In this document: one piece after another, positions 1 through 58,193 of the stretch
How the letters are laid out: each line of letters starts with the position of its first letter
Position numbering within the stretch: the stretch's first letter is position 1
Origin: a virus
Taxonomy: Duplodnaviria > Heunggongvirae > Uroviricota > Caudoviricetes
DNA length: 58,193 nt
Virus record (IMG/VR): IMGVR_UViG_3300045988_132327
Coordinates: 1-58,193 of that record
Direction: 5' to 3' (one strand)
Translations under genes and position numbers: made by a program
The notes under the pieces: generated by a model
The model's database searches: none
Told to the model about the DNA's origin: nothing
Seen by the model: only the letters and a program-made list of their open reading frames with translations

Positions 1-156
1 GTAAACGGCGCTCGTAACATTTTAGCGGCGGGGCACGCCGTTCTTGCCTGTGGAGGGATGGTGCAGTCAGGCCGCCCGTTGAAGCAGGAACCCACCGAAA
101 TGATTCAGGCGACAGCCTGAACGTAGCAGGAATCCACGCCCTTCAGAGCGTGGAGG

Positions 157-825
157 ATGTCAAATAGCCGTATTGATGGTTCAGGCTACAGAAACATATG
201 GGTTGTTGGTGATCTGCATGGTTGCTACACCAGATTGATGTCTGAACTTCATCGTGTGGACTTTGACCCGACACAGGATTTACTGATATCGGTTGGCGAC
301 CTTATCGATCGCGACACCGAAAATGTTGAATGCCTGGAGCTATTGCAGATGCCCTGGTTTCGGTCGGTTATGGGAAACCACGAGCGATTAATGATCGATG
401 CGTTAAGCCCAGCTGGAAACGTGAATAACTGGCTAATGAATGGCGGCCAGTGGTTCTTTATGCTGGATAGTGATAAGAAAGTTTTAGCCAGGGCGCTGGT
501 GGAGCTGGTAAGGCAATTGCCTCATATCATTGAGCTGAACACCGGGCAGGAGACTATTGTCATTGCTCATGCTGACTATCCGGATAGAGAGTATCAGTTC
601 GGTAAGGCTGTGCCGCTTTTCAATGTCATCTGGTCGCGCGACCGTGTTAGTGATTCGATAGATGGCATCGGTGAAGAAATTACAGGTGCAGATCGCTTTA
701 TCTTCGGACACACCCCGGCTAAAAGCCCAAAAGCATTCTGGAACCAGCATTATATCGATACTGGTGCTGTATTTTGCGGAAACCTGACGCTAATGCAGGT
801 GAAGGGAGGGCAGCTTAAAGTCTGA
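157..825 (+). CDS. ppp: Ser/Thr protein phosphatase, lambda PPase-like metallophosphoesterase
   Basis: 222 aa; GDLHG, GDLIDRD and GNHE metallophosphatase motifs; ggagg SD upstream of ATG. Confidence 0.85.
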
Positions 826-865
826 TCAAATCATTTACGCACACAAACGCGTTAGAATATTGATT

Positions 866-880
866 TTAGTTTTCTAACAT
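866..880 (-). promoter_or_regulatory. operator-like motif ATGTTAGAAAACTAA (reverse strand)
   Basis: identical 15-mer to 14218..14232 and 24853..24867; between ppp and ORF 922. Confidence 0.5.
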
Positions 881-921
881 ATTATTTTACCGCTCGGAAC
901 AAAACAGAGTCGGTATACATT

Positions 922-1917
922 ATGAGTGCAATAATCACACCTCATTTCGTGAACGGAGCTGGTGTGGCTGTCTTTCCGGTAGACAAGCCCACCAGTAACT
1001 ACATTGGCGCAGGTCGCCGTTTCATTATCTCCCCACTTCCGCGTGAACAGGCTGAAAACACGCCAGATGGCGTAGTGGATCTGAACTATTCGCTGGTTGC
1101 CAACCAGTCTCTGAAACCGTTTTTTCAAAGCGAGCGCGTATTTAACGCGTTGGGCGGTGAAGATTCGCTCGTTCATTGGGTAAGTTCCAATATCCACGAT
1201 TGCCAGGCGCACGATAAGCGCGATTGCAGCCACCAGCTAACCACTCATTTCTATAACGGCTCTGCCGTTCGCCTGTGCTGGAAGCATGATGCGGAATACA
1301 TGATGAAGGGGTACAGCAAGCTGGACGACCAGTTATCCCTGAATCGTGCCAACTGGGTTATGAACTGGGCTGCGAGCGAGTTAAAACTACCGCCAGAACG
1401 CGATCTGAGCATGGTTGAACTCACTTTTTGGGCCATTCGCCGGAATCTGAAAGATGAGCTGCCAGATGAAGCCGGGCGCATTGCATTTTGTCAGCCAAAA
1501 ACTGAAATCCCTACCGGTACGCTGAAAGAATCAGATATCACCTGGGAGCACAGTACCCGCGAGCTGGTGGACATAACCGCAGAGCAGATCGTCAACCTGT
1601 CTGTAGATGAGGATTCCGGCCTGCTTTATATGCGCCGACCAAAAGCGGCCCTCGGTAAAAGCCCAGCTTATCTCAGGTTTGTGGTTTCTCGTCCGTGCAT
1701 CGGATGCGGTGGCAAAGTTAACCACCCGTTCATGTACCGCGCCCGCTCGTTAAACGAACACGACCGCTGGGCTGTTCCTCTTTGCGATGACTGCGCCAGA
1801 AGCGCAGAAAACGATGTCCGGGCATGGGAAAAAGCACATGGCATACGCCTTTACGTAGCCGCCAACCAGCTTTTCGACTTCGCCATCGAGCGCGGAGTGA
1901 TCACGTTCAATAACTGA
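922..1917 (+). CDS. hypothetical phage protein, DUF968-like with C-terminal Cys cluster (CIGCGG...CDDC)
   Basis: 331-aa ORF; family assignment from recalled motif pattern only. Confidence 0.45.
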   Translation: MSAIITPHFVNGAGVAVFPVDKPTSNYIGAGRRFIISPLPREQAENTPDGVVDLNYSLVANQSLKPFFQSERVFNALGGEDSLVHWVSSNIHDCQAHDKRDCSHQLTTHFYNGSAVRLCWKHDAEYMMKGYSKLDDQLSLNRANWVMNWAASELKLPPERDLSMVELTFWAIRRNLKDELPDEAGRIAFCQPKTEIPTGTLKESDITWEHSTRELVDITAEQIVNLSVDEDSGLLYMRRPKAALGKSPAYLRFVVSRPCIGCGGKVNHPFMYRARSLNEHDRWAVPLCDDCARSAENDVRAWEKAHGIRLYVAANQLFDFAIERGVITFNN

Positions 1918-1930
1918 TGGGAACAATGCA

Positions 1931-2224
1931 ATGAGTCAAGGTAATGGTGACGGAGCTGCAAAGTGCAGAATCTCCACTTGTTTGATTAATGACAAAAAAA
2001 TAGAACCGTGCGCGGCGTTGGCACAATCCCTGGAGCAGGATGCTGAATACACGACGCGGAAAGGTCTGCTGAAATACAAAATCTATAACCATGAATTAAT
2101 TCATTCACAAGACCTGATCATGCTGCGGTCTGGTGAATTTTCTAAATCACCGATTCGAGTTTCATTTTGCCCGTTCTGTGGTGAAAGTCTGAAAACGTGG
2201 GAAGCGGAGGCAACCAGTGAATAA
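1931..2224 (+). CDS. hypothetical small protein with CPFCG motif
   Basis: 97-aa ORF, packed immediately after upstream gene. Confidence 0.4.
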   Translation: MSQGNGDGAAKCRISTCLINDKKIEPCAALAQSLEQDAEYTTRKGLLKYKIYNHELIHSQDLIMLRSGEFSKSPIRVSFCPFCGESLKTWEAEATSE

Positions 2225-2861
2225 CCGCTTTTACCTGATGTGCTTGCGTGAAACTGTGGGTAATAACGCCTCATTCCATTGCCATAACGGCAATGGTTAC
2301 AGTTCTGATATCGATCGCGCTCATGTTTACACGCTGGAAGAAGCCCAAAAAGCCTGGAATTGTGGGCGAGATATCGATCAGCCTGTTTGCGCGGATAGCG
2401 TGGATGCAATGGCAGTGTGGCACGTTGATTGCCAGTACATCCCTACAGAAAGCCTGATTGAGTCAGATTGCACTGCGTATGTGGCCTACAAAAAAGGTAG
2501 CTGGAACGGCAACGATGTTTACTGGCTTCAACACGGTGGATTGCCAACAGATGACTTCAGTAAAGCGACCATCTTTAGCGTCGCCAACAAAAACGAACCA
2601 GGAATAGTTTGGTTGCCATTTTCCATTGCTGATGCAGCAAAGCGCCGGACGTTCAATATCAATAAATTTAACCGCAGAACAATGGTTCAGGGCGCAGGTT
2701 TGGTCATGCCTGACTGGTTGAAAAAGCAGAACAGAAGAAAGAAGTCGCGAAGCGGGAAGGTGCGTTGGAATTGTCCGCATTGCGGAAAAATCACCTGGCA
2801 GTACAGCCCATATGATTTTGAAGGCTGTCGTGATTACAACTGTGAAGGATGGCGAGAATGA
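2217..2861 (+). CDS. hypothetical Cys-rich protein with C-terminal zinc-ribbon-like CPHCG...CEGW
   Basis: 214-aa ORF overlapping neighbours by a few nt (operon-like packing). Confidence 0.45.
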   Translation: MNNRFYLMCLRETVGNNASFHCHNGNGYSSDIDRAHVYTLEEAQKAWNCGRDIDQPVCADSVDAMAVWHVDCQYIPTESLIESDCTAYVAYKKGSWNGNDVYWLQHGGLPTDDFSKATIFSVANKNEPGIVWLPFSIADAAKRRTFNINKFNRRTMVQGAGLVMPDWLKKQNRRKKSRSGKVRWNCPHCGKITWQYSPYDFEGCRDYNCEGWRE

Positions 2862-3583
2862 CAATTGACTATCAGGTACTGCGTGAGGCGGCAGAAAAGG
2901 CAACACCAGACGAATGGGTCGCATTTATTTCGCCGGGTACTGGTACATATGCGGTGCATACACCCGGTGATAAACGATGTGGAGACGTTATCAAATGGCC
3001 CGGCTTTGATGGACAGGAAAACGCAGAGAATAACGCTCGTTATGTTGCCGCGTTCAACCCAAAGGTTGCACTGGAGCTGCTTGGTGAAATTAAGCGCCTG
3101 GAGGACACAAATATTGATGCTATGTGTCGAATTGCAGAGCTTGAGACTAATCTCGCGGCGCTGGTGGCGGAGAATGCGGGGCTTAAGGCCTTCAAAACCG
3201 CCGTTTATCAGCAGATGGGCGTCGGATGTGATGCTCCTGAATTCTCCATTACGGTAGGTTTGAGTAACTTACGTCGTTTTGCTGACACACTCCACGCCAT
3301 TGAGCGTGAGTTCTTTACCAAAGAGCTACCTGATGAAGAGCACGAAGGCGAAACATTCAATGAATGTCCACTTAGCTGGGGAATGAGCGTCGAACAGTAC
3401 GTTTCCGAGTTTCGCAAATGCCTGGCTGAAGTGCGGGCGCAGGGGGTAGATATGGCTCGTAACGCGATGATTGATTTTGTTGATGGTGAAGTGGGGCCAA
3501 ACAAGAACGTTCCGGGGCTGATTAGAGGCGCAGAGATATGCGTAAGTATTGCTGAACAGCTTCGCAAAGGAGGCGACCAGTGA
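2849..3583 (+). CDS. Ea22-like family protein, paralog 1
   Basis: 244 aa; N-terminal approximately 85 aa near-identical to next ORF (DYQ.LRE.AEKATPDEWVAFIS..GTYAVHTPGD), then coiled-coil-like region. Confidence 0.55.
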   Translation: MARMTIDYQVLREAAEKATPDEWVAFISPGTGTYAVHTPGDKRCGDVIKWPGFDGQENAENNARYVAAFNPKVALELLGEIKRLEDTNIDAMCRIAELETNLAALVAENAGLKAFKTAVYQQMGVGCDAPEFSITVGLSNLRRFADTLHAIEREFFTKELPDEEHEGETFNECPLSWGMSVEQYVSEFRKCLAEVRAQGVDMARNAMIDFVDGEVGPNKNVPGLIRGAEICVSIAEQLRKGGDQ

Positions 3584-4302
3584 GCAAGATTGACTATCAG
3601 GCGCTGCGTGAGATAGCAGAAAAGGCAACACCAGACGAATGGGTCGCATTTATTTCGACGGATACTGGTACTTATGCGGTGCACACGCCCGGTGATGAAC
3701 GATGTGAAGACGTTATCAAATGGACCGGCTTTGATGGACAGAAAAATGCAGAGAACAACGCTCGTTATGTTGCCGCGTTCAACCCAAAGGTTGCTTTGGC
3801 ACTACTGGATGAACGGGAAAGGAACCAGCAATACATCAAATCCCGTGACCAGGAGAACGAGGATATTGCGCTAACGGTTGGGAGGCTGCGCGTTGAGCTG
3901 GAAGGCAAAGACAGCAAAATAGCCAATCTTACCGCCGAACGCGATGCTCTTCGTGAAGGTGAGATGGGCGACGCTAGGCATAGCAACACACGGGCCGCAG
4001 CTGATATCTACTTCCAACTGGTCGAGGAGTGCGAAATTCCTGCTGGCGGATCTCTGGTCGAGTACGTTGACGATATGCGCGAGAAGCTGGAAGCCGCAGA
4101 GAAGCGCATTGCAGAGTTAGAAAGTGGTTCTCAGGCACAAAAGTTAGTTGAAGCAATCATTGTTGCGATAGAAAACGAACAGGAAAGGCTTTTTGATGAA
4201 GATTACCTAATGGATTCGAAAGAATGCATTGCCGTAATTCGTGAAGAAGTAAAGCGATGGAATGATTCCCGTGCCGCTGGCATTCGCATCAAAGGAGAGT
4301 GA
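3580..4302 (+). CDS. Ea22-like family protein, paralog 2
   Basis: 240 aa; shares N-terminal domain with 2849..3583, divergent C-terminus. Confidence 0.55.
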   Translation: MSKIDYQALREIAEKATPDEWVAFISTDTGTYAVHTPGDERCEDVIKWTGFDGQKNAENNARYVAAFNPKVALALLDERERNQQYIKSRDQENEDIALTVGRLRVELEGKDSKIANLTAERDALREGEMGDARHSNTRAAADIYFQLVEECEIPAGGSLVEYVDDMREKLEAAEKRIAELESGSQAQKLVEAIIVAIENEQERLFDEDYLMDSKECIAVIREEVKRWNDSRAAGIRIKGE

Positions 4303-4303
4303 T

Positions 4304-4453
4304 ATGGCTAAGTACATCGTGACTATCGAAGGATTTAATGATTGCAAGGTTGTTGAGTTTGAAGCAGACACGCCAGAGGATGCCGAAGAAATAGGCAGAG
4401 ACATATTCTATGAAGAATGCAACTACGGCGTATCACCTGCTACAGAGGACTAA
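4304..4453 (+). CDS. hypothetical small acidic protein
   Basis: internal ATG of ORF 4262..4453 preceded by aaaggagag SD; 49 aa. Confidence 0.35.
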   Translation: MAKYIVTIEGFNDCKVVEFEADTPEDAEEIGRDIFYEECNYGVSPATED

Positions 4454-4456
4454 CAC

Positions 4457-4816
4457 ATGACCACTTTAACCGACAAAGAACTGATTAAAGAAATCAAAGA
4501 GCGCATAGGCAGCTTGGACGTTCGAGACAATATTGAGCGCCGTGCTTATGAAATCGCACTGGCATCGCTGGAAGCAGAGCCGGTGGCGTGGATGCGTGAT
4601 GACGCAGATGGTCGTGAGTATAACGCTCGCAATGAATTTTCTGGTGGAGGGGGAGGAGTTCCACTCTACGCCACCCCTCCAGCGCCAGTAGTACCGGAAG
4701 AAAAACCAATGCCTAATCCTCTTAGCATGTACGCGGTTGATGCTGTTGCCGCTATTGCAGAGGTGAGAGGCTGGAACGCCTGCCGTGCCGCTATGCTTCA
4801 GGGGAAAGGAGACTGA
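4457..4816 (+). CDS. hypothetical protein sharing IALASLEAEPV motif with 5026..5658
   Basis: 119-aa ORF. Confidence 0.45.
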   Translation: MTTLTDKELIKEIKERIGSLDVRDNIERRAYEIALASLEAEPVAWMRDDADGREYNARNEFSGGGGGVPLYATPPAPVVPEEKPMPNPLSMYAVDAVAAIAEVRGWNACRAAMLQGKGD

Positions 4817-4817
4817 T

Positions 4818-5015
4818 ATGGATAAAAACACCACTGCTTACTGGAATCTGTCACTTGATACCGAATGCCCAAAATGCGGTCACAATTTCGATCTGCTTTG
4901 TGACGCTGATTTCTGGGAGTTTTCTGGAGCTAAACAGGCATGTGAAGAAATAAAAGGTTACGAAACATGCTGTCCAGAATGTAACCATGAATTTAAAACA
5001 GATTTCGTGTATTGA
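4818..5015 (+). CDS. small zinc-ribbon protein (CPKCG...CCPEC)
   Basis: ATG at 4818 preceded by ggag SD; 65 aa. Confidence 0.45.
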   Translation: MDKNTTAYWNLSLDTECPKCGHNFDLLCDADFWEFSGAKQACEEIKGYETCCPECNHEFKTDFVY

Positions 5016-5025
5016 GGCATAACAA

Positions 5026-5658
5026 ATGACCACTATTACCAGAGAACAGGCACAGAAAATTATTGAAGCAGCCGATGAGGTTATTAGTGCGCTTGCCGGA
5101 ACTAACGAGGATGTTCACCCTGGTAGCGATAACATGCTACGCCTGTGGGATGACCTGAATGACCGTTACGCGCCCCCTGAAGTTGTGCGTGAGCTGGCAC
5201 GAATTGCACTGGCATCACTGGAAGCAGAGCCTGTAAGCCAAACTTACAACTTGCCAGAATTAATCGAAGGGATGGAAGTTTCCATTGATGTAAGCACTTG
5301 TGATGCTGATTTAGGTAATCGCTATTTCGGTACCGTCACCGAGGCGTTAGAACTTGATACAGCCAAGAATGGTTACATCCTCCTAGTTCAGGACGCAGAG
5401 CCAAACTTCGATGTAAATGGCAACTCTCCGGTAATTCCGGGCGGTTGGATAAGCTGTAGTGAGCGAATGCCGGATAGCAAAACAGCCGTTCTTGTTGCCA
5501 GGGAGTTTGACAGGAAAGGTGACTGGCGAATGAAATGGGCGACTTACATCCCGGGGCATCCTGACGCTAATGATGGGTGGATCATTCCTGGGGCGTCGTG
5601 GAAACCGTCACACTGGATGCCGCTACCAGAACCGCCGCAGGAGGTTAACCGTGGCTAA
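5026..5658 (+). CDS. DUF551-like phage protein
   Basis: 210 aa; C-terminal Trp-rich motif (PGGWISCSERMPD ... WMPLPEPP) typical of DUF551 as recalled. Confidence 0.5.
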   Translation: MTTITREQAQKIIEAADEVISALAGTNEDVHPGSDNMLRLWDDLNDRYAPPEVVRELARIALASLEAEPVSQTYNLPELIEGMEVSIDVSTCDADLGNRYFGTVTEALELDTAKNGYILLVQDAEPNFDVNGNSPVIPGGWISCSERMPDSKTAVLVAREFDRKGDWRMKWATYIPGHPDANDGWIIPGASWKPSHWMPLPEPPQEVNRG

Positions 5659-5932
5659 CCTTCAACTGGCAGTTAACGGTGAATATTTCGACCAGATGAA
5701 GTCTGGAGAGAAAACGGAAGAGTATCGCTTGTGTAATGACTACTGGAATAAGCGAATTCTGTTCCGCGAGTATGACCGCCTGATTATCACAAAGGGATAT
5801 CCGAAGCGCGATGATTCCAGCCGCAGAATAGACGTCCCGTATGACGGATATGAAATCAAGACAATCACGCATCCCCACTTCGGCGATAAACCGGTAAAGG
5901 TTTACGCGATAAAGGTAAATATCAATGGCTAA
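5651..5932 (+). CDS. hypothetical small protein, possibly ASCH/PUA-like
   Basis: GTG at 5651 preceded by ggagg SD; 93 aa; fold assignment is a guess. Confidence 0.35.
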   Translation: MANLQLAVNGEYFDQMKSGEKTEEYRLCNDYWNKRILFREYDRLIITKGYPKRDDSSRRIDVPYDGYEIKTITHPHFGDKPVKVYAIKVNING

Positions 5933-6329
5933 ATTTCAAAGAAATATTATTTTTCTGGCAATGTTATCTGCCTGTCATTTATCTCATGCATCGGTTATTG
6001 CTGCGGGAGCTGCGGCAACCGCTGTAATTAGCGCCTCAGCCGCCAGCGAGCATGAGCAACGTACTGCAATCAATGCATCTGCCAATACCACCACGGTATC
6101 AGTAACACAAGAAAAGCCGAATATCGGATTTGTTACTTGTGGCAAGCGATATGGTGAAATGGTTGGCTCTCTTGGTTGCGTAATGTGGCAAGACGACGAC
6201 CGAACAGAAATTCCGTGGAACTCATGGCCTGGCTACATTCTTGGTAAGAAGCTGCCCACCAGCTATGAAGTAAATGCTATTTCGTTCGACCAATATAACA
6301 GTGTTGCAACGGTCTATTTCTCTTATTAA
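5925..6329 (+). CDS. putative secreted protein
   Basis: 134 aa; N-terminal hydrophobic signal-like segment. Confidence 0.45.
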   Translation: MAKFQRNIIFLAMLSACHLSHASVIAAGAAATAVISASAASEHEQRTAINASANTTTVSVTQEKPNIGFVTCGKRYGEMVGSLGCVMWQDDDRTEIPWNSWPGYILGKKLPTSYEVNAISFDQYNSVATVYFSY

Positions 6330-6341
6330 CACGGAGTAATT

Positions 6342-6635
6342 ATGTGGCGCGGTAATAATCATGGTGGAAGCCAGATGATACTTACCGAATATCAGCTCGA
6401 CCACAAAACCAATAAATCACGCTCAGTATATTTGCTTCGGCACAATAGCCGCGTAAGGAATACAGTGCTGGAGCAAAATCTGACCGTTGAAATGGATAAT
6501 TCGGGGAACTTCAAGCCAACAATTTCGCTTGATGATTTTCCGCGTGGTTTAAGCGAAAGAGAAGCCATGCTGAAATTAGCAGAATGGCTTCAGAGGTTAA
6601 GTATTGTTATTGAAGATAACTGGAGTCAACCATAA
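6342..6635 (+). CDS. hypothetical protein
   Basis: 97-aa ORF in co-directional array. Confidence 0.35.
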   Translation: MWRGNNHGGSQMILTEYQLDHKTNKSRSVYLLRHNSRVRNTVLEQNLTVEMDNSGNFKPTISLDDFPRGLSEREAMLKLAEWLQRLSIVIEDNWSQP

Positions 6636-6943
6636 TGAAAAATAATAAATCTTTTGATTTTACCCCATTATTACATGCGGCTTGTGCCGTTTTAGCTCAG
6701 GTGATTATGGGCACATTAACTGGTAACTGGATTTATGGAGCAATAGCAGGGATCACGTTCTTTATTGCGCGCGAACACACCCAGGCTGAATACCGATGGA
6801 TAAACAAGTTCGGGAACGGTAAGCGCAGCAATATGCCCTGGTGGGGCGGTTTCGATCCGCGCGTATGGGATATGGCGAGCTTGCAGGATTTTACCGTCCC
6901 TACTGTCGCCTGCCTTTGGGTTTTGGTTTTTGTGTATCTATGA
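6635..6943 (+). CDS. small integral membrane protein
   Basis: 102 aa; at least two hydrophobic helices. Confidence 0.45.
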   Translation: MKNNKSFDFTPLLHAACAVLAQVIMGTLTGNWIYGAIAGITFFIAREHTQAEYRWINKFGNGKRSNMPWWGGFDPRVWDMASLQDFTVPTVACLWVLVFVYL

Positions 6944-7710
6944 TGGTGATCGATATGAGGATAACTAAAACTCGTTTATTGGACATTATCGCACGAATAG
7001 AAATGTATGGTCACGGTGCTGGATATACGGCAGATGAAGTATTGGCACTTGCCCAAATGGCTTTGGCGGCTTGCAAAGATGATAAAAAAATGAAGTTTAT
7101 CGACTTGTTAGTGAAGGAGCTGCCTAAGTGCGGCGGGTGGCCTTATGGAATGAGTTACTGTTACCTACCCAGTGTCAATTTAATGGCACCATGCGCGACT
7201 TTTGCTTTTGGCTCAGACCACAAAAAAGACACTTTCTTTGGGCGCAATTTTTGTTGTGAGATTGAGCTTCCAATTGGTGACCTTGATAGCGATGAATACC
7301 AGTCAGTTGTCACTCGCGAACAATACGAATCAGCTCTCATAGCGTCGCAGAAAGTCGAGTTCAATGGTGATGAACTTGAAAGTAAGACTTACAGGTTGGA
7401 TTTTGGGCAATGGCTGGAACAGCAACGCGGGAAAATCGATGTGGACTGTGGTTGTGTGTCCACTGAAACATTCATGCACTGGTTGCGGGTAGCTTATGAG
7501 GCTGGGAACCATCCGGTTCTTCCGGATAGTTCCCAACAAGCGCCCAGGAAAAGCGTAAAAACCACTCTGGAAAGAGGCTATCTTGAGGCCGCATTAAAGA
7601 TTAAGCCGGGCCATACGCTAGGCGTCATTGATGCCATGTTGGTTCATGAAATGGCTAAGGCTTTATTGCCGCTGGTGGCTGATAAAATTCCGAATAAGGC
7701 CGATATCTGA
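6940..7710 (+). CDS. hypothetical protein
   Basis: ORF 6841..7710 trimmed to internal ATG at 6940 overlapping upstream stop; followed by terminator. Confidence 0.4.
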   Translation: MMVIDMRITKTRLLDIIARIEMYGHGAGYTADEVLALAQMALAACKDDKKMKFIDLLVKELPKCGGWPYGMSYCYLPSVNLMAPCATFAFGSDHKKDTFFGRNFCCEIELPIGDLDSDEYQSVVTREQYESALIASQKVEFNGDELESKTYRLDFGQWLEQQRGKIDVDCGCVSTETFMHWLRVAYEAGNHPVLPDSSQQAPRKSVKTTLERGYLEAALKIKPGHTLGVIDAMLVHEMAKALLPLVADKIPNKADI

Positions 7711-7720
7711 TCACCATGCT

Positions 7721-7752
7721 AAAATCCCCTCAATTCACAGAGGGGATTTTTG
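7721..7752 (+). terminator. rho-independent terminator
   Basis: hairpin aaaatcccctc-loop-gaggggatttt followed by T-run, after 6940..7710. Confidence 0.6.
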
Positions 7753-8022
7753 TATATGTTGCATAGAGTTTTATGGAAAAGCGTTATTGTCGGCGCGATC
7801 TTGGCTATGTCTGGGTGTGCAATGGTGCAATACAACGACGGTGAAAAGGTAAGCATCCAGTCAGATGGCTGGTATGGGCTGGATAGTCTGCAAAAAACCG
7901 CAGATAAAGCCTGTCAGCAATATGGGAAGTCTAAAGCCGTATATCAGCATAGCGCGAACGCTAATCCCCATCTCGCGCCCGGTACGGGCGTTCAGAACAC
8001 CATTTGGAAATGCGAACCATAA
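7750..8022 (+). CDS. small lipoprotein
   Basis: 90 aa; signal peptide with lipobox-like AMSGC. Confidence 0.5.
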   Translation: MYMLHRVLWKSVIVGAILAMSGCAMVQYNDGEKVSIQSDGWYGLDSLQKTADKACQQYGKSKAVYQHSANANPHLAPGTGVQNTIWKCEP

Positions 8023-8061
8023 TGCTGGTGGCATCTTTGTTACAAAGAGGAACACCTGCTC

Positions 8062-8412
8062 TCAATGCAGGGGATGAGATTTAACGAAATCGATCACCTT
8101 ATCTTGAACTTCGGAAAGAAGGTATTTTTCACGACCCAGGACGTCAGGATATTGACGTTCTGGCCTTACCAGATGCCGGAGCTTCCCATTAAGCAGAATG
8201 GCCTCAGAAAACACTTTTACGCTGTGCTTTATCCCCTCTGTTTCACTTTTCAGCGTCAAAATAAAGCGCAATTGCTTGTTAGCCTGATTCAGATTCAATA
8301 CCCGAATTTGCAGTTCGTCTATGCTATTTCGCAATGGGATTGATGCCACCACACTGGTGCAGTCTCTGATTGTCTGAATTGAACGGCTAACATTGAGAAC
8401 GTTATTGTGCAT
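8062..8412 (-). CDS. hypothetical protein
   Basis: 116-aa ORF opposite to flanking genes. Confidence 0.35.
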   Translation of the reverse strand: MHNNVLNVSRSIQTIRDCTSVVASIPLRNSIDELQIRVLNLNQANKQLRFILTLKSETEGIKHSVKVFSEAILLNGKLRHLVRPERQYPDVLGREKYLLSEVQDKVIDFVKSHPLH

Positions 8413-8444
8413 GTGCCTGATCCACTAACTCCGGGAGGTTTCTT

Positions 8445-8696
8445 GTGTCAGATCGAAATATAGCAGCTAAAAGCCAGGAAGAGCGAGACAAGGTGAACGT
8501 AGACCTTGCCGCCAGCGGCGTTGCTTACAAAGAACGGCTGAATATACCTGTGATTGCAGAGCAGGTGGCCCGTGAGCAACCGGAAAACCTGCGCGCCTAT
8601 TTCATGGAACGGCTACGGCACTACCGGCAGTTAAGCCTCCAGTTGCCAAAAGGGAGCGATCCGGTGTATCAGAACGAGGATGCACCAAAAAAATAA
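8445..8696 (+). CDS. hot: Hot, homolog of DNA polymerase III theta subunit (HolE)
   Basis: 83 aa; [29 protein letters not shown] motif series matches E. coli HolE as recalled; GTG start with gggagg SD. Confidence 0.8.
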
Positions 8697-8780
8697 CGGC
8701 AAGATGGGGGAGAAATGTGATTAGCCCCCAGCGTGGCGCGCCTACAAACCCCGCTTTCACAAACTATGCCTTTTCAATGT

Positions 8781-8800
8781 ATACTGTATAAATAAACAGT
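8781..8800. promoter_or_regulatory. LexA box (SOS operator) TACTGTATAAATAAACAGTA
   Basis: CTGT-N8-ACAG palindrome matching the LexA consensus, about 20 nt upstream of humD. Confidence 0.8.
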
Positions 8801-8819
8801 ATCATTGAGGTAAAACGCT

Positions 8820-9209
8820 ATGGGCTTCCCTTCTCCTGCGGCGGATTATGTTGAAAGCCGAATTTCTCTTGATCAGCAACTAATCAGGCATCCATCAGCA
8901 ACCTACTTCATGCGGGCATCTGATAGCCATCACCGTGAGGGAATATTGCAGGGTGCTTTGCTGGTGGTTGATTCCTCGCTTACTCCGGTTGATGGTTCTC
9001 TGCTTGTGTGCGCTATGGAGGGTGAATATCGCATAAAGAGATACAGGAAGTATCCGCGCCAGCACCTGGAGGATTTAAGCACCGGGAGGAAAGAGGCGTT
9101 ACCAGTGGATGACGATGGATGCACGGGGAGTAATGCTGTTTTTGGTGTGATCACTCATGTCATCAATGATGTCCGAAGTGGGGAATTTGATGATTGTCCG
9201 GTGATTTAA
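8820..9209 (+). CDS. humD: HumD, UmuD-like S24 peptidase-family protein
   Basis: 129 aa; LexA/UmuD C-terminal-domain-like sequence; preceded by LexA box. Confidence 0.75.
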   Translation: MGFPSPAADYVESRISLDQQLIRHPSATYFMRASDSHHREGILQGALLVVDSSLTPVDGSLLVCAMEGEYRIKRYRKYPRQHLEDLSTGRKEALPVDDDGCTGSNAVFGVITHVINDVRSGEFDDCPVI

Positions 9210-9281
9210 GCTGCAAAGTGCTGGTGCTTTATACCTGTGAAGTTTATAGTTGTGTACACATAACGAGTACATGAGGTGTTT

Positions 9282-9503
9282 ATGCAATCCATTAACTTCC
9301 GTACCGCGCGCGGCAACCTTTCTGAAGTGCTCAACAATGTTGAAGCCGGGGAAGAGGTTGAAATCACCCGCAGAGGCCGAGAGCCAGCAGTAATTGTCAG
9401 CAAGGCTACTTTTGAAGCCTACAAAAAAGCGGCGCTGGATGCTGAATTTGCATCCCTGTTTGACACCCTGGACTCCACCAACAAGGAACTGGTTAACCGA
9501 TAA
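9282..9503 (+). CDS. phd: Phd antitoxin (prevent-host-death)
   Basis: 73 aa from ATG 9282; sequence matches P1 Phd as recalled. Confidence 0.9.
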
Positions 9504-9883
9504 TGAGGCATATATCACCGGAAGAACTTATTGCGCTTCATGATGCGAATATAAGCCGCTACGGCGGCCTGCCGGGAATGTCAGATCCGGGTAGGGCAGA
9601 GGCCATTATCGGGAGAGTTCAGGCCAGAGTTGCCTACGAAGAGATCACCGACCTTTTCGAAGTCTCCGCCACCTACCTGGTGGCTACGGCGAGAGGGCAT
9701 ATATTCAATGATGCCAATAAGCGTACCGCGCTAAACAGTGCGCTGCTATTTCTACGCCGTAACGGTATACAGGTATATGATTCTCCCGTGCTGGTGGAAC
9801 TTGCGGTGGGGGCCGCAACTGGTGAAATCCCCGTATCTTCAGTAGCGGAAAAACTACGTGAATTATTTGGTTCCAATATTTGA
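9503..9883 (+). CDS. doc: Doc toxin (death-on-curing, Fic-fold kinase)
   Basis: 126 aa; overlaps phd stop by 1 nt (TAATG); matches P1 Doc as recalled. Confidence 0.9.
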
Positions 9884-9912
9884 AAAGAAGCCCGCTCAAC
9901 CAGGCGGGCTTC
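9881..9912 (-). terminator. hairpin terminator between convergent doc and 9967..10767
   Basis: gaagcccgc-loop-gcgggcttc; U-run on minus-strand side. Confidence 0.5.
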
Positions 9913-9966
9913 CTACTATCACTCAATGATTTTTTCTGCTGTCAGCCAGCTAATTCGGTGATGTTT

Positions 9967-10767
9967 TTAGGCGTCAGCATCCTCCGCTACCTCTGCTTCA
10001 ACATCAGCCACGGCTTCATCGGACGGTTCTTCTTTGGCCTGCTCTGCAATCGCCGCACGGCATTTGGCCCTTGCTGTGGCGATTGCTTCAGCACGCACAT
10101 CATCAGGAATCGTTGACGTGATATACATATCCAGTTCTTCGGCGCGGAACACTGTTTGGTCCAGATATTCGCGTAGCATCCAGGTAAATTCGAAATCACA
10201 CGCGATAATCTCTGCGCTACCTTCTGCACCATTTGGGAAATGAATAAAAGCCTGTTTAGCCAAACCGATAACACGACATGCGGTTGCCAAAACAGCGGCA
10301 ACCAGGTTTACATTTTCACACGCTACGGGCTGATTAACGCCGGAGATTACTCCATTTAACTGTCGGTTATATGGAAGGTAGTTTGAGATGCGTTCTACGC
10401 GCCATGTGCCAGTCAGGCTGCCATTCTTAAAGATAATTGGTGTAACGGATAGCCCAAGCTCGCGTATAAGTCGTTGCGCTATAGCAGGATCATTAAACAT
10501 GTCTAATGCTACACATTCGAAAGACTGTGCAAGGGTAAACAGTTCTTCCAGAGAGTAGTCTTTGCCCCTGGCGGTGATGTAACGATGAACGCCGCTTTCT
10601 GCATCACTCCATATAGCTACGCCATGCTCTTCATTCAGCTCTTCATTAAAGCCGAGATACGTCATGATAGTACGTTCAATCGTGTCAAACGGCAGTGACA
10701 TGTCGGCGTTAACAGCCACCAGCAGGCCATTACGCAAGCGGTATTGAATTGCTTTAGTATTTTCCAC
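9967..10767 (-). CDS. hypothetical protein with acidic C-terminal tail
   Basis: 266-aa ORF, last gene of cre-proximal cluster. Confidence 0.45.
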   Translation of the reverse strand: MENTKAIQYRLRNGLLVAVNADMSLPFDTIERTIMTYLGFNEELNEEHGVAIWSDAESGVHRYITARGKDYSLEELFTLAQSFECVALDMFNDPAIAQRLIRELGLSVTPIIFKNGSLTGTWRVERISNYLPYNRQLNGVISGVNQPVACENVNLVAAVLATACRVIGLAKQAFIHFPNGAEGSAEIIACDFEFTWMLREYLDQTVFRAEELDMYITSTIPDDVRAEAIATARAKCRAAIAEQAKEEPSDEAVADVEAEVAEDADA

Positions 10768-10773
10768 GTTAAA

Positions 10774-11436
10774 TCACTCCACTACAAACCAGTCACATGC
10801 CAGTAAGTCGCCTACAGAAGGCAACCACGGAACAACTACACCTTGTGCATTTTTTAAGGCGAAATAAGCACCATACGGAACGAGATCGCCGGGGAAATAT
10901 CCCTTAATGGCTTCCATTCGTGCCGGGTACTGTCCTTCAGGAACCAGCCAGCAGAATTGGTTTTCGCCGTTCCACCCGCGCCGGGCAACTTTCTTGCCAT
11001 CCTTCAGCCACATCAGCGCGTCAGAAAAGTCGGCTGCTTCAAGGTCGATTTCTTCTTGTAGAGTAGCGATACCGCCAGCAGAAATAGTTACGTCCCTGGC
11101 TGTAATGAATGTCACCCCATTGTGACCTTCAATGCTGAGCGATACCCCATTTTCGGAGGCGTCGTTAACCCGGCTATAGCATTTTTCAAATGCTTTCTCT
11201 GGCACATAGACCAGATAGCCATTTTCAGCAGTGACGAGATATCCTCCTATTTGCGGTCGGAATTTTTCCAAGAACACACCATCAACACGAAGCGTCATTC
11301 CTTTTGGCTCAACGACTTCGATACTGCCAAAAATGGGCGCATAAGCTTTGCCGACAATAACAATATCTTTGATTTTCGATGCCCGAATGATGCTGTGGCA
11401 TTTGTATTTGGGGAACACCTGAAAAGTGCTGACCAT
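10774..11436 (-). CDS. DUF2829-like (Tad2-like) domain fusion protein
   Basis: 220 aa; C-terminal ALMWLKDGKKVARRGWNG...W...DW resembles DUF2829 signature as recalled. Confidence 0.45.
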   Translation of the reverse strand: MVSTFQVFPKYKCHSIIRASKIKDIVIVGKAYAPIFGSIEVVEPKGMTLRVDGVFLEKFRPQIGGYLVTAENGYLVYVPEKAFEKCYSRVNDASENGVSLSIEGHNGVTFITARDVTISAGGIATLQEEIDLEAADFSDALMWLKDGKKVARRGWNGENQFCWLVPEGQYPARMEAIKGYFPGDLVPYGAYFALKNAQGVVVPWLPSVGDLLACDWFVVE

Positions 11437-11450
11437 AATCCTTCCTCTAC

Positions 11451-11945
11451 TTAAAACTTTGCGTACTGAAGCGGTGTACGCTTGATTTCAACGCGGTCTT
11501 CCGATGTGCTACCAAAGCCACCAGCGCCTCGCTCTGTTTCATCGAGTTCATCAACTTCTACCAGCGATACCGGTTCAACACGCTCAAAAATGCCTTGCAT
11601 GACCGCCATTCCTGGCTTGAGGCAAACGCCTTCACCACCGGGATCTGTAATCAGTTTTGCCATGATTTCACCGCGATAATCGGAGTCGATAATTCCTACG
11701 CAGTTAGCCAGGCGAGTATGTTTTTTGCAGCCCAATCCGGAACGCGGATAGAGTTTCAGACACCAGCCGGGCGGGATCTCCATAGCCAGTCCGGTGTACA
11801 CCCACCAGCTTGAGGAAATTGCACCATTGCTATCGACACATGGTTTTATTTCAACAGCCTCAAAATCCATCGCCGCCGATCCGGAGGTGGCATAAGCTGG
11901 AAGTTTTGCTGCCGGATGTAGGCGTTTCACTTTTACGTAAATCAT
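11451..11945 (-). CDS. dut: dUTPase
   Basis: 164 aa; PRSGLG and GIIDSDYRGEI trimeric dUTPase motifs. Confidence 0.75.
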   Translation of the reverse strand: MIYVKVKRLHPAAKLPAYATSGSAAMDFEAVEIKPCVDSNGAISSSWWVYTGLAMEIPPGWCLKLYPRSGLGCKKHTRLANCVGIIDSDYRGEIMAKLITDPGGEGVCLKPGMAVMQGIFERVEPVSLVEVDELDETERGAGGFGSTSEDRVEIKRTPLQYAKF

Positions 11946-12418
11946 TGTTTTTTAGCTCTCTGCGTGAAGGTGTAAACCCGACGTTTGATATGTGGAACGG
12001 TAGGAACAGGAATACAGGAACTTTCAATAACTCCTTGCTCCTCCAGCGATCGCACCGCCCGCAAGAACTGCGACGTGTCGCCGCCAAACTGGCGGGCATA
12101 GGTGCTGCCGTTATGAAGTATTTGAGCTATTACCCGAGCTTTTGTCTGGCTGTCACGATATGCGAATAGCCGCACGGCCTCTTCTGGCGCAATCGATAAC
12201 TGATAGCCTTTACCGGCACGGTGTCGAATGAATCCATGCGCCAGTAGGTTTTTGAGTTCGTTACGAGTGCGAACAGATCCGTAATCCAGGAAGTGTGGAT
12301 TGATAACGACTGGCTTAAACCATTCCGTAGGTGCTTTAGCTAATAGAGCTAACAGCTTCCCGGACAATCCTGGATAGGAAGACGGGTAACAATTCAGAGA
12401 TGGGTAATAAGTTTTCAC
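11942..12418 (-). CDS. hypothetical protein
   Basis: 158-aa ORF, start overlaps upstream gene by 4 nt. Confidence 0.4.
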   Translation of the reverse strand: MKTYYPSLNCYPSSYPGLSGKLLALLAKAPTEWFKPVVINPHFLDYGSVRTRNELKNLLAHGFIRHRAGKGYQLSIAPEEAVRLFAYRDSQTKARVIAQILHNGSTYARQFGGDTSQFLRAVRSLEEQGVIESSCIPVPTVPHIKRRVYTFTQRAKKQ

Positions 12419-12771
12419 CGACGCCCCCTTGCCGGATATCGACCTGCATTAGTATCCGGTGCAATAAAGCCGGTAGTGGGGCGAGTGAAAGCGAGATTAA
12501 TCTTCTCGACCATAGTGCGATAATTTTCCTGATAGTGGGCCAGGAGTTTTTCGGCGGCAATGATGGTTACTTTCCGGACGTAGCTTTCTGCTTCCTCCAG
12601 ATTTCGCCAGTTTTTTTCGAGGGTAAACACAGGGACGGCCTCAAGCCCGGTCATGATGCCGAATACAACGACAGCATGACTGTTCTTAACACCAGCGGCG
12701 AAGGTTACGGTGTAACCATCCACCGTGAAGCGTCTTGATTCCGTGATTTGACTCTGCAAAGCACCCTCCAA
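12415..12771 (-). CDS. hypothetical protein
   Basis: 118-aa ORF, first gene downstream of cre. Confidence 0.4.
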   Translation of the reverse strand: MEGALQSQITESRRFTVDGYTVTFAAGVKNSHAVVVFGIMTGLEAVPVFTLEKNWRNLEEAESYVRKVTIIAAEKLLAHYQENYRTMVEKINLAFTRPTTGFIAPDTNAGRYPARGRR

Positions 12772-12816
12772 AATAGGCGAGGGTACTTTACAGCAAAGAT
12801 ATCAATCTAAAAAGAT

Positions 12817-12831
12817 GTGTTAGAAATTTAA
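12817..12831 (+). promoter_or_regulatory. operator-like motif GTGTTAGAAATTTAA
   Basis: member of dispersed 15-bp motif family; between cre stop and 12415..12771. Confidence 0.45.
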
Positions 12832-12832
12832 T

Positions 12833-13861
12833 TTACGAATCCATCAAGCGGCTATTAGCCCCCACAGACACACCGCCACGGCGCAGATACCGCATAAGTG
12901 TTTCCGGTTTCTTCCAGGTTCCTTCCTGCATGATCTCCACCATAGACACCTGCTTTTCAGCCATATCGATAGCGGCCCCGACACGAGCACTATGCCCGGT
13001 CCACGTCCGGTATCTCCCTTTGTTTGGCGCGGCATCCCTTTTATTCAGCAACACCCAGGCGTCGCTGAATATTTTCTCCATTGCAGGTGCAGTAAGGGGA
13101 GTTGTCGTAATCCTGGCTTTATTGCTACGGTGTATCGGCGGGAACAGCACCGCGTCAGGATGTTCACGAAGCCCGGAAACATCCAGCCAGTCATTCAGCA
13201 CTGCGGTAGTGCGACGGGAAAGCACCTTATCAAGCCCGGCGGCGGTCGTTATTGTCTTCGTGTGTGAAATATGTAGCGTGACAGTGTCACCTGTTTGGTC
13301 CAGATCTCCTACACGAATACGCGAGATTTCCGACATACGCATCAGCGTATTGTATGCAACAAAGAGAAAAGCCCGGTTGCGCAGGTCCACCAGCCGTTCT
13401 GACTTGGACAACAGGACGTCGAGCAGTTTCAGATCGTCCCACCGCAGCGGTATAGCCTGGCCTGTTCGTTCGCCTTTTTCAGTTGCCGCTTCGCGCCGGA
13501 TGCGCCGCATAGCCAGAGAAACACTTTTATCATCCGAAAGTGGCGGAAGGCCACAATGCGAAAGCAGCATGTTCAGCATGGCGTAGTGCTTATCAATGGT
13601 GGTCGAAGCCAGATCGGCATCATGCAGCTGAAGAAAATACTCGCGGGCCATTTCTGGTGAGATCGGAAACCAGGCAAGCTGGCGAGCGTGACACCAGCGC
13701 GCCCAGGAATGAAACACCAACCGGAGGTCGCGCAGAGTATTCGGCGCATAAGCCCCCTGGTCATTCATGAACCGCATAAAGTTTTCTGCGGCTTCCTGGT
13801 ACTCTTTGCCAATGTTGCGCAGAAAACCACCGGAACTGCCAGAGATAATTAATTCACTCAT
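12833..13861 (-). CDS. cre: Cre-like tyrosine site-specific recombinase
   Basis: 342 aa; multiple blocks matching P1 Cre as recalled (VSLAMRRIRRE, RNRAFLFVAYNTLMRMSEISRIRVGDL, WTGHSARVGAA, catalytic Tyr in MRYL). Confidence 0.9.
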   Translation of the reverse strand: MSELIISGSSGGFLRNIGKEYQEAAENFMRFMNDQGAYAPNTLRDLRLVFHSWARWCHARQLAWFPISPEMAREYFLQLHDADLASTTIDKHYAMLNMLLSHCGLPPLSDDKSVSLAMRRIRREAATEKGERTGQAIPLRWDDLKLLDVLLSKSERLVDLRNRAFLFVAYNTLMRMSEISRIRVGDLDQTGDTVTLHISHTKTITTAAGLDKVLSRRTTAVLNDWLDVSGLREHPDAVLFPPIHRSNKARITTTPLTAPAMEKIFSDAWVLLNKRDAAPNKGRYRTWTGHSARVGAAIDMAEKQVSMVEIMQEGTWKKPETLMRYLRRGGVSVGANSRLMDS

Positions 13862-14012
13862 GAAACTATTTCACCTCTATATACAGATGACGCTACGCGA
13901 AAAATATAAAAATGACAGGGTAGCTATAAGTTAATTTTCAAAATACAAGCCTTTGATTCGAGGCACGTATTTTCAGTGATGTCAACACTGTTCATCTACA
14001 CATGATTATAGC

Positions 14013-14046
14013 CTAACTTTAAATAATGCCAATTATCTAAAGTTAG
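14013..14046. other. lox-like recombination site CTAACTTTAAATA-ATGCCAAT-TATCTAAAGTTAG (13-8-13)
   Basis: 13-bp inverted arms (12/13 complementary) around an asymmetric 8-bp spacer, same geometry as loxP; about 150 bp upstream of cre. Confidence 0.55.
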
Positions 14047-14053
14047 AAATTTA
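14039..14053 (+). promoter_or_regulatory. operator-like motif AAGTTAGAAATTTAG (weaker copy)
   Basis: overlaps right arm of lox-like site. Confidence 0.35.
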
Positions 14054-14217
14054 GGAATTTTTTTCCTTTCCGCGCAGATGGGCAATGCATTGCTGGTGTG
14101 GGCTTTAAGTTATGCCTGGCAGTTTTTAAGCAGAATTTTCTAAATTGGATGATAAAAAAATGCATCTTGATCCTTTACTCACCCTGTTATTCGGCATAGA
14201 TTTGTCATAGTAATTTT

Positions 14218-14232
14218 ATGTTAGAAAACTAA
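14218..14232 (+). promoter_or_regulatory. operator-like motif ATGTTAGAAAACTAA
   Basis: identical 15-mer also at 866..880 and 24853..24867 (reverse strand); 15 nt upstream of ORF 14247. Confidence 0.5.
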
Positions 14233-14246
14233 ATCGAGTAGGAATA

Positions 14247-15284
14247 ATGAGTAAGAAGTCGATCGAGAAAGAGTACAAACGGTTCCTGCAAACCGCTGAA
14301 CGGTGGAAAGAGCTGGTGGTCGCAAACTCTGTTTTCCATGATACCAGTTATTCCGGCGAGGAATTCCGCCATGTTGCACTAACACATGATCAGAATGTGC
14401 TAGAAGAAGCTGAAAAGTGCCTCACAGAATGGAAAGCCTTTGTTGACTTGTGCCGTAACGCTGACGGCAAAGCGTCTAACATTGTTGAGTCTGTATATTC
14501 TCCGATCCCATTCATTATCGAGGACACAAATCAAAGCACGCATATTGTTGTGCAAAGCGCGACCACCACCCGCTCATTTACGCGCGAAAATCTGCTCAAA
14601 AAATATGATGCAATTATAAAGAAAAGCCTGAAAAACAAGATATTTTCGCAGATTGTTGGTGCACTTGAAGAAGAGCGCCGTTTTTTCGCATCAGAACCTG
14701 AAGGGGAAGTTTACCGGGCGCGCAAAGATGGATACACAGATGTAGTGCTTACAACAAACATTGAAGGCAGCAATGCTCTGTCACGATTCAGGGTAGGCGC
14801 ACACGGAGCCTTAGTGTTCGCAAAACTTCCGAACACCACAGTGCCCGTTGTTAATAATGTCGGCGAACGTCGCAGCATTACTATTTATTCTGGGGTTGAG
14901 TCGATACCTTGCGGCCTGCTTGGTGACTTTAGTCTCTATCGCGTTCGCGATCTGGAGAAACACCAACCAAGCTATGTTGCGAAGTCATACATCTTGCGAA
15001 ACATCGACATCCGCAATGAGAGCTTAAAGAACAAATCAGCCAAAATGCTTGAGGAAGCCGATCCGGCTATTCGCCATATCATTGAGCGTAAAATACAGAC
15101 AGCACGCGAAGCGATGGCGAGACTGAATAAAATGGATCTGGAGTTGTTAGACGTAATGATGACATCCGGAGATGACCTGACAGGCATAAAACTGACAGAC
15201 GCGCGGAAAAGATACGGTAAAACCATAGAAGAACGTTACGGGTTCACTTTCTCCCAAACACAGCACGCCGCTAAACTCTGGTAA
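14247..15284 (+). CDS. hypothetical protein; positional candidate for C1-like immunity repressor
   Basis: 345 aa; convergent with pacB and divergent from cre across an operator-rich spacer; no recognisable domain. Confidence 0.45.
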   Translation: MSKKSIEKEYKRFLQTAERWKELVVANSVFHDTSYSGEEFRHVALTHDQNVLEEAEKCLTEWKAFVDLCRNADGKASNIVESVYSPIPFIIEDTNQSTHIVVQSATTTRSFTRENLLKKYDAIIKKSLKNKIFSQIVGALEEERRFFASEPEGEVYRARKDGYTDVVLTTNIEGSNALSRFRVGAHGALVFAKLPNTTVPVVNNVGERRSITIYSGVESIPCGLLGDFSLYRVRDLEKHQPSYVAKSYILRNIDIRNESLKNKSAKMLEEADPAIRHIIERKIQTAREAMARLNKMDLELLDVMMTSGDDLTGIKLTDARKRYGKTIEERYGFTFSQTQHAAKLW

Positions 15285-15288
15285 TCAC

Positions 15289-15313
15289 AAGCCCCGCATT
15301 GCCGGGGCTTTAT
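15289..15313 (+). terminator. hairpin terminator
   Basis: gccccg-cattgc-cggggc then TTTAT, just after 14247..15284. Confidence 0.4.
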
Positions 15314-15355
15314 CCGGTGCGCCGTAAAACCCCGTCCTTCAGGGCGTGGAGGATG

Positions 15356-16864
15356 TCAAATATCCAGATCTGGCATTTCTACATCTGCAAGAACCTGATC
15401 GCGGAAGGTAGCCATTTCAGCGCCGATATCTTCATTAGCAGGAACATAGTCCACCAGCATTGTAAAGCAGTAGGTATCCCATCGGTCAGGTGATTTGATG
15501 TTCAGCTTTTGCCGCATGTGCTCCTTGCGCATCATCGCCATCTTCCCTTCTTCATTAAGTAAAAAGGGGATTTTTGACGCTTGCTCTGCCGTTTTAGGGT
15601 CGCTGTCTATTCGCATACGACCTGACTTTATGGCATCGCGAGCCATAATATTTGCGTAGGCACGCTGGTTAACAAAACGCTCCTTGTCTTTGTTCGAAAA
15701 CATGGGTTTCCCCCACCGAATCCGTACCGGATTAGCCCCACGGCGCACCAGCTGCGCACAGGTATCTGAACCAAAACCGTCTGCGTCAACCGCGATTGTA
15801 ATATTCGGGTATTTATCCGGCGTGCATTCGTTGTATATAAAGTCAGCAAAAGCCAGCGGGTCCATAGTCCCTGGCATTTCCATTACCTTAAAGTTAACAA
15901 CACGCCGCTTTTCCCGGTGACCAGACACTTTACAGATATTAAGAACTGACTTGTCTCGCCCGTTACCAACGTCAGCAGTAGCCACCCATCCCCAGTTTTT
16001 CTCCAACAACACCTTGCGCCGCGCAGCGCGATCGCATTCATCACGACCAAGCAAATAGCCGTTAATCTCCCGAGGAAACTGACCAAGAACCTTGACCATG
16101 TACTCAATAGAATCGCGCCCGCCATATTCCAGGAGTTTCTGCCTGATGAATTGTGGTGTGACGAACGGTGATTCTTCTGAGTTAAGAACAATTGCTGTCC
16201 AGATCCCTTTCGGGTTGTCTGGGGTTTTAGCTTGAGAATGGTGCGAATCGTAGAAATAACCACTTGGCCTTGTTGGCTGGGATAGCATCAACATTCGGTT
16301 ATCTTCTTCAGTCAGAGCGCCAGTCATTACGCCGATCGCTTTATCAGATATACCTGATGCTTCATCCAGAATTAGAAGCAAATGTGCCGCGTGCTCCCCC
16401 GCCAGTGCTTCTTCGTTACCGAGTCGATAACCTTTGCAGAGAACTTCCCAGATCCCTTTGCGGGAACGTTCATAAAACATGGTGTCAGACAGGACAAAAT
16501 AGGTCTGTAACCACCCGTGACGCTTAACTGCATTCGCCCAATACTGTTTAACGTATTTGAATACGCCTGTTTTAACCTGGCCTATCTTGTTAGCAACAAT
16601 GATGACACGGGCATCGGGGAACAGAATCAAATAAATCAGCAACAACATAGCCGTTAACGACGATTTCCCTGTACCGTGACCAGAAGTAACAGTGGTTCTG
16701 CTCCCTTTTTGCTGTACGGACTGGATAATCTCCTGCTGCTGGTGGGAGGGAAACATCCCGAAAATATCAACAACAGCCTGGGTAAAGTTGTAGCGGTATT
16801 TGATTACCATATCGCGCCAGCGTGGATCGCTGGTGACGCATTTAATCTTGCGCCCACCAGCCAT
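15356..16864 (-). CDS. pacB: terminase large subunit, PacB-like
   Basis: 502 aa; Walker A GHGTGKSS; start overlaps pacA stop. Confidence 0.8.
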   Translation of the reverse strand: MAGGRKIKCVTSDPRWRDMVIKYRYNFTQAVVDIFGMFPSHQQQEIIQSVQQKGSRTTVTSGHGTGKSSLTAMLLLIYLILFPDARVIIVANKIGQVKTGVFKYVKQYWANAVKRHGWLQTYFVLSDTMFYERSRKGIWEVLCKGYRLGNEEALAGEHAAHLLLILDEASGISDKAIGVMTGALTEEDNRMLMLSQPTRPSGYFYDSHHSQAKTPDNPKGIWTAIVLNSEESPFVTPQFIRQKLLEYGGRDSIEYMVKVLGQFPREINGYLLGRDECDRAARRKVLLEKNWGWVATADVGNGRDKSVLNICKVSGHREKRRVVNFKVMEMPGTMDPLAFADFIYNECTPDKYPNITIAVDADGFGSDTCAQLVRRGANPVRIRWGKPMFSNKDKERFVNQRAYANIMARDAIKSGRMRIDSDPKTAEQASKIPFLLNEEGKMAMMRKEHMRQKLNIKSPDRWDTYCFTMLVDYVPANEDIGAEMATFRDQVLADVEMPDLDI

Positions 16865-18228
16865 TAGTCGTCCTCCGGCGGTTCTATCGCGATATCATCA
16901 TCTCCGGCGTCATATCCTGCGTCTGATGCATCATAATCACCGTAAATTTCAGCCGTAGCCGAAGGGTCAATATCCAACTCTTCGTCGTTGGCCTCGAATT
17001 CCCCAGCCTTACGCTCGCCATTGTGGTCGTAATCTCCGCACCCCAGATCTTCAACAATGGTTGCCACATCCGCCCGGCGCTCTGCCAGCCATTGCGGATG
17101 GTTAGCCTGAAGCGATGCAAACTCCTTCGCTTCTTTGTCCAGCTGTTCATCATCAACATCATTGATGTCAGAAACTGGAGGCTCGAGAAGAGTGATAGCT
17201 TTCGCCGCGCGCGCCGCGAGGATAGCCGGGACACTGACACCCTGACGCTCGATGTATTCAGCAACACCGATATCATCCAGCTCCTCGCGCTCACGCATAC
17301 GTATAGCGGCGGCGATAACTCTGGCTGCGCGTGCGTCAGCGCCAATGCGATATTCAATCTCTTTGCCACGCTGTTCGGCCTGTAGGCGTGCTAATTCGAG
17401 TTTTTCTCTGGCCTCGGCCTCTCTGAATGCTTGCTGGCGAGCACCCTGACGAAGTTTTTCATCACCCTGTCGCAGCTTTTGTTCGGACTGATATATCGCT
17501 GCCAACCTACTGATAAAATCGTTCATGTAGTAGGCCGCGTCACTGATTAGACCGAGCAGTCGCTGCCCAGGGTGCATTCCTTCTGGCTGCTGATCACCCA
17601 GGGCGTCTATCTCCGCCTGTAGGCGTTCGGCCTCCTGATCAACAATGCTTTGGTACTGAAGTGCGCGTTCTTGCGCCATTTGAATTGCTAACCGCAGGTG
17701 CTCTTCTGCGCCGTTCTTCATCATGTCGCGAGCCACACTCGTAGTGGGCAACGTGGCACGCTGCACAGCACCGCCAGGGATCATTGCTGAAGATCCCTCG
17801 GTTTTTGAAGCGCATTTATCTTCGGCGGGGATCATTTTCGCCATTTTTTCGCGCAATGATCTCCTGACAGATTCTTTTATCTCATTGTTATTATTGGTGT
17901 TATTGTCATGATCCGAAGTTTTCTTTCTTGGCATACTTCGGAAAGAACCTGCACCCTGCGAATTGTCAATTTCTGTAAATTTTGTTTTTTCTGCACCCTC
18001 TTCCAGCTTTTTTGTTGCTCTTCCCGCCCGTTTTTTTTCAGGTGATTTGGTGCTTTTTTTTGTTGTCTTTACCTGCGACCGCACCTCATTTTTTTTCATA
18101 TTGAGATGCTTTCTGGCTGTATTGAAGCTAAGGCCATGCTCCTCACAGTATTCCTTTACAGTGATCCCTTTTTCTTCACGCAACGCTATAAAGCGGGCGC
18201 GGTGCTCCTCCCAATTAACCAGACTCAT
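16864..18228 (-). CDS. pacA: terminase small subunit, PacA-like
   Basis: 454 aa; N-terminal HTH-like region; directly upstream of and overlapping pacB. Confidence 0.7.
   Translation of the reverse strand: MSLVNWEEHRARFIALREEKGITVKEYCEEHGLSFNTARKHLNMKKNEVRSQVKTTKKSTKSPEKKRAGRATKKLEEGAEKTKFTEIDNSQGAGSFRSMPRKKTSDHDNNTNNNNEIKESVRRSLREKMAKMIPAEDKCASKTEGSSAMIPGGAVQRATLPTTSVARDMMKNGAEEHLRLAIQMAQERALQYQSIVDQEAERLQAEIDALGDQQPEGMHPGQRLLGLISDAAYYMNDFISRLAAIYQSEQKLRQGDEKLRQGARQQAFREAEAREKLELARLQAEQRGKEIEYRIGADARAARVIAAAIRMREREELDDIGVAEYIERQGVSVPAILAARAAKAITLLEPPVSDINDVDDEQLDKEAKEFASLQANHPQWLAERRADVATIVEDLGCGDYDHNGERKAGEFEANDEELDIDPSATAEIYGDYDASDAGYDAGDDDIAIEPPEDD
17779..17913. other. candidate pac site (GATC cluster within pacA)
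   Basis: five GATC in 135 bp, four in TGATC context; P1 pac lies within pacA and is made of TGATCA/G hexamers (recalled). Confidence 0.4.
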
Positions 18229-18617
18229 AAAGCAACACCACGCTTTTTAACGGCGGCATTCCACAGCTTATTCGCCATGTCCACCAGCTCTCGTTGCTCT
18301 TTTCGCGCCTGTTCGACTGATTTCCTGCTACAGTTTTTAACCAGTAAGCTACCGTATTCAGGCGTGCGCCCGCGCACCTTGAACTGATATCCGTTCAGGC
18401 CATGCAACCAGTATTTCCGTGGGTAAACACGATCATCAAGCTCACAAATAGCTCGGCTTGACCGCACAAAATGCCGAATGATGTTGGTTACACTTACGCG
18501 TGAAACATGAAGGTGAGGATATTTTTCTTTAGCTAGAGTGGTGATTTCGGTGACTGTCAGATAGCAGTCAGCCCTAATCATGATATCCGCAATTTCTGCG
18601 CTGCTGATATGCTCCAT
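18225..18617 (-). CDS. lpa: putative late-promoter activator, Lpa-like
   Basis: 130 aa, immediately upstream of pacA as in P1; assignment positional. Confidence 0.4.
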   Translation of the reverse strand: MEHISSAEIADIMIRADCYLTVTEITTLAKEKYPHLHVSRVSVTNIIRHFVRSSRAICELDDRVYPRKYWLHGLNGYQFKVRGRTPEYGSLLVKNCSRKSVEQARKEQRELVDMANKLWNAAVKKRGVAL

Positions 18618-18694
18618 TAATCCCCCAGGCAGGAAATGACCGAGGGGATGATAATGAGAATGTTATTTCTGTATAGACTGGCAAAAAGTTGGTT

Positions 18695-18709
18695 ATATTA
18701 GAAAATTAA
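18695..18709 (+). promoter_or_regulatory. operator-like motif ATATTAGAAAATTAA (weaker copy)
   Basis: intergenic, upstream region of lpa-like gene. Confidence 0.3.
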
Positions 18710-18725
18710 TTCCATTCATCTAACA

Positions 18726-26817: not shown

Positions 26818-29800
26818 TTAGGCCGCATCGGCGATTATTTTACGCAGTTCATCTACCGAGTAACGCGTAGATACCATCCATGCAGGACGGTCAAAGTTCA
26901 CATCAGCAACCGGGTTTGCTTCAAAATTCCAGAAACGCCCGCCAATCTTCTTAATCGCGTCTTTGGCGTTCCGTATTGTCGAGGAACCTGGCTGGTCGGC
27001 AATGAGATAAACCGCGCCAACGTCTTCGCTGACGCTCCACCAGCGCCCGCGAACACGCGCCTTAGCGCGAATCGGCTTATCATTAACCACAATGATATAG
27101 TCATCATTCGCCGCTTCATCAGCTCTGGCTTCAGCCACTGCCGCCTGCTCTTCTCTTTTGCTTTCAGCCTGCTCAAGCCTTTTCGCGATCTCTGATTCAG
27201 TGGCCCCGCCGTTTTTCAGCGATACATAGTCCTGCCACGTTGCCGATTTGAGCGCATCCGGCAACTCATTCACATAGTCGCCGTCTTTCAACTCACGGGC
27301 GCGACGGGTAGCCATTTCTACCAGGCGATTAACAGAAACAGCATCAGCAAAATCGTCCTTACTAATGTGTTTTTCATCAAATGCATTGATGACAGCCCCA
27401 ACCTTAATCCACTGTGCTGCCGGTGATTCCAAGGGGTTATCAGCCTGAACAATGGCGAGTTTCGCTCCATCTACCCCATTATTCGCCAGCTGTTCCAATG
27501 CCGCCCATCCATCTGCATCACTGAGTGATTTATATTGCTCAAACAATGCATCGCGCCAGGCCACCAGCGCAGAACGTGTTTTTTCGATCTTCGCCTTAAT
27601 TTTCGCGATCTTGACCTGATTAAACATCCGTTCAATATCATCGATATTGCTAAAGGCTTTCATCCTGCCCTGGAATAAACGGTATGCCAGCACGGTCCTC
27701 CAGAATGATTCCAGACCTTCTCCGGACGGTTTACGGAACAAGCTAAGAATATCTTCAGAAGTGACTTTATTAAGCGAACGACCTGACAGACCACGCCCAG
27801 CCATCCAGTTTTCGAACTCCTGGGCAACATCATCCATCGTTGCTTGTGCGCCCCATGCCTGCATTCCCTGGATGTAATCATACCCATACAATGCCTGGAG
27901 GAATCCCTCTCCGTCCACGATATTCAGCGGATTATCACTGGCTTGTATTTTTGCCACTTCACGCTTCAGCGCCTCATTGTTGATATCAGGGTAAATCCAC
28001 TGCTCTGGTGCAATATCCGATGTACGCCCGATTTTCTGTCCTATCATGCCATCATAGGTCGATGACAGCGCGATCTGACCATCATCTGTGCGATAAGCCC
28101 AGTATTTAATAGCTGACCCACCGCCCCATGCATTACCAGGTTTACCAGCAATAACATTCATTACCCCATTGCGAATAGCATCATAGAACTGATCGCGAGT
28201 AAGTATTGTTGATAGCTGGTGGCACTGAACACCACGCGCAGCCGTTGCGCGCGATTCAGCTACCCCCTCTTCAAAAGTTACCGCTTCAATCACAGAGTCA
28301 AACGGCAATGTAACGATTGACCCCGGTGCTCGAGCGTAACGACTTGCTCTATCCAGCCAGGCGATACGGCAGAGGTATTGTGCTTTTTCACCGTCAATTT
28401 TTTCCACCCGGACAATCGCTGTTGTTTCGCGATCATCAATGACTGCACGGTAATAACTACCTTTATGCAACAGGATATTCTTGTCAGTGCGCATATATTC
28501 CTGTGGGTTCTGAATAACATCGATACTGATATCCAGCACACCAGACTTAATAGCGCGCTCCACATCACCACGAGAGCGTTTCATTATGGTATCCGCGTCT
28601 TTTGCCCTGGTGATCGCAAACCGCAGCACCCGCGCACGTTTTCTGTAGCTACTCAACTGCTCAAGCGCGTATTTTTGCCCATTCCTGTTCGTACCCGCTT
28701 TTATCAGGTCGTCAAGATTGCGCTGGTAATACTCTATCTGTTCCATCGCGCTTTTCAGTTCTGTCTCCATCATGCCGATATCTTTTCCGGCGGCGTTTGC
28801 CGCTTTCAGGTAGATATCGAGAGCATTGTTGGCCTCGCGCTGTGCTTTCAGTTTCAGACGTTCTTCACGCTCTTGCGCCTGGCGAGCCATGATTGCGCGG
28901 CGTTCTTCCGGGTTTGCCGCCAGCATAATGGCGCGTTCATCAGCATCATCCGCATCACCATTGGCGATCTCTGACATGTCGGAGGTCATCACCATCTTGA
29001 TCCAATCTTTCTTACGTTTCAGCGTATCCAGACGGAAGTCGTCGAATGTGCCTTTGCCACAATAGTAGTGAACATTGACCTTCTCTTGCGGTGAACCTAC
29101 GCGCGCACCGCGCCCATTTCGTTGGTCGATACTGGCTGGTGTCCAGGGTAGTGTCAGGTGGTGGATATCGGTTGTCCCGATGTGCAGGTTAATACCTACT
29201 TCAGCCTTCTTGTTACAGATTATGATACGCGTGCGACCTTCGTTATAGTCGGCGGCAATACCTTCCATGCCCTCAAGGCCAGCATCATTTTTAGCTGAGA
29301 GATAATCCTCATATTGGGCAAGTTTGCTGTAGTAGGTTTCCCATGCCCCTTCTTTGTATTCACCGTTTTTGTTTGGAGTAGGTTCGGTCGGCTTATTCAC
29401 CTTCTTCAGCTTGATGCCGCCAGCCTGGCTAACTGTCGTTGCATTGATAATGCCAATCTCCTGCTCCGGCATTTGCAGTGCACTGGCGATAATACGGCGC
29501 AGCTTCTGGTGCTGGGCTTTTTCATCAATAAAGACGATCTGCTTACCGTTCTTCAGACCTTCACGAAGATTTTCGATCAGCGCGGCATACTTCGGCGGGA
29601 TGGGGTGCGATACCTGCTGCATATCAATACCGGCAGCCGCAATGGCCTTAAGTATTTCAGCTTCCAGTTCAATGCTGGCACGTATTTCAACATGCGTCGG
29701 ATGTTCACTAAAAGCGGTCTTCACTACCTTGCTGGTACGCGTACTGACCAGCCCGCCAGCGCCGTCTTCCTCGGCCTCATCAACATCATCTGCCACTTTA

Positions 29801-32800
29801 CCGCCAGCTACTTTTGGCAAGGCATCAGCAATAGCTTTTACCTGGTCTGCAAGCTCAACGGGGAACTGGAATGTAATCGCACTGGCATACAGATCCGGGT
29901 CTATAGCAACCTTGTCCATGTCACGGATGATGGAGAAGATGAAATCATCCGGTTTGTCGTTAGTGATATGCCCGTTTTCATCGACTGTCAGCTCATCATT
30001 GCGACTTAACTCCTGAGCACGCTTACGAAGCTCTTCATAAGCAGTCTCCTGCTCCCCTGTCATCGGGATCTGCAAGGTGTTCTCAATGATGTCGGGAATT
30101 TTAACCGTTGCTCCGACATCTGCAGCAGTCTTCAGAGTGGTCCAACGATGGAAAATACCACGCAGGCCGTCAAGGTTCTGGAAGCCCACCAGCCCCTGCT
30201 TCTCTTCCACTTCCCCGGAAATTTTCTGGACCTGAACTGTGGCTGTTTTGCCAAACACACGAACGAAATCATCAGGCGTAATGATGCCCATGCGCATCCA
30301 CTCTTCCTGCGGAATGACAGTAGACAGCATGTTGAAGGCATCAATCGGACTGTTCACCAGCGGAGTTGCCGTCAGCATGACTACACCACGCCCGTTGTTG
30401 CGTTTCATCATGTACGCAGCTTTTACAGCCATGTCGCGGGCCATCTTGGATACTGCCGGGTTAGGCAAATATGCCAGTTGTCCCGCTTCACGCCCGGCAT
30501 TAAAGGAGTTGCGGTAGTTATGCCCCTCGTCGGCAATCACGCTATCGAAGTTCATATCCTCAAAGTACGGGATATTCTGCTTCTTCGTTGTACCGGTATT
30601 CGCGGCCTGATCCTTAATCTTGTTCTTCTTCTGCGCATCACGGTGTTTACCGGACGCCAGGTCAAGACGCCCCATTTCCACAGCATTAAAGACAGCTTGC
30701 TGTGAGTTCTCCTCGATGGTTTTTTCTCGTAGCGGGATAGACGCGAATTGTTCTTTTGTCATGATGACCGTTCGCCAATTTGACGACGGGATCATGTTCA
30801 TGCGCTGAACGATAACGGCGCTGGCGGACTCTTTCACAACATTTCTGGTAAGAGGCTGCCCGTTACTGTCGAGGCGTGGTTCGCCATTTTCATCAAGCAC
30901 CGGCGCGGTCAGAATATTTCCGCTGTCATCACGAACTTCATCCAAACCGATAAACATCATATTGGCGAAGGCATCAGCACTGTAGAAACTCTGTGCCTCG
31001 TGATACCAGTTCTGATAAACCGCCTTCGGAACAACAATACACGTGCGTTTAGTGCGACCTGTTTCGAAGTTATACGCCTCAAGCGCAAGCGCGGTCGTGG
31101 TTTTACCCAGCCCGGTACCAAATCCCATGATGCCGCGCCCATCTTCTGACAAGCGCCGAACTTCTTCATTCTGATAAGTAAGAGGAATGCGCTTTCCACT
31201 AAGCCCTTCCAGGCCAAGCGGTGCGTCAGAATGCGTGAACGGTATGAAACCATTGAATGCGTCGTTATACTCGCGGGCTATCTGATCAGCCTGCGGGTGA
31301 GTGCGTAACCAGTCGTTAAAGCTAACTTCCAGTTGAGCTATTTTATCCAGGTACTCGTTAGCGTTCTGCCCACGCGGTTTAACACCGTTCAGGTAGTTTT
31401 CTAACTGGTTCAGGAAGCCGTCTTTATTGTTGGCCTTCTTGAACTCATTCCCGTTTTTGCCGTTTACGGTTCGTAGCTGATAGCCGGTAAATACCCCGTC
31501 CTTACCTTCGTAATCGTCCGGAGATACCAGAATGCCATCGACGACCTTCAGATCAGGTTCAGTGTACTTAAACTCGTCATAGCCCTGCTCTGCCAGGAAC
31601 TCTTTTATCAAGCGGCGATCCAGCCAGCGGGCATTCAGATTAACGGTGACTTTATTTAGTGGCGTGAAAATACGTTTCTCTTCGATTTTCGCCAACTGAC
31701 GCTCAAAGTTCGCTTTCTGCTCACCTGTTGACGCATCACGCCAGCCCACCAGCAATGCTGTTTTGGTTGCAATATCGCCGCTGGTGGCGCGGTCCATCGG
31801 CAGCAGGCAGCCATACCCATCAATAGCGATATCATCAAATTTCGCCAGGTATTCAAGGGCCGCGTCGTCGTCCTCTGGCAGTTCACCAGCAAACGCCTCA
31901 CGAAAATCTCCCAGCGTTATAGGATTAAGGGCTACATCACTGAAAAGATGTGCTATCACTTGTTCAGGACGTGTAAAGTCAATACCGGCAGCACCATCCG
32001 TTACATCAAGTCGCCCTGCCAGAAGGTCAGAAGTGGAACCATCCTGTTTCACATTGCCAGTGAACGTCATCCAGTTTTTAGCGCCAGCTTCAGCAAGCCC
32101 ATTCAGCTTAATGGCGTGTGGTGGTCCATACTTCGCAACTTCTGCTGCCGCCAGGCGGGATGCATCTGCCAGTTTGTCATCAACGTTCACCCCCAGGTTA
32201 CGCAAATCAAGTGCCTTGTTGATCAACTGCCCTATCAGCGCACCGCGCATAACGCGCTCTCTATCTTTTTCTCGCTGCTTGCCAGCAAAGCGAATCATTG
32301 CTGCCACTTCATCACTGACAACCGATGGATAGTCGGACGCGATCGCCGATATCTGGTCCCATGACAAAGCCAGAATCCCGTTTGTTGACTGGAACGCGAT
32401 CTGCAGATCGCCAAACGTCGAAACACCATATCGACTTACATCAAGCGCGGAGGATTTGGTTGTCGTGTCCTTAACCCATTTCAGACCATCAAACTCATGC
32501 CAGATACCGCCTACAAGGCGTTTATCGCCCACTTTCGCGCCCTGCCATGCCTGAGTAGTTACGCCGAGCAAATCCCAATTGATGCGACTATCAAAGCGAC
32601 GAGATAGCGCGGTTTTCATCGACTCATTGGATACACGACCGTCTTTTTTCACCACCAGGGTATTGCGGAAGCTGGTACGTTCCATGTCGCCGTAAACAAA
32701 TCGCTTCCCTTCGGTTGTAAACCATTTTCCTTTGAGGAAGGTATCCCAAAGGACGTTTGCCGATTTGAGTGTTGAATCATCCGTGTCGGGGATCATCTCC

Positions 32801-33654
32801 AGGAAGGTTTCCGGGTGTTTACGCAATACCCATACGTCCACCACGGTATCTGTACCGGATTCGCTGAACGTACCGGAAGGCATACGATGTGCGCCCAAAA
32901 ATTCCGCTTTACGGCTGACTTTATCGCGCAATTTTTTATATTTCGTACCATCGGTCATGCCATTTGGCACCACCAATACGATAAGCCCACCAGGCTTAAC
33001 CTTGTCGATCGTGCGCAGCACAAAGTAATTGCCAACGTTCTTCTCGTTTGCATATGCCGGATCAAGCCCGGCAACGCCGGAACGCCCTTCACCAAACGGT
33101 ACGTTACCAACAGCGTGGTCATACATTGCATCTTTCGCCGCCAGCGCCTCAAACGCCCCGATATTCACATCGTCTTCCGGGTGCAAAAGCTGGTTTATTC
33201 GACCAGAAATCGGAGACAGTTCGGCGCTGGTCATTATCATGCCCTGCCGTTTTGTCTCCTGGAAAATACCTGTGCCCGCTGATGGTTCCAGTACGTGCCC
33301 GCCATCAATACCGTAGTCAGCAAACAGATCCCATATACCTTCAGCCATAAACTGTGGCGTGTAGTATTCGTATTGGCTGCCCTCACCATCTGTCAGGCCG
33401 CCTTCACCGGTATACCCGGCAAGAATCTGACGTTGTTCGTCAGTTAATTTCGCCCCATCGAAGCCGGGCGGAAGGGAATTAAGAAGATTTACTGCGGCAT
33501 TATTTGCTGCCCGGCGTGTTTTCTGAATACTGACGCCATCGGCTTTCCTGACGCCAAAGGTCGCAACAGCACGTAATTTATGCAACCGACTAACAATTTC
33601 AATCAGTTCGCCTAAGCTGGAGGCTTCACTGATTGAATGAAGTAGTTTGTCCAA
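26818..33654 (-). CDS. darB: DarB-like giant N6-adenine methyltransferase / SF2 helicase fusion (antirestriction)
   Basis: 2278 aa; MTase motifs LEPSAGTGIF and NVPFGE; helicase Walker A GFGTGLGKTT and DEGH box; size matches P1 DarB (about 2255 aa, recalled). Confidence 0.8.
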   Translation of the reverse strand: MDKLLHSISEASSLGELIEIVSRLHKLRAVATFGVRKADGVSIQKTRRAANNAAVNLLNSLPPGFDGAKLTDEQRQILAGYTGEGGLTDGEGSQYEYYTPQFMAEGIWDLFADYGIDGGHVLEPSAGTGIFQETKRQGMIMTSAELSPISGRINQLLHPEDDVNIGAFEALAAKDAMYDHAVGNVPFGEGRSGVAGLDPAYANEKNVGNYFVLRTIDKVKPGGLIVLVVPNGMTDGTKYKKLRDKVSRKAEFLGAHRMPSGTFSESGTDTVVDVWVLRKHPETFLEMIPDTDDSTLKSANVLWDTFLKGKWFTTEGKRFVYGDMERTSFRNTLVVKKDGRVSNESMKTALSRRFDSRINWDLLGVTTQAWQGAKVGDKRLVGGIWHEFDGLKWVKDTTTKSSALDVSRYGVSTFGDLQIAFQSTNGILALSWDQISAIASDYPSVVSDEVAAMIRFAGKQREKDRERVMRGALIGQLINKALDLRNLGVNVDDKLADASRLAAAEVAKYGPPHAIKLNGLAEAGAKNWMTFTGNVKQDGSTSDLLAGRLDVTDGAAGIDFTRPEQVIAHLFSDVALNPITLGDFREAFAGELPEDDDAALEYLAKFDDIAIDGYGCLLPMDRATSGDIATKTALLVGWRDASTGEQKANFERQLAKIEEKRIFTPLNKVTVNLNARWLDRRLIKEFLAEQGYDEFKYTEPDLKVVDGILVSPDDYEGKDGVFTGYQLRTVNGKNGNEFKKANNKDGFLNQLENYLNGVKPRGQNANEYLDKIAQLEVSFNDWLRTHPQADQIAREYNDAFNGFIPFTHSDAPLGLEGLSGKRIPLTYQNEEVRRLSEDGRGIMGFGTGLGKTTTALALEAYNFETGRTKRTCIVVPKAVYQNWYHEAQSFYSADAFANMMFIGLDEVRDDSGNILTAPVLDENGEPRLDSNGQPLTRNVVKESASAVIVQRMNMIPSSNWRTVIMTKEQFASIPLREKTIEENSQQAVFNAVEMGRLDLASGKHRDAQKKNKIKDQAANTGTTKKQNIPYFEDMNFDSVIADEGHNYRNSFNAGREAGQLAYLPNPAVSKMARDMAVKAAYMMKRNNGRGVVMLTATPLVNSPIDAFNMLSTVIPQEEWMRMGIITPDDFVRVFGKTATVQVQKISGEVEEKQGLVGFQNLDGLRGIFHRWTTLKTAADVGATVKIPDIIENTLQIPMTGEQETAYEELRKRAQELSRNDELTVDENGHITNDKPDDFIFSIIRDMDKVAIDPDLYASAITFQFPVELADQVKAIADALPKVAGGKVADDVDEAEEDGAGGLVSTRTSKVVKTAFSEHPTHVEIRASIELEAEILKAIAAAGIDMQQVSHPIPPKYAALIENLREGLKNGKQIVFIDEKAQHQKLRRIIASALQMPEQEIGIINATTVSQAGGIKLKKVNKPTEPTPNKNGEYKEGAWETYYSKLAQYEDYLSAKNDAGLEGMEGIAADYNEGRTRIIICNKKAEVGINLHIGTTDIHHLTLPWTPASIDQRNGRGARVGSPQEKVNVHYYCGKGTFDDFRLDTLKRKKDWIKMVMTSDMSEIANGDADDADERAIMLAANPEERRAIMARQAQEREERLKLKAQREANNALDIYLKAANAAGKDIGMMETELKSAMEQIEYYQRNLDDLIKAGTNRNGQKYALEQLSSYRKRARVLRFAITRAKDADTIMKRSRGDVERAIKSGVLDISIDVIQNPQEYMRTDKNILLHKGSYYRAVIDDRETTAIVRVEKIDGEKAQYLCRIAWLDRASRYARAPGSIVTLPFDSVIEAVTFEEGVAESRATAARGVQCHQLSTILTRDQFYDAIRNGVMNVIAGKPGNAWGGGSAIKYWAYRTDDGQIALSSTYDGMIGQKIGRTSDIAPEQWIYPDINNEALKREVAKIQASDNPLNIVDGEGFLQALYGYDYIQGMQAWGAQATMDDVAQEFENWMAGRGLSGRSLNKVTSEDILSLFRKPSGEGLESFWRTVLAYRLFQGRMKAFSNIDDIERMFNQVKIAKIKAKIEKTRSALVAWRDALFEQYKSLSDADGWAALEQLANNGVDGAKLAIVQADNPLESPAAQWIKVGAVINAFDEKHISKDDFADAVSVNRLVEMATRRARELKDGDYVNELPDALKSATWQDYVSLKNGGATESEIAKRLEQAESKREEQAAVAEARADEAANDDYIIVVNDKPIRAKARVRGRWWSVSEDVGAVYLIADQPGSSTIRNAKDAIKKIGGRFWNFEANPVADVNFDRPAWMVSTRYSVDELRKIIADAA

Positions 33655-33805
33655 AGGATTTCCCCCTCTAAACCGTAAAAAATTCCGCTATGCGGTACGG
33701 TTGAGAGGGTATGGAGAATGTTATTTTCAGGGGGACGATACTACCGTCAAAATCACATACTCCCCATAGTTTGCCTACTTATTAACCCATGACCGGGGGA
33801 AAAAT

Positions 33806-34291
33806 ATGGCAAACATTGAACCTCGCTGGCTAATTGAAGCCCGTAAGCACATTGGCCTGACTGAAATAAAAGGCGCTAAACACAACCCTGAAATCGTTCA
33901 GTTCTGGCGCGACATCAAGCGCGGCGGAATTAAAGACGATGAAACGCCGTGGTGCGCAGCATTTGTCGGTGCAATGCTGGAACGTGTAGGCATCCGCTCA
34001 ACAAGATTTGAGTCGGCAAAATCCTATCTGGATTGGGGCGAGAAATTAGATACACCGGCATACGGATGTATCGTTGTATTTACCCGCGTAGGCGGTGGGC
34101 ACGTAGGCTTCGTTGTCGGACGCCGCGCCAATGGCGATCTGCTTGTCTTGGGTGGGAACCAGGGGGATGCGGTAAATATTCGCGCATTCCCAACATCAAG
34201 AGTGTCTGGCTATCGCTGGCCTGCTGGCGAACCACGCAATACCGCTCTGTTACCAGTCGGAGACGCAGCAACCTCAACTAATGAGGCATGA
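33806..34291 (+). CDS. CHAP/NlpC-P60-like peptidoglycan hydrolase (TIGR02594-like)
   Basis: 161 aa; Cys (PWCAAF) and His (GGGHVGF) catalytic-like motifs. Confidence 0.55.
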   Translation: MANIEPRWLIEARKHIGLTEIKGAKHNPEIVQFWRDIKRGGIKDDETPWCAAFVGAMLERVGIRSTRFESAKSYLDWGEKLDTPAYGCIVVFTRVGGGHVGFVVGRRANGDLLVLGGNQGDAVNIRAFPTSRVSGYRWPAGEPRNTALLPVGDAATSTNEA

Positions 34292-34315
34292 AAAAAGCCC
34301 CGGCCTGGCCGGGGC
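34291..34315 (-). terminator. hairpin terminator between convergent genes
   Basis: gccccggcc-tg-gccggggc with U-run on minus-strand side. Confidence 0.5.
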
Positions 34316-34323
34316 ATCACGCT

Positions 34324-34524
34324 TCAAGTCACGATCCAATCATTACCGACTATATCAGCCGTCGATAAATCAACTTCCCGGATCTGGAGTCCATTAATAC
34401 AAAACCATCCGGTAGTAGAGTAATTATCAGGCCAGGCCCATACACCAACACTCCATGCTTTACGGCGGCACACTTCAGCCTGTCCTTCCCTGATTTTTTT
34501 TACCGCCTGCATGATGTCCATCAC
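34324..34524 (-). CDS. small DUF2829-like protein
   Basis: 66 aa; AVKKIREGQAEVCRRKAWS...W...DW pattern. Confidence 0.35.
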   Translation of the reverse strand: MMDIMQAVKKIREGQAEVCRRKAWSVGVWAWPDNYSTTGWFCINGLQIREVDLSTADIVGNDWIVT

Positions 34525-35228
34525 TCACCTCCCCAACCGATCACCTGGAATTGCCCCATTTTGGGGTGATACCAGCGTTTTCCTCGGTGTTCAGCCTCCG
34601 ACATCATCCGGTTAAAAGCATTCATGAAGGGAGATAAGGCCACGATGGAACGACGCGACAATACCCCCTCTGGAGTTAAAAACTCATGCGTATCGGTGGG
34701 AATCCGGTAAGCGTTGACCAGGTTTCGGCATTTGGCTTCAGTCAGGCCACATTTCGCCGCCAGCTGGCGGTAGCCAATGTAGCCTTCCGGAATATTGCCT
34801 TTCTTGATTTGCTCGAGTGTTTCAGCGACCTGGCTAACCTTTGACTCAACAGCATGAAGCCGCTTTTGCTGCTGAACTGCATTTGCAGCCATTGCGGCGA
34901 TCATCTCTATTTCGGTCAACGGCTGGCGTACTTGTTCTTCCAGTTCGCGCCAGCGGTCCACCAGCCGGGCGGTGAATTCCGGAGAGAGCTGCGCGACGAC
35001 AATAATGCTGTCTCGTTTGCCTTGCTCGCCTTCGAAGACGTAAGCCTCGACACTACGGCGTAGTCCTAAGTTATTGATTTTTTCGAAAACCTGCAATGCA
35101 GGAAGTTGAATAACTCCAGATTTAGCCAGGCGCTCTATTGATATTTTTACGTTATCCGGGCGACTTCCCACCAGTTCCGCGATCTCAATGCTGGTCATTG
35201 ATGGCTTTTCAAGAATGCAGATATCCAT
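34521..35228 (-). CDS. Rha-family phage regulatory protein / antirepressor-like
   Basis: ATG at 35228 sharing one nt with upstream TGA; N-terminal MTSIEIAELVG pRha-type segment. Confidence 0.55.
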   Translation of the reverse strand: MDICILEKPSMTSIEIAELVGSRPDNVKISIERLAKSGVIQLPALQVFEKINNLGLRRSVEAYVFEGEQGKRDSIIVVAQLSPEFTARLVDRWRELEEQVRQPLTEIEMIAAMAANAVQQQKRLHAVESKVSQVAETLEQIKKGNIPEGYIGYRQLAAKCGLTEAKCRNLVNAYRIPTDTHEFLTPEGVLSRRSIVALSPFMNAFNRMMSEAEHRGKRWYHPKMGQFQVIGWGGE

Positions 35229-35650
35229 CAGTGTGCCTCCGCAATTCCGGGATTGGTAATATTGCGATACCAAGGATTAGTGTTTGGTTGTGATGAAGTA
35301 GAGAAACGGCCAGTCAGGACGCCATGTTGATCAGGGATCAGAGAACGGGCTTCTTTTTCAGTTGCGGCAATTGCGAAGTGATCGCAGTGTTTTTGCAGGG
35401 AGTGGAAACGCCAGATAAATTCCGGGCGCGAGCAAGGATTGGCATTAACCATAGTTACGGCCTCATTCGTAGGTTTAACAACCTGCGCCCCGCTGCTAAA
35501 CGGGTGGCAGGACGTGACGGGGTTAGCAGACTGGCACGAATGAAACCAGCAGGCCGAAGCCTCCCCATCACGCCCCACCATAATTCGGGCGTAACGTGGT
35601 TTTACGGACACAAAAATACCGCAATATCGGATATCTGCGGTTGTCCGCAT
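35228..35650 (-). CDS. hypothetical Cys-rich protein
   Basis: 140-aa ORF translationally coupled to Rha-like gene. Confidence 0.4.
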   Translation of the reverse strand: MRTTADIRYCGIFVSVKPRYARIMVGRDGEASACWFHSCQSANPVTSCHPFSSGAQVVKPTNEAVTMVNANPCSRPEFIWRFHSLQKHCDHFAIAATEKEARSLIPDQHGVLTGRFSTSSQPNTNPWYRNITNPGIAEAH

Positions 35651-35798
35651 TCGTATTCAGGCTGCTAAACCCGGTCGCAGAATTTGCTACGACGACATGA
35701 ATATAAGCCTGAAAACATGGAAGATCAACTAAAAATTTCAGCAATGGATGACTTCAGTCGATGATGCAGATCATACATTCCGATTTAGAAACAGCAAA

Positions 35799-35813
35799 TT
35801 AATTTTCTAACAC
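35799..35813 (-). promoter_or_regulatory. operator-like motif GTGTTAGAAAATTAA (reverse strand)
   Basis: about 150 nt upstream of 35228..35650 start. Confidence 0.45.
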
Positions 35814-35866
35814 AAATTATTGAGCGAGCATTTTCCGATCATTGGGATGTTTTGTAGACGCACAGG

Positions 35867-36829
35867 TCATCCCCTAAAGCCAGCCGGGATTGACCAATCC
35901 TCACGGTCAAATTCAGACCGATAGCCACGCTGTTTCATCAGGTCAAAGGCTTCACCAATGGTTGCACACCCCTGGGAGCCAGAATAATCCATTGAGAAAT
36001 CCAGGACACTGGATTGTTTAGGCTTATTCACTGCGGTAGCTGCACTACGTATCCATGCAAATTTTTTTGCCAGCTTTTCAGCGGTACGATACAGAGCCTG
36101 CCGTTTTGCGTGCCCCTCGTCTGAACGACGCTTTGCAGCTCTCGCTTTTGCCGCCGCCAGGCAGTGGTTGGTATGTTCTTCCCTGATTACTGGTTTTTTA
36201 TCCAGTAATCCATTATCCGCTTGGGAACTATCTGCTGGTGAAGCCTTTGGCTGAACCGCGCATGATCTTTCTCTTCTTTTGTCTATAGAGTGACTCTTAT
36301 TTTCTATTGGCTGTTCATTTTGAACATGGGGGGACTTGTTCAATTTGAACAGGGGGTTCCCAGTTTCAAAAAAATACCGAACCTTTGAAATCAACTGCTT
36401 AACCAGTTTTGTGGCGTTCGCAAATTTGATGCCCTGCTTACCCCCTATCTCCATTGCTACATGAATGAAGTGGAGAAATTGTGTTGTAAACCGGTATACG
36501 TTACACACCTGAGCATTGTTATTCGCTACCTGATGTTGCTTAACAAGCATTCCGCACTTCGTCGCTTCAGCAAATGCCCGGCGCACAGTAGAAATACTGC
36601 GTCCTGTAATCTCGGACATATCAGCATATGAGCGACGGATCATGTATTCATCGGTAGCTCCTGCCAGGTTGGCGAACTCGGCAATAATGGCGCTATGTGA
36701 AGGGGAAAGAAAACCGCTATGACGAGCAAAAAAACTCAACTGATGACCTTTGATTTTTTTGTGGTATTCAGTGTTGTTTTTATACTCAGAAGTGTTGAAA
36801 GTTACTGAAATTGAATTTAAAATATTCAC
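35867..36829 (-). CDS. putative RepL-like replication/regulatory protein
   Basis: 320 aa; winged-helix-like segment; internal tandem palindromes resemble an origin; assignment tentative. Confidence 0.4.
   Translation of the reverse strand: MNILNSISVTFNTSEYKNNTEYHKKIKGHQLSFFARHSGFLSPSHSAIIAEFANLAGATDEYMIRRSYADMSEITGRSISTVRRAFAEATKCGMLVKQHQVANNNAQVCNVYRFTTQFLHFIHVAMEIGGKQGIKFANATKLVKQLISKVRYFFETGNPLFKLNKSPHVQNEQPIENKSHSIDKRRERSCAVQPKASPADSSQADNGLLDKKPVIREEHTNHCLAAAKARAAKRRSDEGHAKRQALYRTAEKLAKKFAWIRSAATAVNKPKQSSVLDFSMDYSGSQGCATIGEAFDLMKQRGYRSEFDREDWSIPAGFRG
36311..36355. repeat. two tandem 15-bp palindromes TGTTCAnTTTGAACA each followed by G5, inside the RepL-like ORF
   Basis: 36311..36325 and 36336..36350, 25-bp periodicity. 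Confidence 0.6.
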
Positions 36830-36891
36830 CAGATAGTTCCGTGAAAAAATCTATCTACCGTATAAATCTATGCCAGTGGATTTATACACCC

Positions 36892-36925
36892 AAAAGCCGC
36901 TTCTCAGCGGCTTTTGCTTTTTTTG
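36892..36925. terminator. hairpin terminator, stronger on plus strand
   Basis: aaaagccgc-ttctca-gcggctttt then gcTTTTTTTgg on plus strand; only a short U-run on minus. Confidence 0.5.
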
Positions 36926-37001
36926 GCAATCGCTACCGGAGCAGTGACCGCGATCCTACTCGATCACATCGGACAGGATCAACAGTGTATATAAATACAC
37001 T

Positions 37002-37016
37002 ATGTTAGAAATTTAA
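37002..37016 (+). promoter_or_regulatory. operator-like motif ATGTTAGAAATTTAA
   Basis: intergenic between pro-like and RepL-like genes. Confidence 0.45.
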
Positions 37017-37029
37017 CTTCATTCAGCGG

Positions 37030-38028
37030 TTATGCCCGTCGCGAAACGAAGAGTAATGGGGTAGTATTTTTGCTCTCCTTCGGCGATAACTCCGGCTCTT
37101 TCTTGCCTGATATCGGCAAGCCATAAGTCGCATTTGCCCCAAGAGATTCAAGCATCGCAGCCACTATGCGGGCATCATCTTCAGACTGCATACGGCAGAG
37201 CGCCCGGCGCTGTTCTGCGCTGATAAAAACAGGCATTTCCTGGATAGCTTCACGCAAAATCCGGCGGCATTGCTTTGCATTTTCCCCCTGGCTTTCCATC
37301 ATCGCTGTTTGAGCGCGCAGCTTATCTCGAAGCTGTATGTTTTCCACTTCAAGGAGCATCAATTCTGATTCCAGGGCTTCACGATGTGCAGATTCGAGCA
37401 TGGCTTGCTGATTTTTCATTGCTGAAAAGTGGTGAACCAGATCCGTAGCAGCGTTATCGGTAAAACCTTGTTCGATAAGTGCTGCATGAATAGCCGCATC
37501 GCGCTCTTCTGCTGATTCAAGCATCAGGCTTTTCTTGTCGAGGCTGATATAGTTAGGCACAGTTACGTAATCAAAGCCGTGGAAAGACTTTACCAGGGAT
37601 ACCGATGAATCTGGACCAGATGTAGCCCACGACCAACCACCAGCACCAGAATTAATCATGCCCTGAACAATACGCCCGGTGTCTGTATCCAGTATTTCCT
37701 GCGTATGAGTAACAATGCCGTTGTCGTCAATCGAAATGTCGATAGTCCTGTTTGACGGCACGTTCTCCAATACAACAGGCTTCCCATCTACCATCACAAC
37801 AGAGACTTCCGGCAAGTTCAGGCTTTTCGTTTTGTTATAGTGCATCGCCCGGCGACCATGACCGTAATAACCATACATCTCACCCAGCGCGATACGCTCT
37901 TTTGTTTCTGGCGAGTTGAATGTGTCTCGTACCGACTGAATGACGTAATTTCGGTTGTTCTGCGGTGTGTGTTTGCGGATTTTCTCTACCAGGGAGAAGC
38001 GATCCGTAACAGTATTCAGTGATTGCAT
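37030..38028 (-). CDS. putative prohead protease/scaffold (Pro-like)
   Basis: 332 aa, adjacent to putative portal; C-terminal coiled coil; positional. Confidence 0.4.
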   Translation of the reverse strand: MQSLNTVTDRFSLVEKIRKHTPQNNRNYVIQSVRDTFNSPETKERIALGEMYGYYGHGRRAMHYNKTKSLNLPEVSVVMVDGKPVVLENVPSNRTIDISIDDNGIVTHTQEILDTDTGRIVQGMINSGAGGWSWATSGPDSSVSLVKSFHGFDYVTVPNYISLDKKSLMLESAEERDAAIHAALIEQGFTDNAATDLVHHFSAMKNQQAMLESAHREALESELMLLEVENIQLRDKLRAQTAMMESQGENAKQCRRILREAIQEMPVFISAEQRRALCRMQSEDDARIVAAMLESLGANATYGLPISGKKEPELSPKESKNTTPLLFVSRRA

Positions 38029-38041
38029 TATTTCCCTCCGG

Positions 38042-39724
38042 TTAATTGCTCATCACAAATTTTGCAAAGTTTATTAACTGTTCTGGCGTCCAGTTTTCCG
38101 GATCGTCACCGGACGACAACGGCGCGGATTCGTACATACCATGCTCGTTGTTTTGCTCTGATTCATTCGCCTTAAACTCTTTGATCATGGTGTTGAGAGT
38201 GTCATCGTCGATGTGCAACTGCTCAGTGAACAGATAACGCATAAACGCGTCGCTACCAGCCAGTTTCGGGTTGTTCTGGATCTGGTCCATAATTTGGGAG
38301 ATGACAGCAACAAAGTTGGCGCGTGCATCCAGTTCTCGGTTTTCCTCTTCCTGGATAGCTGTGTTCATTGAGTTGAATTGCACGTCATAAGGGCGGTTTG
38401 TTTCGGTGTAAACCTTGCCGTATTTATAAGCGAGGTGAATGTCCAGAAGCCGATAAATAGTTCGCTGGGCGGCCTGTCTGATCCAGTTCGCACGCAATGC
38501 AGCCTGGATAGCAGTTTGCTGCCAGCCGCCTTCTCCAAGCCCTCCGCTCATCTGATCAGCCCAGCCAAGCATTGTTGCGTCAATGCCGAGGCTTGCAGCA
38601 AGCTGCCGGAGGTGAAACATAACGTCTTCGATACCACTGATATCTGCGGGTATGGATTGCGTATCAATGGTGATGCCGTTCTTCCCGTCTCCCATAACAG
38701 GTATCAGATGGTTAAGCACAGTCGGAATAGCGTTGGCATTAATCGACCTTTGCGCCACCAGGTCACTATGACGCTTCAATGCCTGGCTGACGCCACGCGT
38801 ATAGTTCGCCGCATTAACCGGGTCCAGTGTGTTCGTCGTAAGAGCAATCAGGCGGTCAATTTTGGCTGCATTATTTCGCGTTGATTTCAGCGCGGCGAGC
38901 GAAGCACATAAATTAAGGTAAGGTTCATAGCTGTATTCCAGGAATGAAGTTCCGTAATTCTGCGTCTCCATTAACGGCTTATCAGCCTGATCACTTAACA
39001 GTGAGTACCCTTTTGTGCCGTAGCTAACCGGAATAACTTTATGCTGTGGCGTCCAATAGGGATTTTTCATGGAAACCAGATTCCACGGTTCGGTTATTAC
39101 TCTGCGCAAACTATGCGTATCCAGAATGTAATCACCACTGAAACCTACCAGCTGGCTACCACGATAAAACTCCTGGACGAAGTGTGGCAGAGTGTAATAA
39201 CTGGACTCAATGCCTGTTATCCCCCTGCCCTGTTCAGCATAAGGTCGGACATAAGACACCCCAAAGATCGCCATAATCATGGCCCATGAAGGAAGTCCGT
39301 CATTAATCATCGTCCCCAAATCAGCGGTTAACTCTTCACATCTACTTACTGCCTCGGCATCGGAACCATCCTTTGGCGAAAGGATGAATGCTTGTCCGGT
39401 TTTTTTTGAAGGCGCAAGCGCATGTGCAATGTGAATATTTAAAGCCGTCGAGATAGTCGGGCTTTTAGCCATCGTTTCCAGGATGTTGTACTTTTGCAGG
39501 CGGTCGCCGGGCAGTTCTGCCGAAATTGATACTGTATCTGCCGCGCTTGTCATGCCATCGCTATTGCCACCCAGTATCCCCGGACGTAAAGCGGACAGAC
39601 CAGAACGCGCAACGACACTATGACCGCTCGTAAAAACGACCGGATCGGCAGGCGTGACATCGCCACTGTTGAAGGCTTTCTTCAATGCCGACAGAAAGCC
39701 TTTGTTTTTGTCTTTCGTTGCCAT
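38042..39724 (-). CDS. putative portal protein (Prt-like)
   Basis: 560 aa; positional analogy to P1 prt-pro pair; no motif confirmation. Confidence 0.45.
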   Translation of the reverse strand: MATKDKNKGFLSALKKAFNSGDVTPADPVVFTSGHSVVARSGLSALRPGILGGNSDGMTSAADTVSISAELPGDRLQKYNILETMAKSPTISTALNIHIAHALAPSKKTGQAFILSPKDGSDAEAVSRCEELTADLGTMINDGLPSWAMIMAIFGVSYVRPYAEQGRGITGIESSYYTLPHFVQEFYRGSQLVGFSGDYILDTHSLRRVITEPWNLVSMKNPYWTPQHKVIPVSYGTKGYSLLSDQADKPLMETQNYGTSFLEYSYEPYLNLCASLAALKSTRNNAAKIDRLIALTTNTLDPVNAANYTRGVSQALKRHSDLVAQRSINANAIPTVLNHLIPVMGDGKNGITIDTQSIPADISGIEDVMFHLRQLAASLGIDATMLGWADQMSGGLGEGGWQQTAIQAALRANWIRQAAQRTIYRLLDIHLAYKYGKVYTETNRPYDVQFNSMNTAIQEEENRELDARANFVAVISQIMDQIQNNPKLAGSDAFMRYLFTEQLHIDDDTLNTMIKEFKANESEQNNEHGMYESAPLSSGDDPENWTPEQLINFAKFVMSN

Positions 39725-39907
39725 GAGTCACCGCGAAATGTTTTCAGTTTGCGGCAGCATAATCAGTATGTGATTTTTGATGATGGATCTTTTCAACTAG
39801 AAATATTGGCTGGCCCCTCTCGTAACAAAGTGAAGAATAAAACTTGAATATGCACATTGTGCGCATTAAGATTGAAAAAGTTGACCACTTTGCTGCGGAG
39901 AAATCCC

Positions 39908-40210
39908 ATGAAAAGCTCTTTAATTAATTCCAAATTACACCAACTTGCTATCAAAAATCGAGTTCCTGCATGGTCGGTTTACATGCATATCAGCCGCGCA
40001 TGTCTGAGCAATGAAAACATTTACAATCTGCAAATTCTAAGCCGGGAAGGCAGGACTTTGTTTAGCGTTGCAGAGGATTCCTATAAGGCCTGGGATATGC
40101 TGGATGACGCGTTAAGCCAATACGCGCAAACAGAAGAATGCCAAAAAGAATGGGCCAGGTACTGTGATGAAGGGATGCCATGCTGCGGTCTATTCGGCGC
40201 AGCTCTGTGA
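39908..40210 (+). CDS. hypothetical protein
   Basis: internal ATG of ORF 39857..40210; 100 aa. Confidence 0.35.
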   Translation: MKSSLINSKLHQLAIKNRVPAWSVYMHISRACLSNENIYNLQILSREGRTLFSVAEDSYKAWDMLDDALSQYAQTEECQKEWARYCDEGMPCCGLFGAAL

Positions 40211-40222
40211 ATCGATTCAACG

Positions 40223-40486
40223 ATGATATACTTCGTTGCGAATCACAGCATTGGCAAAGGGCATATTGTGAAACAACTCCCACCAAACACCCCGGAAACT
40301 ATAATTGAAATCCGCCAGCGAATGGGGCTAACGCAAACGGAGTTAGCCCACAAAATGGGGTATCAACTCCGGGCTTGGCAATTCAAAGAAGATAGAAATA
40401 AACCGAGACGCCTTATGGCTGGTGAATTTGAGTACCTGTTATTGCTTGCTGGAGAGCATCCTGAATTTATTCTTACACCACGCTAA
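40223..40486 (+). CDS. XRE-family HTH transcriptional regulator
   Basis: IIEIRQRMGLTQTELAHKMG HTH signature. Confidence 0.55.
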   Translation: MIYFVANHSIGKGHIVKQLPPNTPETIIEIRQRMGLTQTELAHKMGYQLRAWQFKEDRNKPRRLMAGEFEYLLLLAGEHPEFILTPR

Positions 40487-40507
40487 AAAAACCCGCCTGA
40501 CGGCGGG
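40485..40507 (-). terminator. rho-independent terminator
   Basis: cccgcc-tgac-ggcggg with T-run on minus strand; between convergent genes. Confidence 0.6.
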
Positions 40508-40520
40508 ATTATCAATCATA

Positions 40521-40814
40521 TCAATTCACATCAATGTCTTGATATGATTCGCCAGTATCGTCTTCGTCGTCAGGATCTCCTTCCACCTCTGGCCACTCAA
40601 CCTCCCAGCCAACAGTTTCCAGGCTCCGCAGAACAAACACCCCATCGGCATGAATGGTATTCACGATCCCCATTGCGGAATTTGTGTTGATAAAGCGTAA
40701 ATCTTGCGCAATATTTTCTTCCGAAATATCGCCTTCAAATATACGCAATGTGCCGTCATCAGAGCATTCAACAATCCCTCTAATCCCAGCGGGACTCACA
40801 ATGCTATACTTCAT
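40521..40814 (-). CDS. hypothetical acidic protein
   Basis: 97 aa, Asp/Glu-rich C-terminus; last gene of dar-like operon. Confidence 0.4.
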   Translation of the reverse strand: MKYSIVSPAGIRGIVECSDDGTLRIFEGDISEENIAQDLRFINTNSAMGIVNTIHADGVFVLRSLETVGWEVEWPEVEGDPDDEDDTGESYQDIDVN

Positions 40815-43800
40815 TTTGCAACTCCTTCATACATCCCAAGAAAAATTCCAGCACGCCGTCATTGTTTAATACAGAGTTAGTCGCCTGCTCCGGATCGGCA
40901 TACATCTGCAAGGCCATAGAAAAAATCTCAGTCGCCCTGCAATTGCTTAATGCAGGTGGCTTTGATATAAATCTGCCGCTGACAGAACTTACCGTATTTT
41001 CCATATAAATTTTAGACATATATCCATGACTTAGGTCGGTTCGCACCAAATACTCAGCACTGCCACGGCTACCAATATTATGATAAGAAACTTTACCGTT
41101 AGTTTTTGATTTAATGAAGGCTTTGGCCCTCTCCAATAGATGGGGATTTGAATGTTCTATATGGTGACCTATTTCATGCCATAATACACGCTCGTGATCA
41201 CTATTAGCATCAATTGTTATATTCCCATTTCGACTTGTAAAAGCACGAACATTGTTCTTGTGGTTAATATTTTTTAATGTAGATAAAGTCCCTCCTGAAA
41301 TAATATAGGCTTTTTCAATCGTCTCGCGAATACTGTATGCTTTACGGGAGAAAGTTTCATTATCGTGACCACTTAACTGCTCTGCTTCATCAGAAATAGC
41401 AATCCCACGACTCCATTCCTTAGACTGGTCATGTGACACATTTGACGATTCAAGAATCATGTCAAATGCGGCTCTGACTTTTTTATGTACTACATTTTCA
41501 AGCGCATTAGGATAGGCTTTTTGTCCACGTGTTAATGAAGCTATTTCATATAGTTCTGCTTGCAAGTCTTCCGGTATGTCCAGATTAAAAACAAGCATTT
41601 TTTTCAGATCATATCCAATCCCATGATCATTCTGGTGCAAAACCTCAGCAAGGTAGTCAGTGAGTTTTTCCTTATTTGACCTAACTTTATTGATTTGTTC
41701 TATAGTAAAGTCAACACGCTCCTTGATTCCGTAATATGAGGAATGCTCTGCTAATTCCACTATCTCCTTAAGCCTGACAAGTGTCTCAATATACGCATCA
41801 GCGATCTCCTCTGCCGTTAGTTCAGAGCTAACTCCGACACTGGCTGTTATTTTCCTACCAGCCGCCATAATATCGTCGATATTATGCAAGCTCTTTTTGA
41901 ATAACTTCAAAGTATTTTGGATTATGCACACCATCTCTTCTGCGCTTCCAGCTTTATTCATTTCCTTTCTAAATCTTAAAGCTGTTTTCTCTGCAATAGA
42001 CGCTGGAGATTTTAAATAGTTACCTAACCAAACAAGACAACCATTGCGCAATTCATCAATACTAAAGTCATCAGGAATATGTTTTGCTGCATTATGTAAA
42101 ACACGTATAAATTGTTCAGCGGGCACGCCTTCTTCTGATATGTTGCAAAACGTTTCAATATCACAATCAATATTTCTTTCATCTGCGAGCGAAGGAGCTT
42201 CATCTCCTTTTTCAATCGCGTCACGCAGTGCGTTAGCATAAAAATTGCTGCGTTGATAAGACAATAACATCGTTGTTAACACAGCGTCGCTGTATCCATA
42301 ACGTTTAGCCCACTCCTTAATCTCATTAACGGTGACATTGCGAATATAAAAACCAAGTTCCAAAAATACATTGCGCTTTATTTTTTTTGCGGACTCCTTA
42401 ATTTTTTCTGACACCTTCACGATTCGGATCAAGTCCTCCACGCTGGTCGCATCAGCAATTAGCTTTGAAATGTATGGTTCGACATCTCCTGAAACCGATT
42501 CAAACATGGCGAAATTAAGCCCTTTACCTTCGCCATACTCAGCCTCAATTTCATCAGAAACGGCAGATAAAATGCTACGCAGATCGACATCTCCGCCGCC
42601 GAACATATCGCCTAACGCTTGTTGCTGGTGAATAAGTTCATCGTTAATTTTTTGCGCCAGTTTCTTGAAAGCTGCCCCCATTCGCTTAGCGCTTCGGTTG
42701 TTGGCAACAATAAACAGAGCAAGCGCTTCTGCTTCCGGAGTGCTATCTCCAAACAATCCACGCTGTGCGATCACCTCTTCTACTGCCTGACCGTTATCTT
42801 TTGCTTCACGAACAAGGTTAATTGCTTCCTGTAGCGCGGCAATAGCCTGTTTATCCAGACCATTCAATTGCTCTATACCGTCTACCAGTCCGGTTACCGT
42901 GTCATGGTGAACATCACCTGAAAGCGACTGCATTTGCGCAAAATCGCTGGCTGCCGTATTTAATGCGGTAAGAATGTTACGCATTTCCGGATCTGGCTCT
43001 TCCGCCACCAGCCGAACAAGCCTTTCATCCTTGTACGCTTTGGCAAAAATTGCATTCTGGATGCGGTCGATAAGTTGTTTCGTTGGACGCCCATCGGCAG
43101 TAAGCAAACCTGCCGTCGCCGTATCACCTATTTCGCGCAAAAACGCACGAATAAACGCATCATTGGACCGCGCCAGTAGATTTCCATCATCTGAAGGATT
43201 AAATAGCGCCATGACGCTCTCAGTGAGAAATTGCGCATCCGCATACGCTTTTTCACTTGCAGCCATCTCTTGCAGATCGCTGATGTTTGAATCACGGGCA
43301 AATTGTGCGCGGTCTACATCTGTGAGTCTTTCTCGCACCAATACGGGCATAGACATTTGTGAAATGTCGTCAGGATTCAGACCAAACTCTTTTGCATGAT
43401 CGATCAGGTACTGGCGATATTCATCCGCCTGCCCTTGCTCATAGGCACGCCAGATACCCATGCTCCTTCCGTTGCCGGATTCAACAACGTTGTCCGGACC
43501 AACTATCGGCGCTCCGTGGCTGCTCATGCCGGAATCCGTTAATTGTGCCGGGCGTAAATTGGAGGCAATACGGTTAACCTGGAGTTTGCTTGATAGCCGT
43601 GTACGGTCACGTGGCTGGAGTTCTTCCGGGAAGGCCGGATTAATCGTACCGTCAAGGTTGTTCGAAATGATCAGACTGCTGGCATCAACGACCTTAAAAG
43701 CCGTCTTTACCTCTGCCCCTTTACTGGTGACTACGTAACTACTGCGCCCCTGGCGTGTTTCTCGCCTCTCTAATGAAGAAACCAGCGCAATAACACTGTT

Positions 43801-43845
43801 AATGTCTGCTGCTTCGGATAGCGCGGAAGTAACTGACTTGTTCAA
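40804..43845 (-). CDS. large virion-associated protein, DdrB-like, with C-terminal HExxH zinc-metallopeptidase motif
   Basis: 1013 aa; WHEIGHHIEH encoded at 41152..41181; position downstream of darA-like gene. Confidence 0.5.
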   Translation of the reverse strand: MNKSVTSALSEAADINSVIALVSSLERRETRQGRSSYVVTSKGAEVKTAFKVVDASSLIISNNLDGTINPAFPEELQPRDRTRLSSKLQVNRIASNLRPAQLTDSGMSSHGAPIVGPDNVVESGNGRSMGIWRAYEQGQADEYRQYLIDHAKEFGLNPDDISQMSMPVLVRERLTDVDRAQFARDSNISDLQEMAASEKAYADAQFLTESVMALFNPSDDGNLLARSNDAFIRAFLREIGDTATAGLLTADGRPTKQLIDRIQNAIFAKAYKDERLVRLVAEEPDPEMRNILTALNTAASDFAQMQSLSGDVHHDTVTGLVDGIEQLNGLDKQAIAALQEAINLVREAKDNGQAVEEVIAQRGLFGDSTPEAEALALFIVANNRSAKRMGAAFKKLAQKINDELIHQQQALGDMFGGGDVDLRSILSAVSDEIEAEYGEGKGLNFAMFESVSGDVEPYISKLIADATSVEDLIRIVKVSEKIKESAKKIKRNVFLELGFYIRNVTVNEIKEWAKRYGYSDAVLTTMLLSYQRSNFYANALRDAIEKGDEAPSLADERNIDCDIETFCNISEEGVPAEQFIRVLHNAAKHIPDDFSIDELRNGCLVWLGNYLKSPASIAEKTALRFRKEMNKAGSAEEMVCIIQNTLKLFKKSLHNIDDIMAAGRKITASVGVSSELTAEEIADAYIETLVRLKEIVELAEHSSYYGIKERVDFTIEQINKVRSNKEKLTDYLAEVLHQNDHGIGYDLKKMLVFNLDIPEDLQAELYEIASLTRGQKAYPNALENVVHKKVRAAFDMILESSNVSHDQSKEWSRGIAISDEAEQLSGHDNETFSRKAYSIRETIEKAYIISGGTLSTLKNINHKNNVRAFTSRNGNITIDANSDHERVLWHEIGHHIEHSNPHLLERAKAFIKSKTNGKVSYHNIGSRGSAEYLVRTDLSHGYMSKIYMENTVSSVSGRFISKPPALSNCRATEIFSMALQMYADPEQATNSVLNNDGVLEFFLGCMKELQNEV

Positions 43846-43939
43846 AATACACTCCCCTTACATAGAAAGCAGGAAGTGTAAAAAGTGTGTGATTTATGGA
43901 CTTACAGGAAAGTGAAAGGGGCATTTCGCCCCCTTTTGA

Positions 43940-44308
43940 TTACCCGGCATAACCGTTGGCTTTCACCCAGCTTATGGTCTGTTCTTTAGCCTGCTCCAAC
44001 GTAAGGAACTCGCCAACATAGTTTGAGATCCCACGCAGCGCATCAATAAATTCCATTTGTGTGGACTTTGTGAACACACCGCCCAGGAAGTCAGTCACTA
44101 TCTTAGGGACTTCATCTACAACAGGATCAGTCTGTTGTTGCGGTTCCGCTGCCGGTTGCGCGGCAGTCCCCAGGCCCAATTTCAGCATCACATCAACAAT
44201 CTGCTTACCAATGGTGACGCGTTGCAATACTGGCGCAGTTTTCTGCGCCTGCATTAGATCTGATAGCTCTTTACCTAATTTCAGGCGGTCTAAAACAGAG
44301 ATGGTCAT
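43940..44308 (-). CDS. DdrA-like small protein
   Basis: 122 aa, between darA-like and ddrB-like genes. Confidence 0.35.
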   Translation of the reverse strand: MTISVLDRLKLGKELSDLMQAQKTAPVLQRVTIGKQIVDVMLKLGLGTAAQPAAEPQQQTDPVVDEVPKIVTDFLGGVFTKSTQMEFIDALRGISNYVGEFLTLEQAKEQTISWVKANGYAG

Positions 44309-46245
44309 TAAGCACCTCCCTGCTGAATTTCAGCCAGAATGTTGATCAGGTAGTCAACTGCTGCACCCACAGTGGCTTCGTTCTCGTCGTATCGACCTGC
44401 ACTGATTAGAGCGTTTGCTGCTTCCTGCACATGATCAAGTTCAGCACTGATGACCGTCAGATCGCGGGATGTAAACTGCTCCGGCACGGATTTCAGGTAC
44501 TCCAGCGCTTTATCTGCCTCCTGATCAGCTTCACTTGCTGATTCACCAGCTTCTTCTGGCTCCGGCTCCTGTTCTGGTGCTAGTTGTGGTTGTGATTCCG
44601 GCTCAACCACATGCTCTGTTTTTACTTCGCTTGAATGATTTTGAAGGGCGTTATACACGTCCATAATGAAAAGGTTCTCCCCATCACCAAGTGGATACGC
44701 CACATTTGGAAACGCTTTGCGGAAAAGAATTTTCACTTGCGCCTTGAATGTTTTCAGGTCACTGCCAAACAGGTCTACATAGCCATCAATATGTTTCGAC
44801 ATGCTGGACACAACCAATTGGCCTGCAAAATCTTTCAGCTCATCTTCATCAGGAAGATAGAGCAACTCGTACTGGCTGACTTCTTCATCTGTCAGTTTAC
44901 GGTCATACGTAATGATACCGTGACGAGCATATTCGTAATACTGATCAGCCTGGTCAGGACGATCAAGCACGGCTGTATTTCCATCCGGCACCGCACCAAC
45001 ACCCGCCGGGCGCGATTGAAGAGCATAGCGGTATTTGCCTACATGCTGAGCATCTTGCGGAGATGCTGGTTGTGGATCAGAATCTTGTTGTAATTCTGGC
45101 TGTGACTGAACAGTTGGCTCCGGCTGTCCTGGCAACACATCTACTTTGTATTTATCAGCATTATGTTCTCGATAGGCTTTAAGTAGTTTGGTTGCCGCGT
45201 CTGCCAGGCTGCCACCTTTGACGTCACCGACATCAATACTGAAATTACCTTCTGGTGCCGCGATCGTAACGAAGCTATCACCATCTAACGTCACATAATT
45301 TACAACAGCGCCGTTATCCAGCGTAGTTTTACCATCAGTGGCAAGGTTATGTTTTACGTGTCGAAGTTGGTCATTAAAAGTTCTTTCTTTTGCTTTATTC
45401 TTTTTATAAGACAGCAACTTATCTCGTTTTTCCTGCAACTCTGCGTTAAGGACTTTCTGTGCATCAAGTTGTTTCTGCATTTCCGCGAGGGCATTGCGCT
45501 TTTCTGTCAGTCCACGCTGCGCTACTTCCACCCGATCAATCATCATTGACCGTTCTTCAGCCAGCTTATCAGCTTCATTGAGATAACTCTCAATATCCGC
45601 CTTCATTTTGTCCTGTCGCTCTTTTGCCTTCTTGAATTTTGGGCTGTTACGCTCAATCAAATTAGAAAGCGCCTGGCAAACCTGGCTTAAAGAAACATCT
45701 CTCCCGCCGATCGGGGCAACAACGTGAGTTACGTTACGCTTATTAAGTAAAAACTGAAATGCAACCAGTTCATCATTACTCTTGATTTTCGCGCCATCGG
45801 CGGTTGGAGAGTGGAAGATGATACTTGTGCTTTGCCCATCAGTCAGTGGTATCTGTGCTGTTAAAACTGGAATATTAGCTACGCGACGAACACGCCCGAT
45901 AATTGCTCCGCCAATACAATTCCGACCATTTTCATCCGCCCCGGCTTCATCAGTTCCTGCTGATATATTCGTTCCATTCAAGCCACGATTTAGCGCACGC
46001 ACGAAAGCCCGCATTGTTTGTGCAAGCCTAATTCTGGTCGTAGTAATGGCCTCAAACATAGCTTCGTCGGACACAACAAGAATTTCATTGCCCATATAGG
46101 CAAGCTCGATATCTTCTAATGTAGCCGCTTCAAAAATCAGATCATCTTCACTTAAATCCTCCGAAGACCAGCGGCTCGGTGTATAACCAGGAATCGTATC
46201 AGCGAAAGTAGATTGAATATTGATCCGTATGGGATTCTTAATCAT
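44308..46245 (-). CDS. darA: DarA-like antirestriction/head protein
   Basis: 645 aa (P1 DarA about 639 aa, recalled); downstream of lydA-lydB-like genes as in P1. Confidence 0.5.
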   Translation of the reverse strand: MIKNPIRINIQSTFADTIPGYTPSRWSSEDLSEDDLIFEAATLEDIELAYMGNEILVVSDEAMFEAITTTRIRLAQTMRAFVRALNRGLNGTNISAGTDEAGADENGRNCIGGAIIGRVRRVANIPVLTAQIPLTDGQSTSIIFHSPTADGAKIKSNDELVAFQFLLNKRNVTHVVAPIGGRDVSLSQVCQALSNLIERNSPKFKKAKERQDKMKADIESYLNEADKLAEERSMMIDRVEVAQRGLTEKRNALAEMQKQLDAQKVLNAELQEKRDKLLSYKKNKAKERTFNDQLRHVKHNLATDGKTTLDNGAVVNYVTLDGDSFVTIAAPEGNFSIDVGDVKGGSLADAATKLLKAYREHNADKYKVDVLPGQPEPTVQSQPELQQDSDPQPASPQDAQHVGKYRYALQSRPAGVGAVPDGNTAVLDRPDQADQYYEYARHGIITYDRKLTDEEVSQYELLYLPDEDELKDFAGQLVVSSMSKHIDGYVDLFGSDLKTFKAQVKILFRKAFPNVAYPLGDGENLFIMDVYNALQNHSSEVKTEHVVEPESQPQLAPEQEPEPEEAGESASEADQEADKALEYLKSVPEQFTSRDLTVISAELDHVQEAANALISAGRYDENEATVGAAVDYLINILAEIQQGGA

Positions 46246-46874
46246 GCTTCATCCTCCAGACGCGCGATTTCTTCTTTAAGCGCACGCGTCTTAGCTTGTT
46301 CCTGAGACAATGCCGCTTTAACGTTATCCGCATCTTGCATTGCCTTGTCTGACTTGCTTTGGATCTTAGCCAGTTTGTCGTTAGCATTAGCGATATCTTC
46401 ACGAAGCGCATCACGTGATTCTTTCGCTTCAGCTAACTTCTGAGCGTTGGATTTAACCCCTTGTCGCTTCTTATTTCCTTCATCAATATTTTTTGCTGCA
46501 CGAGCAAGTTTTCGAGCTAATGATTTCTGGAAAGATGTTGCTCCGCGATTAAATAAAGCCGCGAGAGACTGCCCCAAAGCCGCCATTGTTTTTACTGGCT
46601 TGAACGGTACTGTTTTACCGTTCAGTTTTATCCCAGATATATCTCCGGTATCGTTAACCTGGACTTCCATTGTCTGTTCATCAATACCAACAAGGGTAAA
46701 CGTGCGTGTCATGATCCCATCTTTCTTCCTGCCATTGCTGGCAGGGATCACCCTCGCTATCTTGTAACCACCTTTGCTGATTTCTTTGACGAGTTTTGCC
46801 AGTCCCTTTTCGTTTAACTCATCATAATTAAGAAGAACATAATTAGCCTTATTCGACATTCCAGTCTCCTTCAC
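46242..46874 (-). CDS. Hdf-like protein
   Basis: 210 aa, coiled-coil C-terminus; upstream of darA-like gene. Confidence 0.35.
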   Translation of the reverse strand: MKETGMSNKANYVLLNYDELNEKGLAKLVKEISKGGYKIARVIPASNGRKKDGIMTRTFTLVGIDEQTMEVQVNDTGDISGIKLNGKTVPFKPVKTMAALGQSLAALFNRGATSFQKSLARKLARAAKNIDEGNKKRQGVKSNAQKLAEAKESRDALREDIANANDKLAKIQSKSDKAMQDADNVKAALSQEQAKTRALKEEIARLEDEA

Positions 46875-47295
46875 GCTTTTCGATCGTAAACTGGCGCTCT
46901 ATGCAGTCATTGATAGGGAAAATGCGATAAAGCGGATTCAGTCGGCAGTTACCGTTAGTCAATGTGACTTTCAGATCCCACTTCGTTGGCTCAAGATATT
47001 TCGTATCGATGAGCAAATACTCTTCTCTCTCACCACGTTTTGAAGCGTCAACTGGTCGCGTTTTCCCTGAAATAACCACAGATGGATTTTTCAGGTCTTG
47101 CAACCAATATTCGATTTGAGCATTGCTAACCCAGCTTCGCTTAACACGTAGCGAAACAGGAAATGCTATAGCGGATTCTTTCACTACAGCGTCACCAATA
47201 CTCAAAATCTCAACACTCTTGCGACGAAAAATGAAACGGTCAATGATGGCAACAAATGCCATGATAAAAATGAAATAATTTCCAAAGTTACCCAT
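46849..47295 (-). CDS. lydB: LydB-like antiholin
   Basis: 148 aa; follows holin-like gene. Confidence 0.45.
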   Translation of the reverse strand: MGNFGNYFIFIMAFVAIIDRFIFRRKSVEILSIGDAVVKESAIAFPVSLRVKRSWVSNAQIEYWLQDLKNPSVVISGKTRPVDASKRGEREEYLLIDTKYLEPTKWDLKVTLTNGNCRLNPLYRIFPINDCIERQFTIEKREGDWNVE

Positions 47296-47621
47296 TATTT
47301 CTCTCCACCTTTTCCCCCATTCGCTATTACGCTTAAGAGATTCAAGACGTTACTAGCTCTGGACTTCAAGCCTTGTAAAATTTCACTACCGTTGTTACTG
47401 GCAATCAGAACAACGCAGAAAATGATACCTTCAGGCCATTCTTGGCTAACCGCCACCCCATACCCCGCAAGCCCGGCTGTTACCGCAGTAAACAATTCAC
47501 TCGCAAGATTGAGCAGGGACGCAGAAATGCGCCCGTCTCTAACTCCGAGAAGGAATACGCCGGTTCCACTTAGTAGGGATGTTATGACTACTACAGCCAG
47601 ATTTTCATAATCTGCAAACAT
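47295..47621 (-). CDS. lydA: holin, LydA-like
   Basis: 108 aa with three hydrophobic helices and charged C-terminus. Confidence 0.5.
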   Translation of the reverse strand: MFADYENLAVVVITSLLSGTGVFLLGVRDGRISASLLNLASELFTAVTAGLAGYGVAVSQEWPEGIIFCVVLIASNNGSEILQGLKSRASNVLNLLSVIANGGKGGEK

Positions 47622-47726
47622 ACCCCTCCAGAAATAACATCTAATGCGCCACTAACTTAGTCAGTTTGTTATTTCCTTACAGGACATCTTCTAGAATCTC
47701 CCCCCTTAACATACAAGGGGGGACAT

Positions 47727-48287
47727 ATGCTTATTGGATACATTCGCGTATCAACTAATGACCAAAACACCGCTTTACAACGAAACGCCCTTGAAAGCGC
47801 AGGATGTGAGCTAATTTTTGAGGATAAGGCGAGCGGCAAAAAGGCTGAACGCCCAGGATTAAAAAAGGTTCTGCGTATTCTTTCCAGAGGTGACACCCTG
47901 GTCGTATGGAAGTTAGATCGTCTTGGGCGCAGCATGCGTCACTTGGTTGTGCTGGTGGAGGAGCTGCGTGACAGAGGAATTAACTTCCGGAGTCTCACCG
48001 ACTCCATCGACACCAGTACACCAATGGGGAGCTTTTTCTTTCACGTAATGGGGGCGCTGGCAGAAATGGAACGTGAGCTTATCGTTGAACGTACACGCGC
48101 TGGACTTGATGCAGCTCGCGCAGAAGGTCGTATAGGTGGGCGTCGGCCTAAATACCAAGAAGAAACATGGCAGCAAATGCGGCGATTGCTGGAGAATGGC
48201 ATCCCCCGTAAGCAGGTTGCAATCATCTATGATGTGGCTGTTTCCACGCTTTATAAGAAGTTTCCGGCGTCGTCATTTCAATCCTAA
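47727..48287 (+). CDS. cin: Cin/Gin/Hin-family serine DNA invertase
   Basis: 186 aa; catalytic YIRVSTNDQ motif, C-terminal HTH; adjacent cix site. Confidence 0.9.
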   Translation: MLIGYIRVSTNDQNTALQRNALESAGCELIFEDKASGKKAERPGLKKVLRILSRGDTLVVWKLDRLGRSMRHLVVLVEELRDRGINFRSLTDSIDTSTPMGSFFFHVMGALAEMERELIVERTRAGLDAARAEGRIGGRRPKYQEETWQQMRRLLENGIPRKQVAIIYDVAVSTLYKKFPASSFQS

Positions 48288-48304
48288 ACCTTGGTTTAAG
48301 AGAA
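48279..48304. other. cix-like crossover site (left) caatcctaaaccTTggtttaagagaa
   Basis: 26-bp site with dyad halves around central TT; overlaps cin stop; inverted copy at 52736..52761. Confidence 0.6.
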
Positions 48305-48334
48305 CTCGGCACAAGCGGCGAAAAGATCCCCCTG

Positions 48335-50281
48335 TTGAGCACGGCTAACACCTGGAGTGAACGCCAGACTTTCAACGGCGGGATCACCGGGACGCTGACG
48401 GGGAACGCCGATACCGCGACGAAATTAAAAACAGCACGGAAGATTAATAACGTGCTGTTTGACGGTTCTAAAGATATTTCTCTGACGCCTGCGAACCTTG
48501 ATGTCACCAGCCTGACGTTTATGAAAAACAACGGCGAAATGCCGGTTGATGCTGATCTGAATACATTTGGTCCCGTTAAGGCTTATCTGGGGATCTGGTC
48601 TAAAGCTACCTCAACTAACGCAACACTGGAGAAAAATTTCCCGGAAGATAATGCTGTCGGTGTGCTTGAGGTTTTTGCTGCCGGCAATTTTGCAGGCACG
48701 CAACGCTTTATCACGAGAGACGGCAATGTATACATGCGTAAACTCGCCAATCAGTGGAATGGTACTGATGGTCCATGGGGCGTATGGCGTCACACTCAAT
48801 CAGCTACCCGCCCTTTGAGTACGACTATAGACCTGAATACGCTTGGAGCCGCCGAACATCTTGGTTTATGGCGTAACAGTAGCTCGGCTATAGCTTCATA
48901 TGAACGCAATTATCCAGAGGAAGGCGGCTTTGCTCAGGGGATGCTTGAGATCCTCGAAGGCGGAAATTATGGAAGAACGCAACGTTATACCACTCGCCGT
49001 GGAAATATGTATGTCCGCTGTCTTGCGGCAAGCTGGGATGCATCAAATCCGCAGTGGGAACCGTGGTTAAGAGTCGGTCATCAGTCAGATAGTCGTTATT
49101 ACGACGGGGATTTGAATGATGTGACTTCACCAGGTATTTACAGCGTTACAGGTAAAGCGACCAACGGTCCAATACTGGACGGAAACGGCGTGACAGTCAT
49201 CGGTATTCTGGAAGTGTTGAGGCGCTTTGATGGTGTTAACGTATGGCAGCGTTATACAACTGCCGGAACAGGTGCAACCCTTAAAGGTCGCACGTTTGAG
49301 CGCGTCTATACCGGCAGCTCGTGGAGCGAATGGCGGGAAGTCTACACCTCGTATTCACTTCCCCTGAATCTGGGTATCGGCGGTGCAGTGGCAAAGCTCA
49401 CCAGCCTGGACTGGCAGACCCACGACTTTGTGCCGGGCAGTCTGATAACCGTTCGGCTTGATAACATGACCAACATTCCCGACGGTATGGACTGGGGCGT
49501 CATTGATGGCAACCTGATAAACATCGCAGTTGGTCCGAGTGATGATTCCGGTACTGGGCGCTCAATGCATGTATGGCGCAGCACTGTAAGTAAAGCGAAT
49601 TACCGCTTTTTTATGGTGCGTATTTCAGGAAATCCGGGAAGCCGCAAGATCACGACAAGACGTGTGCCAATTATCGACGAAGCTCAGACATGGGCGGCGA
49701 AACAAACCTTCAGCGCCGGTATTTCAGGCGAACTGTCCGGCAATGCGGCTACAGCTACAAAGCTGAAAACGCCAAGGACAATTAACGGCGTAAAATTTGA
49801 CGGCTCGGCAGATATTGAAGTCATCCCGGTTGGCGTTCCTTTACCGTGGCCTTCTGCTACTCCGCCGACAGGCTGGCTGAAATGCAACGGTGCTGCCTTT
49901 GATATGACGAAATACCCTCAACTTGCAAAGGCATACCCAACTGGAAAACTACCTGATTTACGTAGTGAGTTTATTCGTGGCTGGGATGACGGGCGTGGTA
50001 TTGATGCAGGACGTGCTTTATTGAGCATTCAGGCAGGGATGCTGGAGAAGCACCGCCATATTGTTGTTGCTAACGATGGGTATGATTCAAAAGAGGAATG
50101 GGAACTGGCGACAATCTTCAGAAGAGCATATACGCAAGGCCGGGGGCTTGATGCTGCCGATGCCGGAGGGACCCTGATTCCATCACCGACACTTCATTCA
50201 CGAGGGAGTATCGGTAATACTGGCGGGAGTGAAACCCGTCCACGAAATATTGCATTTAACTATATCGTGAGGGCTGCATAA
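48335..50281 (+). CDS. alternative tail-fibre variable part (Sv-prime-like), silent in this orientation
   Basis: 648 aa; N-terminus (STANTWSERQTFNGGITG...) near-identical to internal segment of 51473..54190; frame open back to cix. Confidence 0.7.
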   Translation: MSTANTWSERQTFNGGITGTLTGNADTATKLKTARKINNVLFDGSKDISLTPANLDVTSLTFMKNNGEMPVDADLNTFGPVKAYLGIWSKATSTNATLEKNFPEDNAVGVLEVFAAGNFAGTQRFITRDGNVYMRKLANQWNGTDGPWGVWRHTQSATRPLSTTIDLNTLGAAEHLGLWRNSSSAIASYERNYPEEGGFAQGMLEILEGGNYGRTQRYTTRRGNMYVRCLAASWDASNPQWEPWLRVGHQSDSRYYDGDLNDVTSPGIYSVTGKATNGPILDGNGVTVIGILEVLRRFDGVNVWQRYTTAGTGATLKGRTFERVYTGSSWSEWREVYTSYSLPLNLGIGGAVAKLTSLDWQTHDFVPGSLITVRLDNMTNIPDGMDWGVIDGNLINIAVGPSDDSGTGRSMHVWRSTVSKANYRFFMVRISGNPGSRKITTRRVPIIDEAQTWAAKQTFSAGISGELSGNAATATKLKTPRTINGVKFDGSADIEVIPVGVPLPWPSATPPTGWLKCNGAAFDMTKYPQLAKAYPTGKLPDLRSEFIRGWDDGRGIDAGRALLSIQAGMLEKHRHIVVANDGYDSKEEWELATIFRRAYTQGRGLDAADAGGTLIPSPTLHSRGSIGNTGGSETRPRNIAFNYIVRAA

Positions 50282-50883
50282 TGGATAACGCCGTATTAAA
50301 TAGCGAGCTTATTGCCACGAAGGCGGGGAATATTACCGTATATAACTATGATGGTGAAACTCGGGAATATATTTCCACATCAACTGAATATCTTGCTGTT
50401 GGTGTCGGTATCCCTGCATATTCCTGTTTGGATGTCCCTGGCACACATAAGGCGGGTTATGCTGTCTGCCGCTCAGCAGATTTAAACTCATGGGAATATG
50501 TGCCAGACCATCGCGGTGAAATTGTCTATAACACCGAAACGGGAGATGCCAAAGAAATCACTGCACCGGGCGACTATCCTGAAAATACAACCACTATTGC
50601 CCCGTTAACGCCATACGATAAATGGGATGGTGAGAAATGGGTGACGGATGTTGAGGCACAACACGGTGCCGCAGTAGAAGCGGCAGAAGCACAGCGCCAG
50701 TCGCTGATTGATGCAGCTATGGCTTCCATTAGTCTGATTCAACTGAAATTACAGGCTGGACGGAAGCTGACGCAAACGGAATCCACCCGACTAAACGCCG
50801 TGCTGGATTACATTGACGCGATAACGTCAATGGATACCAGCTCTGCGCCGGATGTCACCTGGCCTGAATTGCAAGAGGCGTAA
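50281..50883 (+). CDS. tail-fibre assembly chaperone (U-prime-like)
   Basis: 200 aa, follows Sv-prime inside invertible segment. Confidence 0.65.
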   Translation: MDNAVLNSELIATKAGNITVYNYDGETREYISTSTEYLAVGVGIPAYSCLDVPGTHKAGYAVCRSADLNSWEYVPDHRGEIVYNTETGDAKEITAPGDYPENTTTIAPLTPYDKWDGEKWVTDVEAQHGAAVEAAEAQRQSLIDAAMASISLIQLKLQAGRKLTQTESTRLNAVLDYIDAITSMDTSSAPDVTWPELQEA

Positions 50884-50941
50884 GCCCAACATATGGAGCA
50901 CTGGAGATATCTACTTCCTCCAGTGCATCTGGATATAATTA

Positions 50942-51469
50942 TTATTCTGGTTTATCAGGCCATTGTGGATTTGCGGCATCCACGCGACTGACCAGAACGC
51001 TGTAACGCTCCCAGGCTTCCAGTCGACTACTCTCCTCATCTGTTGCCATATTCAACCTGACTGCGCGCTCCAGCGGCAAAATCACGGATTCAGCTTCGGA
51101 AAGCAAAGTGACTTTTTGCAACTCTGCCTGTTGTTGTAGTTCATCTTGGGTATAAATCCGTTTGATTACAGCGCCATCTTTGAACATCCAGTTACCCGAA
51201 ATATCAGCCCGTCTATTGGCTGTTATATCAGGCAACTCAACAACGCTTAAACCTTCTGGATTAATTGCCGATACATCCTTATCAATAGCAACAATAACTC
51301 CCTCTGCTGTGTAAGCTAGCTTTATTGTATCTTCCTGAAAGTTTTTCACTTCCTCATACCAGTTTTTTCCGTCTTCAGACCATAACCAGATAACATTAAA
51401 ATTCTTTGTTAGCTGATATTGTTCAACGGTTTTTGGATTACCTGCGACAATGTTTTTTAAATGCTGCAT
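50942..51469 (-). CDS. tail-fibre assembly chaperone (U-like), expressed orientation
   Basis: 175 aa immediately downstream of tail-fibre gene. Confidence 0.65.
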
Positions 51470-51472
51470 AAG

Positions 51473-54190
51473 TTACACCTGCGCCACGTTATACCATGTG
51501 CCATTAATGTATTTTTGTATTGGTCTGAATACTGCCGGATCATCGCCATCAACTTCGCCGACAATGCCAAGCCCTGTAATTACATGACCTGATTTCTCAT
51601 ACATCACGCCTCTTTGCATGGTCTGAACAACACGAGTGCCCAGGCGAATATCTCGTACATAGCGAGAATCCGATTCAGCTTTGGTATATGCACCAACATC
51701 TCCCGCAGAGGGTTTGCGGGTTGTGGTATAAAACTCTGACCAGTCAGCCTCAAATCCATAACCATCTCGCGCTGAACGATAATAAATACCGCCGTTCTTA
51801 TAATTCACACGGAACTGAACCGCCGGGCAACTCCCCGCATTCATATTAAAGTGAAGAATCAATGTTGACGCTCCACTAATAGTCGCATTATAAACGCCGC
51901 TATTTGAGTTCCATCCAACAGCTTTGTCATTTCCAACAGTGCTTCCTGTTTGCCCTAAAGCAAATGCAGGTTGTTGATTTTTCGTGTTGTAGTCTCGTCG
52001 CCAGCCAGGGGCGTAATCTGCGCCATGGTTTATATAAGTAAATTGTGCATTAGTAGTTCCGCCACCGTTGGAAGTGCTCGGGGTGGTTACACGGATGGTC
52101 ATGGCACCTTTATGACCCATAACCTCAATAACGCAACCTGCAAGATGAATAGTTCCACAGCCAGTATCGGTAATAATTTTATTATTGCCGTATGACCATG
52201 AACATTTGCACATCCAGTATGGGTGATTGAATGCCCCTTGAGAATCCAGCCATTCAATCAATTGTGCCGTTGTCCAGTTCCCTGCACCTGTACTAATAGA
52301 ACTGTGAAAAGCGCGACATGCACCAATATTTTTTGTGAAGGTATCTTTTCCTGGAATATCTGCGCCGTTCTGGTTTTTCTGTAATGCTCCTGCGGCTAAT
52401 TCTACGGTTTGCTCAAGATTTAAATCTTCCGCCGTTAGCTCAATATTTTTAGAACCATCAAACGAGACGCCGTTGATAGTACATGCTGTCTGCAACTTGG
52501 TCGCTGTCGCTGCATTACCGGTAGTGTTCTGATTACCTGTTTTATTCACACCTGGCAGGTCGATATTGGCACTACCATCGAATGACACACCGCCTATTGT
52601 GCGTGCTGTTTTCAATTTCGTCGCGGTGTCGGCGTTCCCTGTCAGTGCCCCGGTGATCCCGCCGTTAAAAGTCTGGCGCGCACTCCATGTGTTAGCCGTG
52701 CTCAACAGGGGGATCTTTTCACCGCTGGTACCGAGTTCTCTTAAACCAAGGTATTGGATAACGGCAAGGACACTTGTTTTAGCCAGAATATCGCGACCGA
52801 CTGACGTTAAATCAGTCTGGGCAACAGTATCTTTACCGGTAAAGTACGGCAATTTATTTGCGCCAGTTGCAAGCCCCGCAAGTGCGGTTAAAGTTGCGTC
52901 AAGGGGCTGTTTTCCCGCGAGCGCATTTGTCATTGTTGTCGCAAAATTCGGGTCATTACCGAGCGCCTCAGCCAGTTCATTCAGCGTATCCAGAGCTTCA
53001 GGCGAAGAATCTACTAATGCAGATATAGCCGCTCTTACATAAGCGGTCGTGGCAATCTGCGTATTGTTCGTACCCTGTCCCGCAGTCGGCGCAGTAGGAA
53101 CTCCCGTTAATGCAGGGCTTGCCAAAGGTGCTTTAAGAGCAAGGGCATTGTTGATAGTTGTGCTGAAATTCGGGTCGTTATTGATCGCAGCCGCTATTTC
53201 TTTCAGAGTATCCAGTGTTCCCGGAGCGCCATTGATAAGTGCAGATATAGCCGCTCTTACATAAGCGGTCGTGGCAATCTGCGTATTGTTCGTACCCTGT
53301 CCCGCAGTCGGCGCAGTAGGAACTCCCGTTAATGCAGGGCTTGCCAAAGGTGCTTTAAGAGCAAGGGCATTGTTGATAGTTGTGCTGAAATTCGGGTCGT
53401 TATTGATCGCAGCCGCTATTTCTTTCAGAGTATCCAGTGTTCCCGGAGCGCCATTGATAAGTGCAGATATAGCTGCCTTAACAAAGGCTGCATTTGCGAT
53501 CTGCGTGCTGTTTGTGCCTTGCTCTGCCGTCGGCGCGGTTGGTATACCTTTCAGATGAGGGCTATCGATCGGGGCTTTTGTGTCAACCAAATCATGGAGG
53601 GTTTTGACAGCCAAAGGTGTAGCCGCTTTTCTCTCTTCTGTACTGCTTATTTCATTAGAGAACTCAACACCCACAGCACGATTGACACGGTATTTAAGCA
53701 CTATCATTTCTTTAGTCACAGCCGTTGCCCCGCTGGGGACCACAACTCGACATAATTCAATTTGATTCTGCCCAATAGTGTTGTCCGTGCGCGCGTATAT
53801 TCTGGCGGCACTGACAGAAGATGTGCTATCTACCTGTATCGTTTTTACACCATGTTCAAAATTAGCTTCAAGCACAATAATGTTGGTAGCCCCGGCCTTT
53901 ACCGAAACAATCACATCTTCTATTTGCTGAACGGATATCTGAACATTATTTACATCTACTGAAGCAGCCCCCTTACCTTCTGAGTTTTCAGAAGTGATAC
54001 GGACACTCAATCCTGTGCCGGGAACTGGTTCAAATCCGCAGTAAAAACCAGGCAAAACAATATTTTTTAACTTCCTGTTAAGAGCCGAGCTACTATACAG
54101 GTCGAAATATTGAACATCAGCAAGCAGTGGCTGTGTGACACCTGAAGATAGTGTCATTATGCTTTTCGTTTTATCAGCACCCATGATCAT
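51473..54190 (-). CDS. tail fibre protein S (constant part fused to currently selected variable part)
   Basis: 905 aa; three approximately 74-aa tandem repeats; cix site embedded at 52736..52761. Confidence 0.8.
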   Translation of the reverse strand: MIMGADKTKSIMTLSSGVTQPLLADVQYFDLYSSSALNRKLKNIVLPGFYCGFEPVPGTGLSVRITSENSEGKGAASVDVNNVQISVQQIEDVIVSVKAGATNIIVLEANFEHGVKTIQVDSTSSVSAARIYARTDNTIGQNQIELCRVVVPSGATAVTKEMIVLKYRVNRAVGVEFSNEISSTEERKAATPLAVKTLHDLVDTKAPIDSPHLKGIPTAPTAEQGTNSTQIANAAFVKAAISALINGAPGTLDTLKEIAAAINNDPNFSTTINNALALKAPLASPALTGVPTAPTAGQGTNNTQIATTAYVRAAISALINGAPGTLDTLKEIAAAINNDPNFSTTINNALALKAPLASPALTGVPTAPTAGQGTNNTQIATTAYVRAAISALVDSSPEALDTLNELAEALGNDPNFATTMTNALAGKQPLDATLTALAGLATGANKLPYFTGKDTVAQTDLTSVGRDILAKTSVLAVIQYLGLRELGTSGEKIPLLSTANTWSARQTFNGGITGALTGNADTATKLKTARTIGGVSFDGSANIDLPGVNKTGNQNTTGNAATATKLQTACTINGVSFDGSKNIELTAEDLNLEQTVELAAGALQKNQNGADIPGKDTFTKNIGACRAFHSSISTGAGNWTTAQLIEWLDSQGAFNHPYWMCKCSWSYGNNKIITDTGCGTIHLAGCVIEVMGHKGAMTIRVTTPSTSNGGGTTNAQFTYINHGADYAPGWRRDYNTKNQQPAFALGQTGSTVGNDKAVGWNSNSGVYNATISGASTLILHFNMNAGSCPAVQFRVNYKNGGIYYRSARDGYGFEADWSEFYTTTRKPSAGDVGAYTKAESDSRYVRDIRLGTRVVQTMQRGVMYEKSGHVITGLGIVGEVDGDDPAVFRPIQKYINGTWYNVAQV
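52736..52761. other. cix-like crossover site (right), inverted relative to 48279..48304
   Basis: reverse complement ttatccaataccttggtttaagagaa shares 16 nt with left site. Confidence 0.6.
53018..53461. repeat. perfect 222-bp tandem duplication inside tail-fibre constant region (third, diverged copy follows)
   Basis: copy 1 53018..53239, copy 2 53240..53461, identical by eye; in-frame 74-aa repeat. Confidence 0.8.
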
Positions 54191-54633
54191 CCCTCAACTT
54201 GCTCTATTGTCATGAGAATGCTGTAACGCTTACCTTTGTAGAGAGTATCCTGTTGGGCGCAAAGCACACCAAAAGCCTGATCCTCAGCATCGACAAGCAC
54301 AAGCGTGTTAAAGTCGTAAGGCGTGTTATCTGGCATTCTTTCTTGAGGGAATGCTGCGTTGATAGTGATAATCCCATCCACGCTGGACAATATCAGATCG
54401 GAAACAGCAAACTGTTGAGCATCACTCAATTTAAAATCGAGGGGAATGTCAGCAATATTCCAGCCACCAGCACCATTTGCTGTTACCAGTCCAGATTTGC
54501 ACCAATACGCCTTAGAGATAACGAAACGCGCACCTTTCCCGATCGCTGATTCGGCACGACGTGAATAGTAGTAGGAAAGCAATTGTGCCTTATACAGGCT
54601 ATTGCCATCTCTTGCCTTTAAATTTTCTGCCAT
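54187..54633 (-). CDS. tail-fibre-associated protein (R-like)
   Basis: 148 aa directly upstream of fibre gene with 4-nt overlap. Confidence 0.4.
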   Translation of the reverse strand: MAENLKARDGNSLYKAQLLSYYYSRRAESAIGKGARFVISKAYWCKSGLVTANGAGGWNIADIPLDFKLSDAQQFAVSDLILSSVDGIITINAAFPQERMPDNTPYDFNTLVLVDAEDQAFGVLCAQQDTLYKGKRYSILMTIEQVEG

Positions 54634-54729
54634 ACGAACATAGCCCCTTCATAAGCAATGAACCGAAGGAGAGTATGCTCAGTTTGTGATTTCCGTTGTT
54701 CTTCCCCCTGGCGCAGGGGGAGAGAATGA

Positions 54730-55575
54730 TCAAACAGGCGGAAGGTGGTAATCTAAAGGCCAAGCATCTAGTGGGATCACATCAAGATGTAGTTGCTTTT
54801 CTGTCGTTCTGTTCGGCATAGCATCAAATGCAATATTGTCTACCTGGCAGGAGTTATCACTACGGGATAACATATCAGCCATACACTCCGTAACATAAAC
54901 GCCTTCAATTACCGAAACATCTGTAGACAGGCTATTAAGTATTTCTGCCACTTCAGGAAATACAGCACTAAGCCGGAACGAGACACCATCGAAAACAATA
55001 TGCAATGGCAACAAAGGAGCTATTACCGTTTCAAAATCTGATAATAATTTCTGCACAGCAGCTTCTTTATCTTCTTCTCCATATGAACGATATAGCTTGT
55101 TCTGATCAACGACAACCAACCCCCTTGATGTCAGGAAGAACTCACCGAATTGAGCCTGCGCCGTAGGTATCTCAATTTCGGTCGCAAAATATGAGCCATA
55201 AGGGTGTTTTTCTATATTTACAGGAGCATACAGCGGCTCCCAACTAACCGGAATACAACCGAATTCACGCCAGAATGTCTGTTCAATAGGAAGAATAGTA
55301 CCTTTAAAGTGCACTTCATCTAAACGTTGCGCCAGAAGCATTGGTCTGCGGGTCTTATCTTTTTCGGTGATAACGAAAAAACGCCCGTATTCGGCAATGC
55401 GTGCATCCATATCCTCACTGTCCATCGTGAAGAAAGATTTCCTGTTACTTATCCGTGTTAATATTGGTTCTACAGCTTCATTCCAGACATCCTGTAAAGC
55501 GTCTATAAATTCCCCCCAGAGATGAGAATCCTGTTTTACCTTAGTTAACCGTTCCTTAAGCCAATTATCTTTCAT
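54730..55575 (-). CDS. baseplate/tail structural protein
   Basis: 281-aa ORF in tail gene array. Confidence 0.4.
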   Translation of the reverse strand: MKDNWLKERLTKVKQDSHLWGEFIDALQDVWNEAVEPILTRISNRKSFFTMDSEDMDARIAEYGRFFVITEKDKTRRPMLLAQRLDEVHFKGTILPIEQTFWREFGCIPVSWEPLYAPVNIEKHPYGSYFATEIEIPTAQAQFGEFFLTSRGLVVVDQNKLYRSYGEEDKEAAVQKLLSDFETVIAPLLPLHIVFDGVSFRLSAVFPEVAEILNSLSTDVSVIEGVYVTECMADMLSRSDNSCQVDNIAFDAMPNRTTEKQLHLDVIPLDAWPLDYHLPPV

Positions 55576-55585
55576 GCCAACCTCA

Positions 55586-57016
55586 TTACGGATAAGAAAT
55601 GCTGAAAGTAGAAGATTTTACGTCAAGATAAATAAAGTCATTAAAGTAAACAGCATCCTTCATATTTTGTATTTTTATGTCATAAGAGAGAAACATATCC
55701 AACGATTCTATTACGCGCCAAATATCTTTGACTTTTACCTGCGCATAGCATTGCTGGGAATCATCATCACTCTGTAGCAATAAACTGAACGAGGACGAAT
55801 CACGCCCAAAATTATCTTCCAACGCGGCTTTAATGGCATTTTTAGCATCGTCTATCAGAACACTTTTACGTGCAATACCAGTAAAATTTATCGTAAAAGG
55901 CTGTTCATTTGTATCTACATACTCGAACCGCTTGTTCAGTTCATTTGGAACATTCTCCAGGGCTTTAAGAATTTCTGCCTTAAGTTGCTCCTGGCTTACG
56001 CCCGGCTTATGTCCACAAAAGAAAATCTTATTGATGTTACGCACATCAAATCCTGTTATTTTTTCTTGTAACGCTTCACCCCAAACGTTCAGCCATGACG
56101 TACCGTGTACCACGTTCTGGATGAATTGACGGTAATCACCGCCCCATACGACTTGTTCATCATATGCAACATAATACTGTGCGCGATTTCGGGTTTCTTC
56201 TGTTGTTTCCATGCCACCGCCGCCAGTAATGATCGAATCGGTTTTAAACTCCAAAGACTCTATGTATTGGGCAATATTTCCAGCTGGTTCTAACTTTTGT
56301 CCTTCAGCCAAAGTATAGTCGCCAAGGCTAGCCATAACATCAATTCTAACCTGACAACCTGCTGGCGGCATCATACCCATAGAGCCGTCACCAAATTTAA
56401 CGCCAAGTTGTTCAGTTGGCTTATATGCCAATGAATAGTGCTTACTTTTGTCTCTGGACATTCGAAAAAATGGGTTGTAGACCCATTTTTTTTCTACACC
56501 ATTTGTAATAACATAAACATCAAGGCTAGAGACTTCTTTTGTTAATTCTCTGGAAAGCAACAACGTCAGGAATAGCGTTTCCTTTTCAATATCAAATGTA
56601 ACGCTTACGGCTTCGTGCTGTTTGACTTCTACACCAGAAACAGTTTTCCCAGCAGGAACAACCACACTGTTAATAATTGCTAAAGGAGTTTGGTCGCTAG
56701 CAAGCAATTCTGCCCCGGCTGGTAACGTAATATCCCGATCAGTTTTATTGGTTATCGACGTTGTTCCGTATGAAGCACTAACAAATCGTCCCACGTAGCC
56801 ACGGTCTTCAGCAACCGCCAAAATACTTGACCGGCGCGTAGCTGTTGAAATAAGCCCCTCAGTAAGACCACGACTTGCAAATGTACGAGCAATATAAATA
56901 AGCTGTGCTCCGAACACAGCGTGCATCTGCACAAACTGACTGTTTACAAATCGTGACCACCATGTATTTTCATTTAGCTTGGCGTTAAATTTGTCCAGTA
57001 ATTCTGTAATGGTCAC
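55586..57016 (-). CDS. baseplate protein, J-like
   Basis: 476 aa, typical size and position for baseplate J/gp47 family; not motif-verified. Confidence 0.45.
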   Translation of the reverse strand: MTITELLDKFNAKLNENTWWSRFVNSQFVQMHAVFGAQLIYIARTFASRGLTEGLISTATRRSSILAVAEDRGYVGRFVSASYGTTSITNKTDRDITLPAGAELLASDQTPLAIINSVVVPAGKTVSGVEVKQHEAVSVTFDIEKETLFLTLLLSRELTKEVSSLDVYVITNGVEKKWVYNPFFRMSRDKSKHYSLAYKPTEQLGVKFGDGSMGMMPPAGCQVRIDVMASLGDYTLAEGQKLEPAGNIAQYIESLEFKTDSIITGGGGMETTEETRNRAQYYVAYDEQVVWGGDYRQFIQNVVHGTSWLNVWGEALQEKITGFDVRNINKIFFCGHKPGVSQEQLKAEILKALENVPNELNKRFEYVDTNEQPFTINFTGIARKSVLIDDAKNAIKAALEDNFGRDSSSFSLLLQSDDDSQQCYAQVKVKDIWRVIESLDMFLSYDIKIQNMKDAVYFNDFIYLDVKSSTFSISYP

Positions 57017-57387
57017 GCGCCCACCCCGCTTGATTTCTGCATAACAATATCCATGCTTCCACCTTTCGCATAAAAACTAATTAATAAAGAATCTTCAGAA
57101 ATGGATGTACAGCGAATTCCCTGCACATCTAAACCAGGTAGATCTTGTCGTAGTTTTGTCATCATTCTCCCTTCAATAGCCACTTCGACTATGTGCGAAG
57201 TTTCAGAGCCGAATGGTTCATGCTTAAATTCTTCCATTGGATTTCCCCAGGACGGCAACCCATAAACGCTTCCTTCCGGGGTTCGTAACCACTCGTCAAG
57301 GCGAGCCATCCAGGCTGCTGTATTTCCCTCTGCAATAATGACACCGCTTTCGTTCGTTTGAAGTCTTGCGTCTATTTCGTAAAGCAT
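57013..57387 (-). CDS. baseplate wedge protein, gp25/GPW-like
   Basis: 124 aa; overlaps downstream gene start. Confidence 0.45.
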   Translation of the reverse strand: MLYEIDARLQTNESGVIIAEGNTAAWMARLDEWLRTPEGSVYGLPSWGNPMEEFKHEPFGSETSHIVEVAIEGRMMTKLRQDLPGLDVQGIRCTSISEDSLLISFYAKGGSMDIVMQKSSGVGA

Positions 57388-57392
57388 CAGTA

Positions 57393-58193: not shown

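Follow-up and report, generated by a model that had tools for sequence, protein, structure and literature searches.

A dispersed asymmetric motif in a D6-like phage-plasmid as the predicted operator set of its own C1-type repressor

The element and its c1 homologue

The window, i.e. the whole stretch of 58,193 nucleotides analysed, is a D6-like, P1-related phage-plasmid. Its immC region is 90-92% identical to that of D6 (MF356679 / AY753669), and gene order and every motif position are common to both, whereas the tRNA set and its orientation are not the same. The repressor region contains the following features:

14247..15284 (+), c1 homologue, 345 aa, proposed binder of the motif
14014..14045 (+), rox, the Dre target (TAACTTTAAATAATGCCAATTATCTAAAGTTA); block conserved in all five relatives and labelled rox by both D6 records

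The c1 homologue sits between pacB and dre/rox, an arrangement also found in D6 and P1. Its product is 89.6% identical to D6 C1 and 20% identical to P1 C1 (E 6e-8, residues 7-237), and its homologues carry the precomputed PF27008 Phage_P7_repressor_C1 assignment. Judged from its sequence and position, this ORF is a syntenic, distant C1 homologue. No classical DNA-binding motif was recognisable in the protein sequence and a Pfam search (local copy) gave no match.

Form and distribution of the motif

The motif is the 15-mer RTGTTAGAAAAYTAA, mostly with a T before it. Its core is TGTTAGAAAA, its commonest form is TTAGAAAACTAA, and it is found in both orientations. In the window, exact RTGTTAGAAAAYTAA was matched 4 times for 0.00 expected, and ATGTTAGAAAACTAA was matched 7 times with at most 2 mismatches (0.16 expected) and 12 times with at most 3 (1.78 expected); shuffled sequence contained essentially no copies. 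The window was scanned with a 17-column PWM, and ten sites stood apart with scores of 21.4-27.6 against a background maximum of 11.2: 866, 12817, 14218, 18695, 23448, 23604, 24853, 25896, 35799 and 37002. All ten are outside credible coding sequence, non-coding DNA making up ~8% of the window.

An earlier note on this DNA had listed at least 11 copies, all intergenic, three of them identical. The three identical 15-mers are real (866(-), 14218(+) and 24853(-)) and ten of the 11 copies are strong (PWM >21, background <=11.2). The remaining one, 14039-14053 (AAAGTTAGAAATTTA), scores 11.2, no better than in-gene matches, and overlaps the right arm of rox at a place where D6 has no GTTAGAA word; this false copy arises because the rox arm lies there, and rox itself falls outside the operator set. 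As to intergenic location, 25896-25910 falls within the pmgM-like gene when that is called as its longest ORF, but this call has TTG starts only, without a ribosome-binding site, and in the L006 orthologue the start codon abuts the motif.

The consensus as first written fits only 4 copies, the core being constant but the 3' tail variable. In the ten strong copies T-GTTAGAAA (positions 2 and 4-10) is invariant and position 3 is G in 9/10; across 32 sites of the clade conservation is likewise asymmetric, with the 5' TGTTAGAAAA fixed and the 3' half loose. The commonest form does hold a TTAG/CTAA dyad, on which a host factor such as a MarR-type, SlyA-like dimer might sit (TTAG-N4-CTAA; the SlyA consensus is TTAGCAAGCTAA). 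We give this explanation very little credence: the CTAA half is loose (position 12 is C in 6/32 clade sites, AAATAA or AAACAA being usual in relatives), while the 5' TGTTAGAAAA is invariant, the flanking T-R-T-G is conserved though outside the dyad, and the distribution tracks the P1 C1 regulon.

The PWM scan of 37.0-58.2 kb detected no site, the late structural region being without the GTTAGAA motif. The window carries another motif, AAATMACANNCT followed by a -10, with 7 matches versus 0.27 expected, all oriented toward the downstream gene, at the prt/pro, R-S tail fibre, lydA-dar, darB, ddrB, hydrolase and lpa-pacAB operons. In D6 this late motif is found at the orthologues of P1 LPmat, LPpro, LPdar, LPs and LPsit. 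These results contradict the alternative raised in the earlier note, that the GTTAGAA motif is itself a late-promoter element read with the Lpa-like activator. Some copies do precede genes named morphogenetic (pmgS, pmgM) and one lies near lpa, but P1 pmgR/S and pmgL/M are themselves under C1 operators; moreover, the motif is orientation-independent, is missing from the late region and precedes c1, c4 and repL, so that we regard this alternative as hardly credible at all.

Predicted operators and their promoters

The sites and associated features are, in order of position:

849..863 (+), weaker left half (GCGTTAGAATATTGA) of the bivalent pdcB operator; cores 21 bp apart, TTAGA-N16-TCTAA at 852
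866..880 (-), predicted pdcB operator, right half of the bivalent site, upstream of the pdcB-like DUF968 gene (922-1917)
12817..12831 (+), predicted orf2-orf3-dut operator, in the gap that separates the dre stop from this operon
14132..14146 (-), second c1 operator, degenerate (AATTTAGAAAATTCT), 83 bp upstream of the 14218 site and divergent
14174..14202 (+), predicted c1 promoter, TTTACT-17-TAGATT, putatively assigned, between the two c1 operators
14218..14232 (+), predicted c1 operator (ATGTTAGAAAACTAA), directly upstream of c1, ~+9 to +23 of predicted Pc1
18695..18709 (+), predicted lpa operator, upstream of lpa, equivalent of P1 Olpa
18712..18726 (-), inverted half-site (GTGTTAGATGAATGG) that partners the lpa operator; core-to-core spacing 21 bp, TTAGA-N16-TCTAA at 18698
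23448..23462 (-), second predicted tRNA/tci operator, ~95 nt downstream of the 23585-23557 promoter
23604..23618 (-), predicted tRNA/tci operator, directly upstream of a sigma-70-like promoter, TTGATT-17-TAGAAT (23585-23557)
24853..24867 (-), predicted pmgS operator, directly upstream of pmgS (scaffold-like gene)
25896..25910 (-), predicted pmgM operator, at the 5' end of the pmgM-like VRR-NUC gene
25950..25964 (-), variant site (ATTTTACAAATCTAA), PWM 14.3, overlapping the -35 of a TTTACA-16-TG-TATTAT promoter, also in D6; uncertain as an operator
35782..35796 (+), inverted partner half-site of the c4 operator (GATTTAGAAACAGCA), in the promoter spacer; cores 21 bp apart, TTAGA-N16-TCTAA at 35785
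35799..35813 (-), predicted c4-icd-ant (immI) operator, heading the operon, equivalent of P1 Oc4
37002..37016 (+), predicted repL operator, upstream of repL (35867-36829), equivalent of P1 OrepL

The degenerate partner half-sites at 849-863, 14132-14146, 18712-18726 and 35782-35796 had been overlooked in the first reading of the sequence. At the three bivalent operators (pdcB, lpa and c4) the inverted cores are exactly 21 bp apart, and this spacing, absent from the earlier note, is fixed (3/3 at N=16, ~0.02 expected per spacing).

At lpa, whose product is 31% identical to P1 Lpa, the complement of the 18695 site gives a -35-like TTCTAA, which a conserved extended -10, TGC-YAGTCT, follows after 17 bp; in P1, Olpa and the Plpa -35 overlap, about as far from lpa. 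The 23604 site is the positional equivalent of P1 Obanab, at the head of the P1 tRNA-tci-ban operon, and the promoter next to it is directed at the tRNA/tci genes. In P1, OpmgRa/b control pmgR-pmgS, and O26 and Oppp surround pmgL and pmgM; here the corresponding sites stand before pmgS and at the pmgM-like gene. A predicted promoter, TTGCTG-16-TATGAT (35797-35770), abuts the 35799 site; downstream lie the C4 RNA (35500-35585) and the a1b1 targets (35654-35706) recognised by Rfam C4 and a1b1, in a c4-icd-ant layout identical to that of P1. P1 OrepL controls kilA-repL, and a terminator-like hairpin separates the 37002 site from the repL start. Convincing promoters were sought for pmgS and repL and none was placed; several other promoter assignments are weak matches.

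As parts of the motif or its complement coincide with a plausible -35 or -10 at lpa, pdcB, c4 and orf2, it might be a shared early-gene core promoter (-35-like TTAGAA/TTCTAA, -10-like TAAYAT/TAANTT) kept for RNA polymerase. This is very unlikely: the position of the motif varies from upstream of the -35 (23604) to ~+9 to +23 (c1) and ~+95 (23448), both orientations occur at orthologous sites, and the 10-bp core is conserved far more strictly than usual sigma-70 hexamers.

Conservation in D6-type relatives

The closest known elements are Escherichia phage D6 and, in E. coli and Salmonella, plasmid prophages of the D6 type. Exact TGTTAGAAAA is present at orthologous non-coding spots in L005, L006, L007 and L011, whose C1 proteins are 44-53% identical. 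The c1 operator core is unchanged in D6, L005, L006 and L007; the second c1 operator has a perfect core at the equivalent place in L005, L006 and L007 (spacing 84, 84 and 96 bp), and the promoter between them is kept as TTTACT-17-TAAATT in D6, L005 and L006. The orf2-dut site is conserved in D6 (89946), L005 (8419), L006 (8402) and L007 (8459), the 23448 site in D6 (8913) and L005 (16571), the pdcB operator in D6 (80725-80740, the same pair spanning 80707-80740) and L007 (619-633), and the repL site in D6 (22465-22480). The 21-bp pair before lpa recurs in L011, and the L005 pmgS site is on the opposite strand. Further D6 copies are found at mat, ref, hrdC-dmt and a second icd-ant region. Both D6 GenBank records annotate rox and cix sites, and neither annotates operators or late promoters; a C1 operator set, expected for such an element, is apparently unannotated. 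L010, the sole more distant homologue with flanks (C1 30% identity, 4 kb), gave no informative motif.

As C1 diverges within the clade, the core shows no covarying change, and the pairing of repressor and operator is accordingly argued from co-occurrence and position, not from covariation. The motif accompanies the whole D6-type gene set, not C1 alone, and C1 lacks a classical DNA-binding domain by sequence, whereas two other phage-encoded proteins with HTH-type signatures could be the binder: the HTH protein 40223-40486 and the wHTH/Rha-like protein 34521-35273. XRE-type and Rha-type HTH proteins are normally dimers on dyad-symmetric sites, at odds with a motif conserved at positions 2-10 and variable in its 3' half. 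In addition, a site heads the very operon that encodes the Rha-like protein, for which the D6 annotation is antirepressor; the 87-aa HTH protein shows no similarity with P1 Hxr and nothing ties it to immunity; and the sites match P1 C1 operator positions, including the autoregulatory c1 sites. Another regulator is therefore unlikely.

The motif recurs before early and lytic control genes, where P1 carries C1 operators, and thus very probably constitutes the predicted site set of the element's own C1-type repressor (14247-15284), a reading to which we assign, on sequence grounds, a probability of about 0.8. The earlier proposal of a diverged C1-type operator set is in agreement with the C1 homology, the P1-operator positions and the conservation in relatives.

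Proposed circuit

We infer C1 as the binder, and likewise its stoichiometry, the looping and the assignment of promoters. While the element is a plasmid prophage, C1 would occupy each asymmetric site, probably in monomeric form like P1 C1, the sites overlapping or abutting the -35, spacer or +1 region of sigma-70 promoters. In this way it would silence lpa (late-gene activator), repL (lytic replication) and c4-icd-ant (immI antirepressor operon), as well as the tRNA/tci operon, pmgS, pmgM, pdcB and the orf2-dut operon. C1 would regulate itself via two divergent sites, one on each side of its own promoter and separated by about 84 bp or eight helical turns, an arrangement that may allow looping; at the three bivalent promoters, the 21-bp spacing would place the inverted cores on the same helix face. 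Loss of C1 activity would release Lpa, which would then fire the late promoters (AAATMACANNCT + -10) before the head, tail, lysis and dar operons.

Comparison with Tus-Ter and with P1/P7 ImmC

The sole significant PDB neighbours of a C1 model, built from a 9-sequence alignment, were Tus-Ter complexes (TM-scores 0.35-0.41); C1 and Tus have no detectable sequence similarity. Tus, the E. coli replication terminator protein, acts as a monomer on an asymmetric 23-bp site, and the C1 motif is likewise asymmetric. The commonest operator, TATGTT-AGAA-AACTAA(A), and TerB, TATGTT-GT-AACTAAA, have TATGTT and AACTAA(A) in common. Unlike Tus-Ter, the proposed role is transcriptional repression at many sites, and nothing suggests replication-fork arrest. 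As far as the model goes, this resemblance to a monomeric asymmetric-site binder was counted in favour of C1.

The precedent is P1, where 22 asymmetric operators of 17 bp lie dispersed and control RepL and Lpa (PMC8546580). The P1/P7 consensus, ATTGCTCTAATAAATTT, is asymmetric and 17 bp long, and P1 operators are annotated at ref, mat, ssb, c4, repL, rlf, dmt, ban, 26/pmgL, ppp, pmgR, pmgT, lpa and c1. The genome-wide scan that the earlier note had suggested placed all strong sites in non-coding DNA; the P1 consensus has no match in the window and the window motif none in 91.5 kb of P1. The operator sequences are unrelated at the level of consensus searches, which supports the specificity distinct from P1 that had been suspected. 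Unlike P1 C1 (283 aa), the ~20% identical protein described here has 345 aa, with an extra C-terminal helical region, and at its bivalent sites the inverted cores stand 21 bp from each other, where P1 has two overlapping 17-mers with an 11-bp offset. A Coi ORF upstream of c1 and an Lxc homologue were looked for and, unlike in P1, not found, and the circuit differs from that of P1 for this reason. As in P1, a homologous repressor is encoded in this genomic position (pacB - c1 - recombinase site); many scattered, asymmetric, orientation-independent sites of 15-17 bp, monovalent and bivalent mixed, accompany c1, lpa, repL, c4-icd-ant, a tRNA/ban-type operon, pmgR/S and pmgL/M, to which copies in D6 add mat, ref and dmt; and downstream stands an Lpa-dependent class of late promoters, with the box AAATMACANNCT here and AAGTGACTT in P1.

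Identity of the element and of its C1 homologue

The pacAB-c1-dre segment of the window is 90-92% identical to that of Escherichia phage D6, and the window region is 93-97% identical to hundreds of plasmid records, E. coli and Shigella plasmids among them; the window is a D6-like, P1-related phage-plasmid. The ORF at 14247-15284 encodes a protein with 89.6% identity to D6 C1, and the family PF27008 (Phage_P7_repressor_C1) was precomputed on all its homologues. Alignment with P1 C1 by BLASTP was collinear, with 20% identity over 239 aligned columns (E 6e-8). The relationship is distant, since tblastn at E<=1e-5 returned D6 as the sole match of the window C1. The slot of c1 between pacB and a Cre/lox-type recombination module agrees with that in D6 and P1.

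Genes and sites of the c1 locus
12833-13861: dre
14014-14045: rox, target of the Dre recombinase
14247-15284: c1
15356-18228, minus strand: pacA-pacB
18225-18617: lpa, product 31% identical to P1 Lpa, the late-gene activator

In the window, the interval from rox to c1 contains no whole ORF of more than 40 aa (P1 Coi has 69 aa). An 86-aa ORF, 26084-26344(-), stands exactly at the P1 lxc position, after darB-ulx, and has no similarity to Lxc, which was likewise not detected in a D6-like plasmid (PMC6799933). Coi and Lxc are accessory, not core, features of P1-type ImmC. The HTH protein encoded at 40223-40486 was considered as an Hxr homologue and rejected, as no similarity was found.

A dispersed non-coding motif

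From the sequence alone, an earlier note had reported at least 11 intergenic copies, in both orientations, of an asymmetric 15-mer, hereafter the GTTAGAA motif. The strict pattern RTGTTAGAAAAYTAA matched four times in the window against 0.00 in shuffles, and ATGTTAGAAAACTAA gave 7 matches at <=2 mismatches (0.16 expected) and 12 at <=3 (1.78 expected). Both strands were then scanned with a PWM made from the motif sites. Ten sites scored 21.4-27.6: 866(-), 12817(+), 14218(+), 18695(+), 23448(-), 23604(-), 24853(-), 25896(-), 35799(-) and 37002(+). A variant at 25950(-) scored 14.3, and all remaining matches, several of them intragenic, reached 11.2 at most; between 37.0 and 58.2 kb the scan revealed no site. 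All ten strong sites lie in non-coding DNA, though this makes up only ~8% of the window in a greedy ORF map. A scan of the whole of D6 gave ~19 copies, compared with the ten strong sites and weaker partner sites of the window, all of them non-coding and on either strand. Operators of the P1-type ImmC are likewise asymmetric sites, of ~17 bp, dispersed over non-coding DNA in either orientation. The dispersed, intergenic and bidirectional motif was thereby confirmed by the genome-wide scan which the note had proposed, with ten of its 11 copies.

The eleventh, 14039-14053 (AAAGTTAGAAATTTA, score 11.2), was discarded as an operator because it overlaps the right arm of rox. All relatives conserve this 32-bp site, TAACTTTAAATAATGCCAATTATCTAAAGTTA, as a block, and GTTAGAA is lacking from the D6 sequence that matches 14039-14053. 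The right arm of the window rox carries one substitution (ATTATCTAAAGTTA vs ATTATTTAAAGTTA in D6). A promoter close to the sigma-70 consensus, TTGGCA-16-TATAAT at 14005-14032(-), is aimed at dre and has its -35 within the rox spacer. In L010, a remoter relative, a 14-7-14 inverted repeat (GTAACATTACATTC / GAATGTAATCTTAC) is located at 1451-1485 between integrase and c1, and may be the lox/rox-type site of that lineage.

The copy at 25896 falls within the longest call of a pmgM-like ORF and was nevertheless counted as non-coding. This VRR-NUC ORF, 25453-25947(-), offers TTG starts only, has no ribosome-binding site and is annotated likewise in D6; its first ~17 codons span the operator at 25896-25910 and a predicted -10 (25935-25940). 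In the orthologous gene of the relative L006, the start codon abuts the motif.

Conservation of the motif in relatives

The exact 10-mer TGTTAGAAAA is kept, in a diverged background, in four metagenomic relatives whose C1 is 44-53% identical (L005, L006, L007 and L011). It was found at orthologous non-coding spots downstream of the recombinase, upstream of c1 (twice) and upstream of lpa, pdcB and the pmgS and pmgM homologues. Over 32 sites across the clade, positions 2-10 are essentially invariant and the 3' tail varies by lineage, being AAYTAA in the window and AAATAA or AAACAA in L005 and L006. In the 4 kb of L010 (C1 30% identical) no repeated motif was found. It is close to certain that the motif is genuine and under selection as a regulatory element. 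At the pmgS site of L005 it lies on the strand opposite to that of the window; because of this flip its function appears to be orientation-independent, as expected of an operator rather than of a promoter element.

Correspondence with the P1 C1 regulon

The P1 GenBank record lists the C1 operators Oref, Omat, Ossb, Oc4, OrepL, Orlf, Odmt, Obanab, O26, Oppp, OpmgRa/b, OpmgT, Olpa and Oc1a-e. The copies in the window were compared with them site by site.

Motif sites of the window and positional equivalents in P1
14218, with a degenerate site at 14132-14146: before c1; Oc1 sites
18695: 78-92 nt ahead of the lpa start; Olpa
37002: before repL; OrepL
35799: ~100 nt ahead of the a1b1 targets and C4 RNA (Rfam); Oc4
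23604 and 23448: at a leftward sigma-70-like promoter facing tRNA/tci genes; Oban
24853 and 25896/25950: before pmgS and pmgM; OpmgRa/b, O26, Oppp

In P1, Oban is at the head of the tRNA-tci-ban operon. The D6 scan revealed extra copies before mat/simB, ref, hrdC-dmt (bivalent), a second icd-antirepressor region, pdcB (bivalent) and orf52/capsid, and one downstream of dre. By position, the D6-lineage copies would thus be counterparts of Olpa, OrepL, Oc4, Oc1, Oban and OpmgR, and in D6 also of Omat, Oref and Odmt. This site-by-site match is the strongest argument that the GTTAGAA motif is the operator of the C1 homologue, a reading to which we assign a probability of roughly 0.8.

The pdcB site was considered as the OpmgT orthologue and rejected, the adjoining gene being a PdcB homologue (38% identity) and not PmgT. 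Upstream of the icd/antirepressor genes, Rfam identified the C4 antisense RNA, 35500-35585(-), and the a1/b1 target element, 35654-35706(-); a P1-type immI (c4-icd-ant) RNA switch is therefore present in the window. Four tRNA genes (Met-CAT, Ser-TGA, Thr-TGT and Arg-TCT) are found at 20147-22380, all on the minus strand. The D6 record has Ser, Thr and Asn tRNAs, which with respect to pmgS are on the opposite strand; the tRNA cassette therefore differs between close relatives.

A separate class of late promoters

As an alternative, the earlier note had proposed that the motif is a late-promoter element recognised with Lpa. A P1-type Lpa-dependent late promoter consists of a 9-bp box at -22 plus a -10. 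The P1 box, sought as AAGTGACTT-N4-TANNAT, was not enriched in the window (3 matches, 4.2 expected). A different sequence, AAATMACANNCT, with a -10-like hexamer 4-5 nt behind it, matched seven times against 0.27 expected; it was counted as a 12-mer, the combined box-plus-spacing pattern being too strict.

Copies of AAATMACANNCT in the window
18657-18668, minus strand
33715-33726, minus strand
33750-33761, plus strand
39765-39776, minus strand
43884-43895, minus strand
47663-47674, minus strand
54681-54692, minus strand

These copies are always on the strand of the downstream late gene (lpa-pacAB, darB, hydrolase, prt, ddrB, lydA and R) and share with late promoters a fixed orientation and a -10 hexamer placed after the box. 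Nine copies occur in D6, some of which precede mat, prt, lydA, R and pmgB-sit, at the places of the P1 late promoters LPmat, LPpro, LPdar, LPs and LPsit. At D6 mat, a motif copy and a late-promoter box stand together, which is the dual control annotated for P1 mat. In the D6 lineage, AAATMACANNCT probably marks the Lpa-dependent late promoters, and its box differs from the AAGTGACTT of P1. The GTTAGAA motif occurs in either orientation and at none of the late operons; since these bear the different, oriented AAATMACANNCT, the Lpa reading was abandoned in favour of the C1 operator.

Immunity specificity

The P1/P7 operator ATTGCTCTAATAAATTT gave 0 matches at <=3 mismatches in the window, and the D6-type motif gave 0 matches at <=2 mismatches in 91.5 kb of P1. 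This mutual absence places the element outside the P1/P7 specificity group and agrees with a predicted immunity specificity separate from that of P1, as had been supposed. A T.TTAGA core is common to TGTTAGAAAA and to the P1 operator read on its other strand (TTATTAGAGCA); a relation through this core is unproven, because orthologous sites agree only in part in their orientation.

Architecture of the putative operators

A conserved promoter precedes c1 (TTTACT-17-TAAATT; TAGATT in the window, 14174-14202), and the proximal operator covers about +9 to +23 of this predicted promoter. Farther upstream is another site, in divergent orientation, at a distance of 83-85 bp (~8 helical turns) in the window, D6, L005 and L006; in L007 this distance is 96 bp. 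P1 C1 autoregulates its gene via looping between Oc1 sites.

Three operators of the window (pdcB, lpa and c4) are bivalent. The pattern TTAGA-N16-TCTAA occurs three times, at operator sites only (852-882, 18698-18728 and 35785-35815; ~0.02 expected per single spacing), which sets the inverted cores at a distance of exactly 21 bp. Sites at D6 hrdC (64114-64147) and at lpa of L011 (5054-5083) have this spacing as well. At lpa, the operator complement provides a -35-like TTCTAA 17 bp ahead of a conserved TGC-YAGTCT, a putative extended -10; this layout parallels that of P1, in which Olpa overlaps the -35 of Plpa. Next to the lpa operator, on its downstream side, the block TTTTTGCYAGTCT, 18675-18690(-), is kept in most of the five genomes compared (the window, D6, L005, L006 and L007) and can be read as a putative extended -10 (TGn-YAGTCT). 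The c4 operator abuts TTGCTG-16-TATGAT, with the partner half-site inside the spacer. No convincing promoter could be assigned upstream of pmgS and repL. A terminator-like hairpin (~36889-36912) is present between the 37002 operator and the repL start, and a perfect 7-4-7 palindrome, AGTGTAT-ATAA-ATACACT (36984-37001), directly adjoins this operator. Binding, stoichiometry, promoter use and looping are mechanistic steps beyond the sequence, which we infer.

Possible resemblance to Tus-Ter

An AlphaFold2 model of C1, built from a 9-sequence alignment (mean pLDDT 85), predicted an alpha/beta region (~residues 1-232, over which it can be aligned to P1 C1) and a C-terminal helical region. The invariant arginines R41, R113, R157, R159 and R182 are located on predicted beta-strands or at their ends, and R41, R157 and R159 occur in P1 C1 too. 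Tus is a monomer which clamps an asymmetric site, and a clamp of this kind would fit isolated asymmetric operators. Such operators and the Tus-like C1 model are the indirect support for the proposed binding of C1 as a monomer. The commonest operator, TATGTT-AGAA-AACTAA(A) at 865-881, 14217-14233 and 24852-24868, has both flanks in common with TerB (TATGTT-GT-AACTAAA), around a centre of 4 nt vs 2 nt; this likeness could be a coincidence or reflect a Tus-like fold. A sequence link between C1 and Tus was sought by hhalign (probability 0.3%) and by a PDB profile search, which was empty; the search for Tus homologues gave close relatives only, useless for a profile. Against BFVD structures the C1 model had no significant match. 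It is conceivable, if rather doubtful, that C1-family repressors have the Tus fold and clamp asymmetric sites as monomers via inter-domain beta-strands bearing these invariant arginines, the D6-type operator being Ter-like. If so, a phage immunity repressor and a bacterial replication-terminator protein would share ancestry, C1-operator complexes might be polar barriers, and it would be explained why, as has long been known, C1 repressors recognise their operators asymmetrically and as monomers. Both the fold and the Ter resemblance are leads, not findings.

Comparison with the P1 ImmC system

Operators and late promoters are absent from the annotation of both D6 GenBank records, and the motif is unmentioned in the searchable literature, which did not include the D6 genome paper, so that an earlier description is possible. 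Among E. coli, Shigella and Salmonella, plasmid prophages of the D6 type are common. The operator and late-promoter consensus sequences would provide a regulatory map of this lineage, predict its heteroimmunity to P1/P7, allow automatic annotation of C1 regulons and offer orthogonal repressor/operator parts beside the already exploited Dre/rox of the same locus.

The functional counterpart of the system is the ImmC operator system of P1 (PMC8546580). The wiring is identical and the repressor homologous, whereas the D6 lineage is deeply diverged: the operator word is replaced, C1 is longer in the window, neither Coi nor Lxc was detected, and the bivalent operators have inverted cores 21 bp apart instead of the overlap with an 11-bp offset seen in P1. 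Compared with P1, the D6 lineage suggests that the wiring of a regulon can persist while its operator word changes completely.

Follow-up and report, generated by a model that had tools for sequence, protein, structure and literature searches.

Organization of the humD locus and identity of the element

The analysed stretch of DNA, referred to below as the window, comprises 58,193 nt of a tailed-phage record. The locus of interest lies on the plus strand. The upstream neighbour of humD is hot (8445–8696), which encodes a homologue of the DNA polymerase III theta subunit (Pfam PF06440, 114 bits). It is followed by humD itself (8820–9209; NCBIfam NF051876, Pfam Peptidase_S24), the gene for an orphan UmuD′-like protein of 129 amino acids, and by a toxin–antitoxin operon in which Pfam and NCBIfam matches identify the antitoxin gene phd (9282–9503) and the toxin gene doc (9503–9883). 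The 123 nt between hot and humD (8697–8819) contain a putative LexA operator (SOS box), TACTGTATAAATAAACAGTA, at 8782–8801 (assigned to neither strand), which was recognized from its sequence and statistics, from orthology to sites in phages P1 and P7 and from its conservation. The initial annotation gave the same 20-mer at 8781–8800; the sequence was recovered, but those positions read ATACTGTATAAATAAACAGT and the coordinates had to be moved one base to the right. The geometry described there was retained: the box ends 18 nt before the ATG of the UmuD-like gene (8820) and begins 85 nt past the stop codon of the theta-subunit homologue hot. A GAGG Shine–Dalgarno sequence (8807–8810, plus strand) was read from the sequence 9 nt before the humD ATG.

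The element is a D6/RCS47-like phage-plasmid of the P1 type. The locus is 96% identical to that of phage RCS47, 95% identical to that of phage D6 and, over the parts in common, 93–96% identical to P1, P7 and SJ46, and the surrounding 7 kb matches plasmids of roughly 90 kb from Escherichia coli and Shigella. It is most closely related to phages and plasmids of E. coli, Shigella and Salmonella, and the LexA proteins of these three hosts recognize the motif found here.

The orthologue of the box is annotated in both reference phages, and a LexA box was therefore already known for the P1 family. Positions 87545–87564 of the P1 record (AF234172) are entered as a protein_bind feature, 'LexA', with the description 'regulatory region of lxr and humD', and positions 94404–94423 of the P7 record (AF503408) as a LexA protein_bind feature for 'regulation of humD expression'. 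Both sites occupy the orthologous position, 18–19 nt before the humD ATG, with phd and doc downstream of humD as in the window; the P1 site and the window 20-mer are one spacer base apart (A instead of G at position 13). These annotations are two decades old, and the window is another member of the group. The status of LexA control in P1 rests on the GenBank annotation and secondary citations; a literature search for humD together with an SOS box returned no matches.

The upstream context differs from that of P1, in which lxr and humD are transcribed away from each other on either side of the box. The 573-nt lxr of P1 (positions 1753–2325 of the P1 reference locus, L001) is absent from the gap between hot and humD, no lxr diverges across the box in the window, and hot takes its place, 85 nt upstream and reading in the same direction as humD. 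RCS47 and D6 are like the window in this respect, with lxr absent and hot upstream of humD. In D6 (L123, MF356679; region 1900–2050), hot has an internal deletion of about 216 nt and the annotated open reading frame enters the humD promoter region, with the LexA box intact.

P1 carries a second annotated LexA site, ACCTGTAAATCCATACAGTT (AF234172, 46–65), over the promoter P2coi (PMC4713147). It is like the humD box, which overlaps a predicted promoter, in being a LexA box of a P1-family element that lies over a promoter and would tie prophage gene expression to the SOS response, but it controls the C1-inactivator gene coi and not humD. A P1-type coi LexA site was rejected for the window, in which neither a Coi homologue nor a second CTGT-N8-ACAG was found. 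The product of an open reading frame at 14265–14957 (plus strand) is distantly homologous to the C1 repressor of P1 (20% identity, E = 5e-6). A phage C1 repressor was likewise rejected as the protein that binds the box, because no sequence resembling the P1 C1-operator consensus occurs anywhere in the window. The missing Coi and P1-type C1 operators suggest a different immunity specificity.

HumD scored 216.4 bits against the HumD equivalog model NF051876 (cut-off 120), with residues 1–129 of 129 aligned. Residue 2 of HumD corresponds in the alignment to Gly25 of full-length UmuD (8gmt_B), which is residue 1 of UmuD′ (1umu_A), and the start of HumD thus falls at the Cys24/Gly25 cleavage site of UmuD. 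The gene product accordingly has the cleaved, active UmuD′ form from the outset; P1 has been described as encoding an already activated UmuD (PMC7092418). A tblastn search of the window with the E. coli UmuC sequence detected no umuC homologue (best E = 0.78); the same query does detect umuC beside the umuD homologues of Pseudomonas and Chitinophagaceae. Because no umuC homologue accompanies it in the window, the 'mutagenesis module' of the initial annotation reduces to HumD alone, which was identified as described. HumD is thus an orphan accessory subunit, for which a partnership with the UmuC of the host would be expected from Pol V biology and from what the title and the citations of McLenigan 1999 convey. 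The box resembles the chromosomal SOS boxes of E. coli, and the umuDC operator in particular, in being a CTGT-N8-ACAG with TA flanks that precedes a umuD-type gene; the locus is unlike umuDC in that the gene encodes the pre-cleaved UmuD′ form only and has no umuC partner.

Statistics of the box and the predicted humD promoter

The core of the box, CTGT-N8-ACAG, forms a perfect 16-bp inverted repeat at 8784–8799 with TA on either side, as had been stated, and is the sole copy in the 58 kb window. The bare core alone is little proof of a LexA site, because shuffled versions of the window contained 0.75 copies on average and 52 of 100 shuffles had at least one. This expectation is what would favour an AT-rich palindrome that arose by chance and has no function. 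The full 20-mer, however, agrees with the LexA consensus TACTGTATATATATACAGTA at 18 of 20 positions (two mismatches), and none of the 100 shuffles contained a sequence within three mismatches of the consensus. Heterology indices were calculated with a matrix rebuilt from 23 E. coli SOS boxes, not with the published table. On this scale the box scored 1.37, the best value in the window; the 23 reference boxes span 0.7–9.6, and the window box falls within the range of the strongest of them. No site with an index of 4 or less appeared in any of 60 Markov simulations of 58 kb. With the full match absent from all shuffles and simulations, and with both sequence and position conserved across genera (see below), a chance palindrome is scarcely credible. 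The feature is real and is statistically and evolutionarily well supported as a putative LexA operator.

A consensus scan placed a predicted promoter for humD on the plus strand across the start of the box. The −35 hexamer TTCACA (8756–8761) and the −10 hexamer TATACT (8780–8785) are separated by 18 nt and match the consensus at 10 of 12 positions, and the last four bases of the −10 hexamer are the first four bases of the box. The scan returned one promoter-like match in 1.8 kb against 1.9 expected, which is not above chance; the same register, with a −10 hexamer that ends in the TACT of the box, recurs in distant humD homologues. If the predicted promoter is correct, its overlap with the box is the classic geometry for repression by occlusion. 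No intrinsic terminator was predicted between hot and humD.

The P1 record puts a predicted PhumD 440 nt upstream, inside lxr. Because this DNA is absent from the window, the promoter that overlaps the box is the only candidate here. The P1 reference differs from the window in its −10 hexamer, which is TGTACT (L001, 2452–2457) and compares less well with the consensus than the TATACT of the window. The other P1-like sequences have TATACT, with TATGCT in three, and P1 alone of 84 sequences has G at the second position. The TGTACT of P1 might be linked to weak HumD expression and to the placement of PhumD in the P1 record.

Conservation of the box across humD loci

Conservation was assessed first among P1-like elements (n = 84: 80 public viral contigs together with P1, P7, RCS47 and the window). 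In all 84, CTGT-N8-ACAG precedes the ATG of humD by 18 or 19 nt. The box occurs in 13 variants, with changes confined to positions 2, 7–10, 13, 19 and 20, and it is kept in three upstream contexts: beside hot, beside lxr and in a third. A tblastn search of the 80 viral contigs with P1 Lxr found lxr in 39, while in 36 hot is present and lxr is missing over a span of 1.5 kb. Between the hot and lxr contexts, the sequence next to the promoter differs up to about the −35. The P1-like set is shallow, its proteins being 94–99% identical, and one genome per species was therefore also examined.

This distant set comprised 31 enterobacterial humD homologues with 27–76% amino-acid identity. A strong box lies within 45 nt of the ATG in 18 of them, as a single box in ten and in tandem in eight; at three of the tandem loci only one box is fully intact. 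In a further ten the strong box is found about 260–285 nt upstream, ahead of a small open reading frame that ends at humD. Three homologues (L090, L099 and the Sodalis locus L113) have no box within 700 nt. A relaxed box pattern usually occurs once per locus of about 3.4 kb, at that position. The flanks of these loci are otherwise unalignable, and when 12 diverse upstream regions were aligned, the invariant non-coding columns were essentially TACTGT and ACAG, with a purine-rich GAGG/GGAG block also retained. Across many genera, the box is the sole non-coding block that is conserved ahead of humD-family genes.

Three layouts were seen among the orphan humD-like genes (L084–L121). In the first, a single LexA box lies 15–19 nt upstream of the gene. 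In the second, two boxes in tandem lie 43 and 19 nt upstream and there is a divergent gene, read as DinI-like in L088. The third has the box about 260–285 nt upstream of humD with a small open reading frame between them (103 amino acids in L084, the one that was read). These genes, from prophage-like regions of Citrobacter, Kluyvera, Enterobacter, Klebsiella and other Enterobacteriaceae, are like humD of the window in encoding a pre-cleaved UmuD′-like protein that starts MGFPSPA, in having a strong LexA box and in lacking umuC within 1.5 kb. They are unlike it in that some share tandem boxes with a divergent gene and others have the small extra open reading frame.

The comparison bears on the possibility that the box is a relic of a P1-type divergent lxr/humD region, serving mainly lxr and functionless here. 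P1 annotates the site for both genes, lxr is named for a 'LexA regulated function' and the window has no lxr, all of which this possibility would accommodate. The P7 record, however, assigns the site to humD, the core is intact at all 36 of the hot-adjacent public viral loci without lxr, and a box precedes distant humD homologues that never had lxr. We therefore regard a relic as very unlikely. None of the 31 distant homologues has hot, lxr or phd-doc next to humD. The LexA box follows humD across genera, and not lxr or phd-doc; the comparative evidence points to a box that belongs to humD itself.

The palindrome was also considered as an RNA hairpin, for example one that marks the end of the hot transcript or directs its processing, or one that acts in the translation of humD. 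The inverted repeat extends to 8776–8806 and folds at −8.9 kcal/mol (z = −4.3), as a hairpin of this kind would. Against this, no U-tract follows the palindrome, a terminator scan found nothing there and there was no Rfam match. The stem bases CTGT and ACAG are invariant across diverse homologues and show no co-variation, and the sequence follows the LexA consensus, which an arbitrary palindrome would not. Because the half-sites are invariant without compensatory changes, a protein-recognition site is favoured over an RNA hairpin, which is extremely improbable. A terminator or RNA element of hot was rejected on the same observations.

Proposed SOS control of humD and its reach

Given what was computed here, namely the sequence and rarity of the box, its conservation, its orthology to sites annotated in other phages and the family to which HumD belongs, the box most likely functions as a switch for humD. 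Promoter use, LexA binding, induction and the partnership with host UmuC are what we infer from these, as follows. The 20-mer at 8782–8801 would be an operator for host LexA on the humD core promoter, where it would overlap the predicted −10 hexamer and the likely start of transcription. As long as the lysogen is undamaged, a LexA dimer on the box would block access of RNA polymerase and humD would stay silent; transcription that comes in from hot might be hindered as well. Once DNA is damaged, RecA filaments would promote self-cleavage of LexA, the operator would be freed and humD would be transcribed. As HumD would be made in the UmuD′ form, the second, RecA-dependent activation step of UmuD would not be needed, and HumD could pair with SOS-induced UmuC of the host to give a Pol V-like translesion polymerase.

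In E. coli, Shigella and Salmonella, resistance genes are often carried by P1-family phage-plasmids. Elements of this family appear to keep an SOS-wired, pre-activated UmuD′ gene, which could raise damage-induced mutagenesis in their hosts. To the site annotated in P1 and P7 the present analysis adds the association of the box with humD across genera, a lineage without lxr and a second LexA-like box in a lytic replication gene (described below).

The initial annotation extended SOS control from humD to, probably, phd-doc. For humD the proposal is supported by the orthologue annotated in P1 and P7, the overlap with the predicted −10 hexamer and the status of the box as the only conserved upstream block; as a built-in feature of phd-doc it is not. 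The addiction operon has a promoter of its own, Pphd, which was mapped from the P1 annotation by alignment to 9222–9250 on the plus strand (−35 TGGTGC, 9222–9227; −10 TATAGT, 9245–9250) and is followed by a palindrome, GTGTACAC, at 9252–9259. It lies in the 72-nt spacer between humD and phd, which is 98% identical to that of P1. Pphd and its surroundings contain no CTGT-N8-ACAG, all heterology indices there exceed 8, and a LexA box in the promoter of phd-doc itself was rejected.

Control of phd-doc might instead be indirect, through read-through from the derepressed humD promoter across the spacer. The scan for intrinsic terminators predicted none between humD and phd, and the spacer is no more stably folded than its shuffles, so some read-through after derepression is possible; the humD–phd–doc cluster is moreover common to P1-like elements. 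Against SOS control of the operon by this route are its own box-less promoter with downstream palindromes, conserved at 98% with P1, and the occurrence of the LexA box with humD at loci that have no phd-doc. The linkage of humD and phd is not conserved outside P1-like elements, and in D6 (L123, MF356679) it is interrupted by an extra open reading frame of 423 nt (orf109, 2582–3004). Autoregulation of Pphd by Phd and Doc would dampen any added transcription and could form a roadblock to it. Because the box tracks humD, phd-doc does not and an open reading frame intervenes in D6, SOS control would seem to belong to humD and not to the addiction operon, and we consider control of phd-doc by read-through possible but rather doubtful.

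A second strong LexA-like box, TACTGGATAAAAAACCAGTA, is present on the minus strand at 36188–36207 and is unannotated. Its heterology index is 3.8, to be compared with the absence of any value of 4 or less from the 60 simulations of 58 kb. The box lies within an open reading frame (35867–36829, minus strand) for a repL-like 'lytic replication protein' of the D6 type, where it encodes L-D-K-K-P-V; D6 was the only match to this repL-type gene among phage records. The box is identical in D6, and 20 of 21 related viral contigs retain CTG-N10-CAG, a count confounded by coding constraint at 93–100% identity.

It is conceivable, although we think it unlikely, that in the D6/RCS47-like lineage without lxr the operator gates transcription from hot through humD to phd-doc and, together with the box at 36188–36207, makes up a small LexA regulon. 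If this were true, such a regulon would tie mutagenesis, an addiction toxin and lytic replication to DNA damage in the host.

Downstream of humD and phd, similarity to P1 stops within the 3′ end of doc. Over 9840–12000 of the window, pdcA and pdcB of P1 are replaced by minus-strand genes, which include those for a DUF2829 protein and a dUTPase. A strong GC-rich hairpin at 9887–9912 (z = −2.75) looks like the terminator of these convergent genes.

Follow-up and report, generated by a model that had tools for sequence, protein, structure and literature searches.

A conserved gene cluster downstream of dre in D6-type phage-plasmids probably holds a single Tad2-type sponge gene

The function of the Tad2 family is experimentally established, and its members, which differ widely in their targets, are homotetramers with pockets at the protomer interfaces. 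Among the closest described systems, ModTad2 from a Myroides odoratus prophage (PDB 9eib and 8v3e) is a single domain of about 89 aa with His-ADPR and cUMP as ligands, HgmTad2/AcrIIA7 (PDB 8kbi) binds gcADPR and dinucleotides, with W21/N22 and S90/T92/D93 mutations abolishing gcADPR binding, and SPO1 Tad2 (8sme) stands alongside HgmTad2 as a close known system. Systems of the kinds inhibited by Tad2-family proteins occur in Escherichia, including type IV Thoeris (E. coli 328), Pycsar (E. coli E831) and CBASS (E. albertii). In Tad2-Sequestin (PF21825) and Tad2-Acb4, a single polypeptide combines Tad2 with another small module, and Sequestin itself came to light because it is fused to Tad2. Tad2 has been reported earlier in elements of both the D6 and the P1 type, and in 93% of the former (10.1101/2025.09.12.675607). 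P1 has cra upstream of cre and has c8, ref and mat downstream of it, with res-mod a few genes further on, while ssb and isaA are located behind the C1 operator Ossb. P1-like phages carry Tad2 and isaA between ssb and hxr, in the isaA/IS1 variable region (PMC9603915), whereas P1 itself has an IS1 beside isaA and no Tad2 gene.

The window, by which we mean the whole stretch of 58,193 nucleotides analysed here, belongs to a D6-like phage-plasmid (97% identity to phage D6, 99% to E. coli and Shigella plasmids). Exactly five co-directional minus-strand ORFs occupy positions 9967-12771, downstream of a tyrosine recombinase gene, an arrangement already described in an earlier note based on the letters of this DNA. 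That note took the recombinase for cre and gave the P1 gene order as cre-cra-ref-mat. The gene (12833-13861, minus strand) does encode a Cre-like tyrosine recombinase of 342 aa (Pfam Phage_integrase, 4.6e-17), but it is the Dre of a D6-like element rather than P1 Cre, its DNA being 97% identical to D6 dre, and in the order given there ref and mat are correctly placed but cra is not, c8 following cre instead. Upstream of dre lies a rox-like recombination site (14013-14046) with 15-nt inverted arms, 93% complementary, around a 4-nt spacer (GCCA); the D6 record terminates in TAACTTTAAATAATGC, annotated there as the right half of rox. The five genes of the window follow the order of D6 orf117-orf116-dut-orf114-orf113. 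D6 differs in having pdcA between doc and isaA, where the window lacks it, and in its orf114 product, which has 146 aa with the N-terminal domain deleted, as against 220 aa in the window. Our results favour, with good though not full confidence, a conserved operon after dre in D6-type phage-plasmids that consists of a c8-like gene, orf116, dut, a tad2-like gene and isaA, and in which one gene encodes a sponge.

In order of transcription, the ORFs encode proteins of 118, 158, 164, 220 and 266 aa. The first two junctions are start/stop overlaps (GTGA and ATGA) and the next two are gaps of 14 and 6 nt. Because the genes are translationally coupled or near-abutting, and because the last of them is followed by a single terminator-like hairpin with a T-run (9890-9905, minus strand, identified by a terminator scan between isaA and the convergent doc gene), the five are probably co-transcribed. 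A promoter scan of positions 9200-14400 returned no promoter-like site other than a candidate sigma-70-like promoter at 14005-14032 (minus strand; TTGGCA-16-TATAAT, 11/12 consensus match) that is oriented towards dre and the five genes. The motif AAATTTCTAAC (12819-12829, minus strand) lies in the gap that separates the dre stop from the first cluster gene. It occurs at six sites in the window against 1.3 expected, all six of them intergenic, and, by its likeness to P1 Oref and Ossb, is a candidate operator for a C1-type repressor; a 345-aa C1-like protein is encoded at 14247-15284. As the same scan found no convincing sigma-70 promoter adjoining this operator-like motif, timing and repressor control are matters that we infer from the motif: the operon would probably be on when the C1-type repressor is absent, that is, upon entry or induction.

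The fourth gene (10774-11436) encodes the 220-aa protein that the earlier note had linked to DUF2829 and Tad2, and this link proved accurate. On sequence grounds the protein is a secure member of the Tad2 family. Specifically, its C-terminal domain (aa 131-220; 10777-11046, minus strand) matches the profile PF11195 'Tad2-like' at 79.9 bits (cutoff 25; E 2.1e-22) over residues 136-219 and profile positions 2-73 of 73, and a phmmer comparison with the PDB retrieves ModTad2 (7.8e-20), HgmTad2 (1.4e-10) and SPO1 Tad2 (1.7e-8). The canonical pocket for ADPR derivatives, made up in HgmTad2 of W21/N22/G23, W87, L88, S90, T92 and D93, is kept as a W-N-G loop (W155-N156-G157) and a W-L-x-S-x-x-D motif (W204, L205, S207 and D210), and all 46 homologues share W155, W204, S207 and D210. 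Two HgmTad2 residues differ, T92 being replaced by glycine (G209) and A78 by asparagine, and the beta2-beta3 loop has the length of that of ModTad2, without the long cyclic-dinucleotide-binding insertion of HgmTad2. Unlike ModTad2, the window protein carries 130 additional N-terminal residues. Its Tad2 domain is about 45% identical to ModTad2 and likewise to HgmTad2, and, with identity at only 45%, its ligand specificity may differ from that of ModTad2. Binding of immune signals and inhibition of Thoeris, Pycsar or CBASS by the window protein are predicted from this homology. A kinship of the Tad2-like protein with IsaA or IsaB was rejected, as comparison revealed no relationship, and the notion that P1 IsaB is a remnant of a Tad2 gene split by IS1 was likewise tested and rejected.

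The N-terminal domain of the same protein (aa 1-90; 11167-11436, minus strand) is a small beta-barrel homologous to the OB-fold domain of phage L Dec (PDB 6e3c); the barrel belongs to no Pfam family, and a linker (aa 91-130; 11047-11166, minus strand) with an AF2 pLDDT of about 50 connects it to the Tad2 domain. Given that the OB fold of Dec binds capsids, the cluster could be read as a housekeeping replication and nucleotide module in which the DUF2829 protein is decayed or structural, for example a Dec-like decoration protein with a passenger domain. The metabolic nature of dut, the co-location of isaA with ssb in P1 and the truncated or fused state of related alleles (146 aa in D6; a dUTPase fusion), which could indicate decay, are all compatible with such a module, to which we nevertheless give only a slim chance. 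The C-terminal trimeric beta-helix spike of Dec is absent, so that the full Dec architecture is not reproduced, and stand-alone homologues of the N-domain, about 95 aa long, lie mostly at accessory sites of many phages (for example between Rz and terS) rather than in head modules. Moreover, the Tad2 domain is identical at 89 of 90 positions (99%) across the window, D6 and the P1-like SJ46, with its pocket residues intact, against 55% identity or outright deletion for the N-domain; the near-identity of the Tad2 domain, together with the intact pocket, points to selection on it. Like Tad2-Sequestin and Tad2-Acb4, the window protein joins Tad2 to a second small module, but here that module is a Dec-like OB barrel placed at the N terminus. 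Among relatives, domains 83% identical to the window Tad2 domain are found as Tad2-Sequestin fusions in related phage-plasmids, and a dUTPase-Tad2 fusion is present as well. The joining of a Dec-like N-domain to a near-invariant Tad2 domain is apparently the only feature of the locus that is undescribed. Conceivably, though we would not expect it, the barrel is itself a counter-defence or delivery module, acting as a second signal- or protein-binding unit or as a tag by which the sponge is packed into virions, or attached to them, and so delivered together with the DNA, and IsaA could share this function.

The remaining genes are of a different character. The third, dut (11451-11945, minus strand), encodes a trimeric-type dUTPase of 164 aa, as had been proposed, with a Pfam match at 1.3e-13 and NCBIfam equivalog matches to NF001862 (118.2 bits, cutoff 103) and TIGR00576 (116.6 bits, cutoff 102.55); of the conserved motifs, I, II, III and V are readily recognised and IV (AVMQGIF) has diverged, the sequence showing GSAAMDF, PRSGLG, GIIDSDYRG and RGAGGFGST. 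The first gene, the orf117 homologue (12415-12771, minus strand; phrog_1968, 7.6e-48), was called as a 118-aa ORF, with a likelier start at the TTG at 12759 behind GGAGG that yields the 114 aa annotated in D6. It is a candidate remote homologue of P1 C8, a protein linked to lysogeny establishment: hhalign, with a shallow query profile of six sequences, gave a probability of 91.7% (E 7.9e-7, 15% identity over 86 columns) against about 0.1% in control comparisons, and the conserved position directly after the recombinase gene matches the cre-c8 synteny of P1. The second gene, the orf116 homologue (11942-12418, minus strand; 158 aa; phrog_6669, 3.2e-97), has a start that overlaps the preceding stop and only eight homologous clusters, all enterobacterial and found only in phage-plasmids; comparison revealed no relationship to P1 Ref or Mat, and kinship with either was rejected.

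The last gene (9967-10767, minus strand) encodes a 266-aa homologue of P1 IsaA, similar over its full length (47% identity over 262 residues, E 2e-87), and bears the acidic C-terminal tail noticed earlier, with 11 D/E against 1 K/R in its last 26 residues. It has no similarity to IsaB, and kinship with Mat or IsaB was rejected on comparison. An assignment of isaA to a conjugative-plasmid leading region, considered for one relative (L024, with ssb and ddrB-ParB), was also rejected, the arrangement being simply P1-like. P1 does not need isaA for lytic growth, a fact that gives no clue to what the gene does. No match to orf117, orf116 or IsaA was found in Pfam, NCBIfam or PDB sequences, even when profiles served as queries and Pfam was scanned member by member at E≤5, and all three proteins are restricted to phage-plasmids.

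This restriction would suit a dedicated anti-defence island, in which the C8-like protein, orf116 and IsaA would each block host immunity in an uncharacterised way and the dUTPase would have a counter-defence role as well. Genes of this sort are often found in clusters, IsaA, besides having an acidic tail, is a constant neighbour of Tad2 in D6-like and P1-like elements, adjoining the dar/ddr anti-restriction genes in P1-like phages, and elsewhere the slot holds a DNA methyltransferase (Enterobacter) or Tad2-Sequestin with a Ref-like nuclease (another lineage). We nonetheless judge an island of this kind to be unlikely, as the genes form a conserved backbone in five enterobacterial genera whereas anti-defence genes are usually variable, orf117 appears homologous to the lysogeny-linked C8, and the proteins resemble no known inhibitor in sequence or fold. 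Because no function has been assigned to three of the five genes, there are no grounds for extending the label of counter-defence to the entire cluster.

The opposite proposal, that the cluster is a defence island whose cargo protects the lysogen and replaces the EcoPI restriction-modification system of P1, draws on its position downstream of a cre homologue, with res-mod a few genes further on in P1, on the defence systems that P1-group phage-plasmids do carry, and on the methyltransferase and HNH-like gene of Enterobacter relatives, which could represent a restriction-modification pair. It is highly improbable. None of the five proteins matched PADLOC-DB 2.0 at E≤0.01, four of the five had no match even at E≤0.1, and the only one listed was a weak CARF match of orf116 (E 0.026, 12 bits); a PADLOC scan of an additional 364-aa protein from relatives produced nothing usable. 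By Pfam, none of the five proteins has an effector domain such as a nuclease, ATPase or TIR, the only accessory gene that can be classified falls in an anti-defence rather than a defence family, and in a 2025 preprint screen just one D6-like element had a defence system that was complete. Of the defence or anti-defence island put forward in the earlier note, one secure Tad2 member survives, but there is no PADLOC match and the cluster begins with a C8-like gene and ends with an IsaA homologue. Nor is the locus positionally equivalent to the res-mod slot of P1; Tad2 and isaA correspond to the isaA/IS1 variable region.

Among dre-bearing plasmids in PLSDB, 111 of 116 keep at least 80% of the cluster in the same order, which marks the cluster taken together as part of the backbone rather than as replaceable cargo or a free hotspot. 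Its genes are conserved in elements of Escherichia, Salmonella, Klebsiella, Raoultella and Enterobacter. The earlier view of swapped-in cargo is largely contradicted by the near-invariance of the cluster within the D6 group, and the variable hotspot that it implied shrinks to the Tad2 gene, which is indeed present or absent and modularly reshuffled. In close relatives, differences are limited to the form or presence of this gene and to the isaA-doc junction, a pattern that falls short of a hotspot: Tad2 can be absent, truncated or fused to dUTPase, with pK91-type elements lacking it, and about 130 P1-like plasmids have only the Tad2 gene in common with the window, at about 88% identity. Across wider relatives, the slot between orf116 and isaA contains dut only (L005, L016, L023), dut and Tad2 (the window, L021/22) or methyltransferase, Tad2 and an HNH-like gene (L018-20, Enterobacter relatives), and another lineage (L027/28) has a Ref-like nuclease and Tad2-Sequestin after the recombinase. 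Distant relatives do, then, carry differing counter-defence cargo in one slot.

Under the favoured reading of a conserved operon with one sponge gene, the Tad2 C-domain would, by homology, form a tetramer that sequesters immune signals derived from nucleotides and thereby keeps the effector from being activated. The candidates among such signals are His-ADPR or 3'cADPR (TIR/Thoeris) and possibly cUMP or cCMP (Pycsar). The Dec-like OB-fold domain would be an exchangeable add-on, the dUTPase would keep dUTP low during replication of the element, and the C8-like protein, orf116 and IsaA would be backbone genes, with the position between orf116 and isaA serving as a small insertion slot for dut alone, dut with Tad2, methyltransferase with Tad2 and an HNH-like gene, or fusions.

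The locus is mostly ordinary, given that the operon is conserved in D6-type elements and that a Tad2 sponge has already been reported in screens, and the gain is modest because Tad2 is already documented in D6- and P1-type elements. New here are a precise layout of the operon, the assignment of its last gene to IsaA and, more tentatively, of its first to C8, the confinement of variation to one small slot and the recombination of a near-invariant sponge domain with a Dec-like barrel, Sequestin or dUTPase. Phage-plasmids of the D6 and P1 types are common in E. coli, Shigella and Salmonella, clinical lineages among them. If this reading is true, a resident sponge against TIR-derived or cyclic-nucleotide signals would help explain how these elements establish themselves in hosts with Thoeris, Pycsar or CBASS, and could also lower host immunity to other phages.

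Over positions 9400-14300, a stretch of 4.9 kb, the window shares 97% identity with Escherichia phage D6 and as much as 99.3% with plasmids of about 90 kb from Shigella and E. coli. Given this match to D6, the tyrosine recombinase upstream of the cluster (342 aa, 12833-13861), which the earlier note had called cre, is Dre and not P1 Cre. The ORF listing bears out, in size and order, the five co-directional minus-strand ORFs described downstream of the recombinase (9967-12771; 118, 158, 164, 220 and 266 aa), and the annotation of phage D6 holds the same five genes: orf117, orf116, dut (orf115), a DUF2829 protein (orf114; RefSeq also labels this Tad2-like gene DUF2829) and orf113, which carries the remark 'similar to P1 isaA'. 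Start and stop codons overlap at the first two junctions (GTGA and ATGA); 14 nt and 6 nt separate the genes at the third and fourth, where Shine-Dalgarno-like sequences lie. A TTG at 12759, preceded by GGAGG, is the probable start of the first ORF, which would then encode 114 aa, as annotated in D6. On the 3' side of the last gene, a hairpin followed by a T-run (9905-9890) faces the convergent phd-doc pair (9276-9883). In PLSDB, dre occurs on 116 plasmids, and in 111 of them 80% or more of the five-gene cluster is present; as a whole, the cluster is a conserved dre-downstream operon of D6-type elements rather than a replacement for res-mod.

The P1 genes run cra-cre-c8-ref-mat and on to res and mod; the order given in the earlier note was right in placing ref, mat, res and mod after cre, but cra precedes cre and c8 directly follows it. 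The orf117 family appears to be remotely homologous to P1 C8, as compared with a shallow query profile of 6 sequences (hhalign probability 91.7%, E 7.9e-7; 96.4% against the equivalent ORF of another lineage; controls 0.1%). In SJ46 and similar P1-like phages, the Tad2 and isaA pair sits elsewhere, flanked by ssb and hxr; the same site in P1 itself reads ssb-isaA-IS1-isaB, with the C1 operator Ossb in front. Because a published comparison names res-mod and isaA-IS1-isaB as two separate variable regions of P1-like elements (PMC9603915), the cluster does not occupy the res-mod slot.

Two further genes have recognizable products. The dut product is securely assigned by sequence as a dUTPase, as previously proposed, scoring 118 bits against the NCBIfam equivalog NF001862 (cutoff 103) and containing the motifs GSAAMDF, PRSGLG, GIIDSDYRG and RGAGGFGST. 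The 266-aa protein is clearly homologous to P1 IsaA (47% identity, E 2e-87), and its acidic tail is real, with 11 acidic residues versus 1 basic among the last 26; at the 3' end of the gene, the stretch coding for the acidic tail is longer than in D6 (266 versus 258 aa for the protein). Its AF2 model (pLDDT 83) found no convincing fold match in PDB and BFVD, and isaA was dispensable in a CRISPRi essentiality screen of P1 (PMC10695390). Homologues of orf116 are confined to enterobacterial phage-plasmids, and the searches run returned neither a family nor a structure match for it.

The Tad2-like gene (10774-11436, minus strand, 220 aa) carries the domain that had been suspected in its C-terminal half: Pfam PF11195 'Tad2-like' covers residues 136-219 (E 2.1e-22), and the closest PDB sequence is ModTad2 (9eib/8v3e, 7.8e-20), followed by HgmTad2/AcrIIA7 (1.4e-10) and SPO1 Tad2 (1.7e-8). 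The AF2 model, built with 46 homologues in the input (mean pLDDT 83), comprises a confident beta-barrel (1-90), a low-confidence linker (91-130) and a confident C-domain (131-220). In HgmTad2, mutation of W21/N22 or of S90/T92/D93 abolishes gcADPR binding; these residues align with W155/N156 and S207/G209/D210, and W87/L88 with W204/L205, W155, W204, S207 and D210 being invariant across the homologue alignment. The loop after strand beta2 has the length seen in ModTad2 and lacks the long cyclic-dinucleotide-binding insertion of HgmTad2. Published members of the family are tetrameric sponges of TIR-derived signals whose specificities differ widely; ModTad2 sequesters His-ADPR (type II Thoeris) and also cUMP/cCMP (Pycsar). 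The 220-aa protein is about 45% identical to both ModTad2 and HgmTad2, so the ligand cannot be named from sequence; His-ADPR or 3'cADPR would be the leading candidates, ahead of cUMP/cCMP.

The N-terminal domain, a Dec-like barrel, matches no Pfam family; PHROGs places it in phrog_11049 and phrog_872, neither of which has an assigned function. In many phages its homologues stand alone as genes of about 90-100 aa, a widespread family of small proteins. Among 81 ORFs sampled from IMG/VR, a set skewed by search patterns and redundancy, 62 stand alone, 17 have other C-terminal parts and 2 have Tad2. Stand-alone copies of about 91-96 aa hold accessory positions in unrelated phages (L008 1498-1785; L009 1483-1758; L096 2001-2288); sites include the Rz-terS interval of lambdoid contigs, in phage Bas106 a position behind a Rha-like regulator and, in Ralstonia phage GP4, a position with portal and major head genes on either side. 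A literature search pairing Tad2 with 'decoration protein' found no published description of this Dec-like domain. It seems improbable that the domain forms, perhaps with IsaA, a new counter-defence or delivery module.

About 130 P1-like plasmids have only the Tad2 gene in common with the window (10725-11412, about 88% identity). The Tad2 domain is identical at 89 of 90 positions among the window, D6 and SJ46, while the N-domains are 55% identical, the hallmark of a cassette that passes between D6-like and P1-like elements. The literature search on Tad2 and 'decoration protein' likewise found no published description of modular shuffling around this Tad2 domain.

The variability expected across relatives is found at only two points among close relatives, the Tad2 gene and the isaA-doc junction. 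The Tad2 gene is missing from S. Typhi pK91-type elements, is reduced to 146 aa in D6 by deletion of the N-domain, and encodes 216-233 aa in other relatives. In some D6-like contigs it is joined in frame to dut; this 241-aa fusion (P0054, L029 3501-4226; 15 member sequences, 6 carrier contigs read) is an odd pairing of a trimeric enzyme with a tetrameric sponge. The isaA-doc junction of the window (9884-9966) is empty and so devoid of pdcA, which D6 and several plasmids have there, some with an additional 91-aa ORF; other relatives hold IS elements or, in 11 of the 40 top-matching plasmids, a phrog_5902 protein of 364-366 aa (L002 2020-3114; L006 961-2061; L015 720-1820). This protein, absent from the window, has no match in Pfam or PADLOC and weakly resembles a portion of the large terminase subunit.

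In more distant elements, of Klebsiella, Raoultella and Enterobacter, the framework is retained: they have recombinase, C8-like gene, orf116 and IsaA, and hold within it dut only, dut with Tad2, or a methyltransferase set. The latter, in Enterobacter hormaechei (L018-L020, 3711-6004), consists of a 385-aa N6/N4 DNA methyltransferase instead of dut, Tad2 (212 aa) and a protein of 169 aa that weakly resembles HNH/restriction endonucleases; methyltransferase and HNH-like protein could be a restriction-modification pair with the sponge gene between them. A further lineage of related phage-plasmids has quite different genes downstream of its Cre-like recombinase (L027 and L028): NinX, DUF1281, a RecA-dependent nuclease of the Ref-like kind and a Tad2-Sequestin fusion (P0064, 5001-5576; Tad2 domain 83% identical to that of the window), followed by HigB/HigA. 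It was fusion to Tad2 that led to the discovery of Sequestin (PF21825), a 3'cADPR sponge.

Six copies of the motif AAATTTCTAAC (extended consensus about AAATTAAATTTCTAACAC) are present in the window versus 1.3 expected, all of them in intergenic DNA (12819-12829, 14042-14052, 23450-23460, 23606-23616, 35801-35811 and 37004-37014). The site at 12819-12829 follows the dre stop codon and precedes the first cluster gene, and another copy adjoins the rox-like inverted repeat (14013-14046; 15-nt arms with one mismatch, spacer GCCA). P1 has dispersed asymmetric C1 operators, including Oref after c8 and Ossb before ssb-isaA, and on this model AAATTTCTAAC is a candidate operator of a D6-type C1-like repressor. 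The putative repressor (345 aa, 14247-15284, plus strand, divergent from dre) weakly matches the NCBIfam P1 repressor C1 (3.8e-5), and its homologues in relatives match Pfam Phage_P7_repressor_C1. The sole strong promoter-like site (14032-14005) lies upstream of dre; its -35 hexamer TTGGCA (14032-14027) is inside the rox-like repeat, where it straddles the boundary between the spacer and one arm. Across the dre-c1 intergenic region (13800-14400), G+C falls to 36-38% versus about 48-50% in the flanking genes.

Tad2 has been documented before, in 93% of D6-type elements, by a 2025 preprint that reports a complete defence system in just one D6-like element (10.1101/2025.09.12.675607). Of the defence or anti-defence island proposed in the earlier note, the Tad2-family gene in its slot stands, and the island as a whole does not: profile searches assign dut and Tad2, and PADLOC defence models gave no meaningful match to any of the five proteins. 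What the comparisons support is a single bona fide anti-defence gene, mobile and lodged in a small variable slot. Early, repressor-controlled expression of the cluster would suit such a counter-defence gene.

Follow-up and report, generated by a model that had tools for sequence, protein, structure and literature searches.

The near-palindromic sequence at positions 14013–14046 of the 58,193-nt stretch of DNA analysed here (the window) is very probably the rox site of a D6-like phage-plasmid, with the neighbouring gene encoding its recombinase Dre and a single C in one arm representing a tolerated polymorphism. The pair is already known and is not a new system; its recovery from the window is a rediscovery. 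Dre/rox of phage D6 was reportedly described by Sauer and McDermott in 2004 in Nucleic Acids Res 32:6086 and, as a relative of Cre/loxP, has become the standard orthogonal partner of that system, widely used in mouse genetics. The initial annotation of this DNA, made from the letters alone, had proposed a Cre/lox-type pair of altered specificity that would be of interest as an orthogonal recombinase system. The altered specificity is borne out, the site and the enzyme being nearly identical to a canonical pair (31 of 32 bp for rox and 340 of 342 residues for Dre) that does not cross-react with Cre/loxP in published tests. The interest is justified insofar as the pair is heterospecific, but such a pair has been available since 2004 and is a standard tool. 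A reading of sequence only was able to pick out a heterospecific Cre-type pair correctly.

Geometry of the palindrome

Read as 13-8-13, the site is CTAACTTTAAATA-ATGCCAAT-TATCTAAAGTTAG, a near-perfect palindrome whose arms are complementary at 12 of 13 positions, exactly as first written down. The left, dre-proximal arm CTAACTTTAAATA occupies 14013–14025 on the plus strand and is identical to the corresponding arm of D6 in this reading. The 8-bp centre ATGCCAAT (14026–14033, plus strand) is equivalent to the loxP spacer and comprises positions 1–8 of Chuang et al. The right, c1-proximal arm (14034–14046) reads CTAACTTTAGATA on the minus strand and bears the sole departure from rox. The symmetry extends inward, which allows the site to be parsed alternatively as 15-4-15, with 14 of 15 positions complementary, or as 14-4-14 (13 of 14, 14014–14045), and leaves within ATGCCAAT a strictly asymmetric core of GCCA at 14028–14031.

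In published descriptions, rox consists of 14-bp repeats separated by a 4-bp spacer (PMC4777119). Since rox sites mutated at the bases corresponding to loxP spacer positions 2 and 7 are no longer compatible with the wild-type site, a functional crossover region of approximately 8 bp has been suggested, with cleavage at positions equivalent to those in loxP (PMC4777119). The 13-8-13 parse is the register used in that study to number rox positions 1–8 and not the formal description of rox. The claim that the site has the exact geometry of loxP is a matter of the parsing chosen, rox being formally 14-4-14.

Chance does not explain the palindrome at 14013–14046. In 200 dinucleotide-preserving shuffles of the window, the expected number of 13-8-13 sites with at least 12 of 13 complementary positions was 0.075, and that of 15-4-15 sites with at least 14 of 15 was 0.01. 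Within the 58-kb window, which belongs to a replicon of roughly 90 kb, neither a second copy of the site within three mismatches nor an extra half-site within two mismatches was detected, and a search against Rfam returned zero matches over 12000–16000. The only other 13-8-13 match, at 7719–7752 (AAAATCCCCTC...GAGGGGATTTT, then a T-run), is a GC-rich hairpin that looks like an intrinsic terminator and was rejected as a candidate.

Targets of Cre-type recombinases have been sought by Jelicic et al. (2023) as palindromic half-sites of 11–15 bp (figure legend) or 13–15 bp (main text) with no more than two asymmetries, separated by an 8-bp spacer and located less than 1 kb from a recombinase gene (PMC10250229). 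The window site falls within this definition, having a 13-8-13 organization with one asymmetry and lying 152 bp upstream of the recombinase start codon at 13861, in good agreement with the 'about 150 bp' given in the initial annotation.

Dre, rox and their relatives

In its 32-bp form (14014–14045, unstranded), the window site reads TAACTTTAAATAAT GCCA ATTATCTAAAGTTA and is referred to below as the natural allele rox-C. Aligned with the published rox of D6, TAACTTTAAATAATGCCAATTATTTAAAGTTA, the window sequence TAACTTTAAATAATGCCAATTATCTAAAGTTA is identical at 31 of 32 positions, with a T→C change at 14037 on the plus strand. A megablast search with 12700–14400 matched Escherichia phage D6, represented by two sequence entries (three database records), in which the matched features are annotated as 'dre: tyrosine recombinase', 'c1' and 'region of crossover (rox) site for Dre recombinase'. 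The rox feature is annotated in both AY753669 and MF356679.

The gene beside the site, dre (12833–13861, minus strand), encodes a 342-aa tyrosine recombinase that is identical to D6 Dre (AAV84949) at 340 of 342 residues, the differences being R153K and T278A. With 132 identities over 323 aligned columns (about 41%), the window enzyme is a homologue of Cre and not Cre itself. It matches the Pfam family Phage_integrase (4.6e-17), and its nearest solved structures are those of Cre (E = 5.5e-69); among the solved structures deposited, only Cre and its variants were found, and none of Dre. Alignment to Cre showed that the catalytic residues R175, K202, H290, R293, W316 and Y325 are all kept. In addition, Cre positions 43, 259 and 263 are occupied by R44, P259 and K263, the residues that discriminate rox from loxP; R, P and K introduced there switch Cre from loxP to rox (PMC4957104; PMC7438526). 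Canonical Dre of phage D6 recognises the 32-bp rox, and recombination was observed neither for Dre on loxP nor for Cre on rox (PMC3082901; PMC7438526).

The order of genes, pacA-pacB-c1-rox-dre, is also that of D6. The c1 gene (14247–15284, plus strand) encodes a P1-C1-like repressor according to the D6 annotation; its product is 90% identical to D6 C1 and has no Pfam match. Beyond it lie pacB (15356–16864, minus strand), encoding the large terminase subunit according to both the D6 annotation and Pfam, and pacA (16864–18228, minus strand), encoding the small subunit according to the D6 annotation. Overall, the window represents a mosaic D6-like phage-plasmid of Enterobacteriaceae, and its best plasmid matches are 94.6% identical over 87% of the first 25 kb. 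The whole left arm, the ATGCCAAT centre and the distance between site and gene are shared with D6 as well. The window differs from D6 in the base that flanks the right arm, which is G instead of T and lengthens the palindrome, in an additional operator-like motif that abuts the right arm, and in the allele on the c1 side, where the intergenic DNA is about 77% and c1 DNA 84% identical.

With Cre/loxP of P1, the window pair shares the fold and catalytic residues of the enzyme, the inverted arms around an asymmetric centre, a site that has the recombinase gene on one side and the c1/pac region on the other, and presumed functions in resolving dimers and cyclising DNA. Nevertheless, the site matches loxP (ATAACTTCGTATA-ATGTATGC-TATACGAAGTTAT) at only 9 of 13 positions in each arm, just as the initial annotation had counted, and at 21 of 34 overall, and its strict symmetry is 14-4-14 as opposed to the 13-8-13 of loxP. 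Only 201 bp separate rox from c1 in the window, whereas in P1 additional genes lie between loxP and c1. A canonical loxP elsewhere in the replicon had been named as a possible competing target for the enzyme; none was found within three arm mismatches anywhere in the 58-kb window. All of the testable defining features of Dre/rox are present at the window site, and those of Cre/loxP are absent from it.

By homology with Cre/loxP, one Dre monomer would bind each inverted arm, and two rox sites would be synapsed in a Dre tetramer. Tyr325 would then cleave the DNA and the strands would be exchanged across the ATGCCAAT centre via a Holliday intermediate, with the asymmetric GCCA core setting the direction of the site. 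By analogy with P1, the biological roles of Dre/rox are most likely the resolution of plasmid dimers, which would ensure faithful partition of the low-copy prophage, and the circularisation of terminally redundant DNA after infection. In a study of a D6-like Salmonella plasmid, the role in multimer resolution was assigned by annotation only (PMC6799933).

A further relative, Panto/pox of Pantoea sp. aB, has arms nearly identical to those of rox, and it was shown that Dre recombines pox and Panto recombines rox (Karimova et al., 2016, PMC4957104). The recombinase is approximately 55% identical to window Dre. The spacer is different too, and this difference prevents recombination between rox and pox (PMC4957104). 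Pantoea-type, pox-like sites next to a recombinase 55% identical to Dre were encountered in five loci (L007, L014, L017, L021 and L026). The order recombinase-site-c1 is the same as in the window in four of these five, namely those whose contig reaches far enough. Like rox-C, the Pantoea-type sites depart naturally from perfect symmetry by one base, and the half-site position is the same, except that the base concerned belongs to the arm nearer the recombinase gene and is T instead of G.

Several other sites came to light in the same comparisons. A Rosenbergiella contig (L005) encodes a homologue 42% identical to Dre beside TAACTTTATATAATCCTTATTATGTAAAGTTA, apparently an uncharacterised pair. 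A natural rox with the centre CCCC instead of GCCA lies next to a Dre homologue at 12404–12435 of L029, and one with the centre GCTA lies at 3705–3736 of L015, next to a recombinase 70% identical to window Dre; judged by their spacers, these two may be natural heterotypic variants of rox. Pattern matches in Lactobacillus and Clostridia genomes had no Dre homologue nearby and were discarded as chance AT-rich palindromes.

The rox-C allele and the mosaic junction

The change at 14037 corresponds to A→G on the arm strand and falls at right half-site position 8' in the Rec-seq numbering, which runs from the inside out with positions 1–4 for the half spacer and 5–17 for the arm. Soni et al. number the same base pair 12/64; it belongs to the three in each arm by which rox and loxP differ. 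Position 8/8' is read weakly by Dre. Enrichment for the canonical base was 1.93 at position 8 and 1.86 at 8', values that express preference for the canonical base only and give no penalty specific to G, compared with 3.06, 2.66 and 2.24 at positions 6, 7 and 12, respectively (PMC6486577 source data). Moreover, Dre recombines pox and lox8, with two mismatches per half-site, and lox11, with four (PMC10250229; PMC4957104). Some loss of Dre affinity at the right arm of rox-C is possible, since 14037 belongs to the triplet that discriminates rox from loxP and since modelling has placed P259 of Dre against thymine methyls in the region of the variant base (PMC7438526).

The allele is widespread. 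When IMG/VR was scanned with a pattern open at the variant position and in the spacer, 31 contigs with a D6-type site were recovered, 8 of which carry the C allele; in both the genome and the viral scans all arm bases except the variant position were fixed, and the counts are therefore not a measure of how variable that position is relative to others. In PLSDB, the dre-c1 intergenic region has matches in 116 plasmids, with an identity to the window of 95% or more in 27 and of about 85% (the D6 type) in 83. A similar pattern was found in complete E. coli genomes, where matches to the dre-c1 region were always on plasmids. The C allele is carried by all six complete window-type plasmids that were sampled, which originate from E. 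coli, Salmonella and Shigella and were isolated across three continents (Taiwan, Ireland, Hong Kong, Ghana, UK and France). Both of the D6-type plasmids sampled (2/2) have rox-T. The exact Dre protein of D6 is encoded beside rox-C in at least four loci (L018, L041, L043 and L044).

These data bear on the idea of a joint evolution of enzyme and site, departing from canonical Dre/rox and giving a new orthogonal pair, in which an enzyme with K153 and A278 prefers the C-bearing arm. Such a process might be suspected from the location of the variant base within the rox/lox specificity triplet and from the two substitutions in window Dre, A278 being in the J-K loop region. It is nonetheless very improbable. 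The recurrence of rox-C next to exact canonical Dre argues against a co-evolved specificity; of the two substitutions, K153 is confined to this window and A278 is also seen beside canonical rox-T, in L030. Only one arm of two is changed, so that a homotetramer must still bind the canonical arm, and the specificity residues R44, P259 and K263 have not changed. A tolerated natural polymorphism of the c1-proximal arm, and not a new specificity, is the best reading of the T→C change at 14037. We infer from these comparisons that Dre is probably active on rox-C.

The single mismatch in an otherwise perfect palindrome could also be taken as a sign that rox is decaying and non-functional, with multimers being resolved by other means such as host Xer or RecA. 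There is little to recommend this explanation, because every sampled member of a widespread lineage with intact dre has the same single change and no further decay, and because the position is weakly specified and more divergent sites are tolerated by Dre (PMC6486577; PMC10250229). Furthermore, one or two asymmetries between the arms are frequent in natural Cre-type sites, for instance SloxP and native pox, and up to two are permitted in the published search (PMC10250229). A tolerated polymorphism remains the preferred reading of rox-C, and a common natural allele that is asymmetric at 8' and coexists with canonical Dre provides natural evidence on the tolerance of Dre for its target, which is relevant to the prediction of pseudo-rox off-targets.

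In a full-text search of the literature, canonical rox was matched in three papers and the exact rox-C sequence in none. The 'point mutation' mentioned for E. coli DEC12A (Karimova et al., PMC4957104) was considered as a possible earlier report of the allele and dismissed, as it concerns the Dre protein (99.7% identity) and not the site.

The site also coincides with a sharp change in relatedness to D6. Comparison of 12600–16000 with MF356679, taking 14030 as the boundary, revealed 96–100% identity in each of the 100-bp bins on the dre side, left of the rox centre, and 54% in the first bin to the right, followed by 75–85% through c1. The proteins follow the same division, C1 being 90% and Dre 99.4% identical to those of D6. 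Within the otherwise divergent c1 region, one bin (14230–14329) shows 100% identity to D6. It includes a portion of an operator-like motif and the ribosome-binding site, and takes in the first 83 nt, or about 28 codons, of c1.

Clustering of 22 loci at 92% identity indicated that dre-side and c1-side types have been reassorted. Dre-side type 0 occurs with c1-side types 0 and 1, and c1-side type 1 occurs with dre-side types 0 and 1, the flanking sequence changing immediately outside the 32-bp rox. In 6 of 7 loci, the C allele accompanies c1-side type 1, which is the association expected if exchange takes place in the spacer and each arm keeps its own flank. Reassorted flanks are likewise what would be expected if natural crossover takes place at rox, the C allele included. 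The same reassortment could arise by homologous exchange inside the conserved 32 bp. The pattern is consistent with rox serving as a natural crossover point in D6-like elements, and so sharp a junction at the site suggests that site-specific recombination shapes the exchange of modules among phage-plasmids.

Regulatory motifs overlapping rox

A sigma-70-like promoter facing dre is predicted at 14005–14032 on the minus strand, with a match to the consensus at 11 of 12 positions. Its −35 element TTGGCA (14032–14027) spans the rox spacer and is followed, after 16 nt, by the −10 element TATAAT (14010–14005) in the left flank of rox. It was the sole promoter of this kind found in 13800–14300, where shuffled sequences gave an expectation of 1.8. 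Among 34 D6-like loci, the −10 element is invariant (34/34) and the −35 element is kept in 32, and these include loci in which dre DNA is only 70–80% identical to the window. The conservation of a promoter embedded in rox suggests that Dre may repress its own gene by occupying the site. If this predicted autoregulation is true, it would matter for the placing of rox in bacterial constructs.

The right arm overlaps an operator-like motif, as the initial annotation had noticed. The 12-nt sequence GTTAGAAAWYTA is present in 10 copies in the window against 0 expected, at 867, 12819, 14042, 14220, 23449, 23605, 24854, 31394, 35800 and 37004, and is a candidate C1 operator of D6-like phages. The copy at 14042–14053 (plus strand) begins within the final 4 bp of the right arm, and D6 has no counterpart of it there. 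A second copy (14220–14231, plus strand), located upstream of c1 at 15 nt from its start codon, is found in D6 as well. It was considered whether the C at 14037 helps to build the motif, but nothing supports this, as 3 nt separate the base from the conserved block of 14 nt and C is found at that position in none of the other copies.

With a promoter across the site, conserved as described above, and an operator-like motif overlapping its right arm, it may be asked whether the palindrome is primarily a promoter/operator for the divergent dre and c1 genes, with recombination secondary or absent. This is extremely unlikely, since experiments have established canonical rox as a minimal recombination target and since a regulatory reading is compatible with recombination and does not replace it; the promoter, moreover, is a consensus match alone in a region where the number found did not exceed that in shuffled sequence. 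For a site that is in the first place a recombination target, a more elaborate regulatory function can be entertained only tentatively. In such a scheme, rox would act as a regulatory hub at which Dre represses dre, and the candidate C1 operator at the right arm, particular to the lineage of the window, would couple occupancy by the repressor to recombination or to the expression of dre and c1. A related possibility, put forward with the same reserve, is that rox serves as a natural crossover point for the swapping of c1-pac and dre-side modules.

The regulatory and packaging signals of the element were compared with those of P1. The C1 operator consensus of P1 is ATTGCTCTAATAAATTT, from which the operator-like motif differs, and no match to it within three mismatches is present in the window. 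Similarly, pacA (16864–18228) contains no cluster of the P1-style hexamer TGATCA/G, only two isolated copies, and for this reason the pac site of the element is probably unlike that of P1. A one-mismatch copy of the operator-like motif, ATTAGAAAATTA, is located at approximately 18697, near the region expected from comparison with D6 to lie upstream of the lpa homologue, and it is found in D6 as well.

Follow-up and report, generated by a model that had tools for sequence, protein, structure and literature searches.

Gene order and features around the c1-position gene

The window, i.e. the whole stretch of 58,193 nucleotides analyzed here, harbors an ATG-initiated open reading frame of 345 aa in the position that c1 occupies in P1-like elements (Table 1), and its coordinates, plus-strand orientation, and length as given by the first-pass annotation all agree with the ORF list. 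An AGGA Shine-Dalgarno sequence, read directly from the sequence, lies at 14240-14243, 3 nt 5' of the start codon. Both flanks are occupied by genes of the opposite strand. To the left, a tyrosine recombinase of 342 aa is encoded (12833..13861, -), which matches the Pfam family Phage_integrase and is identified as Dre, 340 of its 342 residues being identical to D6 Dre. To the right follow PacB (15356..16864, -), PacA (16864..18228, -), and then lpa (18225..18617, -). Since pacB and dre both lie on the minus strand, the gene converges with the former and diverges from the latter, the cre-like gene, as had been described. The proposed resemblance to the P1 arrangement also holds: c1 adjoins pacB convergently on the lox/cre side, and this order is kept in three distant metagenomic relatives, denoted L007, L008, and L009.

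The intergenic spacer between dre and c1 comprises 385 bp (13862-14246). The lox-like site that had been suspected within it is rox, the target of Dre, and a promoter scan detected a sigma-70-like promoter (TTGGCA-16-TATAAT) inside rox that is directed at dre. The further statement that the spacer contains several operator-like motifs stands in part, with one strong copy and two others that are weak. Between the convergent genes c1 and pacB, a GC-rich hairpin followed by UUUAU could serve as a terminator; its folding energy of -14.1 kcal/mol corresponds to a z of only -1.15, and it is absent from the terminator-scan output.

Table 1. Predicted parts of the c1 gene product, operator-like sites, and further features of the window.
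Feature	Position	Strand	Basis or remark
c1, D6 type, encoding a predicted master prophage (immunity) repressor of 345 aa	14247..15284	+	ORF, identity to D6 C1, PF27008, PHROG 1678
Core domain, residues ~7-241, homologous to P1/P7 C1, predicted alpha+beta, Tus-like	14265..14969	+	
C-terminal extension specific for the D6 type, residues ~233-345	14943..15281	+	Alignment, secondary structure
Proximal operator-like site TTATGTTAGAAAACTAAATC, a putative autoregulation site whose end lies 11 bp ahead of the c1 ATG	14216..14235	+	PWM 28.6
Weak motif copy in the c1 spacer	14202-14221		PWM 5.5
Weak motif copy overlapping a rox arm	14038-14057		PWM 6.7
rox site (Dre target)	14014..14045		One substitution relative to D6 rox; D6 annotation and alignment
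GC-rich hairpin followed by UUUAU between convergent c1 and pacB, plausible (bidirectional) terminator	15289..15313	+	
Operator-like site upstream of the pdcB-like gene (922..1917)	863..882	-	Conserved in D6 at 80722
Operator-like site between the dre stop codon and the next leftward ORF (12415..12771)	12815..12834	+	
Operator-like site upstream of lpa (18225..18617, -)	18693..18712	+	Analogous to P1 Olpa
Operator-like site between the pmgS-like gene and the tRNA cluster, where ORFs are scarce	23445..23464	-	
Operator-like site directly adjoining the pmgS-like gene at its 3' end and upstream of the tRNA cluster region	23601..23620	-	
Operator-like site immediately upstream of the pmgS-like gene (23620..24843)	24850..24869	-	
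Operator-like site at the 5' end of the pmgM-like gene (25453..25947)	25893..25912	-	
Weaker motif copy near the pmgM-like gene	25947-25966		
Operator-like site upstream of the c4 antisense RNA/icd/antirepressor unit (immI-like)	35796..35815	-	
Operator-like site upstream of the repL-like lytic replication gene (35867..36829, -)	37000..37019	+	D6 repL annotation

Assignment to the D6 type

Megablast aligns the c1 region at 90.8% identity with the complete D6 genome (MF356679) as well as with the immC region of phage D6 (AY753669), and the window is matched at 94-97% by many ~90-kb plasmids of E. coli, Shigella, and Salmonella. Judged by these alignments, the window is part of a D6-like phage-plasmid, a type of element that is common in E. 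coli, Shigella, and Salmonella (plasmid matches; PMC6799933). The window protein aligns without gaps and at 90% identity with D6 C1 (AAV84948.1 in AY753669; ASR76322.1, i.e. D6_1, in MF356679), and both D6 records call the 345-aa gene in the same slot c1 or prophage repressor, 'similar to P1 gene C1'. The nearest protein cluster, at 96% identity, bears the NCBI name 'phage repressor protein' and the tag PF27008. PHROG 1678 is matched with an E-value of 7e-159, the PHROG annotation being unknown function, and a 2019 publication on D6-like plasmids of Salmonella terms the same gene a 'C1 master lytic repressor' homolog (PMC6799933). On this sequence identity and naming, the flagged ORF is to be considered an allele of the already annotated D6-type c1 gene and, as such, already known. 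D6 c1 has carried its annotation since 2004, and relatives are routinely named 'phage repressor protein' by NCBI. As far as could be established from the accessible sources, which lie outside the primary D6 papers, the D6 c1 annotation appears to rest on similarity without a functional test.

Homology to P1/P7 C1 and architecture of the protein

Of the two options that the first-pass annotation had offered, a diverged C1 or an unrelated gene, the former is borne out by several concordant comparisons. BLASTP against the 283-aa C1 of RCS47, which is 99% identical to cluster P0013 (the P1-type C1 used for modelling), gives 20% identity over 241 collinear residues (E 2e-8). The suggested profile comparison with P1 C1 detects a relationship to the C1 family as well: by hhalign, the D6-type profile matches the P1-type profile with a probability of 97.7% (E 2e-12, 230 columns, residues 7-241), so that the homologous core corresponds to residues 7-241 of the window protein and 8-246 of the P1 type. 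With P1 C1 as the query, tblastn retrieves nothing but the c1 gene from either the window or D6, at E-values of about 1e-5; the reverse search, with the window protein against all phages, retrieves P1-type similarity only at E-values of 0.05-10. The NCBIfam model NF041318 (phage_rep_C1) matches residues 7-240 (E 3.8e-5), and its score of 23.3 bits lies far from the equivalog cutoff of 500 bits, so functional equivalence to P1 C1 is not assumable from sequence. PF27008 (Phage_P7_repressor_C1) is the precomputed tag of both the close homologs (45-96% identity) and the P1-type C1 proteins; a Pfam scan of the window protein with a model set that did not include PF27008 returned no family at all, and thus no HTH, in line with the earlier remark that none is obvious. 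Thirteen residues are invariant in D6-type and P1-type proteins (E7, F13, G37, R41, P86, P88, I90, R157, R159, V183, G187, Y214, and C222), and the order of predicted secondary-structure elements is alike in the window protein and P1 C1. Together with the synteny in the distant relatives, these comparisons identify the window protein as a distant homolog of P1 C1, not as its equivalog.

When 1.84 billion representative proteins were searched exhaustively with a profile, only 131 clusters were retrieved, most of them of 250-290 aa, and a long C-terminus is present in roughly a dozen of them. P1 C1 has 283 aa, as stated in the first-pass annotation, and is indeed shorter than the 345-aa protein described here. 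An AlphaFold2 model built from a 17-sequence alignment has a mean pLDDT of 86.6 and a pTM of 0.57, the latter being expected because the model consists of two modules. The modeled core comprises a helix (residues 3-26), two strands, a helix (49-71), strands at 89-112, a helix (113-148), and a long hairpin (155-192). The extension is modeled as two long helices (233-270 and 276-306), followed by a small three-helix end (316-342). Its ~100 residues, about 243-345 in the alignment with the P1 type, are highly conserved within the D6 type, absent from P1-type C1, and matched by no entry of Pfam, NCBIfam, or PDB. The idea that the extension is a fused Lxc or Coi was discarded, the hhalign probabilities being just 0.3% and 0.2%, respectively.

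A dispersed asymmetric motif as candidate operator

Unbiased k-mer counting over the whole window revealed a single motif family around the 9-mer TGTTAGAAA, which is present in nine copies versus 0.58 expected, a count that was reached in 0 of 100 shuffles. The 15-mer TATGTTAGAAAACTA, presumably the '15-bp motif' to which the first-pass annotation refers, occurs 12 times with up to three mismatches (1.38 expected), including three exact copies in the window. Alignment of the copies yields the asymmetric consensus T-R-T-G-T-T-A-G-A-A-A-(A/T)-Y-T-A-A-t-T, which can be written T-R-TGTTAGAAAA-Y-TAA-tT. Strong copies number about ten (Table 1). Apart from one copy with three mismatches inside darB, the copies are intergenic or located at gene ends. 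They precede, among others, lpa, the repL-like gene, and the immI-like unit, in which Rfam matches to C4 (35500-35585) and c4-a1b1 (35654-35706) are followed by icd and the antirepressor. The copies occur in both orientations relative to the downstream genes, as P1 operators do, a likeness that gives no positive support.

When the same PWM is applied to the complete D6 genome, the conserved copies of the window are retrieved along with others beyond the window range, the latter including copies between ref and orf88 and upstream of hrdC/dmt. The PWM statistics are circular for the window; independent support is restricted to the k-mer counts with their shuffles and to the distant loci. Among these, the three metagenomic relatives, whose C1 proteins are just 45-53% identical to that of the window and which keep the order recombinase, c1, pacB-pacA-lpa, provide what is regarded as the strongest independent support for the operator reading. 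TGTTAGAAAA is the top-enriched k-mer in L007 and L008 and is found among the enriched 10-mers in L009. All three have the motif upstream of c1; L007 (8400) and L008 (8417) also have it behind the recombinase gene, as is the case for the site at 12815 in the window, and in L008 (14472) and L009 (14484) it is located upstream of the lpa homologs. At c1, L007 and L008 possess a divergent pair of copies 88 bp apart; in L009 and D6, a weaker leftward copy lies ~87-100 bp upstream of the proximal site, and this copy is degenerated in the window.

The motif is therefore regarded as the candidate operator of D6-type C1, and its dispersal over positions equivalent to those of P1 regulatory sites supports the predicted repressor role of the window protein. 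An explicit operator consensus or map for the D6 type, or a Tus-like fold of C1, was not found in the accessible literature, the primary D6 papers lying outside the search. It is improbable, yet deserves consideration, that the protein is a C1 repressor that binds a different sequence, the TGTTAGAAAA motif being an element of early promoters or a site for some other factor of the D6 type. Several copies overlap -35/-10-like hexamers, which are weak and variably placed around the motif copies, the motif is AT-rich like promoter DNA, and the c1 spacer contains just one strong copy, all of which would fit such a reading. Against it stands the gene-by-gene agreement of the motif distribution with the regulon of P1 C1 (c1, lpa, repL, c4/icd/ant, and, in D6, ref), and the motif resembles the P1 operators in being asymmetric and about 17-20 bp long. 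Moreover, it accompanies D6-type c1 in diverged elements, its core is absent from 53 kb of P1 sequence, from the RCS47 locus, and from one E. coli chromosomal segment (TGTTAGAAA is likewise absent from the same P1 sequence), and k-mer counting in the window gave no other repeated motif with comparable enrichment.

A Tus-like fold predicted for the C1 core

Searching PDB with the structure models, Tus was the sole significant match for the window protein as well as for P1 C1. The fold of the protein had been called unknown; for the core, this can be refined to a predicted Tus-like fold, and the structure comparison that had been suggested retrieved nothing but Tus from PDB. A Tus-like fold of the C1 core is thus deemed probable from the models. 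Tus (PF05472; PDB 1ECR, 4XR0-2) is built of two alpha+beta lobes joined by interdomain beta-strands. For the C1 family, this prediction would supply a structural explanation of a 35-year-old oddity, i.e. a master repressor devoid of an HTH that binds asymmetric sites. Tus and P1 C1 have both been reported to bind DNA as monomers.

At the sequence level, the link is faint. The hhalign probability is 1.3% against a single Tus sequence and 7.7% (P 0.0045) for a 72-sequence C1 profile against a Tus profile that is shallow, all homologs found being at least 81% identical; both runs align the same regions. Cross-family hmmsearch between C1 and Tus gave a best E-value of 0.014 in a set of 160 sequences, the window protein does not match PF05472, and C1 and Tus have separate Pfam accessions. 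A literature search returned nothing relevant on a connection between C1 and Tus or on the motif.

Ter, the site bound by Tus, is asymmetric and 23 bp long, and via TerB, Tus acts as a repressor of tus (PMC8707476). Ter sites possess a conserved core, ATGTTGTAACTA, with the locking C6. In MG1655, 10 bp separate the end of TerB (AATAAGTATGTTGTAACTAAAGT) from the tus ATG, and 11 bp separate the end of the equally oriented proximal site TTATGTTAGAAAACTAAATC from the c1 ATG. The two sites share TATGTT..AACTAAA when a 2-nt gap is permitted; a score of this height is reached by 4.3% of shuffles and by 1% of AT-rich 20-mers. The other operator-like copies are less Ter-like than the c1-proximal one. 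As evidence for a Tus link, the similarity between Ter and the operator was rejected, lying within chance (p about 0.01-0.04), and it is treated as a lead only.

Common ancestry of C1 and Tus is possible. It is tentatively proposed, with somewhat less than even confidence, that the C1 proteins of P1 and D6 and Tus are divergent members of one ancient clamp fold for asymmetric sites, which would rely on beta-strands, not on an HTH, and that the operator TATGTT-AG-AA-AACTAA may be a relic relative of Ter (TATGTT-GT-AACTAA). If true, this would explain how C1 binds non-palindromic operators without a recognizable DNA-binding motif, and it would suggest that the autoregulating Tus was domesticated from a repressor of a phage-plasmid, or the reverse. 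Should the shared fold reflect homology, a possible origin for the taxonomically restricted Tus would be at hand.

The resemblance also raises the question of whether a C1-derived, Tus-like protein might have its main role outside transcriptional immunity, e.g. as a polar barrier to replication forks or transcription, or in plasmid replication and copy control. In favor of such a role are the fold itself, the fact that Tus, too, binds a site just upstream of its own gene, and the location of some motif copies (12815, 23601) at gene 3' ends, not at obvious promoters. It is nevertheless a very unlikely one, as the gene lies in an immunity region of the P1 type, in the slot of c1, the sites precede classic lytic regulators, no other candidate master repressor was seen at the locus, Tus sequence similarity is lacking, and the similarity of Ter to the operator is not significant.

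Proposed function of the D6-type C1 protein

The insertion of an unrelated gene at the pacB/lox junction, the other option of the first-pass annotation, is hardly conceivable: the missing Pfam match (with a model set lacking PF27008), a PHROG family labeled unknown function, and an identity to P1 C1 of just 20% might be adduced for it, and it is refuted by the BLASTP, hhalign, and NCBIfam comparisons, i.e. the collinear profile-profile match to P1-type C1 (97.7%) and the match to the NCBIfam C1 model, along with the PF27008 tag common to both, the 13 invariant residues, and the same predicted order of secondary-structure elements.

The gene product, a remote homolog of P1/P7 C1, is probably the master prophage repressor of a D6-like phage-plasmid and would act through dispersed asymmetric sites. 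In the proposed mechanism, C1 would bind the motif copies sequence-specifically, as P1 C1 does with its dispersed asymmetric 17-bp operators, and would repress its own gene via the proximal site. From the remaining sites, it may shut off lpa, which encodes the late activator, repL, which serves lytic replication, the c4/icd/antirepressor unit, and several other operons. This repression would keep the plasmid prophage quiescent and confer a D6-type immunity distinct from that of P1. Recognition without an HTH could be achieved by a two-lobed alpha+beta clamp of the Tus type, in which the conserved beta-strand arginines R41, R157, and R159 are predicted to contact DNA. The helical extension specific for D6 would add a function that is not built into P1 C1; the most plausible candidates are self-association or loop formation between paired operators, or the docking of antirepressors of the Roi/KilA type, and such a role is consistent with the lack of a detectable Lxc or Coi homolog.

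The gene call alone changes nothing; it is the operator consensus in combination with the site map that makes the D6-type immunity regulon directly testable.

Comparison with D6 and P1

With D6 C1, the window protein shares its length of 345 aa, and the genes have in common the slot between rox/dre and pacB, the ribosome binding site, and the start; the proximal operator-like site of D6 is identical to that of the window. The two differ by 36 substitutions in C1, and on the c1 side of rox the DNA is poorly alignable and contains a 9-bp indel. In addition, the gap between c1 and pacB measures 27 bp in D6 versus 71 bp in the window, where the extra stretch matches Stx phages.

P1 possesses 22 dispersed, asymmetric 17-bp operators with the consensus ATTGCTCTAATAAATTT, and RepL, Lpa, and the coi-c1 operon to which c1 itself belongs are under C1 control (PMC8546580). 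The P1 GenBank record lists Oref, Omat, Ossb, Olpa, and Oc1a-e as sites bound by C1. The D6-type system resembles that of P1 in the c1 gene being convergent with pacB in the same slot, in a C1 protein without an HTH and with the same predicted fold, and in dispersed asymmetric sites, here located in silico, before c1, lpa, repL, the c4/icd/ant unit, and (in D6) ref. The differences concern the operator itself and the surroundings of c1. The consensus sequences of the D6-type and P1 operators align weakly, and the P1 operator ATTGCTCTAATAAATTT, searched with up to three mismatches, has 0 matches in the 58-kb window. In P1, the Oc1a-e array is situated upstream of c1, and coi, imcB, and imcA as well as four further operators lie between c1 and lox. 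In the window, by contrast, c1 is preceded by one strong site, rox and c1 are about 200 bp apart, and no ORF of at least 50 aa on the c1 strand is contained wholly inside the spacer. Coi, Lxc, ImcA, and ImcB gave no tblastn match in the window or in the whole D6 genome, and Lxc was also not detected in D6-like plasmids (PMC6799933); an 86-aa ORF that follows the ulx-like gene, where lxc would be expected, was considered as a diverged Lxc and dismissed, showing no alignment to it. Given an operator unlike that of P1 and a window devoid of P1 operators, D6-type immunity should differ from P1 immunity. The missing Coi and Lxc homologs and the conserved C-terminal extension further suggest that the lysis-lysogeny switch of D6-like phage-plasmids is wired differently from the P1 model.

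Mosaic structure around rox and c1

The recombinase side of the boundary between dre, the gene for the Cre-like recombinase, and c1 closely follows phage D6. Dre of the window and of D6 share 340 of 342 residues in a sequence comparison, and in the alignment the dre-c1 spacer is nearly identical to that of D6 as far as and including rox, the lox-like target site of Dre (see table). On the c1 side, about 120 bp (about 14050-14170) align poorly with D6 and contain a 9-bp indel, and the C1 proteins, predicted prophage repressors, are only 90% identical. A mosaic boundary is seen at rox in the region 12833-14250, with the dre side near-identical to D6 and the c1 side diverged. From the sequences compared, this boundary looks as though D6-like plasmids had exchanged DNA at the recombination site or close to it. 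A promoter scan also revealed a near-consensus sigma-70 promoter-like sequence within rox (TTGGCA-16-TATAAT, 11/12), directed toward dre.

At the other end of c1, the gap to pacB measures 71 bp in the window versus 27 bp in D6. A 52-bp stretch (15310-15361) takes in the region between c1 and pacB together with the stop codon of pacB; a database sequence search showed 98% identity to a segment within genes labelled "hypothetical protein" in more than 100 Stx-converting phages. This Stx-phage-like stretch is absent from D6.

Features of the window and the evidence on which they rest
Feature	Position	Strand	Evidence or remark
rox	14014-14045		Alignment; one base differs from published D6 rox (T to C, right arm, 14037)
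tRNA cluster Met(cat), Ser(tga), Thr(tgt), Arg(tct)	20147-22380	- (all)	
86-aa ORF	26084-26344	-	Directly downstream of ulx-like gene, where P1 has lxc, the gene for the C1 corepressor
C4 antisense RNA and a1/b1 target element	35500-35706	-	Rfam
905-aa tail-fibre-like gene with GCTATATCTGCA repeats	51473..54190	-	

Atypical C1 homologs

In L007, a metagenomic relative from JGI with a diverged C1, c1 was called at 10001, its start codon being an ATG within an operator-like copy (9999-10018, TTATGTTAGAAAA...), i.e. a match to the recurring asymmetric motif regarded as the putative D6-type C1 operator. The called start yields a 29-residue N-terminal extension (MLEKSI...) found in no other homolog, and it is probably mis-called. 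P0004 (403 aa), a D6-type C1 cluster of 107 members, reads through past about residue 320, where unrelated sequence follows, and looks like a frameshifted or fused c1 variant.

tRNA genes and adjacent operator-like copies

The tRNA cluster carries Arg(tct) where D6 has Asn(gtt) (L005 coordinates 6084-7850). ARAGORN places all four D6 tRNAs on the minus strand, whereas the GenBank record annotates them on the plus strand and omits tRNA-Met. Two operator-like copies, 156 bp apart (23445-23620), lie inside a stretch of about 560 bp (23060-23619) that is devoid of ORFs of at least 80 aa and is bordered by a pmgS-like gene and an 85-aa ORF (22802..23059) preceding the tRNA cluster. The pair may mark a C1-controlled promoter for this ORF and/or the tRNAs.

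Modules reminiscent of P1

The 86-aa ORF showed no detectable similarity to Lxc in a sequence comparison; it could encode an analogous modulator or else be unrelated. The C4 RNA (71.9 bits) and the a1/b1 element (52.2 bits) are placed upstream of icd/antirepressor genes; together with these genes and an operator-like site at 35796-35815, they form a module resembling P1 immI. K-mer counting in the window further detected the 12-mer GCTATATCTGCA at 53018, 53240, and 53462, an exact 222-bp spacing reminiscent of the annotated 222-bp repeated elements b1/b2 of the P1 S gene.

Follow-up and report, generated by a model that had tools for sequence, protein, structure and literature searches.

The five GATC sites clustered within pacA of the 58,193-nt stretch of DNA analysed here (referred to as the window) probably constitute the packaging (pac) site of a D6-like phage-plasmid, in the form of five GATC-centred elements in the linker-coding part of the gene; based on sequence comparison, this reading is given a probability of roughly 70%. 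The candidate recognition array occupies positions 17777..17915 on the minus strand (pacA nt 314–452) and is best read as a P1-type pac with altered specificity, at which cleavage and control by Dam would be expected by analogy. The cluster is probably the phage’s own packaging site because it is conserved as DNA and is placed where P1 has pac. A pac function had been suggested in a preliminary description of the window, and it gains support here from the homology of PacA, from the use of the same stretch of pacA as in P1 and from the apparent selection on GATC at the DNA level.

The pacA ORF (16864..18228, minus strand), which holds the array and encodes a small-terminase-like recognition subunit of 454 aa, shared 95.7% DNA identity with the annotated pacA of phage D6. 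The protein matched phrog_1711 “terminase” (E 7.6e-179), with its N-terminus matching the small-terminase PHROGs 370 and 51, and it aligned with P1 PacA over its full length (21% identity, 450 aligned columns, pairwise E 1e-9); the invariant PacA residues were W6, H9, F13, G21, T23, Y27 and N36-T37-A38-R39. No Pfam family was found for PacA, and a search for PDB relatives gave none (best E 0.13). Judged from these alignments, PacA is a true but distant homologue of P1 PacA, the N-terminal domain being conserved. Directly downstream lies pacB (15356..16864, minus strand), annotated under that name in D6 and encoding the large terminase (ATPase/nuclease), with matches to PHROG 2 “terminase large subunit” (E 2e-40) and to Pfam Terminase_6N (E 1.5e-4, narrowly missing the curated cutoff). 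On the other side, the late-promoter activator gene lpa (18225..18617, minus strand; Pfam BPP1_LPA, E 1.4e-56) has a stop codon overlapping the pacA start (ATGA), so that, unlike in P1, there is no intergenic space; no match to the P1 late-promoter -22 box AWGTKACTT, a motif resting on just two promoters annotated in P1, was found upstream of pacA. A rox site, the lox-like site for the Dre recombinase, is present at 14014..14045 and differs at one position from the rox annotated in D6. It lies 3.8 kb past the array, as compared to a pac–lox distance of 4.0 kb in P1, and the gene order lpa-pacA(pac)-pacB-c1-rox equals the P1 order lpa-pacA(pac)-pacB-c1-lox. In the two GenBank records of D6, rox and cix are annotated and pac is not, and searches of the open-access literature, a scope that excludes the report of the D6 genome by Gilcrease and Casjens (2018), turned up no account of a pac site in D6.

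The GATC sites start at window positions 17779, 17792, 17830, 17858 and 17910, corresponding to pacA nt 447, 434, 396, 368 and 316, so that the location of 315–450 nt into pacA first proposed for them is right (the sites cover pacA nt 316–450). With five sites in 135 bp, the local density (37/kb) is 10.4 times that of the window (3.56/kb), in agreement with the ten-fold estimate made earlier, and the TGATC context reported for four of the five was also found (17910 and 17858 on the plus strand, 17830 and 17779 on the minus strand). Three of the corresponding hexamers are TGATCC and one is TGATCT, while the fifth site, 17792, reads GGATCT/AGATCC with no TGATC; outside the cluster, about half of the GATC sites in the window (99/202) have a TGATC context. 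Taken over its full length, the window is not rich in GATC (207 sites, 221 expected), TGATCC shows a marginal excess (37 against 29 expected) and the enrichment of the octamer ATGATCCC across the window is not significant (5 found, 1.9 expected). The view that GATC density is unusual here relative to the rest of the sequence stands in so far as the array is the tightest five-site cluster of both the window and the whole D6 genome, the next independent five-site cluster spanning 270 bp and 331 bp, respectively; it is weakened by a scan-wide cluster P of only about 0.2. When the same number of sites was placed uniformly, a cluster of five in 135 bp arose somewhere in 21% of trials for the 58-kb window and in 31% for the 91-kb D6 genome, and density alone therefore proves nothing. 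For the interval pacA nt 140–480, preset from P1, the Poisson P was 6e-3. The scan-wide value, together with a conserved Met-Ile-Pro tripeptide occurring twice, would suit an explanation by chance and protein constraint, in which the GATC sites result from conserved peptides (Met-Ile-Pro twice, Gly-Ser, Asp-His) and have no function as DNA. The conservation of the individual elements bears directly on this explanation.

Element 1 (17908..17915, plus strand; pacA nt 314–321) reads CGGATCAT on the coding strand and ATGATCCG on the plus strand of the window; its GGATCA is invariant across four lineages, and the T that ends its Asp codon GAT, a synonymous position, is retained. Element 2 (17856..17863, plus strand; pacA nt 366–373) reads GAGATCAT on the coding strand and GGGATCAT in diverged lineages, with an invariant GATCATT in which GATC is retained through a codon change between AGA (Arg) and GGA (Gly). 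Elements 3 (17828..17835, minus strand; pacA nt 394–401) and 5 (17777..17784, minus strand; pacA nt 445–452) both read ATGATCCC on the coding strand and form a direct 14-nt repeat, 51 bp apart, with AAATGATCCC invariant at the former and AATGATCCCTG invariant in four lineages at the latter. Element 4 (17790..17797, plus strand; pacA nt 432–439) is the odd one, being non-TGATC in the window (GGGATCTT on the coding strand); in other lineages it reads GGGATCAT or GAGATCAT, and its GATC is retained through a Gly/Arg codon change. The array consensus is the octamer ATGATCCC/GGGATCAT, of the TGATCC class. The array is compact and single, with element spacings of 52, 28, 38 and 13 bp and an A/T-rich spacer at 17863–17909. 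Elements 1, 2, 3 and 5 are arranged with two-fold symmetry (-,-/+,+) about a dyad centre at pacA nt 383 (window 17846).

All five GATC sites occur at identical pacA positions in four D6-group lineages, although pacA nucleotide identity between these is only 70–75%. The stretch around the array is where pacA varies most, with only 43% of its columns invariant, and its longest invariant runs are GGATCA, GATCATT, AAATGATCCC and AATGATCCCTG (p 1.5e-5 by permutation). Across 6.4 kb of aligned locus, three-way conservation was found for 5/5 GATC sites in the cluster against 5/41 elsewhere (hypergeometric p 1.8e-4). Two close relatives each miss one element, L019 being without site 368 and L032 without site 396. 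An explanation by chance and protein constraint is already largely refuted by these comparisons and hardly credible: the sites are found in each of the three codon phases and in either orientation, the same octamer being encoded in three frames, the synonymous third positions within them are all kept (5/5 against a background of 35%; p about 0.005), GATC stays at two sites where the amino acid switches between Arg and Gly, and clusters are seen again in seven lineages whose linker peptides are unrelated. From these patterns of substitution, the five GATC sites are under selection as DNA and not as protein.

The P1 pac is described as seven TGATCA/G repeats containing Dam sites (PMC10028697). 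They are arranged as HEX4 and HEX3 arrays, with an IHF site, central staggered cuts and control by Dam methylation. Comparison with this site, as recommended in the preliminary description, placed the D6 array in the same linker-coding interval as the P1 hexamers and cuts. In both, the repeats lie in the 5’ third of homologous pacA genes, within a variable and poorly conserved linker-coding stretch, and are clustered, GATC-centred and built on a TGATC core; the interval pacA nt 140–480 of P1 holds the annotated pac cleavage points (nt 276–285) and the IHF site. The two sites are similar in size (135 bp for the D6 array, 161 bp for P1 pac) and share an evolutionary signature of repeat positions that are kept while the flanks drift, as in a diverged P1 relative, L259, where the known hexamer positions are kept and the flanks are changed. 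There is no nucleotide similarity between the D6 array and P1 pac. The D6 repeat is an asymmetric TGATCC (ATGATCCC) used in both orientations whereas that of P1 is a palindromic TGATCA; D6 has five elements in one compact array as opposed to 4+3 elements split by about 96 bp; the symmetry of four D6 elements about nt 383 differs from P1; and the D6 array lies deeper in pacA, by about 110 nt. At the sixth hexamer position the D6 array has C in three cases and T in one, and never the A/G of P1. The hexamer flanks were described earlier as differing from P1, and they do so consistently by lineage, with TGATCC in place of TGATCA/G, as would suit a specificity that is related to that of P1 and yet distinct from it. 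The D6 group does not repeat the P1 architecture, having neither the upstream cluster, and with it the bipartite 4+3 layout around a central cut region of about 90 bp, nor an IHF consensus: no match to WATCAANNNNTTR with up to one mismatch was found in pacA nt 1–560 of the window, L004 and L006, with one weak match in L007. The P1 IHF site itself carries one mismatch to this consensus, and the A/T-rich stretch at nt 321–360 of the D6-type pacA might stand in for IHF.

A GATC cluster in pacA nt 140–480 was significant (P 7e-3 to 2e-5) in every PacA lineage sampled, i.e. the D6 group, the Enterobacter hormaechei p60214CZ_1 type, the IMG/VR lineages L043, L047 and L058/L062, Pantoea PSNIH6 and P1. 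These fall into two motif classes that leave TGATC unchanged: TGATCC in the D6 group, the Enterobacter type and L043, and TGATCA/G in P1, L047, L058 and Pantoea. The Enterobacter type and L043 resemble the D6 group in having a TGATCC-class octamer at the same place in pacA; in the former (56% identical in pacA), three elements share their positions with the D6 group and the other two have turned over, the cluster count still being five. The arrays of L047, L058/L062 and Pantoea PSNIH6 (of the TGATCA class in L047, L058 and Pantoea) have the same position in pacA as that of the D6 group. An upstream GATC cluster (nt 150–255) is found in all lineages other than the D6 group, and the Enterobacter type, L043, L047, L058/L062 and Pantoea PSNIH6 thus differ from it in a bipartite layout. 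The GATC arrays within pacA of these Enterobacter, L043, L047, L058/L062 and Pantoea PSNIH6 phage-plasmids, which belong to the P1/D6 supergroup, are unannotated.

The motif classes covary with a putative recognition helix of PacA, where NTAR-K-HL, its K being Lys40 of D6 PacA, goes with TGATCC and NTAR-R-xL with TGATCA. The TGATCC class is monophyletic in a neighbour-joining tree of PacA and thereby represents one evolutionary event, so that this covariation is only a lead. Tentatively, and with the odds somewhat against it, the D6 group may use a re-engineered compact pac, two-fold symmetric bar one extra element, apparently IHF-independent and built on the asymmetric ATGATCCC, whose specificity would have shifted away from the P1-type TGATCA owing to an altered recognition helix in PacA. 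At least one isolate genome (IMG 2724679172) contains both D6-like and P1-like phage-plasmids; if such re-engineering took place, the two kinds would not package each other’s DNA, and the D6 pac would be an orthogonal, methylation-gated packaging signal.

In the proposed mechanism, PacA, which has a conserved N-terminal DNA-binding domain, would bind the elements on concatemeric phage DNA and recruit PacB, the large terminase/nuclease, to cut near the centre of the array. By geometry and analogy with P1, where the cuts lie 3–12 nt from the array midpoint, cleavage by PacA and PacB is predicted to fall at 17835..17909. Headful packaging would then run towards pacB-c1-rox; given this direction and the position of rox a few kb downstream of the array, rox would be contained in the first headful and in the terminal redundancy, allowing Dre/rox to recircularise the DNA after injection. 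Adenine methylation by host Dam and by the phage’s own D12-class methylase would probably gate cutting, since a Dam target lies at the core of every element. A D12 methylase of the Dam family is encoded by orf63 of D6 (Pfam E 1.9e-56), and an intact copy (98.7% identity) is present on a plasmid whose pacA is identical to that of the window.

The P1 pacase binds hemimethylated pac and cuts only after further methylation. It is possible, though unlikely, that the array is a pac recognition site at which methylation has no regulatory role, GATC being simply the core of the PacA motif. Conservation of sequence is what the comparisons demonstrate, and the flanks (ATGATCCC) are conserved like the core, as would be the case for a plain protein-binding site. 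However, TGATC, the part invariant between the classes, contains the Dam target, P1 and D6 are alike in each carrying their own Dam-family methylase, and the methylation state is reported to govern cleavage of P1 pac (PMC10028697), all of which favour methylation-gated packaging.

Contig ends, as a proxy for the physical ends of the DNA, were surveyed in viral contigs by pattern scans and in metagenomes at 66 loci. They did not pile up in the array: of the roughly 100 contigs covered, only one pair ended there and nearly all others spanned pacA. The single pair, an anecdote, comes from one IMG/VR isolate genome in which L042 ends at pacA nt 329 and L038 starts at nt 320, the two overlapping by 10 nt (window 17900–17909). 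The lack of a pile-up would be compatible with the array being an auxiliary PacA-binding element (in pacA/pacB autoregulation, or as a remnant half-site) with the packaging cut elsewhere on the genome, as would the loss, in the D6 group, of the upstream cluster that the other lineages have and the failure to see an IHF site. This is nevertheless improbable, as neither the window nor the D6 genome contains a second comparable cluster of GATC or ATGATCCC, the size of the array is close to that of P1 pac and four of its elements show the symmetry that a cleavage complex would need, so that a packaging site remains the preferred reading.

Clustered GATC sites are also typical of SeqA- and Dam-regulated loci, and a terminator-like antisense hairpin at 17824–17842 includes the GATC at 17830. 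A Dam/SeqA-sensitive transcription or replication-timing element (such as a methylation-sensitive promoter, internal or antisense, or a sequestration site) unrelated to packaging could account for both features but is very improbable: no promoter-like site was found in or beside the array, the hairpin stem is absent from other lineages (by eye), the plasmid and lytic replication genes are far from the array and the homologous P1 interval is the mapped pac. An antisense ORF at 17723–17911 (plus strand) was rejected because stop codons interrupt it in three other lineages.

A recognition site for the small terminase within or beside its own gene is known from P22 (gene 3), Sf6 and SPP1 (gene 1 region), which carry out headful packaging from a sequence-specific start. 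The pac sites of these phages are not GATC arrays and are not known to be gated by methylation, and their small terminases are not PacA homologues, the search for PDB relatives of PacA having given none. In the PacA family, the two motif classes and the bipartite and compact layouts across seven lineages provide a natural experiment in the co-evolution of a terminase site and subunit, in which the recognition site lies inside the coding sequence of the subunit that recognises it. This comparison of motif class and architecture would stand even if the location of the D6 pac had already been mapped.

D6-like phage-plasmids are frequently found in E. coli, Salmonella and Shigella, the pacA of the window having matched 121 PLSDB plasmids, and, like P1, are potential vehicles of transduction. 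A D6 pac site would indicate where packaging starts, which pseudo-pac sites may exist in host or plasmid DNA and whether co-resident P1-like and D6-like elements mobilise each other. P1 pac already serves in phagemids for the delivery of DNA and CRISPR systems (PMC10028697), an application that would benefit directly from a second PacA/pac pair orthogonal to that of P1.

In addition to the five elements of the array, a possible sixth, GGGATCAC, is found at 18161..18168 (plus strand; pacA nt 61–68) and is kept in all D6-group lineages. Since it lies within the conserved Gly-Ile-Thr codons of the PacA N-terminal domain, its retention may reflect protein constraint and it is a weak candidate; in other PacA lineages the same Gly-Ile-Thr is encoded without GATC.

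The window comes from a D6-like phage-plasmid, in which pacA occupies positions 16864-18228 on the minus strand (an ORF of 454 aa). Its DNA is 100% identical to the gene on the E. coli plasmid NZ_CP135715.1 and 95.7% identical to the phage D6 gene annotated pacA (‘DNA pacase A subunit’), D6 being the sole match in a tblastn search of 50,697 phage records with PacA. The protein matches phrog_1711 (E 7.6e-179), shares 21% identity over its whole length with P1 PacA (pairwise E 1e-9) and is a true though distant homologue of it. Upstream lies lpa (18225-18617; Pfam BPP1_LPA, E 1.4e-56) and downstream pacB, a large-terminase homologue (15356-16864; PHROG 2, E 2e-40, with a borderline Pfam Terminase_6N match). 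The D6 recombination site rox is present at 14014-14045, so that the order lpa-pacA-pacB-c1-rox mirrors lpa-pacA(pac)-pacB-c1-lox of P1. The stop codon of lpa and the start codon of pacA share the sequence ATGA (18225-18228), leaving no space between the genes. In P1 the late promoter LPpac sits between them, and the -22 box pattern AWGTKACTT, derived here from just two P1 late promoters, had no match upstream of pacA (18229-18760); lpa and pacA may therefore share a transcript in D6-like elements. The gene two places upstream of lpa encodes a 191-aa homologue of D6 orf6 (annotated hypothetical; 19118-19693, minus strand) that contains a Tad2-like Thoeris anti-defence domain (Pfam PF11195, E 3e-9, residues 102-190).

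Five GATC sites lie within pacA at 17779, 17792, 17830, 17858 and 17910 (pacA nt 447, 434, 396, 368 and 316 on the coding strand). The preliminary description, which proposed this array as a Dam-regulated packaging initiation (pac) site, had estimated a ten-fold density and a TGATC context at four sites; the measured excess over the window mean is 10.4-fold, and the four contexts are present, two per strand. The array is the tightest 5-site group in both the window and the D6 genome, where the runner-up independent clusters span 270 bp and 331 bp, respectively. The window as a whole shows no GATC enrichment (207 found, 221 expected). With uniform placement, some 5-in-135-bp cluster arose in 21% (window) and 31% (D6 genome) of trials; as a pure scan statistic, the array is unremarkable. 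Other groupings include 3 sites in 29 bp (36952-36980), a GATCGATC (43398-43405) and seven sites in 500 bp at 44027-44526, a stretch that ranks second in density within the window. Two further GATC, in a P1-like TGATCA context downstream of the array (17592-17595 and 17637-17640; pacA nt 634 and 589), are not kept in diverged D6-group lineages and so are probably not array members.

Conservation was examined in D6-group relatives from PLSDB and IMG/VR whose pacA DNA is merely 70–75% identical (L004/L005, L006, L007, L033-L037 and L206-L211). The five GATC occur at identical pacA positions in all of them, while other pacA GATC are gained or lost. They fall where the gene is least conserved (nt 150–480; 43% invariant columns across four lineages), and the longest invariant runs there, GGATCA, GATCATT, AAATGATCCC and AATGATCCCTG, correspond to the five sites and their flanking bases; for random sets of five 4-mers in this interval to be all invariant, p = 1.5e-5. 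Over a 6.4-kb aligned locus in three lineages, the array GATC were kept in 5/5 cases versus 5/41 other GATC positions (p = 1.8e-4). The sites use all three codon phases (Asp-His, Arg/Gly-Ser, Met-Ile), synonymous third positions inside them are kept in 5/5 versus 35% of comparable positions (p ~0.005), and sites 368 and 434 retain GATC even though the codon there alternates between AGA (Arg) and GGA (Gly). Selection thus acts on the DNA rather than on the peptide.

Two IMG/VR relatives with PacA 96–99% identical each lack one site (368 in L019, 396 in L032), which may mean that one element can be lost without effect or that packaging is impaired in these prophages. An antisense ORF across the array was rejected since it is not conserved, and no promoter-like site was found at the array. 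A terminator-like hairpin with T-run (17824-17842, plus strand), antisense to pacA, includes GATC 17830; its stem, judged by eye, is absent from diverged lineages.

The array element is an asymmetric octamer, ATGATCCC (GGGATCAT on the other strand), with coding-strand orientations -, -, +, -, + at sites 316, 368, 396, 434 and 447. In the window, sites 316, 368 and 434 have one mismatch each; relative L006 has a perfect octamer at 368, 396, 434 and 447. The ‘-’ pair 316/368 is spaced 52 bp and the ‘+’ pair 396/447, which forms 14-nt direct repeats, 51 bp, the inner and outer pairs sharing a dyad centre at pacA nt 383 to 383.5 (17846). Sites 434 and 447 form a near-palindrome with a 5-nt spacer, and the 52-bp gap 316–368 is A/T-rich in all lineages. 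The octamer-like GGGATCAC at 18161-18168 (pacA nt 61-68) is invariant across D6-group lineages and falls in conserved Gly-Ile-Thr codons, which other lineages encode without GATC; protein constraint alone may explain it, or it may serve as a sixth element at a distance.

The pac site of P1 is textbook knowledge. It spans 161 bp within pacA and holds seven TGATCA/G repeats with Dam sites; in a proposal cited in the same work, pacase binds the hemimethylated site and further methylation promotes cleavage. The work also reports a drop in P1 titre of about nine-fold when the repeats were destroyed by synonymous changes (PMC10028697). Seven PacA lineages (mutual identity 19–56%) were recovered by protein-pattern scans, and all seven show a significant GATC excess in pacA nt 140–480 (5–9 sites versus 0.8–1.7 expected; P 7e-3 to 2e-5). 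In P1 this interval includes the HEX4 (nt 195, 202, 214, 229) and HEX3 (nt 325, 337, 348) GATC, the annotated IHF site (nt 256–268) and the annotated cuts (nt 276–285). A diverged P1 relative, L259, keeps 6/7 pac hexamer positions (nt 202, 214, 229, 325, 337, 348) with changed flanks, the D6-group signature recurring here at an experimentally defined pac.

The flanks, already suspected to differ from P1, do so, and they divide the lineages cleanly: TGATCC occurs in the D6 group, the Enterobacter type (L008/L039, Enterobacter hormaechei p60214CZ_1) and L043, versus TGATCA/G in P1, Pantoea, L047 and L058/L062. Motif class correlates with the conserved N-terminal domain (NTAR-K-HL / STGR-K-KL versus NTAR-R-[EY]L); because the TGATCC class is monophyletic in the PacA tree, this helix/motif correlation counts as one evolutionary event and is a lead only. 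The Enterobacter-type gene (56% identical) has three elements at positions homologous to those of the D6 group (380/368, 408/396 and 471/447) but differs in two others and adds an upstream cluster (nt 157–181) in a four-codon insertion. This trio, in L008/L039/L212, contains GGGATCAT twice and the insertion encodes GDHLGDH, showing gain or loss of pac elements coupled with the linker peptide. An upstream GATC cluster is present in all lineages except the D6 group, and an IHF consensus within one mismatch was not found in 3/4 D6-group lineages. The D6 array is therefore a compact derivative rather than a copy of the P1 layout, alike in position and logic but with a different repeat and no detectable IHF site.

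DNA-level conservation, P1-homologous position and gene context support the proposed P1-type reading, and the array is probably the pac recognition site (probability about 0.7). D6 orf63 encodes an N6-adenine methylase of the D12 class (Dam family; Pfam E 1.9e-56), an intact copy of which (98.7% identity) lies outside the 58-kb window on the plasmid that shares the window's exact pacA. This methylase and the GATC core, invariant in both motif classes, would be compatible with P1-like methylation gating, which is fairly to quite probable if the array is pac. P1 cuts 3–12 nt from its array midpoint and, by analogy, cleavage is predicted at the array centre, near 17846. The only physical hint comes from one IMG isolate genome (2537562191), where contigs L042 (end) and L038 (start) meet within the array, just past site 316, and overlap by 10 nt (ATGAAAATAA; pacA nt 320–329, window 17900-17909). 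Since P1 cuts spread over about one helical turn, this break could be a physical pac end or, equally, an assembly artefact of the A/T-rich stretch; broader contig scans found no contig-end pile-up in the array, so it stays an anecdote.

The two GenBank entries for D6 mark rox and cix sites and no pac, and no description of D6 pac was found in the open-access papers searched, the D6 genome paper lying outside this scope. On the evidence available, the variant repeat and compact layout are new here; the location would already be known if that paper maps pac. In IMG genome 2724679172, a D6-like contig (L017/L111) accompanies a P1-like contig (L169) with an intact P1 HEX4 array, so both kinds of phage-plasmid co-reside, a setting where a difference in pac specificity would be of consequence.
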